In this document: in pieces, positions 1-64,000 of the stretch
Numbering within the stretch: the stretch's first letter is position 1
Layout: every line of letters starts with the position of its first letter
Assembly (NCBI GenBank): GCA_965205975.1
Contig: OZ242195.1
Span: 800,001-864,000 of the forward strand
Source of the DNA: Candidatus Latescibacterota bacterium
GTDB lineage: Bacteria; Latescibacterota; UBA2968
Length of the DNA: 64,000 bases
Reading direction: 5' to 3'
Position numbers and translations under genes: made by a program
Notes under the pieces: generated by a model
Database searches by the model: none
What the model saw: only the letters and a program-made list of their open reading frames with translations
Told to the model about the DNA's origin: nothing

Positions 1-94
1 CCCAGACATCGTCCAGCATCTTTGGGAAAAGTGTAAATCCAACTGTTTTGAATTCTTTTAGGTGTTCTTCGAGGGATTTGGGATCTTTTTGCAT
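1..94 (-). CDS. N-terminus of a probable PhyH (phytanoyl-CoA dioxygenase family) protein, runs off the window edge
   Basis: ATG at 94 with upstream CAGGAGG; MQKDPKSLEEHLKEFKTVGFTLFPKML resembles the 'F..xGF.v' start of PhyH proteins. Confidence 0.55.
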   Translation of the reverse strand, partial: MQKDPKSLEEHLKEFKTVGFTLFPKMLDDVW

Positions 95-137
95 TTCAGC
101 CTCCTGGTGTTTCAGTTTTCTTCATTTTGGGCAGAAT

Positions 138-305
138 TCAGGATTGGAAAATCGTCCCGGGCCACGGATAAGCGTTGGATCCAGCCTCATCATCGATGGG
201 GCCTTCCGGCAGTGTGGCTTGCCAATCCATGACCTGCTCTGACATCTGCTTGACCAGGGTCTCTTCAAATTTGGCGTGATTGACGAGTTCCATAATGTTT
301 TTCAT
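138..305 (-). pseudogene. Orphan C-terminal fragment of a sulfatase
   Basis: MKNIMELVNHAKFEETLVKQMSEQVMDWQATLPEGPIDDEAGSNAYPWP resembles sulfatase C-terminal tails; no catalytic domain. Confidence 0.5.
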
Positions 306-308
306 CTC

Positions 309-1694
309 TTAGCTCCTATCGACTTCCTCAGACCAGGCTCTGTACAATTCCTGCAGGCGTTCCACGACTTCGGGATGCTGATCAATCAGATCTTGACTCT
401 CGGAGGGATCTTCCTTCAGGTTAAATAGGCAGGTATTCTGGAGAAGCTCTGTGCGTTCAACGATCCCATCGCAGGGCTCTCGACCTCTCCTGCCACCTTT
501 ATGCAACAGCTTCCAGTCACCAGAGCGCACGGCATAACTGTCGCCCCAGCGCCAGAAGAGGTCTCGCTGGTCTGCGATTTTTGTGACATCTTTTGGGATG
601 GCTTGACCATCCAAACCTTCTGGCAGTTCGATCCCTGCCGCCTGTAAACAGGTTGGAAGAATATCGAGCGTTGAGATCGTCCTGTCACAGATCGTTCCAG
701 ATGCCGACTCATTTGGACGGGCGAGGATAAATGGCACGCGAATCCCGCCCTCCCAGAGCGTAAACTTGCTCCCGGCAAGCGGCAGGTTGCAGGCACCGGT
801 GTTCGGTGCGCCTCCGTTGTCTGAAAACATGATCACGATGGTGTTGTCGGCAAGCGATAGCTGATCCAACGTGTCCAGGAGGCGACCGATATTGTCGTCG
901 AGGCAGTTGAGGTTCGCCAGATAGTATCTGCGAAACTCGTCGGCATTGATCTCGCCGAGGGTGACATACCTTTTGAACCAGTCTTCATAACTGCCCATGG
1001 TCTCCGGGTCGTAGTTTGGAATCTCCCTTACGCCGTGCTTGTCGAGGTATCGCCTGGGTACCTGATGAATCAGGTGATGCACGGAGTTGTAGGAGAGCGT
1101 TACAAAGAAAGGTTCTTCCTGATGGCTCTCGAGAAAATCGATTGTCGCATCGGTGAAGATCTCCGTCAGATAACCTTCTCCAAATTCTTTGTAACCCCGG
1201 TTGTGCATGAGTGGGCCGACAACCGCGCTGTGCCCTTTTGGATCGGGCGTGCGATCTTCGATATCTCTGGTGAGGAGGAAATAGTCGTGGCCGTGTGCCG
1301 AGAAGCCGAGAAACTCGTCGTAGCCGTGGTTCAGCGGGTATTCGCGAGCTTCGTGATCGTGAAAGCCCAGGCCGTAATCGTTCTTGCCGAAACGCGCTGT
1401 GGTATAGCCGTTAGCCTTCATGATTTCGGCGATGTTCTTTTCTGTTTCAGGATGTCCGCAAAAAAAGGAGGATTTCGGGTCCCAGCGCACCTGGTGCCGC
1501 CCCGTATTCCATCCAGCACGCGAAGGGCTGCATACGGGAGCTGTCACATAGGCCTGTGAAAAGAGAACGCCGCGCTCAGCAAGCCGATCCATGTTTGGCG
1601 TTTGCACGTCTGGCGCATGGTGTTTGAATGCGGTCAGGTCGCCGTAGCCCTGATCGTCTGTAACAATGATGAGAAAATTTGGTTTTGTGCCCAT
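309..1694 (-). CDS. Arylsulfatase-family sulfatase (Cys-type)
   Basis: KPNFLIIVTDDQGYGD, CSPSR, SDNGG and LWEGGIRVP motifs; start placed at MGTKPN. Confidence 0.95.
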   Translation of the reverse strand: MGTKPNFLIIVTDDQGYGDLTAFKHHAPDVQTPNMDRLAERGVLFSQAYVTAPVCSPSRAGWNTGRHQVRWDPKSSFFCGHPETEKNIAEIMKANGYTTARFGKNDYGLGFHDHEAREYPLNHGYDEFLGFSAHGHDYFLLTRDIEDRTPDPKGHSAVVGPLMHNRGYKEFGEGYLTEIFTDATIDFLESHQEEPFFVTLSYNSVHHLIHQVPRRYLDKHGVREIPNYDPETMGSYEDWFKRYVTLGEINADEFRRYYLANLNCLDDNIGRLLDTLDQLSLADNTIVIMFSDNGGAPNTGACNLPLAGSKFTLWEGGIRVPFILARPNESASGTICDRTISTLDILPTCLQAAGIELPEGLDGQAIPKDVTKIADQRDLFWRWGDSYAVRSGDWKLLHKGGRRGREPCDGIVERTELLQNTCLFNLKEDPSESQDLIDQHPEVVERLQELYRAWSEEVDRS

Positions 1695-1723
1695 AATGAT
1701 CACCCGCTCCAATCCCCGCATTG

Positions 1724-3205
1724 TTACCTGTCAGCCCCGCCGGGAAGCTGCTCTCTGGTCATCACCTTGATTGGTGGCAGGTTATCGACCATTCCCGCGT
1801 CCGTGCGTCGAAGCTCATCAATGGTCCCTTGTCGAAGTTGGGCGAGCAACTCGTGGTAATCGGATTCCAAAGCGAGGTTTTCCAGTTCCTCGGGATCATT
1901 CTCGAGATCGTACATCTCTTCGATCTCCCCGGGGACGAGCCAGCGGATATATTTGTACTTTCCCGTGCACAGAGATACCCACCAGGGGATAGGAGGATTG
2001 CCTATTGGCTCGCCACAGCCGACATCGGTGTCTTCTCCAAAATAATGACCCGTACACTCCATCAGCAGCGGGCGATCCCATTCGGCGTTGGGATCGGAGA
2101 GCAATGGTGTCAGGTCCTCCCCGTGCATCTTCCAGGGTTGTTCCATGCCGATTAACGAGAGAAAGGTAGGCGGGATATCCTGACCGCCGATTGGCACATC
2201 GCATACTGTGCCTGCGGGAATCTGTCCCGGCAGCCGCATGATCATCGGCGCTTTGATATTGGCATCATAGGGCGCCACCTTGAGTCGAAAGCCGTGCTGT
2301 CCCCAGGCGAATCCCTGGTCCGACGTAAAGACGACCAGGGTATCATCCAATTGCCCCATCTCCTCTATGGCGCTGATCACCCTGCCAACCCCTTCATCCA
2401 GGGCGCGAACGCCCCGGTTGTATTGTTGTTCCCAATCTGTGAGGGTCCGTCCATCCCGGATGCCTACCGGTTGGCCCAGATCTCCCTCGCGCCAAACACC
2501 ATAGTCCCGCATATGTGTCGCCTTGGTCGGGCGCGGCGGGTAGATGTCTTCTGGCGTGGGGACCTGGGAAACATCTGGATAATCGTGGAGATGGCGGTCA
2601 GCCACTTCCCAGGGTCCGTGTACTGCATCATAGCACAGCCAGAGGTGCCAGGGCTTATCCGGTTCTTCTGCCCGTCCACGGAGAAATTCAAGTGCATACT
2701 CCGTGTAGTTATCGGTAGAATAGCCGCCAACCGGTTCCGGCGGTCCTCCGTTGATACTCATGCTCTGATTGACATAATAGGGCCCGTATTTCTCGGGTTG
2801 GCTGTGGTCCCAGATGGCAGAAAAATCCCAGTACCGACCGTGACCATGATCGGGACCTGTGTGCCATTTGCCGACGATGCCTGTGTACCAACCGTTCTCA
2901 CGGAGATTCTCGAGCCAGTACGGACACTGGTCTGGATCGCGGACATAGTTTGGGTAGCTCGTGGGCAGGTGCATGCTCATCACGCCATGTGGCAATTTTC
3001 CGGTCAGGTACGTGGCGCGTGAAGGCGCACACCAGGCACTGGTATAGCAGTTGGAAAAACGCATCCCCTCATGGGCGAGGCGGTCGATGTTTGGCGTACT
3101 GATCCACGAATGCGCCTCGGGATAGCAACTCACAGACCGAAAGCTCTGATCGTCGGTGAAGATGTATAAAATGTTGCGAGGATGGTTCAATTGATCATCG
3201 TTCAT
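1724..3205 (-). CDS. Sulfatase (Cys-type)
   Basis: NILYIFTDDQ, CAPSR, GKWH, SDQG, YDLENDPEE motifs. Confidence 0.95.
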   Translation of the reverse strand: MNDDQLNHPRNILYIFTDDQSFRSVSCYPEAHSWISTPNIDRLAHEGMRFSNCYTSAWCAPSRATYLTGKLPHGVMSMHLPTSYPNYVRDPDQCPYWLENLRENGWYTGIVGKWHTGPDHGHGRYWDFSAIWDHSQPEKYGPYYVNQSMSINGGPPEPVGGYSTDNYTEYALEFLRGRAEEPDKPWHLWLCYDAVHGPWEVADRHLHDYPDVSQVPTPEDIYPPRPTKATHMRDYGVWREGDLGQPVGIRDGRTLTDWEQQYNRGVRALDEGVGRVISAIEEMGQLDDTLVVFTSDQGFAWGQHGFRLKVAPYDANIKAPMIMRLPGQIPAGTVCDVPIGGQDIPPTFLSLIGMEQPWKMHGEDLTPLLSDPNAEWDRPLLMECTGHYFGEDTDVGCGEPIGNPPIPWWVSLCTGKYKYIRWLVPGEIEEMYDLENDPEELENLALESDYHELLAQLRQGTIDELRRTDAGMVDNLPPIKVMTREQLPGGADR

Positions 3206-3298
3206 TGTGATTCTCCGTAATCTATGTGGTCAGGTAAACCAGACCCTGGTTCGCTTCTATTTTCTCTGTTCTGCATCTATCCGAATTTGCGCCCACGA

Positions 3299-4366
3299 TT
3301 AGAACTCAGAGCCTGCAACAGTGCGAACGGCCTCGCTCCAGTCATCCCAAAGTCTCGGACCTTCCGGGCGTGGTTCAGGAGGCGGGACGGCTGGCCCAAG
3401 TTCAAGTTCGTGGAGTTTTCTCACGTTGGGCGGTGGCGATGGTCGTGGCCCTTTGACATAACGGCCGTTGTATGTTCTGTCATATACAGACTTTTTGTAG
3501 GCATCATAAAGAATCATCTGTCGAATCTGCGGAGGGTTGCTGTAGTTCCGCGTTGCCGAGTGGAACATTCGCCCGTGCCACAAAACCACATCGCCCTCGT
3601 CACCAAAAAATTCAAAGGGTTCAATGTCGGCGAGTGCGTCCTTGAGTCCTGCAGGCTGCGGCAAAACAAATGCCGCAGCGCCGCTTTCCGGATGGGGTGA
3701 ATGTAGAATTGAATAGCGGGCGAGGTCTGCGGAGTCCGGCTCTGCTTCGTAGAGCAAGCGGTGACTGCCGGGAAAAAGGGCGATGCCACCTCCACCCTGG
3801 GGAACCTGGTCAACGTATGCGCTTGCCACCAGATGCACCGGCTCGGGATCAATGTGTGCACCGGCACGGACGGCATCCGCCAGAGCAGGTGAGTCGCTCG
3901 GACGCTCTCTCGGCAGCACGCAATACATACCGCGCAACTCCTTGCCACCCCAGACCGGCCAACCACGCAACCGACTTCCACGCGGATCTGGATCGGCCGC
4001 GGAGGAAGTTACCTCTGGTGTCACAACTTCACCTTCACCGAGAAGTTGCTCAAACCACGGGAATACACGGCGTGGAAGCAAGTTGATTAAGTCCTCGTCG
4101 CCGGAGAGTTCACGCAGTCGCCAGCCGTGGTCACCGGTGCGATCATTCATGCCATCAGGGGTGCTTTGACGATCTGCCTCCGGGAGACCGTTTAGCCATG
4201 TTTGAGGATCGTCTCGGCGCAAATGACTTGAGGTATTCCCTGCCCATAACCTATCTCGTGCTGCAGCACAAAGTTTGGGGTCGAGGATCTTTCGTTTCAC
4301 GAGGAATCCGTTCGTAATAAATTGTTGGATCTCTTCTGTACTCAGTGCTGCCAATGCTGTATTCAT
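3299..4366 (-). CDS. PhyH-family Fe(II)/2-oxoglutarate dioxygenase-like protein
   Basis: QQFITNGFLV start, HID metal motif, FPGSH, GDVVLWHGRMFH. Confidence 0.85.
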   Translation of the reverse strand: MNTALAALSTEEIQQFITNGFLVKRKILDPKLCAAARDRLWAGNTSSHLRRDDPQTWLNGLPEADRQSTPDGMNDRTGDHGWRLRELSGDEDLINLLPRRVFPWFEQLLGEGEVVTPEVTSSAADPDPRGSRLRGWPVWGGKELRGMYCVLPRERPSDSPALADAVRAGAHIDPEPVHLVASAYVDQVPQGGGGIALFPGSHRLLYEAEPDSADLARYSILHSPHPESGAAAFVLPQPAGLKDALADIEPFEFFGDEGDVVLWHGRMFHSATRNYSNPPQIRQMILYDAYKKSVYDRTYNGRYVKGPRPSPPPNVRKLHELELGPAVPPPEPRPEGPRLWDDWSEAVRTVAGSEF

Positions 4367-4383
4367 GGAAATAACCCTTCTTT

Positions 4384-4430
4384 CTTCAATACTGAACCAT
4401 TATACGGACTTCAATACCGAACCATTGTAC
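4384..4430. repeat. Two 22-bp tandem copies (period 25 bp), each containing a -10-like hexamer on the minus strand
   Basis: CTTCAATACTGAACCATTATAC (4384-4405) vs CTTCAATACCGAACCATTGTAC (4409-4430); minus strand carries TATAAT and TACAAT. Confidence 0.8.
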
Positions 4431-4448
4431 ATCGTTGGGAGTAGTCAC
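4431..4448 (+). mobile_element. Orphan 18-bp right-end remnant of the IS200/IS605 TnpB element
   Basis: ATCGTTGGGAGTAGTCAC is the exact reverse complement of 44267-44284 and ends in TCAC. Confidence 0.8.
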
Positions 4449-4523
4449 GGATGGTGATGAATCCTCAGGATCGTGCTGGAGAATAGAGCTATAATCAGAA
4501 ATCCCAAAAACACAGAGGGGATT

Positions 4524-5951
4524 CTAAACACTCGGCAAAGGCACAGTATCTCCTGTTTCATGTTGCCACAATCGAATTTTCGCCGCCATATCGCGAATGC
4601 GATCGCGATGTTCAGGAACATCAAACAGATTGTTTTCTTCATAAGGATCTGTATTAAGGTCGAACAACTCACACTGGTCACCAGCACACAAATTCAACTT
4701 CCAGCGATCACCTGTCACCACAGATCGCCAGGGCAATGTCGCCATCAAGTTAATGCTTGGATTCCCTAAATTGCGATCGCCAATCCCATTCCACTCCATA
4801 AATGCAACGTGATCCTTCAAATTGCGCTCACCGGTGAGTGCACCAGCTAAACTCTTCCCTTCACACTGATCTGAAACTTCAACGCCCGCCAGATCCAAAA
4901 GTGTCGGCACCAAATCCGCATGCCCAAACACACCATCGATTCGTTTCTGTTCCTTATTCAACCACGGCACACTGAGCAAAAACGGCACTCGCGCAGACTC
5001 TTCGTAAAAAGTCCGCTTTTCCATCATCGCATGATCGCCCACCATTTCTCCATGATCACTCGTGTAAGCAATAATCGTATTCTCCAGTTGCCCTGTCTCT
5101 TCCAATGCCTGAATGATCCGCCCCACAGCATCATCCACAATCTTCATATTTCCGAAGTATTGCGATCTCACTTTCCGCCATCCCAATTCCGTACTTAAAT
5201 CTTCACCTGCCTCCTTCTTCGTTGCATAATGCTCTGCTCGCACCCGATTAAATCGCGAATGCCCTTCAGGATGTTTCAAAAACGTCGGGCCAACCGGCAA
5301 TTCCTCAGGATCATACAAACCGTCATACGGCCCTGTATATGGAGGGTGCGGTTCAAACGTACTGCACACCAATAACCAGGGCTGATCGACATTTTCTCGA
5401 ATAAACCGATCCGCTTCCTGCGCGACAAACGCCCCGACCTGTTGTTCCGCTGGCAAACGCGCGCGATCACCTGCAGAAAATTGTTTCAAGTCCGGCGCCA
5501 AATGCGAGGGTGGTTCAACGCCCTGCGCCACCAACCACTCATAGTGGGAACTCATCGGCGCATCTTGAATCGTATTCAAATGCCGCAAATTATCCTGAAT
5601 ACTGATCCACTCATCAAACCCATGTTGGCGAACGGTATCGTTGCCCAAATGCCATTTGCCCATATATGCCTTGCGATATGTATCTGGCATCATTTCCGCA
5701 ATCGACTTTGTATCTTCCCGCAGATGAATCCCATTCGCCACACATCCGTGCGAATGAGGGTACAGCCCAGACATCAACGTACCCCGCGATGGCGTACACA
5801 CAGCCTGACCAACATACGTATTCTCAAAAACAAAAGACCGCTCCGAAAGCGCATTCAAATGCGGCGATTGAATCCAATCATTGCCGTAACACGACATGGT
5901 ATCTGTGCGTTGCTGATCTGTGAACACAAAAAGAATATTCGGTTGATTCAT
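4524..5951 (-). CDS. Sulfatase (Cys-type)
   Basis: QPNILFVFTDQQR, CTPSR, GKWH, SDHG, YEESARVP. Confidence 0.95.
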   Translation of the reverse strand: MNQPNILFVFTDQQRTDTMSCYGNDWIQSPHLNALSERSFVFENTYVGQAVCTPSRGTLMSGLYPHSHGCVANGIHLREDTKSIAEMMPDTYRKAYMGKWHLGNDTVRQHGFDEWISIQDNLRHLNTIQDAPMSSHYEWLVAQGVEPPSHLAPDLKQFSAGDRARLPAEQQVGAFVAQEADRFIRENVDQPWLLVCSTFEPHPPYTGPYDGLYDPEELPVGPTFLKHPEGHSRFNRVRAEHYATKKEAGEDLSTELGWRKVRSQYFGNMKIVDDAVGRIIQALEETGQLENTIIAYTSDHGEMVGDHAMMEKRTFYEESARVPFLLSVPWLNKEQKRIDGVFGHADLVPTLLDLAGVEVSDQCEGKSLAGALTGERNLKDHVAFMEWNGIGDRNLGNPSINLMATLPWRSVVTGDRWKLNLCAGDQCELFDLNTDPYEENNLFDVPEHRDRIRDMAAKIRLWQHETGDTVPLPSV

Positions 5952-5991
5952 ATTTACCCCTCAAATTTGTCGTTCGCGGTATTCCCGATTC

Positions 5992-7980
5992 CTACGCAGA
6001 GGACAGTTCGATTCTCTTCATCACCCGCTCCAATACCCACTCCCTGACGATGCCATCCCGCTGCCCACCGAGCCCGCTTGTGTAATTGTTCTTTTCGACC
6101 TGCGCGTTGTGTTCCGGTCCGAACATCTCCTGTTTGTTTATGGCCTGCGCCAGGGCGGGAATAAGCGGTGCCATAGGTTGCAGTTCTTCGCGGCTGCGGT
6201 ATGACAGATAGGCACCTGCCCGTAGCCGCGCCCAGAGGATATCGCTCGATAGCGCGCGCTCAAAAGCGGGCAGGGCAAGGACGCCTTCACCTGCCCGCAC
6301 CAGATAGTCCCCAGCGGCCAGGCTGACGCTGATTGCGGGATCGTCCAGTAGGGGGGATAGGTGCTCGATCATCGCGCGTTCTACACCGAGTGAGCAAAGG
6401 CCGGTAACAGCCCAGAAACGCACGGCGCTGTCGGGATCGCCAAGTCGTTTTGCGAGTTCTTCCTTTGCTTCTTCGCCCATGCGCGCCAGGTCTGCTGTTT
6501 CCAGAATACGCTCGTAATTGTCACAATGCGCCCCGACTGCATGACTCACACCATTGTACTGCTCAGCTCGCGCGGCAATTTCCGGTTCATCAATCAACCC
6601 CAGGTCGCGGGTCTCGATCATCCAGTCGAACAATTTTTGCCGCAACTCATCCTTCACATTGCTGTAAGCGGGGTCATCTGCCAGGTTATTTATCTCTTCG
6701 GGATCGTTCTCGATGTCATACAATTCTTCGGCGGGTTTGTGATCCTGCCAGATCTGAAACTGCCGGTAATGCTCAGGCAACCCGTCCTGTTTGATCATGA
6801 CCGGCGGGCCGAGCATCAGAAATACGCCGTCGGGGTCGTGGACCTTTTGTTTGCCTGGCAGGCAAGAGGTCTCCCAGAAGGCGCGTTCCGGCGTTCCTTT
6901 CTCCGGGACCTTCGCGAAGAACCCGCCGTCTGGATAAAACGAAGCATAAGGTTGGTGGGGGAGGAAGTTGCGGATATAACGGTATTTTTCGGTGCGGATT
7001 GTGCGGATCACTTCCGGGTTGTTGTCCAGCCGATCCCTGGCACTGCAGACGAAATCTCTCGGTTCATCTCTGTTGGGGCCGCACAGGTTGCGACTCTGGA
7101 TGTGTTCGGCGATAGGAATGCCTGATAGCTGCAGGGTCGTCGCGCAGAGGTCCATGTGCAAGACGGGTTCATCAACCGCGGCGCCGGGTTCTGCCGGGGA
7201 TAGGTGCTGATATTTTTCAGGGAATCGCATGATCAGTGGGATATTCAGCCCGTCGTCGTAGGCGTGGATCTTGCCCCGGGGATAACCTGCGCCGTGGTCT
7301 CCCCAATAGACCACAATGGTGTCTTCACTGTGCCCCTGTGCTTCAAGCTCATTCAGGATCTCCCCGACCTGCTTATCGACGTTGGTAAGGGCGTCGTAGA
7401 AGAGCGCCATCCGTTCCCTGAACAGGGGGGTGTCGGGAACAAAGCTCGGAACCGGCACCTCATTCGGGTCGTGCAACTCGTCGTCGCTCAAGAGTGAGGA
7501 ACGCGCTTTCCGCGCATCCTCGGGCGTCAGTTTGAATACACTGGCGTGGGAACTGCCCAGTCTGTAATACATGAAGAACGGCTTGTCTTCAGGGCGATTC
7601 TCCCAGAAATCTTCAGCGTTGTAATACTGTTCACGCTCCTCTTTGGAGACGTATAGGTTGATGTCATTGTCCGGCTGCGTGCAGGCATAACCGGCGTCCG
7701 TCAGCATTGTGTTTAACAACTCAACTCCTGCGGGGCGGATGATCGCGCTGCGGTGATGATGCGTGCCCAGCGTGGTCGGATGCATGCCGGTATAGATGCC
7801 CGTGCGCGATGGTGAGCAGATTGGGCCAGCGGTGAACGCGTTTGTGTAGCGCACACCTTCTGCCGCCATGCGGTCAATATTTGGGGTATGTGCGTATTGA
7901 TCTCCGTAGCAACCGTAGTTCCAGGCACTGGAATCGTGGTTGCTGATCCACAGGAAATTGGGTCTGTCTTGTTTTGTCAT
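5992..7980 (-). CDS. Sulfatase with C-terminal HEAT-like repeats
   Basis: CSPSR, GDHG, YDIENDPEE; C-terminal LGDPDSAVRFWAV and LLDDPAISVSLAA repeats. Confidence 0.9.
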   Translation of the reverse strand: MTKQDRPNFLWISNHDSSAWNYGCYGDQYAHTPNIDRMAAEGVRYTNAFTAGPICSPSRTGIYTGMHPTTLGTHHHRSAIIRPAGVELLNTMLTDAGYACTQPDNDINLYVSKEEREQYYNAEDFWENRPEDKPFFMYYRLGSSHASVFKLTPEDARKARSSLLSDDELHDPNEVPVPSFVPDTPLFRERMALFYDALTNVDKQVGEILNELEAQGHSEDTIVVYWGDHGAGYPRGKIHAYDDGLNIPLIMRFPEKYQHLSPAEPGAAVDEPVLHMDLCATTLQLSGIPIAEHIQSRNLCGPNRDEPRDFVCSARDRLDNNPEVIRTIRTEKYRYIRNFLPHQPYASFYPDGGFFAKVPEKGTPERAFWETSCLPGKQKVHDPDGVFLMLGPPVMIKQDGLPEHYRQFQIWQDHKPAEELYDIENDPEEINNLADDPAYSNVKDELRQKLFDWMIETRDLGLIDEPEIAARAEQYNGVSHAVGAHCDNYERILETADLARMGEEAKEELAKRLGDPDSAVRFWAVTGLCSLGVERAMIEHLSPLLDDPAISVSLAAGDYLVRAGEGVLALPAFERALSSDILWARLRAGAYLSYRSREELQPMAPLIPALAQAINKQEMFGPEHNAQVEKNNYTSGLGGQRDGIVREWVLERVMKRIELSSA

Positions 7981-8043
7981 CTATCTGGTTCTCCAAATGT
8001 ATCAGACGATAAAAATGCGAACTGTCAATCGCGTTGTAACCCC

Positions 8044-9426
8044 TCACCATTTCTGATCTATAATCAGAAATCCTTTCGCTTTACACAGTTCACTGTCTTT
8101 CCACCCGTAAAAGAGGAGCAGGCCATCTCTTACATTTCCTTCTGGATCTTTAACCGGTTGAATATTGTTAAATTTCCAACCGGCATACTCCGGGGCACGT
8201 GGCGTCAAATCTCTCACTCTTTGCCAGGTAAATCCACTATCGGTGGAGATCCACTCTTCAATATCTCCTCCACCTCTGGAGTCCATGTTGCCACGTTTTT
8301 CTTTTATAAATTTGTGATCACCTACTATCAGATAAGCATGTAGCGTGCCACTTTCATCCTGCCTGAGATAGCAACTGTTCCAATCATCAGTGGCAGGGGT
8401 GATAACCGTCTGTATCCATTGGTGATTGATATACCTCACATAATAGTAATTGCACCTGTCGGGCACATCTTCCGATAGCACATGCAAAAAGGCCGGATTG
8501 TCATTTTCATCTATGACAATATCAGGTGGAACGCCTGCCCCTCGCCAATCGGTATCCCAAATTTTGCATTTGTCATTTGCAGTGCCAATATCAATGGGCG
8601 TTCTGACTGTCTCGCCATCAAAATTCGCAACCTCATGCGTTTGCAGGTTGATTTTTACATAATAGAGGTTGTATTTGAGCCCGAGATTCTTTTTGCTTCC
8701 ATAACGAGGATTGTAAAACTTTTCTGGGATATCCTTCTTATTGTCATCATAAGAACAAAATACGGCGTGCAAAAACTTTCCATCTTTACTCGGAAAGCAA
8801 GTGTGATAAGAAGACCACTCATTCAAGTCCATCGGATCATCTACTGTTGCTGTTTCTTCCCCCATGTTTAAATCTGTGACATCATTTTCAGGCCCTGACC
8901 AGGTCTTACCTTCATCGTCTGAAATTAAATATGACCACGAACTTCTGTGCTCTCCTGTTCGGAAATAAACCACTTGTCTATTATTGTATATGTGATAAAC
9001 CGTAGGGTAAGAAAGCGAGTTTCTTATTTCAGGGGCTGGAGACCAGTCTTCTACACCGGTTCCAATATCCGCTACCTTTTTGGATATTAAATGTGTTCCT
9101 GGCGTTTTGTGACAACCCGACAAAATATGTAAAAAGTCATCATTATCAGCCCAGATTATGGGGCAATAATGCTGGTCGTTTGAGCCTTTGGTTCCCAGTT
9201 GTAGGGGAGACGAAAAAGACTTTGTCTCGGGGTTAAAAGAGATAACAAAAGGATATGTCTTTTCCCTGGTTTCAGCATCCATTGGTGCCCCGCCATTATA
9301 AACGATATATACTCGATTGTTGATAAAGATGGCTTGAGGGCGCTGCCTTCTGTCATAGATCATTTTTAATTGTCCCCCACTTCCAAAGGGAACAACAGAA
9401 AAATCCGTTTGTTTCTCAGTGTCCAC
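8044..9426 (-). CDS. BNR/Asp-box (BNR_4-like) beta-propeller protein, putative glycan-degrading enzyme
   Basis: Asp-boxes SDDEGKTW and STDSGFTW; probable GTG start at 9426 after GGAG. Confidence 0.7.
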   Translation of the reverse strand: MDTEKQTDFSVVPFGSGGQLKMIYDRRQRPQAIFINNRVYIVYNGGAPMDAETREKTYPFVISFNPETKSFSSPLQLGTKGSNDQHYCPIIWADNDDFLHILSGCHKTPGTHLISKKVADIGTGVEDWSPAPEIRNSLSYPTVYHIYNNRQVVYFRTGEHRSSWSYLISDDEGKTWSGPENDVTDLNMGEETATVDDPMDLNEWSSYHTCFPSKDGKFLHAVFCSYDDNKKDIPEKFYNPRYGSKKNLGLKYNLYYVKINLQTHEVANFDGETVRTPIDIGTANDKCKIWDTDWRGAGVPPDIVIDENDNPAFLHVLSEDVPDRCNYYYVRYINHQWIQTVITPATDDWNSCYLRQDESGTLHAYLIVGDHKFIKEKRGNMDSRGGGDIEEWISTDSGFTWQRVRDLTPRAPEYAGWKFNNIQPVKDPEGNVRDGLLLFYGWKDSELCKAKGFLIIDQKW

Positions 9427-9467
9427 AGCCTGATCTCCCAATGTAATCGGTGAAATAAAAAGGACTC

Positions 9468-11432
9468 TCAATTTTCAGAAGTGCGGCCATCTACTTCCTG
9501 GTGGGGGTTGTCTTCTGCCTGTTTTGTAAAATCGAGGATCTTCTTTCGCGTCCCCTTGCTGATGGTGACAACCCCGCTGTTCCACTCAGCATTGAGAAAG
9601 GGGCTTTCAAAGACTTTCTTTGGCGCGTAGTCGATCAGCTTGCCATTGATTGAGGGTACCGCTTTGGCGCTGGTATCAAAGGTCAACTGATCGCCATAGA
9701 TGGTTTTGTAGCGCAGCACCGTTCCATCCATCTGAACTTCACAGGCTTTCACCTTTTTTTTAAAAGCGTCGAAACTCGTGACATCGCTCCTGGCCATGAC
9801 TTCAATGATCACTGGTGCGTATTCGTCATTGGGGATCATGGTCGTGTTTTCGGGAACAAAGCGATCCGTGTCAAACTCGCCATCCATCCACTTGAAACCG
9901 CCTGTGGCTACACGGATCGCCGCATAAGCACCTTTGGCCTCCACATAGACCACGCCATCCTCTTCTACTGGCGTACTCAATCCGCTCTTCGACATCCAGA
10001 TGATCATCTCGGCACCGTCCTTATGGTGCTTGAGCTTCTGGATAATTAAGCTGCCTTTGCTCTGTACAGACCACTGTGCGTTCATGGCCACCCGGTTGTC
10101 TTTGGGGCGAACGATGGGAACAATACGCGCATCGTGTTCGCCGGCAAAGATCACGCCTTGCCAGCGATTTTGTGCACTGATCGCAGCCCAATCCTCCAGG
10201 GGCCTCGCTTCCGTCATTGGCGTTCCCATGATGAAGGCGGGATCGCAGTAGCTGTAGCGCAGAATACCACCCTTATCGGTTCGCATCCTGGTCGGCACTT
10301 GTGTATCAGCAGTCTTCAAAGGGCGACCCGTTTTTCCCAGACCCTGGGGACGCTGTCGCACCTCGTAGCGTCCTCGTCCTGCCACGTCGATTGCGATATC
10401 GGCTACCACGGCTGGTGGACGGTAGTCGCTGAGAGCCGCGTTTACGTCATGACCGTAAACAGCAGGCTGCTTGCCGATGCCAAAGTAGAACCAGGCCAGC
10501 GGCGCATTGCCATGATCCCGATTTTGCTGAAGCCCTTTCCAGAAATAGACGCGAGACCGCCCACCACCTTGAACGCCGTCAATCTGTTCCTGCGCCCAAT
10601 AGGCAAAATAAAGATCGAGCAACAGCCCGGCTGACCGTCTCACCTGCGGGTCACCAAAGTCGTAGAAATTGTAGAACCCCTTGATCAATGTGCTGTTATA
10701 GTCGTCGCACATCATCTCGATGCACAGGCTTTTGCGCGCACGTTCACGGCAGTAGATCACAAAATACGCATTCCAGGCCCGATAGTGTTCCGCCGCTGTA
10801 GCGCCGTCATCATACTTGAGATTCTTGTATTCGGGCCGATCTTTCGCGATCCTGGCAAACTGCCAGCAGACCGTAAAACTCATGGCATGATGATTCTCTG
10901 ACAGGTAGATGTGCCAGGTCTTAGATTTCTCGTATTCCGCCTTATCAAGTCGGGAAACCTTCCTGACGTATTCCCAAATTGGCTTGAGAGCGAGGGCTTC
11001 GGTCTTTTTGGTGATGCGATTACTACCGTTGGTGCCGTACATCTCAATCAGCCGCATGACGATCTCCGCATGCCAGTGAAAACTGTCACGGTCATTGATG
11101 TCCAGAGGGTTGTCGAGATAATGCTGGGCATTTTCGATAAGTGCGGCATTGGCTTCTTCCAGCATCTCGTTCAGGTAGAGGCAACGTGCGGCAAACCCCA
11201 CCATGGAATAGGAATAGGCCCGCACATAATTTCCTCGCCCGGGATCGAGTGGCTTCTGTTTTTTTGCCCGCACCAACGGCTTGCCAGATTCAGCGCGAAA
11301 CATCGCATCCACTCGCTGGTCAAAGCCAGCTACGACCGCTTCGGGGGTAAAATTCTTCTTCACTGGTTCCGCTCCTTGTGTCTGCCCAGTTATAAGTATA
11401 ACGATCAGCATTATGCGGTTTATAATTCGCAT
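9468..11432 (-). CDS. Secreted hypothetical protein, possibly heparinase II/III-like lyase architecture
   Basis: Signal peptide MRIINRIMLIVILITGQTQGA; SENHHAM motif; helical N-terminal half and beta-rich C-terminal half. Confidence 0.5.
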   Translation of the reverse strand: MRIINRIMLIVILITGQTQGAEPVKKNFTPEAVVAGFDQRVDAMFRAESGKPLVRAKKQKPLDPGRGNYVRAYSYSMVGFAARCLYLNEMLEEANAALIENAQHYLDNPLDINDRDSFHWHAEIVMRLIEMYGTNGSNRITKKTEALALKPIWEYVRKVSRLDKAEYEKSKTWHIYLSENHHAMSFTVCWQFARIAKDRPEYKNLKYDDGATAAEHYRAWNAYFVIYCRERARKSLCIEMMCDDYNSTLIKGFYNFYDFGDPQVRRSAGLLLDLYFAYWAQEQIDGVQGGGRSRVYFWKGLQQNRDHGNAPLAWFYFGIGKQPAVYGHDVNAALSDYRPPAVVADIAIDVAGRGRYEVRQRPQGLGKTGRPLKTADTQVPTRMRTDKGGILRYSYCDPAFIMGTPMTEARPLEDWAAISAQNRWQGVIFAGEHDARIVPIVRPKDNRVAMNAQWSVQSKGSLIIQKLKHHKDGAEMIIWMSKSGLSTPVEEDGVVYVEAKGAYAAIRVATGGFKWMDGEFDTDRFVPENTTMIPNDEYAPVIIEVMARSDVTSFDAFKKKVKACEVQMDGTVLRYKTIYGDQLTFDTSAKAVPSINGKLIDYAPKKVFESPFLNAEWNSGVVTISKGTRKKILDFTKQAEDNPHQEVDGRTSEN

Positions 11433-11445
11433 TATAAATACTCTG

Positions 11446-11760
11446 TTAATCCTGGTGAAAAACTTCCTGCAGCGGTATGCAGACTGGCGAGTTGTCGGGA
11501 TTGGTGTCCATGATATCGGCCATGTAGGCCCACCATTTCTTGACGATTTCGGTCTCTGGCAACTCATCTGCAGTATTGTCGTCGGTCAGCTTTTGCACCG
11601 CAAAGAGTGTCAGCGTCTCCTCATCGAGAAAAATTGAATAGTCCGAGACGCCAGCTTTGCCCAATTCTTCAGCTAGTTCGGGCCAAATTTCGTCGTGGCG
11701 CTTTTTGTACTCGGCTTCGTAACCGGGCTTTAGCTGCATCTTGAAAGCATTGCGTTGCAT
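11446..11760 (-). CDS. rhaM: L-rhamnose mutarotase
   Basis: AFKMQLKPGYEAEYKKRHDEIWPEL...KKWWAYMADIM...EVFH. Confidence 0.92.
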   Translation of the reverse strand: MQRNAFKMQLKPGYEAEYKKRHDEIWPELAEELGKAGVSDYSIFLDEETLTLFAVQKLTDDNTADELPETEIVKKWWAYMADIMDTNPDNSPVCIPLQEVFHQD

Positions 11761-11820
11761 GATATTTTACTCCTGACTTCGAGGATGAAGGGTTTTAGCA
11801 TTCATCGCCTTCATTTGCGC

Positions 11821-14055
11821 TCACGCTGAGCAGTCCCCGGCGTCTGTTGTACCGGTATCAAATGCCCATCCGTCCCACATGTTGTCAACGGTCGCTGGCA
11901 CATCCTCTCGAAAGTTTCGGGTATCGACCCACCACTGACGGTTTGGTGCTGGTCCATGCGACAGGTTAAAATATGGCGTCATACCATCTCGTTGATACTC
12001 ACAGGGAACGACGAGACGCACGACAGGCCGATCGCGGTCAGCAGAGCGATTGACACCTCCCCCGTGAATAAGGCGAGGATGCCAGAAAACAACGTCCCCT
12101 GCTTTGCCGGAAAACTCCACTGGCGCGATCTCTCTCAGCACATTGTCACGGGCTTTGCTATACGGCTCTGCGAGGTCGGGGTCAAGGGGACCGTAAACAG
12201 TAGTGTGATACAAGTGACTCATGTAATGTGACCCCGGCCAGATTGTAAAGCCACCAGAGTGCGGCGGCACCGTATCTACAAAAACCATTGCAGACAATTG
12301 AGCCGCTGTATGGTCTCCATGGGGGGCCAAACGACTTTCTGAATTTGGTGGTTTTGGAAATATACAATAGACCCCGCGCACCCGGTTTGAACGCTTAACC
12401 GGGTCGCCGATAAACAATGAGACCAACTGCCGCATACGTGGATGGTTGGCGATCTTATCGACAAAAAAAGGCTCTGTACCAATTTTGCGCGAGCGCATCT
12501 TCCAGGTGCCGCGCGAAAAGTGCCCTGCATTTTCGGCATCCGCCTCTGTCCACTGCCCGTGTGGCGCATCGAACCACGTTTGCACATCGTCGCGTTTGAC
12601 AATTTCACGCGGCACATTTTCCCACACATAATCCACGATCCGGTCAAACGTCTCCTTCTCTTGCAGAAACCCGCGTTTCACAATAAAACCATTCTCTTTG
12701 AAAAACGCGACTTCGGCTTCACTGAGGGTTGGGTCTCCGTTCACAAATTCTGGATCGGGCAAGAGGGCTGGGTCTCCGTTCGCAAATTCTGGATTGACCA
12801 ATACCTGGGGATCGCGGATGACGACGTCTTCGGAAATTCTGAGTGCGTGTAAACCGCTCCCTTCAAATGGCGGCACCAAAAGATTGTAGAATTGTTGCGC
12901 TTTCTCTTTCTGATTCATGCATGCCAATTCGGCTTTCACAGGCTCAAAGTCCATATTTAAATAAAGGTAAGCGGCGAGCCTCATACATCTAAATGCGGGC
13001 TCCCCAGAAAAGGGTTGGATCTGTGGAAGCGTCCACTCGAGATCGCCCGTCCAGTAGGGATAAAGCCAATCAAAGGCGCGTCGCATGGATCGTCCATCGG
13101 CAGATTCAAAATTGGCGAGATCAATACCCCACTGTCGGCCAATTTCAGCGAGTTCTAAAAGCAGCTCCAAATTCATACTCGCGTATCCAAGTGATTTTGT
13201 GCGTGCGAGTTCCAGAGGCTGTTGACCATCTGGCTCAATCTGATTGGCAATTCTTCTTTCTCCCACCCCTTTTAATATCATTCGCGCAAGGTCTGATTGC
13301 CCCACAAAAAGCGCGAATGTCACAACCTGAACATCATAAGAACTCGAATGGTTATTGCCATGACGCGCTTCATCAACGCCATAAGGATGCTTCAACATCC
13401 ATTCGAGAAAGGCATGAAACCAGGCCTGCAAATTTTCCATATCTTTTTTGGACCAGTTCCTGGAGTCGCGCAAAAAACTGACCGCAGGGAGCATATCGCG
13501 TGCAAATGCAGCCGTCTCAATAAGCCCAATACCTCGCCCTTCGCATATCCCGGGTATGGCCTGTCCAAACAACAGGTTTGGGTTCATCCTGGTTTCGGGA
13601 TTCATAAACCATGTTCGCAACAACAATGCAGCATGAGCCGCGTAGTCTTCTCGATGTGTAAAACCATACGCAAACCCCAGCGTTTTTACCGTTGAAATGA
13701 ATTTTGCCAACAAAGGGCGGTCCGTTTTCTCGACCTCGGGATTGACCTCGCCATCTCGTCGGATATAAGGCAAACCGTCAGGCTTATCGGGGTCAGGCCA
13801 CCAGTAAGGTCCAACACTCATGTAATCGTGTTTGTCACTACTGGTAGGCAAGATCGGTTTGTTCACAATGGTCAGCGGTTCCTGCTTCAAAGCGGCATCC
13901 GCTTTCACAAGCAAGGCTTTTAGAGCTTGCCCACACGGGTTATCTTCTTGTTTGCTCAACGAGCGCGCCCGCTTGATGTAATCGGGATCTACTGTAAATA
14001 TGGGTTCAGCAGGTGAAAACGCCTCGAGCAGATCAGCTTCTTTGTCCGGATACAT
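11821..14055 (-). CDS. Fusion of an Alginate_lyase-domain (PL38-like) lyase and a PhyH-like dioxygenase
   Basis: N-terminal KHDYMSVGPYWWPDP, DGLPYIRRDGEVNPE, GIGLIE, NNH; C-terminal FFKENGFIV, HGD, WPGSH, GDVVFWHPRLIH. Confidence 0.85.
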   Translation of the reverse strand: MYPDKEADLLEAFSPAEPIFTVDPDYIKRARSLSKQEDNPCGQALKALLVKADAALKQEPLTIVNKPILPTSSDKHDYMSVGPYWWPDPDKPDGLPYIRRDGEVNPEVEKTDRPLLAKFISTVKTLGFAYGFTHREDYAAHAALLLRTWFMNPETRMNPNLLFGQAIPGICEGRGIGLIETAAFARDMLPAVSFLRDSRNWSKKDMENLQAWFHAFLEWMLKHPYGVDEARHGNNHSSSYDVQVVTFALFVGQSDLARMILKGVGERRIANQIEPDGQQPLELARTKSLGYASMNLELLLELAEIGRQWGIDLANFESADGRSMRRAFDWLYPYWTGDLEWTLPQIQPFSGEPAFRCMRLAAYLYLNMDFEPVKAELACMNQKEKAQQFYNLLVPPFEGSGLHALRISEDVVIRDPQVLVNPEFANGDPALLPDPEFVNGDPTLSEAEVAFFKENGFIVKRGFLQEKETFDRIVDYVWENVPREIVKRDDVQTWFDAPHGQWTEADAENAGHFSRGTWKMRSRKIGTEPFFVDKIANHPRMRQLVSLFIGDPVKRSNRVRGVYCIFPKPPNSESRLAPHGDHTAAQLSAMVFVDTVPPHSGGFTIWPGSHYMSHLYHTTVYGPLDPDLAEPYSKARDNVLREIAPVEFSGKAGDVVFWHPRLIHGGGVNRSADRDRPVVRLVVPCEYQRDGMTPYFNLSHGPAPNRQWWVDTRNFREDVPATVDNMWDGWAFDTGTTDAGDCSA

Positions 14056-14115
14056 GTGAATACTCCTGTTTTAAGTTGGTCATTGTAAAATGAAACTCGC
14101 CTGGCTTTGACTCAG

Positions 14116-15171
14116 CTACCGCTCAGGATCTACTGTAGCACCTGTTACAAATAATAAAGCATCTTTGGAAAGTTTCTTGCCTCCCACGTACATCCCCCAT
14201 CGAAAGGCACTGCGACCACTGGGCCTTGCCCAGTCGTGGCGTCCTACAAATTCCCCATTGATGTAGCATTCAGATGTATAGCCGTTGTCGCGAATGCGGA
14301 CATCAAAAGACTTGCCTTCCATGTTCTTTAATACAGTCTTAGGGGTCGCTCTGCGCGGCTGGAATACGACGTCACCTTCAGCGGTCATAGCCAAATGTAT
14401 GGACCAGTCTTCGCCATCGTTTTTCACCTGAAAAATGGCACACCCTTGTGCCTTCACAATCGTGTAGGTGCCAATCCATTCATGCCAGGTCCCGCGGTCC
14501 CACCTCTTTTTGCTAAACGCCTCTATCCGAGCCGCATTGGCACGTGCATTGCGCACATTGTGCTCACCATCAAAAAGGCGAAACACCTGTGTGTTTCCGT
14601 CCTCCTGATACCATCGCGACCATTTGTGAAAATCGCGTCGAGGAATCAAACTGTTGCCCAGCGTGTGAATGTTGATTTCACTTTCTATGGGGCGTAATGC
14701 ATAGGGCCCCTTTTCTACCACCTCGTTATTGACGTCAATTATTGAACCTGTTATTCCCGCAGATGAGTTCGCACCGATCGGAATCTGTTTCTCTTCGAGA
14801 ATGGACGACCATGAAGGATCACTACCCTGCCTGGTGTAAAGGAACCGATCGGGGCTACCACCGCCACCACCGCCAGAGGTGGAGGTAGCAAAGGCATTGA
14901 CAAAGAGCAGAAAATCGCCAAAATCTATCATACCATTTCCGTCCAGATCAACCGGGGCGTCATACTTGTCATCGCCTTGATTTGCTCCAAACTTGCTTGC
15001 TAAAAATAAAAAATCTGCAAAGTTAACCATCTCATCGCCATTGAAATCCCCAGGCTGCGCAGTATCATCTGTCTGATTGCCCACGAGACCATCAGAGGCT
15101 TGCCCCGCGCATAGCAGCAACACAAGAGCGGCAATAAACGCTATTCCTTTGTTCAAAGACATTTGCGACAT
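14116..15171 (-). CDS. Secreted protein: dockerin/EF-hand-like pair plus putative jelly-roll polysaccharide-lyase-like domain
   Basis: Signal peptide; DFNGDEMVNFADF and DLDGNGMIDFGDF; Gly-rich linker; RIEAF, IFQVK, FRWGMY. Confidence 0.6.
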   Translation of the reverse strand: MSQMSLNKGIAFIAALVLLLCAGQASDGLVGNQTDDTAQPGDFNGDEMVNFADFLFLASKFGANQGDDKYDAPVDLDGNGMIDFGDFLLFVNAFATSTSGGGGGGSPDRFLYTRQGSDPSWSSILEEKQIPIGANSSAGITGSIIDVNNEVVEKGPYALRPIESEINIHTLGNSLIPRRDFHKWSRWYQEDGNTQVFRLFDGEHNVRNARANAARIEAFSKKRWDRGTWHEWIGTYTIVKAQGCAIFQVKNDGEDWSIHLAMTAEGDVVFQPRRATPKTVLKNMEGKSFDVRIRDNGYTSECYINGEFVGRHDWARPSGRSAFRWGMYVGGKKLSKDALLFVTGATVDPER

Positions 15172-15370
15172 CCTTTCTCAATTTTTCTGAAGACCCTGCC
15201 CAATCCAATTTTTTTGAACATTTTGTGTTTTTCTATGAGGCGCTGCACAACGAAATGTCTTGATTGAGGTTCATTTTTGTATGTACTATGCATATACGCA
15301 GTAGTTCTTTATATTGCGCTACACCGATCTGGTAGCGCGGGCTGAACTCAAAACAATGGGAAGAATATAT

Positions 15371-16786
15371 ATGGCACAGGCACAAAAACGACCACACATA
15401 CTCATTCTCACGGCGGACCAGCTACGGGCGGATTCCATGGGCTGCGCCGGTCATCCGCGGGTCAAAACGCCGGTCATCGACTCGCTTGCCAACGACGGCA
15501 TGCGGTTCAGCAATTGCCACACCGTGTCACCGGTCTGCCAGCCGTCGCGGGTATCGTTCATCACTGGCACCTACCCTCACAACCACGGCATCTGGTACAA
15601 CCGCGGCGAGCTGCCGATCAACTACCCGACGCTGTTCTCCCAATTGCGGGACGCTGGCTACCACACGGCAACCGTCGGCAAGTCGCACCTCTGGAGCCAC
15701 AAGAAGGTGTCTCATTTGTGCGAAGGCGAGCCGTATCTGCAAGCGCTCGGCTTTGACGTCATCGACGAACTCGGAGGACCGCGGGGGAGTCTCAACTCGG
15801 ACTCGTACTTCACCGACTACCTGCGCGAGAAGGATCTGTTCGAACTCTTTGTCAGCGACACGCGCGAACGGGTTCGCGACCCAAAGCTCGTCAAACCGGC
15901 GGCGTTTGAGGAGGACGATCACATGGACGGGTACGTGGGCAGGCGCTCGGTCGAGTTCGTCGATTCTGCGCCCGAGGATCGTCCGACCTGTCTGTTCGTC
16001 AACTTCCCCGGACCACATGATCCGTGGGACGCGCCGGGGAAGTACGCCACTATGTATGATCCGGCTGATTCGCCGCCCGCCATCGGCGTGCCACCACGCC
16101 CTGCCACGCTCCCCGACGAAGTCGCTCAGAAGGAGGACTTCAAGACGGAGCCGGGCCTGACTGCCGAAATCGCCGCTGCGATCCGGGCAAATTACGATGG
16201 CAAGATCACATTTGTCGATCACTGGTGCGGTGAGATCCTTGCGGCGTATGAACGGCGCGGCTGGCTCGATGATCTCTGCGTCGTGTTCTGGTCCGATCAC
16301 GGCGAAATGACCGGCGATCACGGCAGGGTGTTCAAACGCACCTTTCACGAATCTGCGTTGCGGGTCCCCCTGATCCTGCGCTGGCCTGGACGGATACCGT
16401 CGGGTACTGTCTGCGATGCTCTGGTGGAGACCATCGACGTCGGTCCTGCCTTGCTGGAAGCTTTGGGGCTCGACCAGTTGCAGATGTCCCTTGGGCAGTC
16501 GCTGGGGCATCTGTTCGCGGAGCCGACCGCGCACCACCGCACCGAGGTGCTGTCAGAGATTTTTTACGGCGGTTCGCGCAATACGATGGTGAAAACCGAA
16601 CGCTACAAGTACGTGATGGATCAGCACGGCATGGGGTACATGCTATACGACATGCAGCAGGACCCGGATGAACAGCACAATCTGATCGGCGATCCCGAGC
16701 ATCGGAGTACGGAGAACGAGATGCGGGACACGCTGCTTCGCCGCCTCGCGGCCAGCGCGTTTGTCATGGACAGCGTGAACCTTTGA
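15371..16786 (+). CDS. Sulfatase (Cys-type), GC-rich, inverted relative to neighbours
   Basis: PHILILTADQLRAD, CQPSR, GKSH, SDHG; start at MAQAQKRP. Confidence 0.93.
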   Translation: MAQAQKRPHILILTADQLRADSMGCAGHPRVKTPVIDSLANDGMRFSNCHTVSPVCQPSRVSFITGTYPHNHGIWYNRGELPINYPTLFSQLRDAGYHTATVGKSHLWSHKKVSHLCEGEPYLQALGFDVIDELGGPRGSLNSDSYFTDYLREKDLFELFVSDTRERVRDPKLVKPAAFEEDDHMDGYVGRRSVEFVDSAPEDRPTCLFVNFPGPHDPWDAPGKYATMYDPADSPPAIGVPPRPATLPDEVAQKEDFKTEPGLTAEIAAAIRANYDGKITFVDHWCGEILAAYERRGWLDDLCVVFWSDHGEMTGDHGRVFKRTFHESALRVPLILRWPGRIPSGTVCDALVETIDVGPALLEALGLDQLQMSLGQSLGHLFAEPTAHHRTEVLSEIFYGGSRNTMVKTERYKYVMDQHGMGYMLYDMQQDPDEQHNLIGDPEHRSTENEMRDTLLRRLAASAFVMDSVNL

Positions 16787-16810
16787 AAATAGCCTCCGAG
16801 ACCGGCACGT

Positions 16811-17737
16811 CTAATTAGCAACGACTCTCTGATCAGAAGTACGCGTTTCGCCATCTTCAGCCCCAAAAGCCGCGTTGTCTTCGTCGTAATACCTGTTGTA
16901 TCGTATGTTATTCCCTCCGCTTACCCACACGGCGCGAAACAGCGTTTGTCGTTTTGGCGGCATTGTAGCAATCACTTCTTTGGGTACGCTGCGACCGCCC
17001 CATCTGCTGTTTACGGCATTGTAGAGGTGGAACAAGCTCAACCGCTGGCGATTTTTGTTTGTCCACCGAGTGCCGGTATGGCATAGTGCTTCTGTGAAGA
17101 TCAGCGCAGAACCTGCAGGACACGTATATGTATCCCAAATTTCGCTCTCGCGGGTGCTCAATGACTCAGGTCGTTGAAATGCTGCCTTGTGGCTGCCAGA
17201 AGCCAGCATGGTGCCCCCGTCGCCCGGTCCGATCTCATTCAATTCCCAAACCACGCGTGTCAATCCTGAATGCACCTTGCCCGGAAGCATCTGGTAGATG
17301 TGTGAATTTCCGATGAGATTAAAATAGCCGCTGCCCCCGTGAGGCTTGTATCGATCGTATCCCACCTCGCGATAGTCCGTGCGTGTGCGCTCAAATGTAA
17401 ACCCATAACAGTCCTCGGTTGCCAACTGCTGACTTGCAACGATCTCATTCAAAATCCCGACAATCACGGGATGATCCAGCAGTGCTTGGGAAGGGCCTCC
17501 CACCGGATTCCGTTCTTCTGGTGGGAGTGACTCAGGCTCCTTAACGAGCTTCATCTGGTGTTCGTGGATCTCTGCCAACTGATCGCCCTCAATTAATCCC
17601 GGCAGACAAATCCAGCCCTTCATATCAAACAGGTACTTGTGCTCTTCGCTCATGGGAACGACCGGGAGCCCATCGGCATTGGTTGTCGGTAACATTTTGC
17701 CCACATCAGGCTCCAGGTTTGGACGTCCTCGATTCAT
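16811..17737 (-). CDS. PhyH-family dioxygenase-like protein
   Basis: YLFDMKGWICLPG, PHGG, SGSHK, GSALIFTEALCH. Confidence 0.8.
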   Translation of the reverse strand: MNRGRPNLEPDVGKMLPTTNADGLPVVPMSEEHKYLFDMKGWICLPGLIEGDQLAEIHEHQMKLVKEPESLPPEERNPVGGPSQALLDHPVIVGILNEIVASQQLATEDCYGFTFERTRTDYREVGYDRYKPHGGSGYFNLIGNSHIYQMLPGKVHSGLTRVVWELNEIGPGDGGTMLASGSHKAAFQRPESLSTRESEIWDTYTCPAGSALIFTEALCHTGTRWTNKNRQRLSLFHLYNAVNSRWGGRSVPKEVIATMPPKRQTLFRAVWVSGGNNIRYNRYYDEDNAAFGAEDGETRTSDQRVVAN

Positions 17738-17739
17738 AG

Positions 17740-18729
17740 CTAACTCCTTTCTTTTTTGGGTGAAAGCAGAAAATGGTCAAACCAGGCGACCATCTGCTCG
17801 AAGTACTCTACGAGAAAGCGATGATTGCCGTCGGGTTGATAGACTTTGAAACGATCGTCGTGCCCTGTTGCTACATAGGCTTTTTGTACAACGGGTATAA
17901 GAGCATCGACGCCTTGATGGGGCATGTCTTCGTCCCGGGTGGGCGAGATCATCATAAAAGGTCGCGGGGGCATGCAGGTGGCTACGACGCGCGGATGATC
18001 AAAATGACACAGGAAGTTGGGGATGTAGTAATAAGCACTGTGTCGTTCGTTGTCGCTCTGGTGAATGACGCTGGCCAGGCTGCCAAGGCCACCACAGACA
18101 GTTACGCCTGCTGCGATCCAGGATGCACACGCCATTGAATACCAGGTCGCGTTGCCGCCAAGCGACATGCCTGTCAGGCCAATGCGGCTTTTGTCAACGC
18201 CATTTATCGCGCAAAGAATTCGAGCGGCTCTGAGTGTTTCTTCGACGAGAATGCCCATCTGGCTTCGTCCATACGGAGCCAGGAGCTTGTTCTCGGTTGC
18301 CCATTCTTCAATGCTGCGGCGCCTTCCTTCTGTGCCTTTGATCGAGATGGCCAGTGTCGTGAACCCTCTTCGCGCGAGTTCACGTCCCCAGCCAATCAAT
18401 GGACCATCGGGAGATTGATGGAAGTGTGGATGCGCGACCCGTTCTGCAGAACCCGATGTGCCAGAAATGCATACGATTCCCGGTCGCAATTTTCCCGTAT
18501 GTCCAGGTGGTTCCATGAGGATGGCGGGAACGGTTTCGCGCAGTGAGTTCTGGTAGCTCAGATGGGTGACGCGAATGTCTTCGGTTTCGCGCGTTTCTGA
18601 GGTTGTAAAATCTACATTGTCAGGGACTGTAACCAGCCCCAGAAGCTCTATGAGCTTTGCACGGATATCTGAGTCGGCAAGGTCAGATGCGAATGCTGGC
18701 TGGATGTCAGGTGGTATGATAGGTGACAT
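17740..18729 (-). CDS. Alpha/beta hydrolase (dienelactone hydrolase-like)
   Basis: GMSLGG nucleophile elbow, RDED, GNHRF. Confidence 0.8.
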   Translation of the reverse strand: MSPIIPPDIQPAFASDLADSDIRAKLIELLGLVTVPDNVDFTTSETRETEDIRVTHLSYQNSLRETVPAILMEPPGHTGKLRPGIVCISGTSGSAERVAHPHFHQSPDGPLIGWGRELARRGFTTLAISIKGTEGRRRSIEEWATENKLLAPYGRSQMGILVEETLRAARILCAINGVDKSRIGLTGMSLGGNATWYSMACASWIAAGVTVCGGLGSLASVIHQSDNERHSAYYYIPNFLCHFDHPRVVATCMPPRPFMMISPTRDEDMPHQGVDALIPVVQKAYVATGHDDRFKVYQPDGNHRFLVEYFEQMVAWFDHFLLSPKKERS

Positions 18730-18749
18730 ATCGAGAAACCTTTGTCATC

Positions 18750-19034
18750 TCACGGTTTTTGCACGACAAATTCCGGCCGTGGAATCATGCGTTCCGGATT
18801 TCGTTCGTAACCTCGTTTCCACAACTCCTCCACAAGCCTTCCACTTTTAGCCAGTTCTTCGCGAAGTGCCTGCTGGTCTGCCTTTGCCCTCTGATCAATC
18901 GCTTCCGGGCAGCACACCTGGTATAGCATTCGCCGAAGCCGAGCCAGTTTCTGAGACGCATCGGGATGTTCCGCAAGATCTCGCATCTCCAAAGGATCCT
19001 CTGCAAGGTCATCTTCGAAGATGATGGGTCTCAT
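18750..19034 (-). pseudogene. Chimeric ORF: short foreign N-terminus fused to a sulfatase C-terminal tail
   Basis: MRPIIFED followed by DLAEDPLEMRDLA...CCPEAIDQRAKADQ, resembling choline-sulfatase-type C-termini; no CxPxR motif. Confidence 0.7.
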
Positions 19035-19141
19035 TGTCCAGTCTCGGTCAGGATTGACAGCAGGTCAGTATAAAATTTAATCCAGCAAAGCACAAGCGAA
19101 TCCAAATCTCTTTGGGCTTCCCGGGATTCTTTGGTTGCGGG

Positions 19142-20176
19142 CTATTCAAACCAATGAGGGGATTGCGGGCGCTTCGTGCGAATCGAATCCAGTGCTGCCT
19201 CACAGATAGAAACTATGCGCGCACCCCATCGAGCCGGGATCGGATTACTGATTTTGCCATCGAGCAGATTCAGATAATCGACCACAGAGCGTCCCCAGCC
19301 GTGTCCTCCAATCACTTCATGAACAGATGATTCTTCAATTGGAACTGGCTCATGGCCACGGCGGAAAAGTTGCCCTTTCCACAACGTGCCCTCGGTGCCA
19401 TATACGGCCAGAAAGCCACCGCCCATTCCCTCGCCCATGCCATGTCCGGAGCAGCCGCTTGTCACAAAGACTTTGCCTGTGACGCCATTTTCAAATTGAA
19501 GGATCACAATATAACAGTCATCATCTGGAAATACCGGGATGCTGAGCTTATTGCTATAGGCATAGACCTCCGCAACCGGGGATTCGACGGTCCACAAAAT
19601 CAGATCAAGGGGGTGGCAGCCGCCGCCCAGCAGGATATTCTGAGGATTTTGCCGATCAATGCGCCAGGGTGTGTGGTTTTTGCCCTCGGGTGAATAATGA
19701 CTCCACATGTCGTGGATGTAATCGCCCTGGACAAAGAAAACATCGCCGATCTCACCGGATTGGGCCATCAGTGCCATTTCGTGCCAGGGATGCAGGTAGC
19801 GCATGGTTTGGTCGGTCATGACGTGCCGGCCACTCTTTGCTTCTGCGTTGAGGATGCGTTGGGCATCTGCCACTGTGGTGGCAAGCGGTTTTTCCACCAG
19901 GACGTGGCAGCCCTGCTCCAATGCCATGACAGTCTGGCCGGCGTGCAAGTGATCCGGTCCTGCCACGACTACAACATCGGGTTGCGTTTCTCGTAAGAGT
20001 TGAGCGTACTCGTGGCCAGTCGAGGCATCGGGATATTGCTCATGCATCATGTCCAACTGTGCCTGCTGTGGATCGACGAGCCCCACAATTTCTCCACGTC
20101 CATCAGCGGCGGCTACCCGGGCCACGTTACGGCCAGCGCTTCCACAGCCGCTAATCAAGAATTTGTAAGGTTTCAT
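19142..20176 (-). CDS. Gfo/Idh/MocA-family oxidoreductase
   Basis: GCGSAG Rossmann motif, HVLVEKP, GGGCHPLD. Confidence 0.92.
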   Translation of the reverse strand: MKPYKFLISGCGSAGRNVARVAAADGRGEIVGLVDPQQAQLDMMHEQYPDASTGHEYAQLLRETQPDVVVVAGPDHLHAGQTVMALEQGCHVLVEKPLATTVADAQRILNAEAKSGRHVMTDQTMRYLHPWHEMALMAQSGEIGDVFFVQGDYIHDMWSHYSPEGKNHTPWRIDRQNPQNILLGGGCHPLDLILWTVESPVAEVYAYSNKLSIPVFPDDDCYIVILQFENGVTGKVFVTSGCSGHGMGEGMGGGFLAVYGTEGTLWKGQLFRRGHEPVPIEESSVHEVIGGHGWGRSVVDYLNLLDGKISNPIPARWGARIVSICEAALDSIRTKRPQSPHWFE

Positions 20177-20216
20177 GGCAAATATCTCAATTTTTCTGAA
20201 AACCGAATGTTCACTA

Positions 20217-20999
20217 TCACCTTTTTGCACTAATTTCAGCGATGGTGTCGCCGGTTATTTTGACGGTGTGGGTATCTACTCGCTCAACGTCCTCACGGGT
20301 AGCCCTGGCTTCGGCACTATCAGCGGACTGATATTCGGTCGCGAAAATATACGGAGATGGGATTGTATAAGGTGCGATTTCCCCGATTCGCCCCATGGCC
20401 TTGCGAGCGCGTTCTCGGAGCAGATCCCGAGCTTTGGTGGGGGAGAGGGTGAGTGCAGCTGTGCGGCTGAGCCCCTCTTTCACGACAACGCCTTCTATGT
20501 CGGGAACATAACGGCGGGCCTCATCTACAGCAGCCCGATCCCCACTGACGAAAACCGTAGGCACGCCAACCTCACCGGCATGCGCTATGTTGAAACCAAT
20601 TTCGCCGATCAGTTCATCGTTCAACCAGCAGTTGGCAATGCTTCGAGAACTCCAACTGTGACACAGCACGCCATCAGGTGTATTTTCCATCGCGTGATGG
20701 CCATACAAAAACTGCGCCTCAAATGTCAATCCCATCTCCCACGCAGAGCCTCTGGGGCGACCGAATATCACCCGGGCTTCACGGTGGATATGTTCGATAT
20801 TGATTCCGCCGCTGCCGTGTCCGTCCAGCACGATAGGGTCAGTGGCGCCTCCTTCCATAGCACCGTCTATGAGGGCGTTGATCTCCAGAGTGGCCAGATA
20901 TTTGGCCTGTTCGTTGTCGCGCCCCCCGTCGTATGTCTGAGTTTTGAAATCTACGACGCCAGCAGTGCCTTCCAAATCGCATAAGATAAGAATTCTCAT
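20217..20999 (-). CDS. M55-family D-aminopeptidase (DppA-like)
   Basis: DLEG, DGHGSG, GHHA, HSW, GEIG, VSGD. Confidence 0.92.
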   Translation of the reverse strand: MRILILCDLEGTAGVVDFKTQTYDGGRDNEQAKYLATLEINALIDGAMEGGATDPIVLDGHGSGGINIEHIHREARVIFGRPRGSAWEMGLTFEAQFLYGHHAMENTPDGVLCHSWSSRSIANCWLNDELIGEIGFNIAHAGEVGVPTVFVSGDRAAVDEARRYVPDIEGVVVKEGLSRTAALTLSPTKARDLLRERARKAMGRIGEIAPYTIPSPYIFATEYQSADSAEARATREDVERVDTHTVKITGDTIAEISAKR

Positions 21000-21124
21000 G
21001 GAAAGTCTCCTGATGAAATTGACGATGTTTCAAGTTGCCAAAATACATGATTGTGGGGCACTCCTGCAAGCAGAGATGCGCCCGCCTCTCTTCCGAAAGA
21101 TGCTTCGCCCAATTGCGTTTGACT

Positions 21125-21585
21125 TCGGCCTGGCGAGTTCGTATTCGCCGCCGAGGCAGATTCCGAGCACGGGCGACTTGCTGTGTGTGTGGAACCAGGT
21201 GTCGCGGGATGAGATCAAACGGGGCTATCGGCGGGGACGACTATCGGCGGCGATTTCCAGGGATAGTGGCGCGAATTGGGAGCGGTTCAAGGCAATTGAG
21301 GTGAGCGATGGTATGGAGGACGTGGAGCGGGTGGTGCCTCAGGAGCCGATTACGCCGGTGGTCGGGCTACCCGACGTGGGCACGTTGCCGGAGGGTTTCG
21401 CCACCTTCGACTATCCCAATGTGTGGTTTGCGGGCGATAAGGTGTACCTGACCTACCACCGGAGCTGGGTCGAAGTAGATGAGGACGCCGGGGAAGCGGT
21501 GACACTGGGGGAACGGAAAGGGAGGACGAGAAAGCCGCGCGAGATGGTGCTGCGCATTTATCCACTGGCGGAATTTTACCGCTGA
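21125..21585 (+). pseudogene. C-terminal fragment of a sialidase/BNR-family protein
   Basis: LASSYSPP..IPSTGDLLCVWNQ, Asp-box SRDSGANW, FDYP; no credible start and most blades missing; left boundary approximate. Confidence 0.7.
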
Positions 21586-21593
21586 AATGTCGT

Positions 21594-22832
21594 TTATTCT
21601 ATTTCTGTATAGTCGGAGGTGAGGGTTAAATCACCCGACTTCACATTCATAAAGCAGGCGGTTGTTCCTTCTGGCTGCGTGGCGGTTACTACCCACTGCT
21701 CGGCCATCCTTTCCAGCTTTGCAGGTGATTCAATCCACTTCCTTTTGCCGGTTATCCCGGTATCAGCAGTTGATATCAGAAAAGCCTCATCCAATGGTCT
21801 TGATGATTCAAAAATTACTGTGAACTGTCGGCCCTTAGTCCTGGATGAAATTTGCCTGGCCCAGGGTTTGCCCTCTTTGACAACGCTGTCTGCGAAGGCA
21901 TAGCTGTCCGGAGGTTTCCAGCCGGCCTGGTGCCCGTGTCTCATGCCGGGGATCAGACATACCATGTATGGCCCAGATACAGTGCGATAGCAGGAGGCCT
22001 GCTTGTCCAATGGAAAGTGCTGGTCTCCTGGCCAGGAGAGCCACAGGGTCGGGGTTTTTACTTTTTTTAAGCGTAGCACAGGATCCCAGACCTGCTTGTA
22101 AAGGTCATTATTTCCAAGTGCCCTGCCGTATTGATTGGCCGCCTGGGACAGGTTCCCGCATCCGTACGTGGGAATGGCAAAAGCAAAGCGGTCGTCGATA
22201 CCGATAACCGTGCTTGCAATAATGCCTCCCCAGGAGATACCCATCAGGCCGACTTTCGTACTATCTACCTGTGGCAAGGAACGAAGGAGCGAGTTCGCGA
22301 GGATTGCATCGGCAACGGCGTGATACATCCATTGTTCTTCAATCGGTTTGTCGGAGTCACCGTAAATACCTGTGCGGGCGGGTCCTGACCATGGGTGTTT
22401 TTTCCACCTGTTGCGCCTATTGTCGCCGGGTTTCCCTATCTCCCGTTCATCTATCTGCCCTTCCACTGCGATACTGATTGCCGCGTATCCGTGAGCATTC
22501 CACTTTTCAACCCACTCCTTAAAGGCGGTTCCGCCACCGCCATGGATTAACACGATTCCCGGGACCTTGTGGCTCGACGATGCACCCTCAGGGATACCGA
22601 TCCATGCATAGACGCGGGTTGGTTTTCCCGCGTACATAAGCGCATCAAAGTAGATCGTTTTCAACTCTCCAGCACCAATACTGACGATTTGTTCCTTTTC
22701 ATTGCGGACAACAGGCGCATTTGTCAACTCTGCCAGTGCGCGTATTTTCAATTCCTCTGTGCGGTAATCAGCTTGCACGCTCAAAGTCCTCAACATTGCT
22801 GTTAGAATAATCGTCCAGTTAATCATTCTCAT
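21594..22832 (-). CDS. Secreted alpha/beta hydrolase (acetylxylan esterase-like)
   Basis: Signal peptide, HGGGG, GISWGG, YGCG. Confidence 0.8.
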   Translation of the reverse strand: MRMINWTIILTAMLRTLSVQADYRTEELKIRALAELTNAPVVRNEKEQIVSIGAGELKTIYFDALMYAGKPTRVYAWIGIPEGASSSHKVPGIVLIHGGGGTAFKEWVEKWNAHGYAAISIAVEGQIDEREIGKPGDNRRNRWKKHPWSGPARTGIYGDSDKPIEEQWMYHAVADAILANSLLRSLPQVDSTKVGLMGISWGGIIASTVIGIDDRFAFAIPTYGCGNLSQAANQYGRALGNNDLYKQVWDPVLRLKKVKTPTLWLSWPGDQHFPLDKQASCYRTVSGPYMVCLIPGMRHGHQAGWKPPDSYAFADSVVKEGKPWARQISSRTKGRQFTVIFESSRPLDEAFLISTADTGITGKRKWIESPAKLERMAEQWVVTATQPEGTTACFMNVKSGDLTLTSDYTEIE

Positions 22833-22867
22833 TGTATTACTTCTGTTCTCCAAAAGTCTTGATCGCC

Positions 22868-24328
22868 CTATCTCCTGAAGGGCTTCCGCCTCATCGAAGA
22901 ATAGACGTCTTCCAAAGTTCCGGCCTTTTTATGCCATGCCAATGCCTGTTCATTGGCGTCTTTGACATACTTGAGCGCCTCGGTAATAGGCTTCCCCATA
23001 GGATCGAAATACCCGGTCTGAGACTTACCCGTAGCGTCATGCGTTCCAGCCCAGGTTTCGATATACCCACACGTCTGCCAGCCCAGCATAAAGGGCAGGT
23101 TCATGATGCCCTTTAAATATACGGCGTACTGTTTGCCTTTATCCTCAATTGTGGGGACTTCCACCCCTTTCACCTTATCCATATGGGGGCGCAGGAATCC
23201 ATAGGCGTGATCGCCGTTGATGATGGGCTTTCCAGTCTTTTCATAAATTCTCCGCAGTTTTTGTTCGTGAGCCGGCGTATAGAAATCGTAATCCTGGATC
23301 AGCACCACATCTACGTAATTTTTCACAATATCCCACACCCAATCGGGTTGGGGCCTCGCATTTTGTATTTTATCGCCAAAAATCAAATGATTGGAGTCGT
23401 GTTTCCTGATGGCATCGTGGTGAGCCTTGAGATAAGCGTCAACGATTTTTGCATTCATAAGTGCCTGATCGGTAAACCCCCTTTTGGGATCCTCGGGCAT
23501 ACCATACGCGCTTATTTCGAAAAAATCCTCCCACGCATTCACATTTAATCCGTACATTTCCCCAGCCTCAGCAGCGGAAGAATACTGACCCTGTAACACT
23601 CCAATCCAAACTCTCTTCCCTGGTGTCTTGCCGGGGCGAGACAAGATGTCCATGATCCAGGGATGGTGCTCAAAATTTCTAATTGGCTTTCCCAAATTGT
23701 AAATTGTGTAAGCGGGTAGGTCTTCGTAACTGTATCCTAACAGGTACTTTGAGTCCCTGTGCTTTGAAGTGTAAGCTTTGACAAAATGGTCGAGTTTTTG
23801 TTTCCAGGCAGGATCAAATACGTCGGGGAAGCGCTTGTCGGCTGACCACTGTTTGACCCGTTTGGGATGAACATGGCTCATTCTCAGCTTGCCGAAATAA
23901 TACAACTTCAATTCGTTGCAGTAATCCGTGGGCATTACGTGTGGATGATGAAAGGATAGGGTATTGAAACCGTAATCTTTGTGATCTTTAGCTATAATCT
24001 CCAGCCAGGTCCTGGCTCCTTCGGACTTAAAATCGACTCTTTTTCCCTTCATGATCCCGCCGCCGATTTTCTCGATCCAGTGTTCTTTGTTGTAACTGGC
24101 AAATCTGTGCAGGGGTCCCACGTGATTCATTCCAAGAGGAATAAAGGGTTCGCCATCACCGTTAATCATGGTCCAGATGCCGCCTACCTCTTCCAGGTGG
24201 ACAAAGTCTTTGTTCCCAATGATTCTAACTGCGTCTTCCTTGTCGATCTGAGCAAACGAATGACTAAACGCGGCTGTACAAAACAAGAAGAGCGTTGTTG
24301 ATCTGAATAGCGCTTGTGAAAGTATCAT
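22868..24328 (-). CDS. Secreted glycoside hydrolase-like protein (GH50/beta-agarase-like TIM barrel)
   Basis: Signal peptide; FPDVFDP, LLGYS, AIRKHDSNHLIFGD, TGKPII. Confidence 0.6.
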   Translation of the reverse strand: MILSQALFRSTTLFLFCTAAFSHSFAQIDKEDAVRIIGNKDFVHLEEVGGIWTMINGDGEPFIPLGMNHVGPLHRFASYNKEHWIEKIGGGIMKGKRVDFKSEGARTWLEIIAKDHKDYGFNTLSFHHPHVMPTDYCNELKLYYFGKLRMSHVHPKRVKQWSADKRFPDVFDPAWKQKLDHFVKAYTSKHRDSKYLLGYSYEDLPAYTIYNLGKPIRNFEHHPWIMDILSRPGKTPGKRVWIGVLQGQYSSAAEAGEMYGLNVNAWEDFFEISAYGMPEDPKRGFTDQALMNAKIVDAYLKAHHDAIRKHDSNHLIFGDKIQNARPQPDWVWDIVKNYVDVVLIQDYDFYTPAHEQKLRRIYEKTGKPIINGDHAYGFLRPHMDKVKGVEVPTIEDKGKQYAVYLKGIMNLPFMLGWQTCGYIETWAGTHDATGKSQTGYFDPMGKPITEALKYVKDANEQALAWHKKAGTLEDVYSSMRRKPFRR

Positions 24329-24375
24329 AACTGTTTCCTTTGGACCTGTTAGAAGTAGTGGCGGCTCGACGCCTT

Positions 24376-25545
24376 TTACATCTGTTTTGGAGCGTGCGAT
24401 TCCCGCAAAAACGCAGAGATCACAAAGAGTGCAAGGAATGCTGGAAGGACTGCCAGCAACAATGGATAGGCCATTTCACCTGTCACCCCGAGTGCTGCGA
24501 CTCCAAGCAGCGGCGCAATTAACAAAGAGAGATCCATGAGGGAATCAAATGCCCCCATGGCGGCTCCTATATATGACGTGTCAAACGCCTCCGAAGCGTA
24601 CACGAATGATAATAAGTATGGCACTGCATTTGTAAGACAGAAGAGAACGTAGAACCCTATCAGCAGGGATAGACTGTCGGCATAGACCAGTCCCACTCCC
24701 GATAGAACCAGGAGTCCGAGAGACGCGAGAACATAGATTTTTCGTCCCACTTTCTCAGAGATTGCTCCGGTGAAGTATGAGGATACACTGAATGCAAATG
24801 AACCGGTTGCCAGAATTAGCCCGATCTCCCAGGCCTCGAGTCCCAACACCTCGCCCTTTGTCGGCACAAACACTCCGAAAATCCCGAAGGCAAACAGACC
24901 TGCGAATCCCATCAGAAGATAGACGAATACGTGACTATTTCTAAAGGTTGCACCAAGGCTGCGAAAAACTCCCAGATTGTGCTCTGATGAGGCCCGTTCT
25001 CCGCCCTTGATCAGATAGAAAGCAGCACAGAAGGCCACGAGTGAGAGAAGCCCGTCCACAAGGAATGGTGCCCGAAGTGAAGCCAACGAAAGTGCTGCTC
25101 CTATGGCGGGGCCAACCACGAAGGACAGTCCCTGACTACTTCTGAGAATCCCGAAGAACCGCCCCGGAGCATCCTTGCCAAGCGTTGAAGTGATTGCCAG
25201 GAGAGCGGGCATTGAGATGGCATCAGCGACACCACCGAGGACTCGAAGAATTACCAAATGGCCCCAGTCGCTCGCAATCAGACACAAAAGAGATGAAACT
25301 GAACCGAGGGCCGTGCCTATCAGAATGAGACGTTTCCGTGAGAAGCGATCCGCAAGGGCACCTGCGAAGAATTGGGCGACTACCACTGTGGCAAGGGCGG
25401 CCGACACGACTATGGGTATCTGGTACGTTTCAGCTCCGAGTTCCGTGCTGAGTCTCGGCAATACGGGAAGGCTGACGAGAGTACTCAGAAAGATGATGAA
25501 CGCCATCAAGCCAATGGCATACATCCTGTGCAGATCAGATGTCAT
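24376..25545 (-). CDS. MFS transporter
   Basis: About 12 hydrophobic segments; motif A GALADRFSRK and GAISEKVGRK. Confidence 0.92.
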   Translation of the reverse strand: MTSDLHRMYAIGLMAFIIFLSTLVSLPVLPRLSTELGAETYQIPIVVSAALATVVVAQFFAGALADRFSRKRLILIGTALGSVSSLLCLIASDWGHLVILRVLGGVADAISMPALLAITSTLGKDAPGRFFGILRSSQGLSFVVGPAIGAALSLASLRAPFLVDGLLSLVAFCAAFYLIKGGERASSEHNLGVFRSLGATFRNSHVFVYLLMGFAGLFAFGIFGVFVPTKGEVLGLEAWEIGLILATGSFAFSVSSYFTGAISEKVGRKIYVLASLGLLVLSGVGLVYADSLSLLIGFYVLFCLTNAVPYLLSFVYASEAFDTSYIGAAMGAFDSLMDLSLLIAPLLGVAALGVTGEMAYPLLLAVLPAFLALFVISAFLRESHAPKQM

Positions 25546-25569
25546 TCCCCCTCCTCTATAGGGTAGGTT

Positions 25570-25623
25570 GTCGAATGGCAGAAGGAGTGCAGCGACTGAA
25601 GCACGGACACATGGTTAAGCGTC
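25570..25623 (-). repeat. Degenerate attC-like element, copy A
   Basis: Minus strand GACGCTTAACCAT...CTGCCATTCGAC; both ends shared with 28670-28722. Confidence 0.4.
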
Positions 25624-25642
25624 CGTATTGTTTTTTGTTATC

Positions 25643-26797
25643 TTATTTTTGGGTGGGAAATAAGTGTTGCAGAGAATTCTTGGCAGATAGCGTATCATCA
25701 AATGGTTCAATTTTATTATTCTCAACAATAACTGATGAACGATCTCTTGGAGCAACATCAATTTCAACAACTAATATCTTTGGATCGTTGGTATAAAAAA
25801 CATTGTTCACAACAGTGTTATCCCGCCCTGTTGGAGCAGGGATATTTTTCTGATCAAGATAGTCCACCCTTACTGGATCGTCCGTTTTTTTATTAAAAAT
25901 CTGAATATATCGAGTCAGGTTCTTATTAGATCCGATGAATTTATTATCCTTTATGATGTTGGCAAATCCCGCCAGTTTGACAATCTCTTCATTGTAGGAT
26001 TTTTCATAACAGTATAGAATATTATTCCGGACGGTTACAAATGAGGCCGCGTATTTGATATCGATATATTGCCCCAGTAATCCCGGTCCCAATATGCTTT
26101 CCTCAATTATGATATTATGGGCTCTTGCCATTTTTCCTCTTTCTTCAAGCCCTTTTGATGAACCAATATAAAAGCCTTCTCCTTCATGAGCGTTATAATC
26201 TTTATCCAGCCATTCTCCAATATGATGGATTTTCATTCTTCTAAAGGTGTTATGGTGACTTTCATTCCTGATAGCTACAGCAGTGTTATGTGTATGATGT
26301 ATATGCACATCTTCAATAACATTATGGTGTGATCCCGATCCCAATAAATATAAACCGATACGAAAACCCTGCGTGTTCCAATACCCCTTGTCCAGAGACA
26401 CTTTCTTCCCGGTTATTTCTATGCGGGAAATGTTCCAGAACGAGCCACTGAGTTTGATTGCTACCAAATCCTCTTCCTTTTTTTGGCCAACCGTGGAAAT
26501 TACAGCATATCGACCCTGGCCTGTGCTGTCTTTTGATGTAAGGGTGATTCTATTTTTAGCGGACCCATTTGCATGTAGCTTAAAACTCTTATCGATTTCA
26601 TACACTTTGCCGCCCTGAAGCACAATCGTATCACCAGGCTTGACGGTATCCAATGCATCGTAAACATCCTTGCTTGTAGCGCATTGATAAATATCGCTGG
26701 CGTAAAGCACATTGATATTGGCAATCAACAGGGAAAAGGAAATAATCAAAGGAGGCAAGAGTCGTTTCGGGGCTAAATTGTTAATGACGTTTTTCAT
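25643..26797 (-). CDS. Secreted right-handed beta-helix (pectin-lyase-like) protein, AT-rich
   Basis: KPGDTIVL, repeated HNVIED/HNTFRR/HNIIIEE strands, EGFYIG. Confidence 0.75.
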   Translation of the reverse strand: MKNVINNLAPKRLLPPLIISFSLLIANINVLYASDIYQCATSKDVYDALDTVKPGDTIVLQGGKVYEIDKSFKLHANGSAKNRITLTSKDSTGQGRYAVISTVGQKKEEDLVAIKLSGSFWNISRIEITGKKVSLDKGYWNTQGFRIGLYLLGSGSHHNVIEDVHIHHTHNTAVAIRNESHHNTFRRMKIHHIGEWLDKDYNAHEGEGFYIGSSKGLEERGKMARAHNIIIEESILGPGLLGQYIDIKYAASFVTVRNNILYCYEKSYNEEIVKLAGFANIIKDNKFIGSNKNLTRYIQIFNKKTDDPVRVDYLDQKNIPAPTGRDNTVVNNVFYTNDPKILVVEIDVAPRDRSSVIVENNKIEPFDDTLSAKNSLQHLFPTQK

Positions 26798-27807
26798 ACA
26801 TCCCTCACCATATCGTTCTCAGCCGACAGCCGTGCGACCTCCCCGCGCAGTCGGGCATTCTCTGTTACGATCTTGCCAGCGCGAATGTCCTCCTCCCTGA
26901 ACCTTGCCATGAAAACTGCTCCGGTTGGCGTGCGATTGTAATCGTAAATGATGTAGATTGTTCCATCGTCTGCCTGCACGCCATCGGGATAGGTGACCTT
27001 CTCCCGTTCATCCAGCATGAGTCCACCCTGCCACGTCTGGCCTTCATCGTCGGATACAAACGCCACCAGTTTCTCGCGTCTCGTCTTTTCGTTCATGGAT
27101 CCATGTTTGACCAATAACAATGCGCCAGACTTCAAACGACGCACAAAAAATCGGGTGGTAGGATGTGGTATTTTAAGACGTTCAACGGGCGTCCAGGTCT
27201 TTCCAAGATCGTAAGAAACTGTCTGGCCGATGCCACGGACTCGCACCAGCATCCAGAGTGAGCCATCCTTTCGCTCAACAATCATCGGTTCATCAGGTCC
27301 CCGCAATTCCGAGTTGACAATATTAGCAGTACTACGAAGCTCGAAGGTCTTGCCCTGATCGCGCGAGGCATAGACCTTGATGCTGTTGTCAGTCTTCCAT
27401 ACAGACGAGGTAAAGAGCCAATCGCCATTCGATAGTACCGTTGGTTTGTTCAGCATGATGCCATTACCCAATCGACGCGGTTTCGACCATGTTGGGTTCT
27501 CTGCATCTGGATCGCTGGTGACAATAGCCCATATGCCGTAACGGCCATCTTGTTGACCAAAACTCTGTCCCCAGAAAACCCACATCCGATCCTTGGGGTC
27601 GGTCCAGATGGAAGCGGACATAGCCCGAACGTCCCTGCGAGGCATTACCATGACTTTTGGATCTGACCAGGTGTGTCCATCGTCATCACTACGAATCAAG
27701 ACCTGGTAGTTTCGAGGGCTTTCGACATCCCGCCCGTAAACTGCCCACAACCGTCCCTTTGCGGTGCGTTCGATGCCTGGCACGCCCTGTCGTGTGGTTG
27801 GCGGCAC
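26794..27807 (-). CDS. Sialidase/BNR-repeat protein, probably 5'-truncated
   Basis: Asp-boxes SDDDGHTW, SRDQGKTF, SYDLGKTW, SDDEGQTW; reading frame continues upstream (VIVNPWKQH) into a junction without an RBS. Confidence 0.8.
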   Translation of the reverse strand: MPPTTRQGVPGIERTAKGRLWAVYGRDVESPRNYQVLIRSDDDGHTWSDPKVMVMPRRDVRAMSASIWTDPKDRMWVFWGQSFGQQDGRYGIWAIVTSDPDAENPTWSKPRRLGNGIMLNKPTVLSNGDWLFTSSVWKTDNSIKVYASRDQGKTFELRSTANIVNSELRGPDEPMIVERKDGSLWMLVRVRGIGQTVSYDLGKTWTPVERLKIPHPTTRFFVRRLKSGALLLVKHGSMNEKTRREKLVAFVSDDEGQTWQGGLMLDEREKVTYPDGVQADDGTIYIIYDYNRTPTGAVFMARFREEDIRAGKIVTENARLRGEVARLSAENDMVRDV

Positions 27808-27834
27808 ATGCTGTTTCCACGGATTGACAATGAC

Positions 27835-27941
27835 CGTCGTGCGTCCAATCCACCCTGAAACCCAAAGCGTTCTGATAATAGGCTGCTATCAAGGTCTGAG
27901 CAACTGAGACTCGGGATTATGACCTCTGCCATCTTTTGCAT
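27835..27941 (-). pseudogene. Frameshifted N-terminal fragment of a VOC/glyoxalase-family gene
   Basis: AAAGGAG then MQKMAEVIIPSLSCSDLD, continuing in a shifted frame as AYYQNALGFRVDWTHDG. Confidence 0.65.
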
Positions 27942-28028
27942 GAGAACCTCTCCTTTCAAATTTCTTTACAAGATTCCTGTCCCAGTCGGCAGGTAAGGCA
28001 CACAAGTCCTTCTTCACTCAGTGTTCTG

Positions 28029-28628
28029 TCAACCCAAGATCCCTCTGGATACCAGATGGGATTCGAGTCTCTCTACAGTTGTATAGTGATGGGTTTTCAG
28101 CCCAACGGAAATGGTAGTTTCAATATTTGGCAGCCTGTCGTCGATGAACAGGGATTCCTCTGCAGCAACATCCATGGTTCGCAGCACATGTGTGAACGCC
28201 CGTGGATCGCTCTTGGTGAATCCAGTCTCATAGGAATAAAACTGCCGCTTAAAGACCTGCAAAAAAGGGTGATTTTGTCTGACGAAATCAGCCCATTCTC
28301 TTCCATGATCTGAAAGGATGACTACATCCATCTTCTCCGCCAGCGATGTAACGAGTGCGATTGCGCGATTGTCGGATTGAAGAAGGTTTCGCCTTATCGT
28401 TTCTCTCAGCCCTTCTACAGTGATCGGCCAGCACCTCTCAGAGATTATCTCGCTAAGATACTCGTCCTCTGTTATACGCCCTACGAACAAAGTTGTGAGC
28501 AGATTTCCACCAAAGCATGGCAGGATTTCATTTTGTGGGATTCCCAGTATTGGCTGAAGTTCTACTTCTATTCCGTACAGGCCAGAAACAAGTACCTCAG
28601 AGAGATCGGAAATGATGAGCCTTATCAT
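28029..28628 (-). CDS. HAD-family hydrolase
   Basis: IISDLSEVL, ILSD, KSDP, LFIDDR. Confidence 0.85.
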   Translation of the reverse strand: MIRLIISDLSEVLVSGLYGIEVELQPILGIPQNEILPCFGGNLLTTLFVGRITEDEYLSEIISERCWPITVEGLRETIRRNLLQSDNRAIALVTSLAEKMDVVILSDHGREWADFVRQNHPFLQVFKRQFYSYETGFTKSDPRAFTHVLRTMDVAAEESLFIDDRLPNIETTISVGLKTHHYTTVERLESHLVSRGILG

Positions 28629-28669
28629 GGTCTGTGATTCTTTCGGCAAATAAGCCTTGTGGTTTCAAA

Positions 28670-28722
28670 GCCGAATGGCAGGTAATGTCTTCGACATGCC
28701 CGAATTGGGATGGTTGGGCGTC
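28670..28722 (-). repeat. Degenerate attC-like element, copy B
   Basis: Minus strand GACGCCCAACCAT (GCCCAAC fits RYYYAAC)...CTGCCATTCGGC. Confidence 0.4.
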
Positions 28723-28766
28723 TTTCAATTAATACGGCTGCTATTGCCGACGCAGGTGTGACAATT

Positions 28767-29363
28767 TTACCACTCATCCAGATTGCGATCAAAAAAACTC
28801 ATAATAGCCCTGGAATCAGGCCTATCCATATAAGCCATGTCTGAAAAATAACATCTACTATCGAGATCACACATTATCGAATTGAGAGGCGCGCCAAGAA
28901 TAGTTTTTAGGCTCTGATTTGAAGTAAATAGCACTTCCATTTGCCAACTGTGAAGAAGGGGTGCAGATTCACTGTGAACCAGAGCAATACAATTGTACCA
29001 GGTGCCAAAAGTTGAGTCACCAACAGAACATATTTTTTTTACATAATGGTCAATAATCTGCTGATCTGTGGCCTCTTGCTCTTGGGAACAAATTCGCCGG
29101 ACAAAAACGTTAGGTTGCTCCTTATTTGACAATCCATTGATCACCAGTCCAGAATCGATTGCAAAAGATGGGAGGCCCGATGTTTGATAATAAGCTATTG
29201 CCTTTTTGATCGCATTCTTTTCAGGGGTATCACCGTCTTCAGTTACATCTAATTTTAGTCCCAATTGGATAGGATCTATAATTTCAATTGAAAACGGCGA
29301 TAAAATATGTCTAACATGACGAATTTTTTCTTTATTGGCCGTTCCAAATAGAATCTTCTTCAT
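28767..29363 (-). CDS. Ham1/ITPase-like non-canonical purine NTP pyrophosphatase
   Basis: ILFGTANKEK, EDGDTPEKNAIKKA, AIDSGL. Confidence 0.8.
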   Translation of the reverse strand: MKKILFGTANKEKIRHVRHILSPFSIEIIDPIQLGLKLDVTEDGDTPEKNAIKKAIAYYQTSGLPSFAIDSGLVINGLSNKEQPNVFVRRICSQEQEATDQQIIDHYVKKICSVGDSTFGTWYNCIALVHSESAPLLHSWQMEVLFTSNQSLKTILGAPLNSIMCDLDSRCYFSDMAYMDRPDSRAIMSFFDRNLDEW

Positions 29364-29423
29364 AAAAAATTAAACCTCTGTTCTGTCTCGAACTCATCAA
29401 ACCCCTGGTCAACACGACTCTAC

Positions 29424-31490
29424 CTAAAATCGACCAAAATCTGGGAAACTGGCTTCAAAGAGATACGCGAGCTTTGTAAATACGGCGCGCCCACCTGGCA
29501 GTCTATCAACAAACACAAAGTAAAAGTGGCTTTCTGGGGTGAACTCGTAGTCGAAGATTGCGTTGAAATTGTAGCTGATCTCATCTTGCAACCGCTCATC
29601 TACGCGTTCAAAAAAAATGCGCCAACCGATCTTTTGGGTCAATTGATAGTTACTGCGGAGCCGGAAAATTAGCGTATTTCGATGTGTACGCCAAAAGAAA
29701 TTATCCAGGTCGAGATCAGCGGTCAGCTTGCCAAAGAGGTTGACACCCGCAGAGAAGCTGGTAAATCGGTTGAATTCATCTCGACGAGTTCCGAAACGAT
29801 TTGAAACCTCCAGGTGCCACCACGGTGCCTGATAATCAATCACTGAGCCGATAAACCTGGTATCGAAAAGTTGACCGACTTCGCGAAGGGCGCCAAACCC
29901 ACCATAGGTAAAGAAATCAAATCGGCCAATATCAATATCAAAACGGAACTCACTCCGCCGTTCCCGCAGCAATTTTTGTGCATTGGTTTGGTAAAAATGG
30001 CGCATATCAGCACCTAATGACTGCACGAGATTCGCCTCTGGAAACTCGTGTCTGTACCTCACGCGAGCACGCCCCCGACGGAATGCCTCATCTTCAAGCC
30101 CCATCTCATTTGGACGAAAACCGTCCTGAATCTCTTCAAACGCGATTTCGGTGAGCCAACCTTCATGAAGCCATTCCATTTCAGTGTGATACGCCCGATG
30201 CGTTTCGCCATCGATGAAATCGACAGCATACTGCGACGTTACCGTCCAGTCTCGATGAAGTCCAAATCGACCATTGAGTGATAGGAGTGCCACATCTCGA
30301 TCTGCCTGATGTTTATGGATTCCCATTGCGCCGATGACAGTGCGCTCGCCGATATCGTAATTAACCCGCCCGGCCAAAAGATTTGCCTGCTTTTTTTTGT
30401 CTGCATCATACCGATCGATCATTTTGCCGTAAGTGTTGATGACCGCGAAATTAGAACCACCAATTTTGCCTGCGGTTTTTACACCAAAATCGATTTCTTG
30501 AACACGGCGAGTATAGAATAAATTGAGCGGCAACCTGAACAGTTCAGCACCTTCCCGGAAGAATGGACGGCGTTCAGGGAGAGACAACTCCCGATCACTT
30601 GATATGTTAATTTGCGTCGGGTCACTTTCCAATTGTGAAAAATCGGGATTGAAAGTCACATTCGAGGTGAGGTGCGTCGAAATCGGGAGAATCAGGTCTA
30701 AACCACCATCGTGGTCATTGGAACGATTTTCTATTGCACGATAGGTCCCGTAGGGGAGAATACCGATCTTCTGCTCTGTTTTGATCTTTTCGAAATTCAA
30801 TCCAGTCAAATCGCCAAACTCCGATACGCGCCCGAAAAAATCGGTGCGTGCCCACGAATAGGATTGACCATTTATCGGATGTGTCCGCCAAAAGTTGATT
30901 CCCCACGTCGTATTGTGCCGATTAAAACGGAGCACGCGAAACGGGATCGCAAATTCTGCTGTCCAGTGATTTCGGTGTTTTTTTATTTTTGATTCCCATT
31001 TTGCATCCCAACTCAGGTCGAAAACACTCTCATTACTGACCCGCTCGTCCATCTGTGTGCCGAGTGTATTGATTCCAAATACGTAGCAGTTGCGACGGTC
31101 GCGATAGGTATCAAGCATCACTTCGATACAGTCATTCTGCCAGATGGCGGAATCCCGGCGAATTTTCGTCTCGCGCAAACTCTTCATGTCCGGCTCATCG
31201 CAACGCACGCCGATATAGAGCATGTGCTCATCGTACAGCATCCTGACTTCCGTGTTCAATTGCGCCGGATGGATGCTTCCCTCCTTTGCACGAAAGAAAT
31301 TGGTTGCAATTTGGGCGCGTTGCCAGACACTATCTGTAAGCTCGCCATCAATAATGGGGGGATTGTCCGTCCATGTGGCACTGATGGTGCGCGTTGAGCT
31401 TTGCGTTTCTGCGAAAAGCGGTAGCGTCAGCAGCACAATTGGCACCCAAATTATCGCGCATGACCACCGCACCTGTTTGGCTTTCTCCAC
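29424..31490 (-). CDS. CBM9-like sugar-binding domain plus DUF5916-type beta-barrel protein
   Basis: PPIIDGEL, WTAEFAIPF, NPDFSQLESD, ERRPFFREG. Confidence 0.8.
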   Translation of the reverse strand: MEKAKQVRWSCAIIWVPIVLLTLPLFAETQSSTRTISATWTDNPPIIDGELTDSVWQRAQIATNFFRAKEGSIHPAQLNTEVRMLYDEHMLYIGVRCDEPDMKSLRETKIRRDSAIWQNDCIEVMLDTYRDRRNCYVFGINTLGTQMDERVSNESVFDLSWDAKWESKIKKHRNHWTAEFAIPFRVLRFNRHNTTWGINFWRTHPINGQSYSWARTDFFGRVSEFGDLTGLNFEKIKTEQKIGILPYGTYRAIENRSNDHDGGLDLILPISTHLTSNVTFNPDFSQLESDPTQINISSDRELSLPERRPFFREGAELFRLPLNLFYTRRVQEIDFGVKTAGKIGGSNFAVINTYGKMIDRYDADKKKQANLLAGRVNYDIGERTVIGAMGIHKHQADRDVALLSLNGRFGLHRDWTVTSQYAVDFIDGETHRAYHTEMEWLHEGWLTEIAFEEIQDGFRPNEMGLEDEAFRRGRARVRYRHEFPEANLVQSLGADMRHFYQTNAQKLLRERRSEFRFDIDIGRFDFFTYGGFGALREVGQLFDTRFIGSVIDYQAPWWHLEVSNRFGTRRDEFNRFTSFSAGVNLFGKLTADLDLDNFFWRTHRNTLIFRLRSNYQLTQKIGWRIFFERVDERLQDEISYNFNAIFDYEFTPESHFYFVFVDRLPGGRAVFTKLAYLFEASFPDFGRF

Positions 31491-31722
31491 CGTTTTTGCC
31501 TCCTGATCTGGACATTACAAGTCATAAGGGTGAGGAAGACAAGGTTCATGTGGTTTAGACAAATGGAAGGGGGTTTAGGTTTTCCGACCGAGCTATTGAG
31601 GGAAGTTAGCAATTGAGGATATTGCTTTTGTGCGCGATTTAGCGGGGTGGGATTTGGGAGCTGTTTTTGTCATCAGTGAAGAAATAGAGGGACAGCCATC
31701 ACACCCTTCTATTTTTTTGTTT

Positions 31723-32739
31723 TCACTTCTGCTTGCTGGACAGTCGTTTATATTCAAGAAATTTCTCTTGAACCAACCCTTTTGCGAAGAGGTCCTTGCT
31801 CAGATCAAAGCCTTCCTCAATCGAATCGGTTCGTCCAAAACAGTAGAAAGCTGCACCGGCATTCAAACAGACCAGGTCCAGAATTGGTTCGGGGGTCTGG
31901 TGCTGTAAAAGAGATAGGAAGATTTCTGCATTCTCATCACTATCACCACCTGGAATCGTACTGTAATCCCGTTTCGCTATCCCAAAATCTGAAGGCGAAA
32001 TCTGGTATTCCCTGTTCACACCTTCGGCCACTTCAAAGATATGCGTGTGCCCAGAAATGGAGATCTCATCAATCCCTGGCTCTCCGACAACAATCAAGAA
32101 GCGTTTGCGCCCAAGATGGCGGAGTACTTCTACGAGTTGTCTGCCCATATCGACATCAATTGTTCCGAGTATCTGATATTGAGGATTGGCAGGATTGCAT
32201 AATGGAGCGCTGAGATTGAAAATCGTCCTTCTATCAACCATTTGTCTGGCGGGCACAACTTTTTTCATTACTGGATGGTATGTGCGGGCAAATAGAAAAC
32301 ACACATTCGTTCTCCTGAAAATGTCTTCCAATCGGTCGTCTTCGAAATCAAATTCGCAGTCGAGTTTCTCCAGCAAATCAAAGCTGCCATTCGGTCGCTT
32401 TGAGCCTTTATTGCCGTGTTTCACAACCGGAACGCCGCCAGCAGATAAAACGAACGCGGCGGTTGTCGATACGTTGAATCGATTTAAACCGCTTCCACCT
32501 GTTCCACACGAATCAATGACGTCGGAAGGGAGAGGTACAGGTCTTGCTTTGGTCAATAAAGCTCTCGAAAATCCAAGAATTTCATCCGCAGTCTCGCCCT
32601 TCTCAGAGAACGCTATGAGCAGTTCTGCGATCTGTTCGTCTGGCAGGTTACTTTCCAGGATTGCACTCAAGCATTGTTCAGCCTCATCGGCCTGGAGAGA
32701 TTCACCCTCTCTGAGTTTATCAATGTATTTCGAGATCAT
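31723..32739 (-). CDS. trpD: Anthranilate phosphoribosyltransferase (stand-alone copy)
   Basis: DSCGTGG, FNVST, KHGN, RTIFN, GIDEIS, LNAGA. Confidence 0.92.
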   Translation of the reverse strand: MISKYIDKLREGESLQADEAEQCLSAILESNLPDEQIAELLIAFSEKGETADEILGFSRALLTKARPVPLPSDVIDSCGTGGSGLNRFNVSTTAAFVLSAGGVPVVKHGNKGSKRPNGSFDLLEKLDCEFDFEDDRLEDIFRRTNVCFLFARTYHPVMKKVVPARQMVDRRTIFNLSAPLCNPANPQYQILGTIDVDMGRQLVEVLRHLGRKRFLIVVGEPGIDEISISGHTHIFEVAEGVNREYQISPSDFGIAKRDYSTIPGGDSDENAEIFLSLLQHQTPEPILDLVCLNAGAAFYCFGRTDSIEEGFDLSKDLFAKGLVQEKFLEYKRLSSKQK

Positions 32740-32826
32740 AGGTGGTGCTTCCTATTTACAAAAGAGCAAGAGGTAAAAGAGCGCAAGCGACGCAGCGGTA
32801 GCTGGTTGTTAGACGACGATGAGCCT

Positions 32827-33453
32827 CTAACGATGAGAGGTATCAGGCAGAAATTCTGGACCTGGCCTCATGCTGCCTGCTGTCGGTTGATAGAACTGAT
32901 CGGCTTCCAACTTGTACCATCCGAGTGGGTTGTCATCCACGTCCGCCACCTGGATCCAAAGCTCAAGTTGTGGTCGCCGAATTTCTTTCAGCGGCACTGC
33001 CTGCTCAGATAACAAATCGGCGGACACAACAACCCCATCTATTCTCAGGAATGTCCCACCCTCTGCACGATACTGGAGATATTCGATTGTATCTCCCTTT
33101 GAAAAACTAAAGGTATCGTACCCGCTACGACCTCGGTAGTAATCCGTTCTCGACAAATAGAACACTCTTCCGTACGAGGTATAGTGGATTGCGCCATCTT
33201 CCCGAGCAAGAAAGAGACCGGGCATAATGGTTCTAAAGCGGACATCGCTATACCTGATCATCTCACCTCGGGCGGGGCTAATCGTATCCGCAACACTGGC
33301 TTGCGCCGTGGGTGCAGTTCGCAGGACTATCTCATCTCCAGAAGCCTGAATCCTGTGGGGACCTTCACCCGGAAAGATACTGCATTCAAATGCTAAACCT
33401 GGCCCCAATAGTGCAGTGACAGCGAAAATTCCAAAAAAAACGGTCCTCTTCAT
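32827..33453 (-). CDS. Secreted hypothetical protein, cassette-like
   Basis: Signal peptide MKRTVFFGIFAVTALLGPGLA after AAGGAG; flanked by GATAGGC upstream and GTCTAAC downstream. Confidence 0.6.
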   Translation of the reverse strand: MKRTVFFGIFAVTALLGPGLAFECSIFPGEGPHRIQASGDEIVLRTAPTAQASVADTISPARGEMIRYSDVRFRTIMPGLFLAREDGAIHYTSYGRVFYLSRTDYYRGRSGYDTFSFSKGDTIEYLQYRAEGGTFLRIDGVVVSADLLSEQAVPLKEIRRPQLELWIQVADVDDNPLGWYKLEADQFYQPTAGSMRPGPEFLPDTSHR

Positions 33454-33511
33454 ACGGCTCTCCTTCATAATTTCCGTGCGCCTATCAGGAGCAAGATAAA
33501 CGCTAAAGAAA

Positions 33512-33542
33512 ATCCCCGTCAGATAACCTATTGAACGGGGAT
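33512..33542. terminator. Hairpin downstream of the 69-aa gene
   Basis: ATCCCCGT...ACGGGGAT inverted repeat. Confidence 0.45.
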
Positions 33543-33565
33543 CTATATCAAAAAATATAGTAAAC

Positions 33566-33775
33566 TCAGGCAACTCGCTCCCTTTGTTCACTTGGATGAA
33601 GCGAAAGATACTCTCTCACCTCAAGATTCATCCGATCTATTTCAGCCAGATAGCCTCCTGCTGATAACCAATAGTTTTGTGGATTGGTTTCGACCTGTCG
33701 AAGCTTTTCTACTTGTTGCTGAAAATACTGGATGCGTTCCTTGGTCGCCTCAAGCTCCTGATCGTTCTGAATCAT
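33566..33775 (-). CDS. Small coiled-coil protein (69 aa), possibly antitoxin-like
   Basis: GAGGTGA RBS; MIQNDQELEATKERI...GGYLAEIDRMNLEVREYL. Confidence 0.6.
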   Translation of the reverse strand: MIQNDQELEATKERIQYFQQQVEKLRQVETNPQNYWLSAGGYLAEIDRMNLEVREYLSLHPSEQRERVA

Positions 33776-33926
33776 CGCTGATCACCTCTCGTAACAATAT
33801 AGCTTCCGATACTGGTCATTTCCAGCGAAATTTTCTCTATGTCCAAGAACAGCAAAAAAAGAATGAGATCCTAACGGCTATCCTTCGGTACCAGTACTTG
33901 TCAGAGTCCGATCTTCTGCTTCATAA

Positions 33927-34340
33927 TCAAAGCCGTTGCTGTTGCTTAAGTTGGGGGGCAATGTACTTCCGCAAGATAGGATTCAGCGGATATTTTCCTG
34001 ATTCGAGATCCTCCATAGATGCCCAGACGATCTCAAGTACCTCGTCGCCGTCTGGAACAGGTTCTCCCTCAAAATCTGTTATGTAAGCTCGAATTCTAAT
34101 TATGTACCTCTCATAGGTTCTCGGTGGGGAAGTTATACGTTCATATTCGCCGAAAAATTCAGGATCTGTGGGGGTTATGTTGAGTTCTTCCATCAACTCT
34201 CTTCGCAATGCATCCAAATCCGACTCACCGTCCTCGACTTTTCCGCCAGGCAAGAGGTAATCGTCGATGCCATCACACTTCACGAGTAAGAGGCCATCTT
34301 GCGTGATCAGAATCCCTGAGATACGATCGATAGTATTCAT
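33927..34340 (-). CDS. NUDIX hydrolase
   Basis: Nudix box GGKVEDGESDLDALRRELMEEL. Confidence 0.92.
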   Translation of the reverse strand: MNTIDRISGILITQDGLLLVKCDGIDDYLLPGGKVEDGESDLDALRRELMEELNITPTDPEFFGEYERITSPPRTYERYIIRIRAYITDFEGEPVPDGDEVLEIVWASMEDLESGKYPLNPILRKYIAPQLKQQQRL

Positions 34341-34361
34341 TCTTTTCCTCACAAAAGCCAG

Positions 34362-34434
34362 TTTACCCCTCATCCAGATTGCGATCAAAAAAACTCATAA
34401 TAGCTCTGGAATCCGGCCTATCCATATAAGCCAT
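34362..34434 (-). repeat. 73-bp copy of the 3' end of the Ham1-like gene
   Basis: 70 of 73 bases identical to 28766-28838. Confidence 0.95.
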
Positions 34435-34446
34435 TTCAATGCATTC

Positions 34447-35235
34447 TCAGTCGGCAAAGTCATGGATTCTTTGATATACGCTCAATTTGGCCTGATCTAA
34501 TACCTGCCCATATTCCTGAAAAAACAAAGGAATCCACTCATCCCCAAGATTTCTGCGAATGGTGTAGTGAGCTGCGACAAAATCGAGATACCGATCTCCG
34601 ACGCCCGCATAGCCCAAATCAATGTAGCCACTTAAACAGCCATCGTGGATCATTACGTTGGGTAGGCAATAATCCCCATGGGTGAACACCAGGTCCTCTG
34701 GTGGCAGGTCGGCCCGTATGCTGTCCAGCTCATCCCGGAGAACATTCCTCGTTTCACCATCTGGTATCTGACCGTCCAGTACGCCTGAGTTAATCAAGTC
34801 TGTCGCCCACGCAAAATAGCGTTCCATGCGCCAATCCAGGGGGCACGAATCGACCGCTATTGCGTGAATTTCACGAAGACCACGAGCGAACAGGCGTACG
34901 AGACCCGGAACATCACTTTTGGCATCCTGGTGGATGCCAGATACACCAGTGATTTGGGTCATGAGCAGATACTGAGTATTATCTTCTTCGTGGAAGCAGA
35001 CCACGCGAGGCACGTTCAATTTTCCCTGGAGCCAGGACATTGCCGTTTTCTCGGACAGAAGATCGGATTCTTGTGGTGCCGCATGCGTATCTCGTGCTTT
35101 GAGGAACAAACTCTGTTTATGTGGGTGAGTGTACCGGAACACGTCGGCACACGATGCTGTCCGGAGATTTTCCCCATCTGACTTAAAACCAGCTAAATGG
35201 GCTTGGACAGCAGTTGGAAGATTTTCGACTTTCAA
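34447..35235 (-). CDS. APH(3')-family aminoglycoside phosphotransferase-like protein
   Basis: LFLK, VPRV, LREIH, THGDYCLPNV, YIDLG, DRYLD. Confidence 0.88.
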   Translation of the reverse strand: MKVENLPTAVQAHLAGFKSDGENLRTASCADVFRYTHPHKQSLFLKARDTHAAPQESDLLSEKTAMSWLQGKLNVPRVVCFHEEDNTQYLLMTQITGVSGIHQDAKSDVPGLVRLFARGLREIHAIAVDSCPLDWRMERYFAWATDLINSGVLDGQIPDGETRNVLRDELDSIRADLPPEDLVFTHGDYCLPNVMIHDGCLSGYIDLGYAGVGDRYLDFVAAHYTIRRNLGDEWIPLFFQEYGQVLDQAKLSVYQRIHDFAD

Positions 35236-35265
35236 TGCGCAACTCCCGATCAGGCTACTCTCATC

Positions 35266-35300
35266 ACATAACTATGGGATTAACGAACAGTTAAGGTAAT
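35266..35300 (-). repeat. Half-site ending in GTTATGT upstream of the APH gene
   Basis: ATTAACGAACAGTTAAGGTAAT (35279-35300) matches 51258-51279 at 20 of 22 positions. Confidence 0.55.
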
Positions 35301-35313
35301 CTCAGCAGGTCGT

Positions 35314-36306
35314 TTACGTCGCTAAGATATTGTCGATTGTCTGCAGTTCGTCTTCGGTGAAATTCAGGTTGTCGAGCACACCGAGGCTGTCTTCGATTTG
35401 TTCGGGGCGGCTGGCTCCGCAAAGCGCGGTCGTGACCGCTTCTTGACGGAGGACCCAGGCGATGGCCATCTGGGCGAGGGTCTGGCCGCGGGCGCAGGCG
35501 TGGTCGTTGAGCTTGCTGATTTTGCCGAGGAATTCTTTGTTGAGGCGATTTTTGAGTGGGTGACCCGGGCGAGCGGCGCGAGAGTCTGAAGGAATGCCGT
35601 CCAGGTATTTATCCGTGAGCATGCCGCTGTTGAGGATGGAGAAGGCGATGCAGCCGATGCCTTCCTCGCGCAGTACGTCGAAGAGGCCATTGTTTTCGGG
35701 TTGTCGGGTAAGCAGGTTGTATTTGGGCTGATGGATCAGGCAGGGCGTACCCAGGTCGCGCAAAATTCGTGCCGCCTCTCTGGTTTTGTCAGGTGGATAA
35801 TTGGAGATGCCAACATAGAGGGCGCGACCTGAACGGACGGCGAAATCGAGGGCGCCCATGGTTTCTGCAAGCGGCGTGTCGGGATCGGGGCGATGGTGAT
35901 AGAAGATATCGACATAGTCTAACCCCAGGCGTTTGAGGCTTTGATCGAGGCTGGCAACGAGGTATTTCCGCGAGCCAAAATTGCCATAGGGTCCGGGCCA
36001 CATATCAAATCCGGCCTTGGTGGAGATGATCAGTTCATCCCGGTAGGGCGTCAGGTCGAGCTGGAGGATGCGGCCCAGGGTCTCTTCGGCAGAGCCATAG
36101 GGCGGTCCATAGTTGTTGGCCAGATCCAGGTGTGTGATGCCGTGGTCGAAGGCGGTGCGCACAATAGCACGCCCGGTTTCAAACACATCGATGCCGCCAA
36201 AATTATGCCACAGGCCGAGAGAGAGTAGGGGGAGTTGAATACCGCTGTTGCCGCACCGTCTATATGTCATGCTGTCGTAACGCGATTGGGACGGGAAGTC
36301 GGACAT
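35314..36306 (-). CDS. Aldo/keto reductase (YghZ/Gpr-like)
   Basis: LSLGLWHNFG, DLANNYGPPYGSAEE, ISTKAG, WPGPYG. Confidence 0.92.
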   Translation of the reverse strand: MSDFPSQSRYDSMTYRRCGNSGIQLPLLSLGLWHNFGGIDVFETGRAIVRTAFDHGITHLDLANNYGPPYGSAEETLGRILQLDLTPYRDELIISTKAGFDMWPGPYGNFGSRKYLVASLDQSLKRLGLDYVDIFYHHRPDPDTPLAETMGALDFAVRSGRALYVGISNYPPDKTREAARILRDLGTPCLIHQPKYNLLTRQPENNGLFDVLREEGIGCIAFSILNSGMLTDKYLDGIPSDSRAARPGHPLKNRLNKEFLGKISKLNDHACARGQTLAQMAIAWVLRQEAVTTALCGASRPEQIEDSLGVLDNLNFTEDELQTIDNILAT

Positions 36307-36525
36307 GAAGGCTCCTTTGCTATACGTTTGCTCATTCACTATGTACCTGAAAATACCGGCATGACACTTAACATTCTTGCCGTGCCCGAACTGGGTACGG
36401 TCGTGATATATGATGTGGGATGCTTTCAATCGCTAATTAGACTGAGGTCAGGTCAAGGGCAAATGCAGCAACACGCTTGGAATGACTTTGCTCAATCTGA
36501 GACTGGCGTATTACTTTGCTAACCC

Positions 36526-37995
36526 TTACCGATTAGAGACTGCGCCTGGAGCCGGATAGCCTCTGGCCGCGTCGTCTATAACGAGAATCCAGTCATTGTC
36601 TGCGCCTGGATTTCTTGGCGGGTCAAAGGATTGGCGCGTATCATTTTGGAAGATATCGAAAGGTCTCCTGACGGCCTCCGATTGGGTGGTATAGGTAAGC
36701 CCGTCGCGTGGATTGAACCACCATGCATTCGTTGACAAGCCCGAAACTTTCGACAGATCCAAATCTACTGAATGGCCATTTGTAATATAGATAATCCAAT
36801 AGCTGTTATCAGTTGCCCGTGCGGCCTGCACACGATCATCAACGGTTCCTTCCGAAGAAAGAATAATGCTCTGATCTGGTATATGAAAAGGACGAGATTC
36901 AAAGAGTTGTCGAACAAATTTCATCTGACCTGCTCCCTCAAAGTTAAGGGCGTCATACCAGAAGAATTTGTGATGGGAACGTTTATGGATTCGATTGGGC
37001 TTATCCATCTGGTATATGCCATTTGCCCCATAAGTGAAACCAAAGGCACCGGCCAGAATGGACCAGTAGGCGCGACGGCGAAGGTGCCAAGCTGAAAACT
37101 CTCCATTCTTGAAATTATGCTTAACTGGGTGGTGTTCGTAGCAAGGTTCGGCGTCAAGAGTCGGTTTTGGCGGCGTGCGATAGTAGTCCTCCATAATCCT
37201 TTCATAGTTTTTGTTCCCAATTCTGTGCCCTGACTGAATCATATTGAAATCCAGCCAGAGTTTATTATGATAAAATTCACCCGTCGATGTCGCTGGGGGT
37301 CTATAGGTTCCTCCCGGGGGATGGTATGACATCAGGACGTTATCAGACTTTCCCTGTCCCGCACCCTCTGTAATACCCCGAGCCAATGCGTCGTACACTT
37401 TGTGCCTGGTGGGCTTGATATCGCCACCAAGTACCCAAATGATATTCTTATGACTTCTATACCTGTGACCAATAAATAGGCCGTAGCGATAAGCGCGTTC
37501 GGGATTGGAGAGCAGAATGTCTTTAGAACTATTGCGTTTCTTCTCCACATGCCCCCATGCTGGTAAAAGAGCTATATGGAGTTCCAATGATTTCGCTTTC
37601 TCAATGATAAAGTCACAGTGTTTCCAATAGTCTTCATTTGGCTTGCCACTATCTCCATCATGGAAGGCCTTGTGCCCATACGCATTTGGCCGTTCAATGT
37701 TCAAATTAAGTGCACGAGCTTGAATAACATTAAAATGTTTGCCTTTGCGGTCTTCCAAATATCTCAGAACTTCATTCCTATCAAGTTTCGCGAACAATTC
37801 CCAGGCAGTGTCTCCAAGCCAAAAGAAAGGTTCGCCATCTTCTCTAATAAGGAAGTGTCCGCTCTTATCAATTTTCAAATTCATTGATTTCTCCCATTCT
37901 TGTCCTTTAATCTGTTCAGAAAATATCATTAGTGATAGGAACAGAAAAAAAACTGATAAAAGACAGTGAGAATATCGGTTATAGTGATTCTGCAT
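36526..37995 (-). CDS. GH140 apiosidase-like protein (DUF4038 plus putative collagen-binding domain)
   Basis: PFFWLGDTAW, IIWVLGGD, QSGH, DAEPCYE, WWFNPRDG. Confidence 0.88.
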   Translation of the reverse strand: MQNHYNRYSHCLLSVFFLFLSLMIFSEQIKGQEWEKSMNLKIDKSGHFLIREDGEPFFWLGDTAWELFAKLDRNEVLRYLEDRKGKHFNVIQARALNLNIERPNAYGHKAFHDGDSGKPNEDYWKHCDFIIEKAKSLELHIALLPAWGHVEKKRNSSKDILLSNPERAYRYGLFIGHRYRSHKNIIWVLGGDIKPTRHKVYDALARGITEGAGQGKSDNVLMSYHPPGGTYRPPATSTGEFYHNKLWLDFNMIQSGHRIGNKNYERIMEDYYRTPPKPTLDAEPCYEHHPVKHNFKNGEFSAWHLRRRAYWSILAGAFGFTYGANGIYQMDKPNRIHKRSHHKFFWYDALNFEGAGQMKFVRQLFESRPFHIPDQSIILSSEGTVDDRVQAARATDNSYWIIYITNGHSVDLDLSKVSGLSTNAWWFNPRDGLTYTTQSEAVRRPFDIFQNDTRQSFDPPRNPGADNDWILVIDDAARGYPAPGAVSNR

Positions 37996-38025
37996 AAAGG
38001 CTCCTTTGATTATAGAATCGTTTGC

Positions 38026-38475
38026 TCACGCCTCATCGAGTAACGCCAGATGAAAGCCGTGCCAGTCGTCGAGATCGTTGAGGTCGGTGCCGAGCCACTT
38101 TGTGTCAGACTGGGGCAACCCAAGAATCTCAAGCATTTCGCTTCGGCCAGGCTCTGGCTTGGGGAACGAGAGGATGCGTTCGTTGAATTGGTCAATCGCC
38201 TCCGGCGTCAGGCTTTCCGGTTTCGCATTTTCCTTTACCCAGGCCTCGAATGCCAGGTAGCTCGGCTGCGACGCGCTTACGAAAGCGACAGCAGCGGTCG
38301 AGTCAATCCCCAGAGCTTCGAGCAGCAGGCCATCAAACCCGCCTTCGCCCGCTCTGTATTCATCTGCCAACTTGCCCTTTGCCGACAGACGCATTTTCAA
38401 CCATAGCCTCGGAAGGTGAACCAATCCCAACGGGCCCTTTGTCCGGGTGCTGATGAGAGGAACATGTGTCTCCAT
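38026..38475 (-). CDS. DUF5069-like protein
   Basis: GLVHLPRLWLK...GKL..EY..G..GFDG.LLE.LGI. Confidence 0.6.
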   Translation of the reverse strand: METHVPLISTRTKGPLGLVHLPRLWLKMRLSAKGKLADEYRAGEGGFDGLLLEALGIDSTAAVAFVSASQPSYLAFEAWVKENAKPESLTPEAIDQFNERILSFPKPEPGRSEMLEILGLPQSDTKWLGTDLNDLDDWHGFHLALLDEA

Positions 38476-38568
38476 TGCGAGTCTCCTTATTAGTGATTAT
38501 TGTGCATGGTTTGCGGGGGTGGAATGATTGGGTAATCCAACGCTACTTTCGTGTTTCGATTGGACATT

Positions 38569-39063
38569 CTACACAAAATCAGAGGAAAGTGCTCCCAAAA
38601 ATCCAACTCGCTTTTTGGGATCCCGGTATTGAATCAGTTCATAGTGCCCAATCATAAATCCTTGTGCTTCCCAGAATTTCAAGGCTTCTGGATTGTCCCG
38701 TCGGACATTTAAATCGATCCTATCAATTCCCAGGCTATCGGTAATTTCTATGGCTGATTTTACCAGGAACGTCCCAATGCCTCTCCTGCGCCTGGCAGGA
38801 ACAACGTAGAAGTCGTTTATCTCTGCTCTGGTGCCAGATATGGAGAATGAAATAAATCCCACTGGGGATCCTTCGCTTAGCCCCCAAAATACCCTTGGTT
38901 CAGTGCTGGACAGGGGAAAACGATCTGCGAAATACGAATCCCGACTATCAGATGTACATACCGTATCGGCATGTGGCATGATCTCCAGCCAGTAAGCTTC
39001 GACGAGTGGACGAAATCGGTTCTGGTCGGCTGGAATTACCCGTTCGAATGTGAGTGCGGTCAT
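38569..39063 (-). CDS. GNAT acetyltransferase
   Basis: FYVVPARRRRGIG, NPEALKFWEAQGF. Confidence 0.92.
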   Translation of the reverse strand: MTALTFERVIPADQNRFRPLVEAYWLEIMPHADTVCTSDSRDSYFADRFPLSSTEPRVFWGLSEGSPVGFISFSISGTRAEINDFYVVPARRRRGIGTFLVKSAIEITDSLGIDRIDLNVRRDNPEALKFWEAQGFMIGHYELIQYRDPKKRVGFLGALSSDFV

Positions 39064-39075
39064 GCGTACTCCTTA

Positions 39076-40389
39076 TCAGCCATCAAAATAACTGAGTCGA
39101 TCGCCTTCTGCTTCCCAGAGTTCTTCAAACATTTTTCGGATGTCGGGTAAAGATACGACGGATGCAGTAAGTGGGTCCAATGCACAAGCATGGAATGCCG
39201 CTTCTTTATCTTTTTCCATTGCAGCTTTGACAGAGAGTTCTTGTACGGCGATGTTGGTCATGTTTAATGCGGCGCACTGAGGCGGGAGTTCACCAACGTA
39301 ACAGGGATGAATGCCTTCTCTATCGACCATGCAGGGTACTTCAACACAGCATTCGTCGGGAAGATTGGTGATAGAGCCGCTGTTCATGACGTTGCCGTTG
39401 AAGACAAATGGGACACCTGTGATTTTTGCTTCTACGATTGAAGAAGCGTATTCGTGGGATGCTTGCAGTTTTGGGACTTCGGCTTCGGTATCGTCATCTG
39501 TGATGCCTGTGTCTTTCATCCAGGAACGTTTGCGGCCTTCGGGCAATTCCATATAGACGGGATCGCGTTCTGGCAGGTTGTAGATGTCCCGCAATTCCCG
39601 AGTGCGCTGGAAGTAGGGGAGGTATTCTGAATTATGTCGGGTGCTTTCGGTGACAAAATAGCCAAATTGCTTCATTAACTCGACCCGCACCAGGTCGTCT
39701 TTGAAACTGGGATGGGTGTCAACGGCTTTGAAGATGCGAGGGTACAGGTCTTCGCCGTCTTTGTTGAATTTTAGAATCCAGGCCTGGTGGTTAATCCCTG
39801 CAACGAGGTAACTCACATCTTCGTAGGGAACGTCAATGCCATTTGCCAGTTTTTTTGTCGTGCCCTGTACGCTGTGGCAGAGGCCGACGTTTTGGATGGA
39901 TGAACCGATAGAATGCATCCAGGTGAGCATGGCCATGGGGTTGGTATAATTTAACATGAGTGCATCGGGGCAGTGTTTTTCCATGCTTTTGCAAAATGAT
40001 AGGTGCTCGTGTGCGGTGCGAAGATAACGGAACACACCTCCTACACCTACTGTGTCGGCGACAGTTTGGTTAATGCCGTACTTTTTGGGGATGTTGATTT
40101 CAGATGCGTAGGGTTCGCCCCAATAGGCTGCGCCCCCAATGGATACGGCAGTGACGACAAAATCTGCGTCGGGCAATAATTCTTCGCGATCAGTGCTGGC
40201 GATGCATTTGCCAGGGAGCCTATGGCCATCAATGGCGCGGTTCACGTAATCGTGCACCTGAGTCAATCGCTCTTCGTTGATATCACAGAGTGCGATTGTG
40301 GAATCGTTTAATAATTCACGAGATAAAATATCGATGGACAGTCGGCTTCCGAATCCACTGCCAGCACCAATGATTACAATTTTTGTCAT
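39076..40389 (-). CDS. melA: GH4 alpha-galactosidase
   Basis: IIGAGS, NYTNPMAM, GLCHSVQ, GINH, TES, SEYLPYF. Confidence 0.88.
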   Translation of the reverse strand: MTKIVIIGAGSGFGSRLSIDILSRELLNDSTIALCDINEERLTQVHDYVNRAIDGHRLPGKCIASTDREELLPDADFVVTAVSIGGAAYWGEPYASEINIPKKYGINQTVADTVGVGGVFRYLRTAHEHLSFCKSMEKHCPDALMLNYTNPMAMLTWMHSIGSSIQNVGLCHSVQGTTKKLANGIDVPYEDVSYLVAGINHQAWILKFNKDGEDLYPRIFKAVDTHPSFKDDLVRVELMKQFGYFVTESTRHNSEYLPYFQRTRELRDIYNLPERDPVYMELPEGRKRSWMKDTGITDDDTEAEVPKLQASHEYASSIVEAKITGVPFVFNGNVMNSGSITNLPDECCVEVPCMVDREGIHPCYVGELPPQCAALNMTNIAVQELSVKAAMEKDKEAAFHACALDPLTASVVSLPDIRKMFEELWEAEGDRLSYFDG

Positions 40390-40434
40390 TAAAACCTCCA
40401 GTATTAATAGGTAATGAACTCAGCGAGTGAGGAA

Positions 40435-41289
40435 TCAGGAAAACACCGGCGCCTGGAACACATCCTCGAATTCACCGCGGTCCTTCGCCCGCTGATACTC
40501 CCACTCGTAGGGCGATTCCCTGAGCCTGTTGGGCCCGTTCCTCACATCGTGCCCGATGTCGCTTTGCCTGGGGTAATGGCTGTAGATCATGAGCCTCCGC
40601 GGACGACCGGAAATATTTGGCCTGGAGTTGTGGATCAGCACCGAATGGAAGAGCATGACAGAACCGGGCGGTGCCAACAGGTCAATTCCCCCATCGTAAT
40701 CGATCAAATCCGGTAGCACTTCCCACCCCCTTTTGTTGGGCGGTCGGTGGTGTTCCAGGTGCTGTTTGTGACTCCCCGGCCAGACGTGAAGCGGTCCGGA
40801 CGATTCGTCGTACGGATCCATGGTTACGGCCGAAGAGATGATCTCTTGCGGGTAATCCTGCGCCAGATAATACGCCCAATCGTTGTGGACCGGAAACCGG
40901 TCTTCGCGATCGACCAATGGGATGCCCTCTATCGCTTCGGGCAGCGGCTCTTTGTAGTTCAGCTTCTCCTCCATGAGAATCGGCTCGTCCCCCATGAGCT
41001 GACGCATGGGTCCGATGAGTCGTTCGTCGGCAGATACTCCGGCCAGGAATAGCGACAGGTCGTTAATGGGCTGGATCTTGCGCACCATCGGCCCGGTAGA
41101 TGTCTGCAGAATATCGAGCCGCCCGCTTTTTCGCCCGTTGGCCAGAGAAGAGTTGATGATGAGCTCGAGTATCCGGTCCGCTTCATGTTGCATGCGAGCG
41201 ACTTCCTCGGCGTTGAATGCCTGTGGGAGCACCAGGTAACCGTTCTCGCGGAAGTGCGCCAGGTCTTCGCCTGTGAGTTCCGTTTTCAC
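40435..41289 (-). CDS. PhyH-family dioxygenase
   Basis: FRENGYLV, EEKLNYK, HND, WPGSH, LIHNS. Confidence 0.9.
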   Translation of the reverse strand: MKTELTGEDLAHFRENGYLVLPQAFNAEEVARMQHEADRILELIINSSLANGRKSGRLDILQTSTGPMVRKIQPINDLSLFLAGVSADERLIGPMRQLMGDEPILMEEKLNYKEPLPEAIEGIPLVDREDRFPVHNDWAYYLAQDYPQEIISSAVTMDPYDESSGPLHVWPGSHKQHLEHHRPPNKRGWEVLPDLIDYDGGIDLLAPPGSVMLFHSVLIHNSRPNISGRPRRLMIYSHYPRQSDIGHDVRNGPNRLRESPYEWEYQRAKDRGEFEDVFQAPVFS

Positions 41290-41291
41290 TG

Positions 41292-41363
41292 CTATTCCCT
41301 CCTATTGAGGTGTTTGATGATGGCCATCTCAAGTTCCGAGGTGAATGATTTCTCAGGCTTCAT
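41292..41363 (-). pseudogene. 23-aa mini-ORF, probably a collapsed gene
   Basis: Strong RBS GAAGGAG then MKPEKSFTSELEMAIIKHLNRRE*. Confidence 0.35.
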
Positions 41364-41388
41364 TCTCGCTCTCCTTCCAAAGTATCTA

Positions 41389-42813
41389 TTACCTCTGCAA
41401 ACATGACGGATCTACTTCCACAGAATTTGCTGTGTGTTTGTCCAGTTGATCAGACAATTGGTGGACAACATCTGCATATTCTGGATCTCGTGCTACATTT
41501 GTGAATTCTTCTGGATCAGCGTACACATCTGCGAGGAAGATATCTTCATCTTCAGGTTTCGGTTTTTCGCCATTGAGCAACACATTTTTATCAAGGCGAT
41601 ACTGACTCGTGCGTATGCAGCTTCGCCGTGGCCAACCGCGATTGCCATACCAGTCGCCACGGCCACCATTGGGTGCCATCTTGCTGAATGGCTGGCCATA
41701 TCCGATTGTAGAGTAGATACAGGCGGGTGGTGGATCGGTGAAAAGATCGCGGCCTTTGAATTGCGAAGGTGTCTCGATGTTGGCAAAAGAAAAGAGTGTG
41801 CGTGCAATGTCCAGACTGTCGCAGATGTCATCCCGCACTTGCTCTGCAGGTATGGTGCCTGGCCAGGAGATTAGAAGTGGCACGCGATGCACTGTGGGCG
41901 TGTAAGTCAGTTTTTCGAAGGCGCCGGTCTCGCCAAGTGGATTGCCGTGGTCCGCACCAAATACGATGAGCGTTTGTTCCTGTCGCCCCGTTTTCTCAAG
42001 AAAATCTAAGGTCCGTCCGACTTGAGCGTCGATCCAGGCGATCTGTGCGTAGTAGTGAAGGCGTCCTGCACGGAGTTTTTCGGGATCCATTCTGGCCACA
42101 CCAAAAACTTCGGCAACGCGTTTTTCAAATGCGGAGAGGGTGTCAGGCAGCGGATCGGGAAGACCGGGATCCTGATCGTCGAGCAGCTTTACATATTGTG
42201 CTGGCGGTAATACCGGTGTGTGGGGCTGAAGAAGGGAAACGCGCACGAGATAAGGGGAGGTTGCCGTTTGGAGCCAGTGTAAGGCTTTTTCAACGACTGA
42301 GTCGGGAGGATAGGGTTCGCCGTCTGGGAAAATACCGCCGTGCATGCCGCCGTAGGGCGAGCGGATCATCTGCACAGCGTCTTCGCCAAGATGTTCCCAG
42401 ATTTTCATTTCGCCACCCGTTCCGTCGTGGTATTGGAAGATTTCATGCTCTGGATTGGCACCTGGACGTATTTCGGGGGCAACGTGGATCTTTCCAAAAT
42501 TGGCAGTTGAATAGCCGTTCTGTGAAAATACGTTAGGGAAAGTTTGCAAGATACGGGGCAACCGGAAATTTGGCCATGCACCTTCGTTGTTGTACACGCC
42601 TGTGTCTTCGGGATATAGACCCGTTAGCGTGCAATATCTGGAAGCAACACAAACAGGCGCATTGCAAAAGTTATTTGTGAATCGCACACCGCTACTCGCC
42701 AAACGGTCGAGATTTGGCGTGCGCAACTGCAATCTGGGATGCCCATAACAGGCCAGTGCGTCGGTGCGCAGTTCGTCACAGTAAATCCAGATAATATCAG
42801 GTTTTTCAGGCAT
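41389..42813 (-). CDS. Sulfatase (Cys-type)
   Basis: IIWIYCDELR, CVASR, GKIH, ADHG. Confidence 0.92.
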   Translation of the reverse strand: MPEKPDIIWIYCDELRTDALACYGHPRLQLRTPNLDRLASSGVRFTNNFCNAPVCVASRYCTLTGLYPEDTGVYNNEGAWPNFRLPRILQTFPNVFSQNGYSTANFGKIHVAPEIRPGANPEHEIFQYHDGTGGEMKIWEHLGEDAVQMIRSPYGGMHGGIFPDGEPYPPDSVVEKALHWLQTATSPYLVRVSLLQPHTPVLPPAQYVKLLDDQDPGLPDPLPDTLSAFEKRVAEVFGVARMDPEKLRAGRLHYYAQIAWIDAQVGRTLDFLEKTGRQEQTLIVFGADHGNPLGETGAFEKLTYTPTVHRVPLLISWPGTIPAEQVRDDICDSLDIARTLFSFANIETPSQFKGRDLFTDPPPACIYSTIGYGQPFSKMAPNGGRGDWYGNRGWPRRSCIRTSQYRLDKNVLLNGEKPKPEDEDIFLADVYADPEEFTNVARDPEYADVVHQLSDQLDKHTANSVEVDPSCLQR

Positions 42814-42834
42814 AAAAAGTTCGGCCTTTGTTTT

Positions 42835-44109
42835 TTAGATGTCTTTTTCGGGGACAACTGCGCCGTGTAGCACGAGTAGATCGTGTAAATCAGAAAGCGG
42901 AACGTCACCGGGGGTTGTTTCCAAACGCACAGATACTGCGGCTGCGGCGCCCGCTGCCTGTCCCATAGCCATTGAGGATGCCTGTACTCGCAAAGCAGAA
43001 TTTGCAAGTCGGTCACTGCTCACACTGCGTCCAGCGACGAGTAAATTATGACTGTTTTTAGGGATCAGTGCGCGTAGTGGAACTGTTGCAACTGTGCCTT
43101 CAGGCAGAGGTAGGGGCCTTACACCGTCTTTGTCATGGAGGTCAATCGGATAAAAAGAGTACGATACAGCGTCCTCAAAATGTCGGCCACTGGTATAATC
43201 ATCGTGGGTTATCTGCACCTCTCCAACAATGCGATAAGTTTCGCGCACAGCGGTTTCTGCCTGCGCTTTTAAAACGCGGGCATTTTTGCATCCAGGCAGT
43301 GAACGTACAAACCGCAAAATCCGCAACAAAGATTGTCGCCCTGCAATGTTGGTTTTTGTATGCCTATCAGAGGTCGATGCATCAGCGCCAAATACATGCT
43401 GGGCATTTTCTCCGCCTTTTCCAAGGTAGCCGATGAACCGTGCGCGCGGATTGCTTACATCGCCGTGTTGTAATCGGCCATCTTTCATGGCTGCGATAAA
43501 CTGTCTCTGTATGACATCTTCGTCCAGCGTATCAACATCATAACCACCCAGTTTAAAAATCAATGTGCCCGGTTGTGTTTCTTCTTCGCGCAAACGAGGA
43601 AAACCGATCTGGCCCACAATATTTGCTCCGCCAGTGCAGTCAATTAACTGTTTGGTCAGGATGGTGCGCCGCAGGTTTTTTCCGACAGTCTCGATTTTCC
43701 AACCTCTGTCTGTTTCTACAACTTGCGTCGGTATTTCATAAAAGTGCAATTGCACACCTGCTTGGGTACAGGCTTCTTCTGCAAGTGCCGCATATACAGG
43801 GCCATTGATGCGTATCTGGTGCATCCAATGGCGCTCAGGAGAGACTGAAAAATCCGGCAGTTGCCCACTGTCAAGTGCGACTGCTTTTACAACCAGTTCC
43901 CATCCAATGCCCGCGACAATCTGCTTTCCCCAGGCATGAAAAAGCCCGGGGAAGGAAACGCCGCCTGTTGTGGTGACACCGCCGAGTTGACTGCCAGATT
44001 CAACCAGAGCCGTGCGAAGTCCCGCGCGACCCCCTTGTATGGCAGCAATCGTGCCCGCTGTGCCTCCGCCAACTACGAGCACATCTACATCGTCTTTCAT
44101 ATGCTCCAT
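42835..44109 (-). CDS. FAD-dependent oxidoreductase
   Basis: VVGGGTAG, IDCTG, VRETYRIVG, NLLVAGRSVS, GQAAG. Confidence 0.9.
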   Translation of the reverse strand: MEHMKDDVDVLVVGGGTAGTIAAIQGGRAGLRTALVESGSQLGGVTTTGGVSFPGLFHAWGKQIVAGIGWELVVKAVALDSGQLPDFSVSPERHWMHQIRINGPVYAALAEEACTQAGVQLHFYEIPTQVVETDRGWKIETVGKNLRRTILTKQLIDCTGGANIVGQIGFPRLREEETQPGTLIFKLGGYDVDTLDEDVIQRQFIAAMKDGRLQHGDVSNPRARFIGYLGKGGENAQHVFGADASTSDRHTKTNIAGRQSLLRILRFVRSLPGCKNARVLKAQAETAVRETYRIVGEVQITHDDYTSGRHFEDAVSYSFYPIDLHDKDGVRPLPLPEGTVATVPLRALIPKNSHNLLVAGRSVSSDRLANSALRVQASSMAMGQAAGAAAAVSVRLETTPGDVPLSDLHDLLVLHGAVVPEKDI

Positions 44110-44246
44110 ATTTTCTTACCCCAAACTATATTTTGTGGGCGGCCTCAAACAGGGCATTACACTCGAACTCGAGAATACCGCCGATTACTTTGGTTTGCCG
44201 AAATGGAGTACGGCGAGCCACCTCTTTGGCGCGGATATCGATTTGC

Positions 44247-44420
44247 CGCCAACCGAGGCTTTGCAGGTGACTACTCCCAACGATAGAGCAGTTGGACTTC
44301 TTGGCGGTCAATCCGCCTGACGTTGTAGCCCCAACGTCAATATGTTTATCGCAGCATTGTGGTCTCTGTCCGTCTTATAACCACACGCCTTGCAATGATG
44401 CACACGCTGAGAAAGTGGTT
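44247..44420 (-). ncRNA. Predicted TnpB omega/reRNA overlapping the tnpB 3' end; guide from flanking DNA (CTGCAAAGCCTCGGTTGGCG)
   Basis: Inferred from known TnpB biology and the TCAC end; boundaries approximate. Confidence 0.5.
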
Positions 44421-45432
44421 TTTTCTCTCTATGTCCGCATGCTGAGCAATCTTGTGACGTATAGTCAGGCTTGACGGCCTTGAATCCAATACCAGCTTCT
44501 TCCGCTTTGTATTCGAGACAGTGCCGAAACAGGGACCATGCTACGTCTGCTATTGATTTAGACAATCGTCTGTTCTTTTGCATCTCTTTAACGTCCAATT
44601 TCTCGACGGCTATGAATCCGTGACGATTGACCATTTTTCTTGATTCTTGATGTGCAAAGTTATGTCGTTTATTACGGATACGCTCATGCACTCTACCAAT
44701 GACTTTACGACGCTTTTCTCTTGTGGGGTCGGTCTTGGAGCTTTTTTTTACCGCGTCCCATTTGCGCTGTGCTTTGGCAAGAGATTTCTCTTCTTTGCGA
44801 AAGAATCTCTGATTCTCTATTTTCTGTCCGTCACTGGTCACAGCAAAGGAATTGAGACCCACGTCAATGCCAACAGCAGAGTTAGTGTTTGGTTTCTTAT
44901 CTTTTTCGCCAATATCGCAAGAGATAGATACAAACCATTTGCCTGTTGCGGTGCGTGTGATTGTGCAAGACTTAGGGATACCTAAGAGTGACCTGTGCTG
45001 GACAATGCGAATGCAACCAATACTGCCCAATCGCAAGCCCTTGTTGTCCAATCGGCATCCATTGGCAAACTGAGGATAGGTGATAGAATCATAGCGATTC
45101 TCATTCTTGTATCTGGGAAAGCCCGCTTTCTCGCCTGTCTTTGACTTCTCTTTGAGACGCCGAAAGAATCCTTTGAATGCCAAATCTACTCTCTGTGATA
45201 CTTGTTGCAACACTTGACTATATACGTGCTTGAATGCGGAGTGTTGCTGTTTTAACAATGGTATTGTTTTGGTCTGGTCATATTGCGAGAGAGACTGATT
45301 CTCATTTTTCCATGCTTGTATTCTGGCACAGAGTAATTGATTATAGAGAATACGACATTCGTCAATATGCGCCAGCAAGATTTGTTCTTGCTTTTTGGTC
45401 GGACGCAATCTGTATTTGAATGACTTAACCAT
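44308..45432 (-). CDS. tnpB: RNA-guided endonuclease TnpB
   Basis: FKYRLRPT start; RuvC motifs VGIDVG, AVEKL, DRDHNAA; zinc finger CSACG/CKACG. Confidence 0.95.
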   Translation of the reverse strand: MVKSFKYRLRPTKKQEQILLAHIDECRILYNQLLCARIQAWKNENQSLSQYDQTKTIPLLKQQHSAFKHVYSQVLQQVSQRVDLAFKGFFRRLKEKSKTGEKAGFPRYKNENRYDSITYPQFANGCRLDNKGLRLGSIGCIRIVQHRSLLGIPKSCTITRTATGKWFVSISCDIGEKDKKPNTNSAVGIDVGLNSFAVTSDGQKIENQRFFRKEEKSLAKAQRKWDAVKKSSKTDPTREKRRKVIGRVHERIRNKRHNFAHQESRKMVNRHGFIAVEKLDVKEMQKNRRLSKSIADVAWSLFRHCLEYKAEEAGIGFKAVKPDYTSQDCSACGHREKKPLSQRVHHCKACGYKTDRDHNAAINILTLGLQRQAD

Positions 45433-45438
45433 AATAAA

Positions 45439-45466
45439 AATATACACTTATGTATTATTTTGTCAA
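45439..45466 (-). promoter_or_regulatory. Sigma70-like promoter for a probably leaderless tnpB mRNA
   Basis: TTGACA-16-TATATT, 6 nt upstream of the ATG; overlapped by a TACACTT/AAGTGTA inverted repeat. Confidence 0.55.
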
Positions 45467-45637
45467 GTGTAATATGGAATGAGTTTTGTTGATGAAGTGC
45501 TGGCGCACTTGTACACCGCTCCACAGCCGCCGATAGTCCCTTGAGGACTATCCCATAGGCTAAAGCCGCCCCATAAATTCTATGCGCTTCGCCATGCGAC
45601 CCAACGCTAAAGTTGTTGGGTTTTACGCGCATTTCTG

Positions 45638-45898
45638 ATAACGAATTTGCCCGATCCGCCCGGCTTCCTCCTCGGCAACCGAGACATGCGCGATACCCAG
45701 GATTTCCTCACCCTCAACTGCGCAGAGAAATTGCTCCGTTCCGAGGTTTGTATATGGCTGTTCATCAAACGGCTTGTGAATACAGCCCCATTCGAACTCG
45801 TGTCGTGAAACAGGGTAGCGGTGGGGCAGAGTTCCTATGCGTGAGTTGTAAAATGCACGGAAGTCTGCTCCTACCATGTCACTTTCGACGATCTTCAA
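45638..45898 (-). pseudogene. N-terminal part of a GNAT-like gene interrupted by the TnpB element
   Basis: PHRYPVS...FLCAVEGEEILGIAHV...GQIRY ends at the TTAT insertion site. Confidence 0.6.
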
Positions 45899-45971
45899 TC
45901 AGTATCTCTTGTGGTTGCTGGTGTTGAGATTTTTGGTTTTGCCCGCCATAAACAGGGCAGTCGGATTCATT

Positions 45972-46436
45972 TTATTCGCTTGAGTCGCGCCTCCTGGCGA
46001 GCATTTCTTCTCGCACCTTCCTCTTCAAGCGCTCCAGTTCTGTCTTTTCTGCTTTCTTCCGATTGCGTTCCGTGGCCGCTGAAGCATATTGCTCTCTACT
46101 CGTCCTCACCTTGTCCAGCCATTCTCGTCGTGTGGACAGGATCTCTGGGCTACTCTTGGTACCATAGCTGAGATTGTTCAGGAAGTCGATTATCTCGTTA
46201 GGCTTCCCGCCGATGAGATCGCGTGCTCCTGGTGCCGACAGTCCGCCTTCGAGTTCCCAGTGATACCTGTGAATCAGAGTATCGATCAGGATCATTTTTT
46301 CTTGAACTGATCGCGCGACCCTATACTTTTGCACGTATTCTTTAAGGAACGCTGTCATGCCGGATGCAATAAGGTGTTTGCCTCGAATCCCGGCTGCGCC
46401 TTGCACCCAAAATCGCGCACACCATCGCACCATCAC
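45972..46436 (-). pseudogene. Probably 5'-truncated hypothetical protein
   Basis: Protein-like from GKHLIASGMTAFL..MILIDTLIHRYHWEL; the first ~17 codons look non-homologous. Confidence 0.45.
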
Positions 46437-47560
46437 ACCATCGTCTCCAAATACACCTTCAACGCTGTAGCCAGATCGCGGCCAAATACACGCGCCAGTT
46501 CTGGACTCGTATCCAGATCGCCCACATTGGCATAGGGAAACTCAATTGCCGTTGCCAATTGAACGCCCGGCAATTCACCCGCCCACCGCCCAAAGCTCTT
46601 GCCAGTTGCATAATTTTCTGCCGTATTCCACTCCACCCCAAAGGGCAAATTATCCGCTGCACAAAAGGGCAAGCCGCCCGTTCGTTCCGCTTCCAAAATA
46701 TGCGAAAACCGCATCTGTTCCTGCCAGGGGGCTTCTGACTCAGACCCCACCAGATAAATCGTCTCATTTCGATTACTACGAATCCACGGACAGTGCAGAT
46801 CAATCGCTACCTTCAGTTTGCCAGCACTCCAATCCGGCACCCTTTCTCGAATCACAGCCGTTTCAATATGCACACTCTCCCCGACATAATCCCGGTTGTG
46901 ATCCCTCGGCTTCCGATTCTTCCCCTGATCGCCATCCTCCACACCGTCTTTATCCACAAACGGAATCACCAGACATTCAACCCGTCCCTGAAACCAACGC
47001 CCCAAATCATCCTCACCAAGTATCGCTGCCATCATGCCTTCCAGCACGTATGACTGCATCATCTCACAGCAGTGGTGTCGCGCCGCAATCAACACGCGCA
47101 GATCCGCCCCACCGTCCAGCCGCCCCACATACAACATCTCAACATCATGTCCTTTGCGCGTCTCGCACAACGTCTCAGCCACCAGATAGTCCGAATCCAC
47201 ATACGACGCCAAAAACCGGTCCAGGTCGGCCTGCACATACGGCATCCCAAAACTGAACCGCACATCATCCGCGTCATTCGCAAACGCATACACAAACGAC
47301 TGTCCATCCACCGCATCATTACCCAACCAGCGCCACGTCACCCCACCGTCTTCACTCATCCCAGGACCACGCGTGCCAATCACATTGCTGCCGGTAAAGT
47401 GAAACCGCACGGTTCGGCCTGCTGCGCCACGCACCCGAAAATACCAGTAGAACCAGTCGCGATCCGTATCGCGCAGATCCTGCCGAAGAAACACATCATC
47501 ATCGTCAATTCGTTCAGCGATGATATTCCCACCCGGAAAATCACAATCTATCATAATCAT
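46433..47560 (-). CDS. M14-family zinc carboxypeptidase
   Basis: DFPGGN, WFYWYF, RHHCCE, DHNR, IDLHCP. Confidence 0.88.
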   Translation of the reverse strand: MIMIDCDFPGGNIIAERIDDDDVFLRQDLRDTDRDWFYWYFRVRGAAGRTVRFHFTGSNVIGTRGPGMSEDGGVTWRWLGNDAVDGQSFVYAFANDADDVRFSFGMPYVQADLDRFLASYVDSDYLVAETLCETRKGHDVEMLYVGRLDGGADLRVLIAARHHCCEMMQSYVLEGMMAAILGEDDLGRWFQGRVECLVIPFVDKDGVEDGDQGKNRKPRDHNRDYVGESVHIETAVIRERVPDWSAGKLKVAIDLHCPWIRSNRNETIYLVGSESEAPWQEQMRFSHILEAERTGGLPFCAADNLPFGVEWNTAENYATGKSFGRWAGELPGVQLATAIEFPYANVGDLDTSPELARVFGRDLATALKVYLETMV

Positions 47561-47623
47561 TGAACACGCTTCTTTATGATGTCGATTTGCATTTACTCCT
47601 CCACTATCCATTGGAGCGGTAAT

Positions 47624-48139
47624 CTAGATAGACAATGGGCGACGGAGCCGGATTTGGCGTCCGTTGTCTCGAACACCGCCATCACGTTTCCACCCCATCG
47701 CCTCGTAGAAGGCGATCCCGCGTTCATAACCCTTAACAGTCCAAACTATCGCTTCATTATAACCGTCGGCAACGAGATGACGAAACGCGAGCGAGGCCAA
47801 CGCCTTGCCGATGCCGATGCGCCAATACGAGGGGTCAATGGCGATGGTATCGAGTTCCCCTAATGTGGCGTCAACGGGATCGCGGCTGGGACCGATGCCG
47901 ACAAAACCGACAACCTTACCCGTATGCTCTGCGACCCACCACCGGTGCGGGGCAGACTTGGCAAGATCGCCGCGCCAACGCTCAACAAGTTCTGGTGTGA
48001 CGATGCGATTGGACTGCTCGATGAGTTCACCGAATCCTGCATTCCACGAATCGATATATATACGTGTGACGACTTCGGCGTCCACCGCAGCGGCCGATCG
48101 GATCGTTGGCCAAGGTTTTCGTGGATGTGCGTGTTCCAA
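47624..48139 (-). CDS. GNAT acetyltransferase
   Basis: IDPSYWRIGIG, AFYEAMGW. Confidence 0.9.
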   Translation of the reverse strand: MEHAHPRKPWPTIRSAAAVDAEVVTRIYIDSWNAGFGELIEQSNRIVTPELVERWRGDLAKSAPHRWWVAEHTGKVVGFVGIGPSRDPVDATLGELDTIAIDPSYWRIGIGKALASLAFRHLVADGYNEAIVWTVKGYERGIAFYEAMGWKRDGGVRDNGRQIRLRRPLSI

Positions 48140-48150
48140 CTCGCCTATTC

Positions 48151-48456
48151 CTATACGGACTTGTAGAGGCTACCATCCGTGGTTGGACGGATGTCAGGAC
48201 ACGGCGCGCCGCGATCGGCAAGGTGTCGAACGAATTCCACAATGGTTTTGGGATGGGTCGAGCCGTCCCACCCCGGATTCACGCGGAACACAACGCGTCC
48301 TTCCCGCAGACTATCACAAAAAAAGACGCACCGCGAATTCGCCCTGCGGACGCTGGTTACTTCCAGATCCCAGAATCGCTTGCAGAGATCCATAATTTCT
48401 GGCTGATCAGGCAGTGGGCCTGTTTCGTCTCTATATCTGGGATAGCGTGGTTCCAT
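48151..48456 (-). pseudogene. N-terminal fragment of a phosphotransferase (APH/homoserine kinase-like)
   Basis: RVVFRV, EFVRHLADRGAPCP..RPTTDG then stop; no HGD catalytic motif. Confidence 0.65.
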
Positions 48457-48496
48457 TGGTTTTCTCGGACCAGGACTGGCCGTAGCGGCGCGAAGA

Positions 48497-48652
48497 TTAT
48501 AGGTGGTGCATAGCCCCAACAGCGTCGAGTCGATATTGGTTGCCATCGTATGCAATCGTCGTAACGGAGCATTCACGCATTACTTCACCACTGTATGGGT
48601 CATTGCAGATTGCCCAAGTTGGCCTGTCGTGTCTTGGTTTCGGGTTGCTCAT
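48497..48652 (-). pseudogene. 51-aa ORF resembling a histidine phosphatase C-terminus
   Basis: ...RECSVTTIAYDGNQYRLDAVGAMHHL*; no RHG motif. Confidence 0.4.
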
Positions 48653-48687
48653 GTATTCCTTAGAGATTTTTCAGGAGCATGTTTTTT

Positions 48688-51174
48688 TTATTCATTCCGC
48701 AAGGCATCTACAGGATTTGATCGAGCTGCCTTCATTGTCTGGAAACTCACTGTGATCATGGCAATAAGGAAAGCCAAGATACCACTTAACATAAAGAACT
48801 CAAATCCAAGATCTACCCGATACGCATAATTCTGAAGCCACTGCCACAGGGCATAGTAGCCAATCGGCCAGGCCAAGAGATTTGCAAGTGCGACCAACTT
48901 TGCAAAATCACTGGATAGCAACATAACAATATTGGATACAGACGCTCCCAATACCTTGCGAATGCCGATTTCTTTTGTACGGTATTGCACACTCAATGTG
49001 GCCAACCCAAGTAACCCCAAGCAGGCAATCAAAATACCAAGGGTTGAAAAGAAACCAAAAATATAGCTCAGTTTTCTTTCATTTTTATAGATTCGATCCA
49101 AATTCTCATCAAGAAAAGAAAATGTGAATGGACGATTGGGTATATACCTTTCCCAGACTTTTTGTACAAATGCCAGTGTTTGAGATAAATCTTCAGATTT
49201 GACCTCTAGGTATAGTAGCCTTGCCTCATGAAATTCTGCAACCAATACGAGTCGTCCGATTTTTTCGTCAAGAGGTTTGTAATGAAAATTTTTGACAACA
49301 CCGACGACTGTGCCGGAGCGTAGTCCATCTGGGTAGAACGTGCCTCCAACCTTCCAATCAAATCGTTTCCCTATTGGATTTGTCCAACCCAATTGCTCGA
49401 CCGCTGTTTCATTCAAGATAAACTGCTCGTCTAATTTTTCCCTCAGTCTTTGCGGGTTTGTTGTTTCGGCATATGATCGCGTGAAATTCCGGCCTGATAC
49501 GCATTTAATGCCATAGAAATCTAGAAAATCCTCATCCACGATTATCACATCCATACTGTACGTGGATTTTCCTTCGGGATGGAATGTCTCTACTGTTGCT
49601 CCTTCTCCAACAGGGCCACGGGTGGTTGTTGCTCTGAGAATATTGGGATGCGTCGTGAATGCCTGCTTGATGGCGTTGTATTGGCTCTTGAAAAGCGTGG
49701 GATTGATCATCTGGTTGCTATTCGCTGCCTCAAAAATTGGAACTTCAATAATCTGCTCGCGGTCGAATCCCAAATTTTTATTTCGAAGAAATTTCTGTTG
49801 ACTGTAAACACCCCAAGTGACAACCATCAATAAAATGGCAAGAGCAAATTGTCCTACAACCAAACTCTTGCGAAGCCGAGTAGAGACGTTTGTAGCGGAT
49901 TTACCTCTCAACATTGAAACAGGGCGAAATGTCGATAAGACAAATGCCGGATAACTCCCTGCCAGAATACCGACGATGAATATAAGACCGAAAAGGCTGA
50001 GCAATAACTGGGTTGTGTTGACATTGAGTGTAATAGCGCGATCAAAAAACGAATTGAAAGTTGGCAATGCCAATTCTACCAACACCAAAGCCAAGATAAG
50101 CGCCATACAAGCAAAAAATATAGATTCGCCCAAAAATTGTGTGATGAGCTGCAATCGGTTTGCACCGACAACCTTACGAAGCCCGACCTCTCGCCTCCGC
50201 CCAATTGCACGAGCAGTTGTTAGGTTTATAAAATTCACACAGGCAATTACTAAAATAAAAATAGCAAGCAAAGAAAACAAATACACATTTTGAATGTCAC
50301 CATGAGGTTTACTGGTCTCTGGAGTACCACGATTCTCAATTTTGATGACATAATCATGATTGGAGTATAGATGGATGCGGTTTAGGGGCTGCAAATGATA
50401 TTGAATGTTATTTGCAGTTGCTTCGCCCAGGTATTTCGGAATCAGATCTGAAAGTTTGCCTTCAAGTTGATTCGCATCATAACCTTCTTTAAGCAAAATA
50501 TAGCTTTCTACAGGACGCCCCCCTCTCGGTTTCCAAGCCATCCATTTTTCTTCCCATCGCCCATTTTTAGTCGCCGATAAAATATCGAACCGAATGGCCG
50601 TCTGCGCAGGCATATTTTTTAAGACGCCTGTAACGTGATGCGCATAATCTTTGTCGTCTTCCTCGATCAGAATGGTTTTGCCAATCGGATTTTCAGTGCC
50701 AAACAGTTTGTGTGCAAGTCTTTGAGTGATTAAAACGGAACCTGGTTCTGAGAGAACCGTTTCGGGATCGCCTTGAATCAGTGGAAAGTCAAAAACCTGT
50801 AGAACATTCTCGTCTGTAAGGCAAAAGGCTTGTTTGTATATTCTCTTATTGTCAGCAATTATTGTTCTTTGCCAGCGATGGATACGCAAAGCCTCAGAAA
50901 TTTCAGGATATACATCCTGATTCAAGACTTCTACGAGACCTCCTAATGTGCGCTCACTAAAAGCTGCTTGGTCAACTGTTTTAGTCTCTCGAATCACCCT
51001 GTAAATTTGATCTCGATTCCTTTGGTGCTGATCAAAACCTAATTCATAGTCGATATAGAGGCCTATCAGGATACAACAAGCCAAACCAATGGCTAATCCG
51101 ATAATGTTCAGAGCTGAGTAGAAACGATGGTTTATCAGGTTTCTCAGCATTATTTTGAGATAATTTTTCAGCAT
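48688..51174 (-). CDS. MacB/FtsX-type ABC transporter permease
   Basis: MLKNYLK start, ACVNFINL, REVGLRKVVGA, KEIGIRKVLGA, NPVDALRNE. Confidence 0.95.
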   Translation of the reverse strand: MLKNYLKIMLRNLINHRFYSALNIIGLAIGLACCILIGLYIDYELGFDQHQRNRDQIYRVIRETKTVDQAAFSERTLGGLVEVLNQDVYPEISEALRIHRWQRTIIADNKRIYKQAFCLTDENVLQVFDFPLIQGDPETVLSEPGSVLITQRLAHKLFGTENPIGKTILIEEDDKDYAHHVTGVLKNMPAQTAIRFDILSATKNGRWEEKWMAWKPRGGRPVESYILLKEGYDANQLEGKLSDLIPKYLGEATANNIQYHLQPLNRIHLYSNHDYVIKIENRGTPETSKPHGDIQNVYLFSLLAIFILVIACVNFINLTTARAIGRRREVGLRKVVGANRLQLITQFLGESIFFACMALILALVLVELALPTFNSFFDRAITLNVNTTQLLLSLFGLIFIVGILAGSYPAFVLSTFRPVSMLRGKSATNVSTRLRKSLVVGQFALAILLMVVTWGVYSQQKFLRNKNLGFDREQIIEVPIFEAANSNQMINPTLFKSQYNAIKQAFTTHPNILRATTTRGPVGEGATVETFHPEGKSTYSMDVIIVDEDFLDFYGIKCVSGRNFTRSYAETTNPQRLREKLDEQFILNETAVEQLGWTNPIGKRFDWKVGGTFYPDGLRSGTVVGVVKNFHYKPLDEKIGRLVLVAEFHEARLLYLEVKSEDLSQTLAFVQKVWERYIPNRPFTFSFLDENLDRIYKNERKLSYIFGFFSTLGILIACLGLLGLATLSVQYRTKEIGIRKVLGASVSNIVMLLSSDFAKLVALANLLAWPIGYYALWQWLQNYAYRVDLGFEFFMLSGILAFLIAMITVSFQTMKAARSNPVDALRNE

Positions 51175-51257
51175 GTGTCTGCCCCCAAAGAAGTGATTTC
51201 GGTTATTGGCAATTTCAGTTTTCATGAAATCAACATAATGGATGCACTCTGGGGATT

Positions 51258-51279
51258 ATTAACGAACTGTTACGGTAAT
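51258..51279. repeat. Second copy of the 22-bp motif seen at 35279
   Basis: ATTAACGAACTGTTACGGTAAT. Confidence 0.6.
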
Positions 51280-51407
51280 TCATACCAAATCTATGTATCT
51301 CCGACCTTGCGGGAATTCTTCTCTTCAGAGGTTGTATTCCGAACATGTTCGCAGATGCTTCCTCTGGAGGCATCATTTCTATTCAGAACCCGCCTCCTTT
51401 CCCTCCA

Positions 51408-52325
51408 TCAACGCACCTGCCCCATAGGCCATTCCGAGGTCGGCCTACCTTGCCAGGTTGATCGTCGAAAGAATCGCCCACCTGGGGGGCGGCTAAACCA
51501 GCTACTAATTGCGATTCCCCAAAAGTGCTCAAAGGATCTGTCTTTTAGATTTGCGTCACAGTATTCGTAGTGCGACAAGACCTCGTCGAGGAATGACTCT
51601 CCGTATATCCAGAACCCATAGAAATCCTTAGCGGGATCTGTGATTTCGATGTCCCCCCAGTCTATGATCCCAGTAAGTCTTCCGGTTGAGGGATCATGAT
51701 AGATGTGTTTGTACCAGAGGTCGTTGTGAGCCAGCACAGGCTCGTATGAATGATTGATGCTTTCACTTCTTTCGATCCATGCTTCGAAAACATTGCGGAC
51801 CTCACGTTGAAGCTCGTCAGCCCGTTCAGCGAATAACTCCTTCCACATCCTGCGGCGCCTGACCGATGCGTCGCCCTCTACTACGCCGAGGCTCCGTGCC
51901 TTTGCGACCGGGTAGCTGTGGAGTTCGCTGATGAAAACACCCAGCCTCTGAGCGGCCTCGCTGCGGTTTGCCTTGGAAAGTCTCCAAAACCGCCACGGCG
52001 AAATTCGAGTCCCCGGAATTGTATGGTATCCCGCAAAATCTGACGCCTTCGGCACGAATGCATAGTCGGGAATGGGTATTGTCTTCAGGCTGCTTCTAAG
52101 GGCATCCAGGACGGTCCGCTCCCTCGTCAGATTTGTTTCCTCATCGTTCTCGAACCGGAAAGCGATGCCATTGTCCAACAGAATCATTACATGATCGGGA
52201 TCGGCAATGGTCTGAACTCTTCGGTAATTTGCCCACACGAGATCTGGAAAGGCGTTTCTGATTCTCTCCAGGTAGTAGCTGGAAGCCAATGGGGGCATTC
52301 GGCAAGAAATGTCTGAATGATCCAT
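51408..52325 (-). CDS. APH-family phosphotransferase
   Basis: FISELH, HNDL, GIIDWGD, DPAKDF. Confidence 0.85.
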   Translation of the reverse strand: MDHSDISCRMPPLASSYYLERIRNAFPDLVWANYRRVQTIADPDHVMILLDNGIAFRFENDEETNLTRERTVLDALRSSLKTIPIPDYAFVPKASDFAGYHTIPGTRISPWRFWRLSKANRSEAAQRLGVFISELHSYPVAKARSLGVVEGDASVRRRRMWKELFAERADELQREVRNVFEAWIERSESINHSYEPVLAHNDLWYKHIYHDPSTGRLTGIIDWGDIEITDPAKDFYGFWIYGESFLDEVLSHYEYCDANLKDRSFEHFWGIAISSWFSRPPGGRFFRRSTWQGRPTSEWPMGQVR

Positions 52326-52372
52326 CCGGTGACCTTTCTCGACTACGGACGTATTAGCAGAAGTCAAGCCGC

Positions 52373-52999
52373 TCAGGCCGCAGTCAGCAAAATAGGCTGG
52401 CCATCGGTAATAACGACGGTATGCTCAAAATGAGCCGAAAGAGATCCGTTTGAGGTCCTTACGGTCCAACCGTCGCAATCTTCAACGGCTTGGGCTGGAT
52501 GCTCGGCAATCATAGGCTCAATGGTGATCACAAGACCATTCGTAAGCGGCTTAGAATCGAACGGATTGTAGGTGTTTGCAACGATGGGATCCTCATGGAT
52601 AACCCGACCTACCCCGTGCCCTGCAAGCTCACTGACAACCCAGAATCCTTGTCGTTTCACCTCGTGCTCTACGGCATGACCGATGCAATTGATCGGTTTG
52701 TTTGCGCGAGCTACGGCCACCGCCTTTTCAAATGCCGTACGGGCACATCGACACAATCTATCGGCTTTCGCGGAATATGGAGGAATCGGGATGGTGATTG
52801 CTGCATCTGCAATGTAGCCGTTCAATTCAGCGGTGACATCCAGACTTACAATGTCACCCTGTTCCAGCACTCGATCACCCGGAATACCGTGAATGATCTC
52901 GTCATTGACACTGATAAGATTGACGCCAGGAAAACCGTAAAACAGCCGAGGTGCGGAGGTTGCCCCGTATCGATTGAGCACCGACTCGCCAACGCGATC
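52373..52999 (-). pseudogene. map: Type I methionine aminopeptidase, 5'-truncated by IS3
   Basis: SVNDEIIHGIP, GDIVSLD, GHGVG..HEDP, TIEP, SAHFEHTV; N-terminus lost at the IS3 end. Confidence 0.88.
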
Positions 53000-53044
53000 T
53001 GTAATGGTTCAAAGTAAATTGGAATTTTGGGTGTTGTAGTTAAG

Positions 53045-53977
53045 CTACAAATGGGCAACGGGTTTGACGGCTCTGAGTTGGGCACGCAAGCATTTTGCTT
53101 GCGCCAACTTGCGTTTTCGTTCTCGAAAAATAAGTGGTGCTCGACCACACAGTTTATCAACAGGCGCGATATACCCGATGCTGGCGTGGTATCTCTTGTG
53201 GTTGTAATGCGCGACAAATCTGGCAACCACTTCTCGCGCCTCCTCCAAATTCGTCGGTGTTTTGGGACGAATACACTCGCGCTTGAGCGACTGGTGCCAC
53301 CGCTCGATCTTGCCATTGGATTGCGGATAAAACGGCGAAGTGCGCACATGGGTCATCCCGCAGTGTCTGATAAAGGACTTGAAGGCAAGGGCAATAAACT
53401 GTGGACCATTGTCCGAGATGATACGCGGCCTGACGTTGGGGAACTTTTCTCTGCCTCTTTGAATAATGATCTCGACATCTGCTTCTCGCATCGCTTCTCG
53501 AATCTCAAAATGGACGAGAAAGCGACTATAGCCATCTAAAAGGGCACATAAGTAGTAGAAGGTCCCGCAGATATTCAAATAGGATACATCCACATGCCAG
53601 TGCTGGTGTGCCCGTGTTGGCTGGTCAAATCCTGTCCCCTTCTTTGAGACCTTTTTTAAAGTTCGACTAAGCAGATCGGCGCCTTTGAGCACGCGATACA
53701 CGCTACTGGGTGAAACAGCTACAACATCTTCATCTATCATCTGATACGCCAAACGACGATACCCCTGGTCGGGGTGCGCTATGGCATAAGTGATAATGGC
53801 TTGCTTCTCCCAGTCCAAGAGCCAGGAACTCTTGGGCAGTGACCCATAAGTGCCATTGGGCGCACCATACCGGGCTTTCCAGTCATAATATGTGCTTGTA
53901 GATAACCCTAATAAGGATAAAAACTGACCGATAAAGATACCGGTTTGCTTGTGCCAATGGACCACAAAATCAATCAC
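53045..53977 (-). CDS. IS3 transposase OrfB (DDE), likely expressed as OrfAB by -1 frameshift
   Basis: WHVDVSY, SDNGPQF, NGKIERW. Confidence 0.92.
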   Translation of the reverse strand: MIDFVVHWHKQTGIFIGQFLSLLGLSTSTYYDWKARYGAPNGTYGSLPKSSWLLDWEKQAIITYAIAHPDQGYRRLAYQMIDEDVVAVSPSSVYRVLKGADLLSRTLKKVSKKGTGFDQPTRAHQHWHVDVSYLNICGTFYYLCALLDGYSRFLVHFEIREAMREADVEIIIQRGREKFPNVRPRIISDNGPQFIALAFKSFIRHCGMTHVRTSPFYPQSNGKIERWHQSLKRECIRPKTPTNLEEAREVVARFVAHYNHKRYHASIGYIAPVDKLCGRAPLIFRERKRKLAQAKCLRAQLRAVKPVAHL

Positions 53978-54012
53978 CGCATCGCGAATGACCCTCGAAA
54001 TCGGACGTTGAC

Positions 54013-54321
54013 TCAGGTCTCCCCAAGACTTTTTTTTAGAAAAATGTGCTCTTCCATCAGTTCTGACAACACTTCGTTCTTTGTTGCCAATTTGGCCTCT
54101 AAGACAGCAATCTTTCTCGCCTGCTGTTTCTCATGCACACTCTGCTTTGGCGCAAAGGCTGAGGTACCTTGCTCGAAAAACACCTTCTGCCACTGGTAGA
54201 ACATCGTCGGGTGAATCCCGTGTGCATCACACAAATCTGACACGGGCACGCCATCTAACAGATGACGACGCAAAATCGACACCTTCTCTTCGGGAGAATA
54301 TTGCTTACGCTTCTTCGACAT
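54013..54321 (-). CDS. IS3 transposase OrfA (HTH)
   Basis: RKQYSPEEKVSIL, GIHPTMFYQW; AAAAAAAAG slippery run near the 3' end. Confidence 0.92.
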   Translation of the reverse strand: MSKKRKQYSPEEKVSILRRHLLDGVPVSDLCDAHGIHPTMFYQWQKVFFEQGTSAFAPKQSVHEKQQARKIAVLEAKLATKNEVLSELMEEHIFLKKSLGET

Positions 54322-54398
54322 GGACTCCTCCTTGGGGACAGCCCAATTTATAGCTTATCAATGCACCACAAAAGTCCATTTCTATCTGAAGCATAACA

Positions 54399-54671
54399 TT
54401 TCGTCTTCTCAATAGCTTGCGCCATCATTTCTGGCGCGAAGTCAATTGCGGTCACCCTGGCACCTGCTTCTGACAGATAAAGGGTATGACGTCCCGTGCC
54501 GCAGCCGATATCAGCGACGCTGAGTTCCTGGATGTCCCCCAACAGGGATCGCAATAACGGCTCTTCCAAAATGATCAAGGAATTGTCCTGCGTATCGTAC
54601 GTATCAGACCAACGAGCGTAGCCTTGCCGGACAGGTACGGTTTCAAGATCGGCCCCAGACCCATTACTCAT
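54399..54671 (-). pseudogene. Class I SAM methyltransferase, 3'-truncated by IS3
   Basis: GGAGG RBS; GYARWS, DIGCGTGR, AIDF; ends at the IS3 end. Confidence 0.85.
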
Positions 54672-54749
54672 GTTGTATGCCTCCAGGAAATGCCCCCACG
54701 CCAAGATCATCTCCGCATAGATGTCATTTTTTTACAATTATTTAGATAC

Positions 54750-54782
54750 TAAAAGCCCACGTCTTTTGACTGTGGGCTTTTA
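54750..54782. terminator. Bidirectional intrinsic terminator at the core/accessory boundary
   Basis: TAAAAGCCCAC-N11-GTGGGCTTTTA. Confidence 0.8.
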
Positions 54783-54816
54783 ATGTGATTTCTACCTCTC
54801 GTAACTAATTTATAGA

Positions 54817-55566
54817 TCAGATTTCGGTCTTTTCCTTCAGAGAGAGAAGTTGATCGCGGAGTTCTGCGGCGCGTTCGAAGTCTTCGAGGCCCACGGCTTC
54901 GCGGATCTGGTCGCGCAGGTCCTGGGATAGGGATTTGGGGCGGTCGCGGCGAATCTCGTCTGCCCATTCCTGGAGGAAGGCGATTTCTTCACTTTCGTCA
55001 ATGAGGTCGTGACGGTCAAATTCTCTGAAGAAGGCTCGGAGTTCGTCAATGCCGTCGTCAATTTTTGACAGTGCCATATCATAGGCTTCGCGTTCGAGAT
55101 ACATCAGGACTTCGGCCCTTACGCGGTGTCCAATGACAAAGGGGCGATAGTGCTCAAACGCCATACGGTCTTCCTCGTCTTCTGCGTATTCTTTGACAAA
55201 GTCGAAAAGTTCGAGGTTGCGTTCGGCGTCTTTTTTGGCGTTGAGATATTCGCCTATTTCGAGAAAGCTAATGCGGCGATGATAATATTGGAGGGCTTCC
55301 ATCTGGAGTTCCATACAATTTTCAGAATTGAGCGCAAAGTTTTCTGGACCGCGTTTTTGCGCCAGCGCTTTGTAATAGTGCAAGAGCGATTCATACCCTT
55401 CGGGCTGTTGACCGTCGGGGCGGCCGGTGACATCCATTTGCAAGATGCCCATTTCGATGCGGAGTTGAACTTTGGCGCGACCATCATTCCCTCTGATTTT
55501 GCGAACACACAATTGCCCGGGTTCACAGGGCCAGTCATCCAGAAGTGGCTGAATATCTTTACTCAT
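54817..55566 (-). CDS. UvrB/UvrC (UVR) motif-containing protein
   Basis: C-terminal EAVGLEDFERAAELRDQL; GRPDG and EALQYYHR motifs. Confidence 0.8.
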   Translation of the reverse strand: MSKDIQPLLDDWPCEPGQLCVRKIRGNDGRAKVQLRIEMGILQMDVTGRPDGQQPEGYESLLHYYKALAQKRGPENFALNSENCMELQMEALQYYHRRISFLEIGEYLNAKKDAERNLELFDFVKEYAEDEEDRMAFEHYRPFVIGHRVRAEVLMYLEREAYDMALSKIDDGIDELRAFFREFDRHDLIDESEEIAFLQEWADEIRRDRPKSLSQDLRDQIREAVGLEDFERAAELRDQLLSLKEKTEI

Positions 55567-55617
55567 CGGTGCATATCCTCCATTGGTAAATTGGCTGAGG
55601 ACAATAAGCTCGAAAGC

Positions 55618-55646
55618 AGTTTACGATAATCACTATATGTTGTCAA
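55618..55646 (-). promoter_or_regulatory. Sigma70 promoter
   Basis: TTGACA-17-TAAACT. Confidence 0.7.
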
Positions 55647-55674
55647 GAAATTAGCGGGAGATGCTCTTCACGTC

Positions 55675-56721
55675 TCATCGTACTTTGGGTATTGACACAC
55701 TCAGTTCATTTGCTGTTTCTACTGTGTTGTCCCAGGTTTCGTCTTCGATAAAGACACCTTCTGCTTCGCGTTTGGCGCGTGTGTCGTGTTCGATTTCTCC
55801 CGGGAGATAGATTTTATCGACGCCGGGCTGGGTGCGAGAGGACTTGATCCAGTCGCAGAGACGGCCAATTTCGTTGAGATAATCGGAGAGGTCGATAAAG
55901 CTGTCGATTTTGATGGCGATGGCGATATAGCCACTGCCGCCTCGCGTGGGTTGTTCTGAACTGCATCCCGCCCATGAGAGGCCGCCCGCGATAGCGTCGA
56001 TCATCATGCCCAGGCCATATCCCTTGTGGCCCTGAGGTCCGCCCAGAGGCAGCATTGCCACGTCGTTGCCTTTAAAGCGATTGGGGTCATTCACGGGATT
56101 GCCGTCTGAGTCTATGAGCCAGCCATCGGGTGTTTGTTGCCCCCGCGCGCGATACACATCGACTTTGCCACCGGCAGACATACTGGTGGTTATGTCGAGC
56201 ATGAGGGGAGGACCGTGGGGGGTGGGGGCACTAAAGGCTATGGGATTGGGGGGGAGGCGTCGGCTCGTGCCGCCAAAGGGGGCGGTGAAGCGCCCGCCGC
56301 CGTTGAGCATGAGCAGGCCAATGCAGTTGCGTTCAGCTGCTTTGGGTGGATAATCGCCCAGGCGACCGATGTGACTGGATCGGTGAACGGCTACGGCGCC
56401 GATGGTGTGTTCGAGGGCGCGGTCGGTAGCCATTTGCATGGCTTTGTGGGCGACGACAATGCCGATGGTGCGCTCGGCATCAATGACGGCTGAAACGGGG
56501 GTTTCTCGAATAATTTTGAGTTCGCGTACGGGTTTGATGTTGCCGCTTGTGATAGCGCGAATATAGCCCGGCGTGCGAATAACACCGTGCGAATCGTGTC
56601 CGTAGAGGTTGGCATCTACTAGGTGGTCGGCTACGATGTGAGCCTGATCTTCTGGAAATCCCGCCGCACTGTAGAGTTCGCGTTGCAGGGTCCGAAGGTG
56701 CGTTGCGTCAATAATGGGCAT
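55675..56721 (-). CDS. Ldh_2-family (malate/L-lactate/hydroxycarboxylate) oxidoreductase
   Basis: GHDSHG, HIGRLG, NPIAF, GHKGYGL, LPGE. Confidence 0.92.
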   Translation of the reverse strand: MPIIDATHLRTLQRELYSAAGFPEDQAHIVADHLVDANLYGHDSHGVIRTPGYIRAITSGNIKPVRELKIIRETPVSAVIDAERTIGIVVAHKAMQMATDRALEHTIGAVAVHRSSHIGRLGDYPPKAAERNCIGLLMLNGGGRFTAPFGGTSRRLPPNPIAFSAPTPHGPPLMLDITTSMSAGGKVDVYRARGQQTPDGWLIDSDGNPVNDPNRFKGNDVAMLPLGGPQGHKGYGLGMMIDAIAGGLSWAGCSSEQPTRGGSGYIAIAIKIDSFIDLSDYLNEIGRLCDWIKSSRTQPGVDKIYLPGEIEHDTRAKREAEGVFIEDETWDNTVETANELSVSIPKVR

Positions 56722-56768
56722 ATAGTTATGTCCTTTCGAAAAGGATGAGCGTGTGTGCCAGAATCTGT

Positions 56769-57920
56769 CTATTGGATTGCTTGACGAACCCAGTCGAGCG
56801 CGGAGAGCGGCATGATGCCGTAGTTGTAAAAGGCGAATTTGGTCACGCCTTGTTCTCGGGCTGCCCGAAGATTGGCACAGAGGGTTTCTGCATCGGGGGA
56901 GGCTGGGGGATAGGCTTGAAGTCCAACAACGAGTTGGTCTGGACTCTGGATGATAGGTAAAAGTTCTGAGACTCGCGTTCTGGTGTGTTGGGGATCGGCA
57001 GTGTAAGAAAGAATTTCTACACTGTCAGCAATTTGTGCAATGGCTTTGGGATTCGATCCCGTGATTGTTGAATCGCCCATCAAGATATAGGAGAGTGGGA
57101 CATCAACGGCCGCTTTGAGTTCGCGCACGAGGGATGTGACAATTTCTTCGCGCATGGCGTCAAATGCTTCGAGGTCTGGTATTGTACTTTTGAGGTCTGT
57201 GATCGTTTCCCGAACGGGTTGACCGGTTTCAAAGGCCGTGCGGATTTTTGCGGTGACAGTGCTTTGTAGCTGGGCAATGTCGATATTGGCTTCCATCGCT
57301 CGTTTTTTGCAGCTATCGCAGAAACAGAGTGAAAAGAGATAGCGTCCGCCAGCACCCAGGTCAATACCGTGTTTGGCGTGGTAGTGCAGATGACCCCAAC
57401 CAGAGTAGGCGAGGGATTCGCATTCGAGGAGGGAGATGCCGTAGTTGAGCACCAGATCGCGAGAGAGTGCGATGGCAAAGGCGCGCACGTCTGGATTGGC
57501 AGGGCAGAGGGCAGATGTGCTGATGTCACCTGTGCAGCGGACTTCGGCACATTGGGGATGGGATTGCGCCTGATGGGAGTTGTGAAAAAAGACGGTCCAT
57601 GAATTGAGATTTATACCAGCGGATGTTGCGGCTTTTGCTGCTTCGCCCCACCAGTTTTCGTTTTGCATCAAAGGGCTAACATGTGGTTTGATCGCGCCGT
57701 AAAGCGATTCCTGTGGTTCAAAATAAATCGCTGATTGTGAGACCTCGAGTGTGTTATTGGCGGGTAGATGGGGGCGCAGCATGTCAAAGGTGTGGTAAGC
57801 CGATGCCAGGTTGATGGCGTCGAGTTTAACTTCTCCGCGGAGTTTGTGGAGAACGGCGTCATAACCTTCGTCGCGTAAATCCCAGGGATAAGTCCACATG
57901 GTGGCGTTGAGCGCAGGCAT
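56769..57920 (-). CDS. Hypothetical protein with glycoside hydrolase-like TIM barrel
   Basis: YPWD, AYH, LCPANPDVR, LCFCDSC, FYNYG. Confidence 0.65.
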   Translation of the reverse strand: MPALNATMWTYPWDLRDEGYDAVLHKLRGEVKLDAINLASAYHTFDMLRPHLPANNTLEVSQSAIYFEPQESLYGAIKPHVSPLMQNENWWGEAAKAATSAGINLNSWTVFFHNSHQAQSHPQCAEVRCTGDISTSALCPANPDVRAFAIALSRDLVLNYGISLLECESLAYSGWGHLHYHAKHGIDLGAGGRYLFSLCFCDSCKKRAMEANIDIAQLQSTVTAKIRTAFETGQPVRETITDLKSTIPDLEAFDAMREEIVTSLVRELKAAVDVPLSYILMGDSTITGSNPKAIAQIADSVEILSYTADPQHTRTRVSELLPIIQSPDQLVVGLQAYPPASPDAETLCANLRAAREQGVTKFAFYNYGIMPLSALDWVRQAIQ

Positions 57921-58004
57921 TGGGATGCTCCTTTCTTTGTATGAAACATGGTATTTTCATTTTGAATAATTTCAAAGCGATTTTTGGAACGGGTTGAAAG
58001 AGGA

Positions 58005-58033
58005 TTGACTTTTTTCCCAAAATATGGTATAAC
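58005..58033 (+). promoter_or_regulatory. Sigma70 promoter for the Gfo/Idh/MocA-ispH unit
   Basis: TTGACT-17-TATAAC. Confidence 0.7.
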
Positions 58034-58066
58034 CTGTTTTGTATTTAATACAGTTTGGAGGAATGG

Positions 58067-59080
58067 ATGACAAAACTCGGATTGGGTGTGATTGGATGCG
58101 GCAATATGGGCGCGAGTCTGGCCAATGGTGCGCGGGACCTGGACTGCGCTGAGGTGGTTTGTGTCAGCGATGTGGATAGTGAAAAAGGCCGGGTGCTATC
58201 TGAGAAAATGGACTGCGATTACGAGGCGGATTATCACACCATGCTGGCGCGTGAGGATGTGCAGGCCGTCATGATTGCCACGCCGCCGTTTTTGCATATT
58301 GATCCCACGATTGCAGCAGCCCGAGTGGGCGTGCATGTGTTTTGCGAGAAGCCCATGTCGCCTACGCTGGCGGGGTGTGATGCGATGATCGCCGCGTGTG
58401 AGCAAGGTGGGGTTAAGTTGGGTATTGGGCTGGTGTGTCGCTTTCACCCGGTGCATCGCAAGGTGCGCGATTTGGCTCGCGGGGGCGATTTAGGGATGCC
58501 TTTGTGTTTGATGGTGCATCGTCTGGGTGGTGGATGGGGCGGCGTATGGTCTGCAACATGGCGGGAGTCAAGAGCCAAAAGTGGCGGTACGCTGATGGAA
58601 GTGAATGCACATGAAATTGATTTTATGCGTTTTGTGATGGGCGATGCGGAATCGGTTTCTGCGGTGGGTGGGCAGTTCGTGCAGATGGAGACGGATTTTC
58701 CAGATGTGGCACTCGTGTCCATCCGATTCAAAAACGGTGGGGTAGGGGTATTGCATTCCAGTCAGGCAAGTGCTATTGGAGGTTATGGCGGGCGGTTGGA
58801 TTGCGCCAAAGGCTCGGTGGTCTTCCCCTCGTTTTGGGGGGGTGAAGGTGGCTTGCGCTACAAGCGATACGACGGTGGTGAAACGGCGATTCCCGCATCG
58901 GAGTTATCGCAAGATGAGAGTCCGGTGAGCCAGGAGATTCGCGCGTTTTGCGAAGCGGTGCTCAATGGGGAGGAGCCACCGGTGTCTGGTGCAGATGGTC
59001 GGGCAGCCGTGGAGATTGCGTTGGCAGCTTATCGGTCTATTGAAACGGGCGAAGCAATTGTGTTTCCATTTGAGGAATGA
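58067..59080 (+). CDS. Gfo/Idh/MocA-family oxidoreductase
   Basis: IGCGNMG, HVFCEKP, GGTLMEVNAHEID. Confidence 0.92.
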   Translation: MTKLGLGVIGCGNMGASLANGARDLDCAEVVCVSDVDSEKGRVLSEKMDCDYEADYHTMLAREDVQAVMIATPPFLHIDPTIAAARVGVHVFCEKPMSPTLAGCDAMIAACEQGGVKLGIGLVCRFHPVHRKVRDLARGGDLGMPLCLMVHRLGGGWGGVWSATWRESRAKSGGTLMEVNAHEIDFMRFVMGDAESVSAVGGQFVQMETDFPDVALVSIRFKNGGVGVLHSSQASAIGGYGGRLDCAKGSVVFPSFWGGEGGLRYKRYDGGETAIPASELSQDESPVSQEIRAFCEAVLNGEEPPVSGADGRAAVEIALAAYRSIETGEAIVFPFEE

Positions 59081-59086
59081 GACATT

Positions 59087-60325
59087 ATGGCGCGAAAATT
59101 TGAGATTCCAGAATTTTACAAAAGTCCGATTATTTCGCAGGTCAAAAGAGCGCGACAACTATCGGATCCCAAAAAGCGCGATTTGCAGCCCTCGGTACTG
59201 GATTTTGGGCCTGTGCGTTTTTTTTTGGCACGGCATTTTGGGTTTTGCTTTGGCGTGGAGAATGCCATTGAAATTGCGTATAAGACCCTGGAAGCCCATT
59301 CGGACCGGCGCGTGTTTTTTCTGAGTGAGATGATTCACAATCCCAATGTGAACGCGGATTTGCAGGATCGCGGCGTGCAGTTTATGTTTACGCCGTCTGG
59401 GGAACAGCTCATTCCGTGGGACGCGCTCGTTCCCAAAGATATCGTGGTGGTGCCAGCTTTTGGTACAACTGTGGGAACGCAAGAGGAATTGGCCCGGCGG
59501 GGGATTGATCCATATCAGTACAATACTACCTGTCCATTTGTCGAAAGGGTGTGGAAGCGCAGTGCTCAATTGGGAGATGGGGATTATACTGTCGTCATTC
59601 ACGGGAAGACCATACACGAAGAGACGCGGGCAACTTTTTCTCACGCGGTTCAAAATGCGGAGGTCGTAGCTGTACTGAATTTGAAAGAGGCGCGTATTTT
59701 GGCAGATATTATTCGGGGCAAACGCGATCTTCGTGCTTTTGAACGGCATTTTAGACACAAGTGCTCACAGGGATTTGACCCCAGTATCCATTTGTCGCGC
59801 ATCGGTGTGGTGAATCAGACGACGATGTTGGCTACTGAAACGCATAAAATAGCTGAGATCATTCGGCAGGGACTCATAGATCGGTATGGAGGGGAGAATA
59901 TCGACGATCATTTTGCGGATACATCAGATACACTTTGTTATGCCACCAACGAAAATCAGAATGCGACATATACACTGATTGAGCAAGGGGCTGATCTCGC
60001 TCTGGTTGTGGGAGGATACAATTCTTCGAATACATCGCATATTGTGGAATTGTGCGAGGAAGCCATGCCGACGTTTTTTGTGAAGGATGCCGAGGAGTTG
60101 ATTTCAGAACGCGAAATTCGGCATTATTGTCTCAAGTCGCACGGGGTGGAGATTGCCGAGAATTGGTTGCCCGATAAAAGACCTGTGGATATCGCACTGA
60201 CATGTGGTGCCTCGTGTCCCGATGCAGTGGTGGATGGTGTGCTGTTGCGCGTGTTGTCTTTTTTTTCCGATGCGAGAGATGTGAATGATGTGCTGGCGTC
60301 GTACAGGGCGATGGAGCCTGTGTAA
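59087..60325 (+). CDS. ispH: 4-hydroxy-3-methylbut-2-enyl diphosphate reductase
   Basis: GFCFGVENA, IHNP, TCPFV, NQTT, TLCYAT, SSNT, GASCP. Confidence 0.95.
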   Translation: MARKFEIPEFYKSPIISQVKRARQLSDPKKRDLQPSVLDFGPVRFFLARHFGFCFGVENAIEIAYKTLEAHSDRRVFFLSEMIHNPNVNADLQDRGVQFMFTPSGEQLIPWDALVPKDIVVVPAFGTTVGTQEELARRGIDPYQYNTTCPFVERVWKRSAQLGDGDYTVVIHGKTIHEETRATFSHAVQNAEVVAVLNLKEARILADIIRGKRDLRAFERHFRHKCSQGFDPSIHLSRIGVVNQTTMLATETHKIAEIIRQGLIDRYGGENIDDHFADTSDTLCYATNENQNATYTLIEQGADLALVVGGYNSSNTSHIVELCEEAMPTFFVKDAEELISEREIRHYCLKSHGVEIAENWLPDKRPVDIALTCGASCPDAVVDGVLLRVLSFFSDARDVNDVLASYRAMEPV

Positions 60326-60332
60326 TACGGAG

Positions 60333-60749
60333 TTACTCCTCTCCTAAGACTTCGAGAAGCCTGCGAACTTTTTCCAGTGACTCTTTTGTGTGCAACCGAA
60401 GCAGTGCAGAAAGCACGGCTTTTCCGTCTTCAGAAGACAGTAAAATATTCAGTTCTCTGAGTTGTTCTGTTGTGAGTGTGTTAATCCGGTCGCTTACAAT
60501 ACTGCTCAACTCGAGATCGCGCTCTTGCGGATAAACGATCATTGTTTTGGGATTTGCATCCAAAAGGACATCCGGCGAAACGCCCAAAGCAGTAGCAATA
60601 GCGACCAGGGTATCGGTTCGAGGCACTTTTGTCTCTGCTTCAATGCGAGATACTGTTGCCTGGTCAATATTGGCCGCATTGGCGAGGTCGAGTTGGGACC
60701 AGTTTTTTGCGTGCCTTAATTCCCTTATTTTTCGTCCAGTTACAATCAT
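60333..60749 (-). CDS. XRE-family HTH transcriptional regulator
   Basis: GRKIRELR..WSQLDLA..IDQATVSRIE...IATALGV. Confidence 0.9.
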   Translation of the reverse strand: MIVTGRKIRELRHAKNWSQLDLANAANIDQATVSRIEAETKVPRTDTLVAIATALGVSPDVLLDANPKTMIVYPQERDLELSSIVSDRINTLTTEQLRELNILLSSEDGKAVLSALLRLHTKESLEKVRRLLEVLGEE

Positions 60750-60782
60750 AAATGAAAAATAAGGGAATTTTATGAGTTTATT

Positions 60783-60829
60783 TATGTTCATGGGCATATA
60801 TTATGATTAAAAATATGTATTTATGCATA
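60783..60829. promoter_or_regulatory. Two operator-like boxes TATGT-N6-GCATA
   Basis: 60783-60798 and 60814-60829, starts 31 bp apart, in the divergent XRE/YWTD spacer. Confidence 0.55.
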
Positions 60830-60861
60830 TTACACGTTTGCATTTTTGGATTGGAGTCGCT

Positions 60862-61662
60862 ATGAGAAAAATGTATTGGACAGATCTGGGAACTTCTAAA
60901 ATTCAGTGTGCAAATCTGGATGGTTCAGATGTCGAAGATCTCGTTGCTACCGGGTTGCGTATTCCAAATAGCCTCGCTATAGATGGGGGCGGGGGGAAGA
61001 TGTACTGGACGGACGCTGGGACGTCCAAAATTCAGTGTGCAAATGTGGATGGTTCAGATGTCGAAGATCTCATTACTGACGATATATATCTACCAGGTGG
61101 AATGACGGTGCATGGAAAAAAAAGAAAAATATATTGGACAGAGGCGGCCTGGGGAGAGACCGTGGAGTGCAAAGTGCACAGAGCGAACCTGAATGGCTCT
61201 CATATCGAAACCCTCGTTTTCACCAAATTGAGTATTCCCAACGGTATCGTCTTGGATCTGGACATGGGTAAGATATACTGGACAGACTTAACGAAAATCC
61301 AGCGTGCGAACCTGGATGGTTCTCATGTTGAAACTCTCATTTTTCCCGAATTATTGCCATTAGGAATTGCCTTAGACGTAAGTGAAGGGAAGATGTACTG
61401 GACGAACTATAAGGGTGCTGGCGTGTCTAAAATTCAACGTGCAAACCTGGACGGCTCCGATGTTGAAGATCTCGTTACTATGGGATTAGATCGCCCATCG
61501 GGGATTGCTCTGGATGTGGTGGAAGGGAAGATGTACTGGGGAGACTATGACAACTATCGCACGGCTAAAATTCAACGTGCAAACACAGACGGTTCAGATG
61601 TCGAAGATCTCGTTACTATGGGATTGGAGCGCCCATCGGGGATTGCTTTGTGTTGCTTCTAA
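60862..61662 (+). CDS. YWTD (LDL-receptor class B) beta-propeller protein
   Basis: Six repeats of K[MI]YW[TG][DEN]...[IV]x[RC]AN[LVT][DN]GS.[VI]E.L. Confidence 0.9.
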   Translation: MRKMYWTDLGTSKIQCANLDGSDVEDLVATGLRIPNSLAIDGGGGKMYWTDAGTSKIQCANVDGSDVEDLITDDIYLPGGMTVHGKKRKIYWTEAAWGETVECKVHRANLNGSHIETLVFTKLSIPNGIVLDLDMGKIYWTDLTKIQRANLDGSHVETLIFPELLPLGIALDVSEGKMYWTNYKGAGVSKIQRANLDGSDVEDLVTMGLDRPSGIALDVVEGKMYWGDYDNYRTAKIQRANTDGSDVEDLVTMGLERPSGIALCCF

Positions 61663-61683
61663 ATATCTCTACTTTTTCATGGG

Positions 61684-61712
61684 TTGACTTTCACCTTTGC
61701 ATGGGCTATATT
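61684..61712 (+). promoter_or_regulatory. Sigma70 promoter of the micropeptide/structured RNA unit
   Basis: TTGACT-17-TATATT. Confidence 0.7.
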
Positions 61713-61717
61713 GGAAC

Positions 61718-61967
61718 CACACAAGAAAGGAGGTGGTCGAATGAGTGAAATGACCAGTGGAGGTGGCTGTCGTTAGGTGCGCCTCTGCCAGGAGCGGGTG
61801 TAGCATCTCGAATGGTAGCGCACCTGGCAATCCAAGACAGCCATCGAGCGGTTTGTTATCTGCCACATTGGCGATTTTTTAATAGTCGCGAGGCAGAAAC
61901 TTCCGTCAGACGATGCGCCGCACGGAGATGGGTCGGTTTTCCGACACCCGACGTGTGGCGCTTTTTT
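61718..61967 (+). ncRNA. Candidate structured RNA with three stem domains and a U-tract
   Basis: TGGCTGTC/GACAGCCA, AGGTGCGC/GCGCACCT, TCTGCC/GGCAGA, GCGATT/AGTCGC, GCGCCGCACG/CGTGTGGCGC followed by T6. Confidence 0.55.
61741..61776 (+). CDS. 11-aa micropeptide MSEMTSGGGCR
   Basis: Perfect SD AAAGGAGGT shortly upstream of the ATG; TAG stop. Confidence 0.55.
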   Translation: MSEMTSGGGCR

Positions 61968-62083
61968 GTGGCTTTCTAACTTGACAAAATTGGATTATAC
62001 TGTAATTTCAAAGGCTTAAAGATTCTAAAATTAGGAGAGGAGGTGAGCGCATTGCGCCATAACCATGCGGCGCGATTGAGACG

Positions 62084-62515
62084 ATGATGACACCGAGTGC
62101 GAAAAAAGATGATGTTGAACAGACCTGGTATGTCGCCGATGCAGAAGGCAAGATACTGGGGCGATTTGCCAGTGGCGTTGCCAGTATTTTGCGCGGCAAA
62201 CACAAGCCTTTTTATACTCCCCATGTTGATACGGGAGACCATGTGGTTATTGTAAATGCCGAAAAAATTCAGGTAAAGGGCAATAACAAAGCCCAGCAGA
62301 AGGTTTATACGAGCTATAGTGGGTATCCCGGCGGGCTTAAGAAACAAACGCTGGAAGACGCGCTGGAAAAGCGCCCCACGTTTGTACTCGAGCACGCGAT
62401 TCGGGGCATGTTGCCCCACAACAAGTTGGGGCGGCAGATGATCAAAAAGGTCCGTATTTACGCCGGACCAGAGCACCCACACCAGGCTCAGTCTCCTGAG
62501 CCTATTGATTTATAG
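62084..62515 (+). CDS. rplM: 50S ribosomal protein L13
   Basis: [31 protein letters not shown]. Confidence 0.98.
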
Positions 62516-62528
62516 AGGAGGTGATTGT

Positions 62529-62924
62529 TTGGCAGTTGAACCACTGAGTTCTGCTACGGGGCGTCGTAAAACATCGACAGCACATGTGAAACTCTTTCCC
62601 GGAACAGGGTCGATTACTATCAATGGGCTTTCTGCGCTCAACTATCTCAAACGGGAGACATTGGTGATGATTATCGAACAGCCCTTAGATGTGACCGAGA
62701 CCCGAGGGACTTATGATATTGTTGCCAAAGCAAAGGGTGGCGGTTTGACCGGTCAGGCCGGTGCCGTGCGATTGGGTATTGCGCGCAGTTTGCAGCGCGT
62801 GAATACGGGCAATCACAGACCCCTGCGACAGGCGGGCTTGCTCACGCGCGATCCGCGCAAAGTGGAACGAAAAAAACCCGGGCAGCCCGGAGCACGTAAA
62901 AAATTCCAATTTTCCAAGCGTTAA
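62529..62924 (+). CDS. rpsI: 30S ribosomal protein S9
   Basis: TTG start after GGAGGT; TGRRK, GGGLTGQAGA, QFSKR. Confidence 0.98.
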   Translation: MAVEPLSSATGRRKTSTAHVKLFPGTGSITINGLSALNYLKRETLVMIIEQPLDVTETRGTYDIVAKAKGGGLTGQAGAVRLGIARSLQRVNTGNHRPLRQAGLLTRDPRKVERKKPGQPGARKKFQFSKR

Positions 62925-62944
62925 ACCAGAGTATTTTCTCTGAA

Positions 62945-63030
62945 TATCACATGTATCCTGATTGCTTCATGGGTGCCAGACGGCAATGGAGCAATATGAG
63001 GGATGCAGAGGACAAACCCAAAGTGCAGGA
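62945..63030 (+). promoter_or_regulatory. rpsB leader (S2 autoregulatory, t44-like RNA)
   Basis: CACA..stem..GGGTGCC..GAGG..AAACCC pattern directly upstream of rpsB. Confidence 0.6.
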
Positions 63031-63036
63031 GGTGAC

Positions 63037-63795
63037 ATGGCCGTTGTTTCAATGAGGCAACTGCTCGAATCTGGGGTTCACTTCGGGCATCAAACCCGGC
63101 GGTGGAATCCAAAGATGCAGAAGTACATTTTTACAGAACGCAATGGTATTTATATTGTCGATTTGCAAAAGACGCAGGCGCAAATCGAAGCGGCATATCA
63201 AGCCGTGCGCAAGGCTGCTGAAACGGGCCAGCCGGTTCTTTTTGTCGGCACCAAAAAACAGGCCAAAGACATCATTGTAAATGCCGCGGAACGCTGCGAT
63301 ATGTTTTATGTCAACAACCGCTGGTTAGGGGGCATGTTGACAAATTTTCAAACGATTCGGCAGAGCATTCGTCGCCTGGATACGTTGGATAAAATGGCTG
63401 GCGATGGCACATATCAGCAGTTGACCAAAAAGGAAGTATTGCGTTTGGAACGCGAGCGCGATAAGTTGCAAAAATCCCTGGGTGGAATCCGCAGTATGGG
63501 ACGTTTGCCAGCACTCGTATTTGTCGTGGATACTAAAAAGGAAAAAATCGCAGTCGCCGAGGCTCGTCGCCTGGAAATACCTCTTGTGGCAATTGTTGAT
63601 ACCAACTGCGATCCGGATGAAGTTGACCATCCAATTCCCGGCAACGATGATGCGATGCGATCTATTGCACTGATTACAGATTTGATGGCCGAGGCAGTGG
63701 TCGAAGGTACAACTGTTCAACAGGATGACGAAGAAGATGGCCCTGCGCCAGATACGGGCCCTGAGATTACAGAAATTGATCCCAGCAATAATTGA
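63037..63795 (+). CDS. rpsB: 30S ribosomal protein S2
   Basis: [40 protein letters not shown]. Confidence 0.98.
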
Positions 63796-63811
63796 TAAGA
63801 CGGAGACTGAA

Positions 63812-64000
63812 ATGGCTATTTCTGCAAAAATGGTTCAGGAGTTGCGTGCCAGAACCAATGTGGGCATGATGGATTGTAAACGGGCGCTCGAAGAAGCCGA
63901 TGGCGTTATGGATAAGGCTGTTGAGTTGTTGCGTAAACGGGGTATTGCCAAAGCCGAGAGCAGAGCGGGACGTCAGGCTAACGAAGGGGCGATTGCGTCT
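63812..64000 (+). CDS. tsf: Elongation factor Ts (partial)
   Basis: [26 protein letters not shown]...ELLRKRG. Confidence 0.97.

Follow-up and report, generated by a model that had tools for sequence, protein, structure and literature searches.

The closest described systems are the sedentary chromosomal integrons (SCIs; e.g., that of Vibrio cholerae with IntI4, PDB 2a3v), with which the present locus and its counterparts in relatives share a tyrosine recombinase nearest to IntI4, crossover at G|TT, cassettes that consist of a gene and a hairpin and whose ends match, the newest DNA at the head and a co-oriented array. Unlike IntI4, the enzyme here lacks about 42 residues at the IntI insertion and has an extra N-terminal module; unlike in SCIs, the integrase is co-oriented with the array and no intact attC occurs in the genome under study (G000). 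The array is also head-on to replication, whereas 25 of 30 SCIs are oriented opposite to head-on (PMC5371416). As in the reverse integron of Treponema denticola (PMC4909258), the integrase runs in the array direction with attI behind its 3′ end, but the enzyme here scores too low for the IntI family cut-off and has no such insertion, and its heads are stacked and decayed. As in a CALIN (Cury et al. 2016, PMC4889954), a cassette array stands in a genome without integrase; however, a CALIN has at least two attC sites, against zero intact ones here, with intermediate stages in relatives. Having fewer than two intact attC sites (none), the array is thus one stage past CALIN, and degenerate CALINs have been proposed as a step towards the permanent fixation of captured genes (PMC4889954). 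A truncated attI with an intact core that lies behind an ORF within the array (35300–35262) recalls the delta-attI-type cassettes of class 1/2 integrons (PMC12901181), but the copies here are chromosomal, are joined to as much as 160 bp from the 3′ end of the integrase and extend over 200 kb. In the inverted V. cholerae integron, the integrase is rapidly inactivated in the recombination-prone orientation (PMC11023631), and here likewise it is intact in just 1 of 21 genus genomes; in contrast to that system, the orientation appears to be retained in all 16 relatives and attC is lost too; orientation may be the cause.

The window, i.e., the whole stretch of 64,000 nucleotides that was analysed (positions 800,001–864,000 of G000), bears a row of genes that an earlier note had read as a domesticated integron array, built by the addition of foreign DNA gene by gene and trimmed by deletion. 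The integron part of this reading stands for 24–54.7 kb, which contains attI copies, the remnant of an integrase, halves of attC sites and genes adjoining attC in relatives; for 1–24 kb and 38–44 kb, where no cassette trace was found, an origin by gene-by-gene capture is not supported. We propose with good confidence that the anchor-proximal 30 kb of the window is what remains of an integron-like array, whose cassettes were likely inserted by an IntI-like recombinase that was co-oriented with them and had no IntI (I2) insertion, and that the whole row was likely packed by deletions and tandem duplication-loss. In this reading, the array is repeatedly re-headed and decayed.

Probable cassette remnants and scraps

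Table 1. Features of the row, from the anchor gene outwards (window coordinates).
Feature	Position	Strand	Remarks
Anchor gene, UvrB/C-motif protein	54817..55566	minus	Pfam PF02151; fixed head end of the array
Terminator-like hairpin behind the anchor	54751..54781	minus	sequence and comparison with relatives; integrase upstream region in its place in G005 and G010
Methyltransferase cassette, 5′ 91 codons of 248 aa, cut at the IS end	54399..54671	minus	longer ORF in relatives; in G008, attC directly after the gene of this type
IS3-type element, two transposase ORFs	~52999..54398	minus	Pfam rve, HTH_Tnp_1; missing from five fully covered relatives
Methionine aminopeptidase-like cassette without 14 N-terminal residues	52345..52999	minus	matching 7-bp cassette ends in G003, G004; closed by a left attC half (52359–52345)
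APH-family phosphotransferase cassette	51408..52298	minus	attC-flanked in G007, G010, G020; position differs between relatives
Last codons of I2-less integrase and attI region	51258..51415	minus	96.8% identical over 158 bp to G005 L046:2310–2467; ends by deletion just ahead of the G|TT crossover
MacB/FtsX permease, 2.75-kb cassette	48688..51225	minus	matching 7-bp ends in G007; directly behind an attI in G005 and G007
Cassette genes and scraps (48497, 48151, GNAT 47624, 46433, 45972, 45638)	45638..48660	minus	comparison with relatives
IS605-family TnpB/OrfB gene	44308..45447	minus	multi-copy in the genome; absent at this place from five fully covered relatives
Catabolic block: FAD oxidoreductase, sulfatase, PhyH, GH4	38026..44109	minus	unit kept in many relatives; three internal adjacencies common to 7–8 of 16 relatives; att site search, none found
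Probable attC right half	36365..36390	minus	top weight-matrix match of the array; model E 0.13, weak alone
Second attI copy, truncated, G|TT core intact	35262..35300	minus	flanked by an aldo-keto reductase gene and an APH-family cassette
Older cassette segment: APH, NUDIX, 32827 gene, trpD, Ham1, BNR-repeat gene, MFS	24376..35235	minus	32827 gene carries a left attC half (32814–32801); 3′ scrap of Ham1 duplicated at 34362–34437
Probable attC halves	28704–28679, 25620–25602	minus	individually weak calls
Distal catabolic row: sulfatases, PhyH, alginate lyase, rhaM	1..24328	minus	with scraps 138, 18750, 21125; co-oriented, collinear with relatives, runs on to genome position 755,454; search for cassette or att traces in sulfatase-rich 1–24 kb, none found

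The conserved anchor expected at about 54.8 kb was matched in all 41 genomes of the order (41/41), and the array does begin behind the terminator of this gene, a terminator-like hairpin being found in the sequence at 54781–54751 (Table 1). Among the 12 orphan fragments described earlier, 11 indeed correspond to a portion of an ORF that is longer in relatives (138, 18750, 34362, 41292, 45638, 45972, 48151, 48497, 21125, 52373 and 54399; 91–100% identity), of which 54399 and 52373 border the IS3-type element, 52373 misses only its 14 N-terminal residues and 21125 lies on the plus strand. The twelfth, 27835, has no protein match and is a nucleotide junction, at which G008 holds 207 bp extra. Trimming by deletion was borne out by 45 junctions in 100 kb where a relative keeps extra DNA between the same flanks, and duplicated scraps number 3 in G000 and 2–13 in eight relatives.

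No intact attC was found in the window or in G000 as a whole. In the 16 relatives, all the 69 matches to our attC model (69/69, 14 of them training sites) lie on the array strand, and their density per 10 kb falls with distance from the anchor, from 2.0 (0–10 kb) through about 1.0 (10–30 kb) and 0.85 (30–40 kb) to 0.22 (40–50 kb); there is none in the 251 kb that lie farther out than 50 kb, nor in 102 kb upstream. This model (R1) is mostly a sequence model, RNAalifold having given 4 pairs only; a fold-based scanner was unspecific and was dropped, and arm-matching scanners were used. The R boxes are paired in the bottom-strand fold of 9 of the 14 training sites, and the folds show an asymmetric loop beside the R box and G:T pairs near it. 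Of the 145 genes that lie within 10 kb of the anchor, 15 have matching 7-bp ends (mean of 1.3 and maximum of 6 over 500 shuffles), as have 15 of 4152 genes in the background. In G005, G010 and L128, cassettes whose ends match stand one after another; farther than 50 kb from the anchor, TAAC at stop codons is no more frequent than in the background. In the window, 11 genes or scraps adjoin an attC in some relative; the att half-sites are individually weak (best E 0.13) and weight-matrix scans for such halves gave counts near chance.

Strand, order and origin of the row

The claim of co-orientation held: 35 of the 37 called genes of at least 450 bp in window 1–54.8 kb lie on the minus strand, the exceptions being a sulfatase (15314–16786) and, probably, the scrap at 21125–21585. 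The co-oriented run extends past the window to about 102 kb in total and comprises 72 genes with 2 exceptions, a length that none of 300 Markov simulations at the switch rate of the genome reached (0/300; maximum 70). The abrupt changes in base composition were confirmed as GC3 jumps between neighbours (mean 0.106 versus a genome median of 0.056; 0.3% of 709 windows equal or above), but the spread of GC3 is merely in the top 10%. Of the genes said to lack their partners, rhaM is single-copy in the genome, whereas trpD and the ABC permease have paralogues elsewhere (35% and 42% identity). Searches of the window for tRNAs and for a family of repeated sites returned none.

The gene order expected to vary across relatives turned out to be mostly conserved (Spearman 0.92–0.99, 1–10 backward steps). 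Because of this conservation, much of the mosaic is attributed not to gene-by-gene foreign addition, as had been claimed, but to separate losses, and to duplication-loss, in a row inherited from a common ancestor.

Such order is also what one would see in an ordinary catabolic island of a mosaic genome that bears chance integron relics, its co-orientation being due to operon-like selection and its scraps to deletion bias. Mosaicism is indeed genome-wide, as control stretches of the same genomes have shared fractions of 0.12–1.00 (median 0.885, versus 0.655 for the array), with 7 of 20 at or under 0.68; the genome contains 87 co-oriented runs of at least 12 genes, and sulfatases (163 matches) and PhyH (70) are scattered throughout it. 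Against this explanation, which we consider somewhat unlikely, stand the following lines of evidence. First, the present run is the longest of the genome, and its GC3 jumps are in the top 0.3%. Second, the gradients of sharing and of attC are polar from one fixed end in 16 genomes, the first 10 kb of the array being the least shared with relatives. Third, window 1–20 kb has merely 66–75% identical paralogues in the four distant congeners tested. The ordinary island cannot explain 24–55 kb; it may hold for 1–24 kb. A point against the integron-like reading is that G005 shows no match to window 1–20 kb above 77% identity, two short pieces excepted.

Conversely, the whole accessory row of 100–240 kb, sulfatases included, could have been built cassette-wise at attI before losing all of its att sites. 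The smooth decay of attC with distance agrees with this proposal, and so do the existence of large cassettes (the 2.75-kb permease and a 737-aa peptidase), the attI copies found 160–223 kb from the anchor in G006, G004 and G020, the matching cassette ends retained by a gene at 652 kb of G000, and the identity to G008, which drops along the row from about 97% to about 93.5%. Nevertheless, the list of genes flanked by attC includes no sulfatase or PhyH, multi-gene catabolic blocks are conserved whole, and a convergent plus-strand block at 720–755 kb is common to all five fully covered relatives, so that we hold a cassette origin of the full row to be quite unlikely.

Recombinase, attI sites and junctions

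The window contains no integrase gene, as had been stated, yet it does contain the 3′ remnant of one (Table 1), on the array strand. No integron integrase was found in G000, where the best match reaches 88 bits versus the IntI cut-off of 265; neither the XerD-like gene (3.94 Mb) nor any other tyrosine recombinase of the genome is an IntI or stands at the head of a cassette array. Directly behind the same anchor gene, the congener G005 encodes an intact IntI-like recombinase of 376 aa (L046:1216–2346), co-oriented with the array and followed by an attI-type site and then by attC cassettes. This protein scores 214 bits, under the IntI family cut-off, and has 25 residues at the place of the I2 insertion, against 67 in IntI4, which is its nearest solved relative by sequence and fold. 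It also possesses an extra conserved alpha/beta module at its N-terminus (residues 14–67), for which there is neither a Pfam match nor, in the fold matches listed, a HARP entry. G010 harbours a co-oriented copy of the recombinase gene with an in-frame deletion.

The sequences behind the integrase in relatives agree until G|TT and are divergent beyond; the G039 row of the alignment, which had a wrong coordinate, was disregarded. The same attI site was found in L128 and in G039, which belongs to another family, and attI copies occur in 13 of 21 genus genomes, often more than one. No sigma-70-like promoter was found at either attI, and promoter matches overall are at chance (21 vs 21.7). In G010, an integrase head and about 11 kb precede what is, in G003, G007, G008 and G013, the junction directly behind the anchor. 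In a tree of the 3.1-kb flank, whose deeper nodes are weakly supported, G005 and G010 are separate, and no recombination tract is visible in this flank.

That a classical IntI acting in trans loaded the cassettes, the short recombinase being a passenger, would fit the description, in PMC9668308, of the additional domain of IntI as necessary for integron recombination, and one canonical IntI match, split into two pieces, exists in another genus of the same family (G023). We regard this as improbable, given that attI follows the short recombinase at a distance of about 130 bp in G005 and G010, and follows remnants of it in L128 and G039, that none of the 21 genus genomes contains a canonical IntI, and that the site geometry is an asymmetric loop beside the R box. 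Misassembly or leading-strand bias can be set aside almost entirely: 14 of 41 gene adjacencies are private to G000, but one or more of the 16 relatives span each of the other 27 in a single alignment and cover is even in run X2 (all 30 bins of both stretches covered, in what may be the source sample and hence not independent), while strand bias is excluded because the array belongs to the lagging strand (with ori at ~4.160 Mb and ter at ~1.482 Mb) of a genome with a leading fraction of 0.507 (4257 genes).

A proposed course from cassettes to chromosomal genes

Returning to an integron-like array loaded by the short recombinase, we propose the following course. First, the recombinase right behind the anchor, with attI next to it, an anatomy observed in relatives, would insert attC cassettes at G|TT, thereby fixing their direction; its catalytic activity is predicted from sequence. 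Second, new integrase-attI heads with their cassettes were placed before older heads more than once, as seen in G010, G005 and G039, most likely by recombination with DNA of related lineages or by way of attI-bounded circles. Third, as the comparisons show, short deletions took out the integrase, attC sites and genes that were not needed, of which scraps remain. Fourth, head-on orientation to replication raises cassette excision, and a head-on array might select for the loss of attC and of the integrase, which would leave the surviving genes fixed in place. Fifth, the sulfatase-rich blocks may be fully stripped old captures or catabolic DNA that arrived as blocks; duplication-loss, which preserves the strand, would account for the duplicated scraps and local order swaps. 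Cassettes losing attC with distance from the anchor likely become permanent genes. A bolder version, unlikely as it stands, makes the I2-less integrase a one-way gene-fixing machine, in which the integrase and attI would re-head the array as a cassette-like unit and head-on orientation would drive the loss of integrase and attC, a ratchet that would have built most of 240 kb (4% of the chromosome), catabolic genes included.

The 16 close, mostly complete genomes offer a natural time series of cassettes turning into ordinary chromosomal genes via the loss of integrase and attC, a step that has been proposed in the literature but whose documentation we did not find there. Our search of the accessible literature found nothing relevant on I2-less integrases, stacked attI sites or integrons of Latescibacterota. 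The intact enzyme, its attI and its cassettes provide material for asking whether the IntI insertion is needed; moreover, arrays at such a stage would be missed by tools that require IntI or intact attC, and integron-derived DNA may therefore be undercounted.

In the RNA run X15, whose contigs cannot show transcription, the array was partly covered. The bacterium is uncultured and probably a sponge symbiont, and an independent sponge-metagenome run (X5) contains the same genes in other orders.

A co-oriented, mosaic run behind a fixed anchor gene

The study genome (G000) is a single contig (C1) of 5.56 Mb, 98% complete, in which the window takes up 800,001-864,000, and its DNA occurs in several public runs described as sponge or marine metagenomes. 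The co-orientation claimed by the earlier note was borne out and extended, as the window belongs to the genome's longest minus-strand run, which comprises 72 genes of at least 450 bp with two exceptions (called with a custom dicodon model, the counts being approximate) and was matched by none of 300 simulations. Leading-strand bias does not account for it, since GC skew places the run on the lagging strand and the genome-wide fraction of leading-strand genes is 0.507. The abrupt changes of composition were also found, the neighbour-to-neighbour GC3 jumps being this high in just 0.3% of 709 windows (the spread of GC3 is less extreme, within the top 10%), and 11 of the 12 orphan gene fragments (scraps) correspond to portions of ORFs that are longer in relatives, the twelfth being a nucleotide junction. 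Misassembly is contradicted by 27 of 41 gene adjacencies, each of them bridged in one or more of the 16 relatives, and by run X2 (possibly the source sample and thus not independent), which covers all bins at similar depth except for multi-copy IS elements. In X5, a sponge metagenome from a separate study, the same genes occur in other orders.

Coordinates of the features in the window, in G000 and in relatives
Feature	Coordinates	Description
Anchor gene	window 54817..55566 (-)	UvrB/C-motif protein, head end of the array
Minus-strand run	genome 755,454-857,920	
Integrase last codons with attI site	window 51415-51258	96.8% identity
Second copy of attI site	window 35300-35262	
Palindrome between integrase stop and attI	L046:2373-2388 (G005); window ~51350-51339	also in G039; resembles a Gram-positive-type LexA box
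attI copies far from anchor locus	G019:C1:2495365 and 5693030	
attI in relatives	place corresponding to G000 ~695 kb	
Two more minus-strand rows	genome 616,000-711,000	outside window; partly L026, L027
Scrap	genome 673.5 kb	matches DNA behind anchor in G008, G020
Insertion inside convergent block	genome 728,000-742,000	largely private; genes broken by IS
Two-domain ORF	window 11821-14055	744 aa; alginate lyase and PhyH dioxygenase domains; in 5/5 fully covered relatives
LDL-receptor class B repeat protein	window 60823-61662	repeats of 129-138 bp

An anchor followed by a variable gene order had been expected. The anchor was found in all 41 genomes searched and is followed by variable DNA in 16 congeners (G012 being counted on 3 kb of sequence only), but gene order is largely kept in the five fully covered relatives (Spearman 0.92-0.99, with 1-10 backward steps), which share the first 10 kb least (22-53% of window DNA). 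Behind the anchor of G021 and the four most distant congeners lies DNA that G000 carries elsewhere. In 100 kb, the 16 relatives together reveal 45 junctions at which one of them has additional DNA, the overlap mostly being 0-9 bp, and the shared accessory region extends to ~617 kb, taking in the convergent block at 720-755 kb. As 20 evenly spaced control stretches of G008 are 12-100% common to G000 (median 0.885, the corresponding value of 12 array stretches being 0.655), mosaicism is a general property of these genomes that is stronger in the array but not peculiar to it. Identity to G008 is 96.2-97.3% in the first 100 kb, above the 90.5-96.2% of the controls.

Integrase, attI and attC sites

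No IntI occurs anywhere in the G000 genome. In the relative G005, the anchor is immediately followed by an intact 376-aa recombinase in the array orientation. Closest by sequence and fold to V. cholerae IntI4, it has 25 residues at the position where IntI4 has 67, scores 214 as an IntI versus a cut-off of 265, and is a member of a large family whose proteins carry an alpha/beta module at the N terminus. It was matched in only 2 of 21 genus genomes, the G010 copy having an in-frame deletion. The attI-type site is found ~130 bp past the recombinase stop, and its copies match as far as G|TT and differ from there on. The same site stands behind related integrase remnants in locus L128, where there is also a regular array of attC sites, and in G039 (another family), in two tandem copies. 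The statement that the window holds no integrase is thus right for an intact gene, but the last integrase codons persist beside attI. In another genus of the family, L044 (G023:C423) carries a match to a canonical integron integrase, split into two pieces. At L065 (G026) there is a related short recombinase whose own 5' region is repeated and which has possible attC sites on the other strand downstream.

Four lines of evidence concern the cassettes. First, the relatives' hairpin sites read TAAC, arm, variable loop, arm, GTTA, with matching ends on consecutive cassettes in G005 and G010, and 7 of 19 attI-first cassettes have an inverse core within 3 kb (0.06 by chance). Second, of the 145 genes no more than 10 kb from the anchor, 15 have matching ends, versus a mean of 1.3 after shuffling, and the counts in successive farther bins are 3/162, 3/203, 0/221 and 3/486. 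Third, an attC model built from 14 sites, when run on 47 loci, hit the array strand 69 times and the other strand never; the 16 congeners account for 62 of the hits (including 10 training sites) and L128 for 7 (including 4 training sites). Hit density declines with distance from the anchor, being 2.0 per 10 kb at first and 0 beyond 50 kb, and is 0 upstream. Fourth, 11 window genes or scraps (26.8-54.7 kb) have an attC beside them in a relative, none of them being a sulfatase or PhyH gene, and the searched G000 genome has no intact attC. Below 24 kb, att-type gene ends are not above chance. The array is real, and its reading as a domesticated integron holds for the proximal half, with its attI copies and attC-adjoining genes, and is no more than a possible one for the distal half.

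Stacked heads and proposed mechanism

Thirteen of 21 genomes have copies of attI, commonly two or three each, and some of these copies are 160-223 kb away from the anchor. G010 has an integrase head and ~11 kb of cassettes ahead of a scrap-attI junction (the scrap being presumably toxin-antitoxin-like); in G003, G007, G008 and G013 this junction comes directly after the anchor, so that heads were added whole, at the end next to the anchor. Both between-lineage transfer via recombination at the anchor and attI-bounded circles fit as routes. The anchor-integrase junction is common to G005 and G010, which are not sisters in the flank tree (its deeper nodes being weakly supported). In G039, locus L064 has two tandem integrase-end and attI heads with a gene pair between them, presumably toxin-antitoxin-like, and the heads are followed within 8 kb by an attC half and genes that we take to be glycoside-hydrolase-like and PhyH-like.

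The locus has a platform anatomy with cassette ends, polarity, repeated heads, deletions and duplicated scraps (three in G000, 2-13 in eight relatives). We propose that the short enzyme catalyses cassette insertion, that duplication and loss would swap gene order in the att-free part, and that head-on orientation may drive decay. The last proposal draws on published findings that 25 of 30 sedentary integrons are oriented opposite to head-on, the head-on ones being small (PMC5371416), and that inverting the V. cholerae array selects for integrase inactivation (PMC11023631). Flank skew is similar in 16/16 relatives, and the G008 replichores are consistent.

The system would work like a reverse integron (PMC4909258), its integrase running in the direction of the array, but its enzyme fails the IntI-domain test; the additional domain (I2) is described as necessary in PMC9668308. 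The array is past the CALIN stage, and Cury et al. propose degenerate CALINs as a step to fixation (PMC4889954). Internal truncated attI copies likewise occur in class 1 and 2 integrons (PMC12901181), cassette fusion is reviewed in PMC8876359, and nearly one third of intI genes are pseudogenes according to PMC2426708. Our literature search, supplements excepted, found no paper on cassette integrases lacking I2, on stacked heads or on integrons of Latescibacterota.

Outside the window, the two more minus-strand rows begin with small cassette-type genes and end in sulfatases. The IS-broken genes of the insertion inside the convergent block are presumably type I restriction-modification-like. LDL-receptor class B repeat proteins, one of which is encoded in the window, are typical of sponge symbionts.
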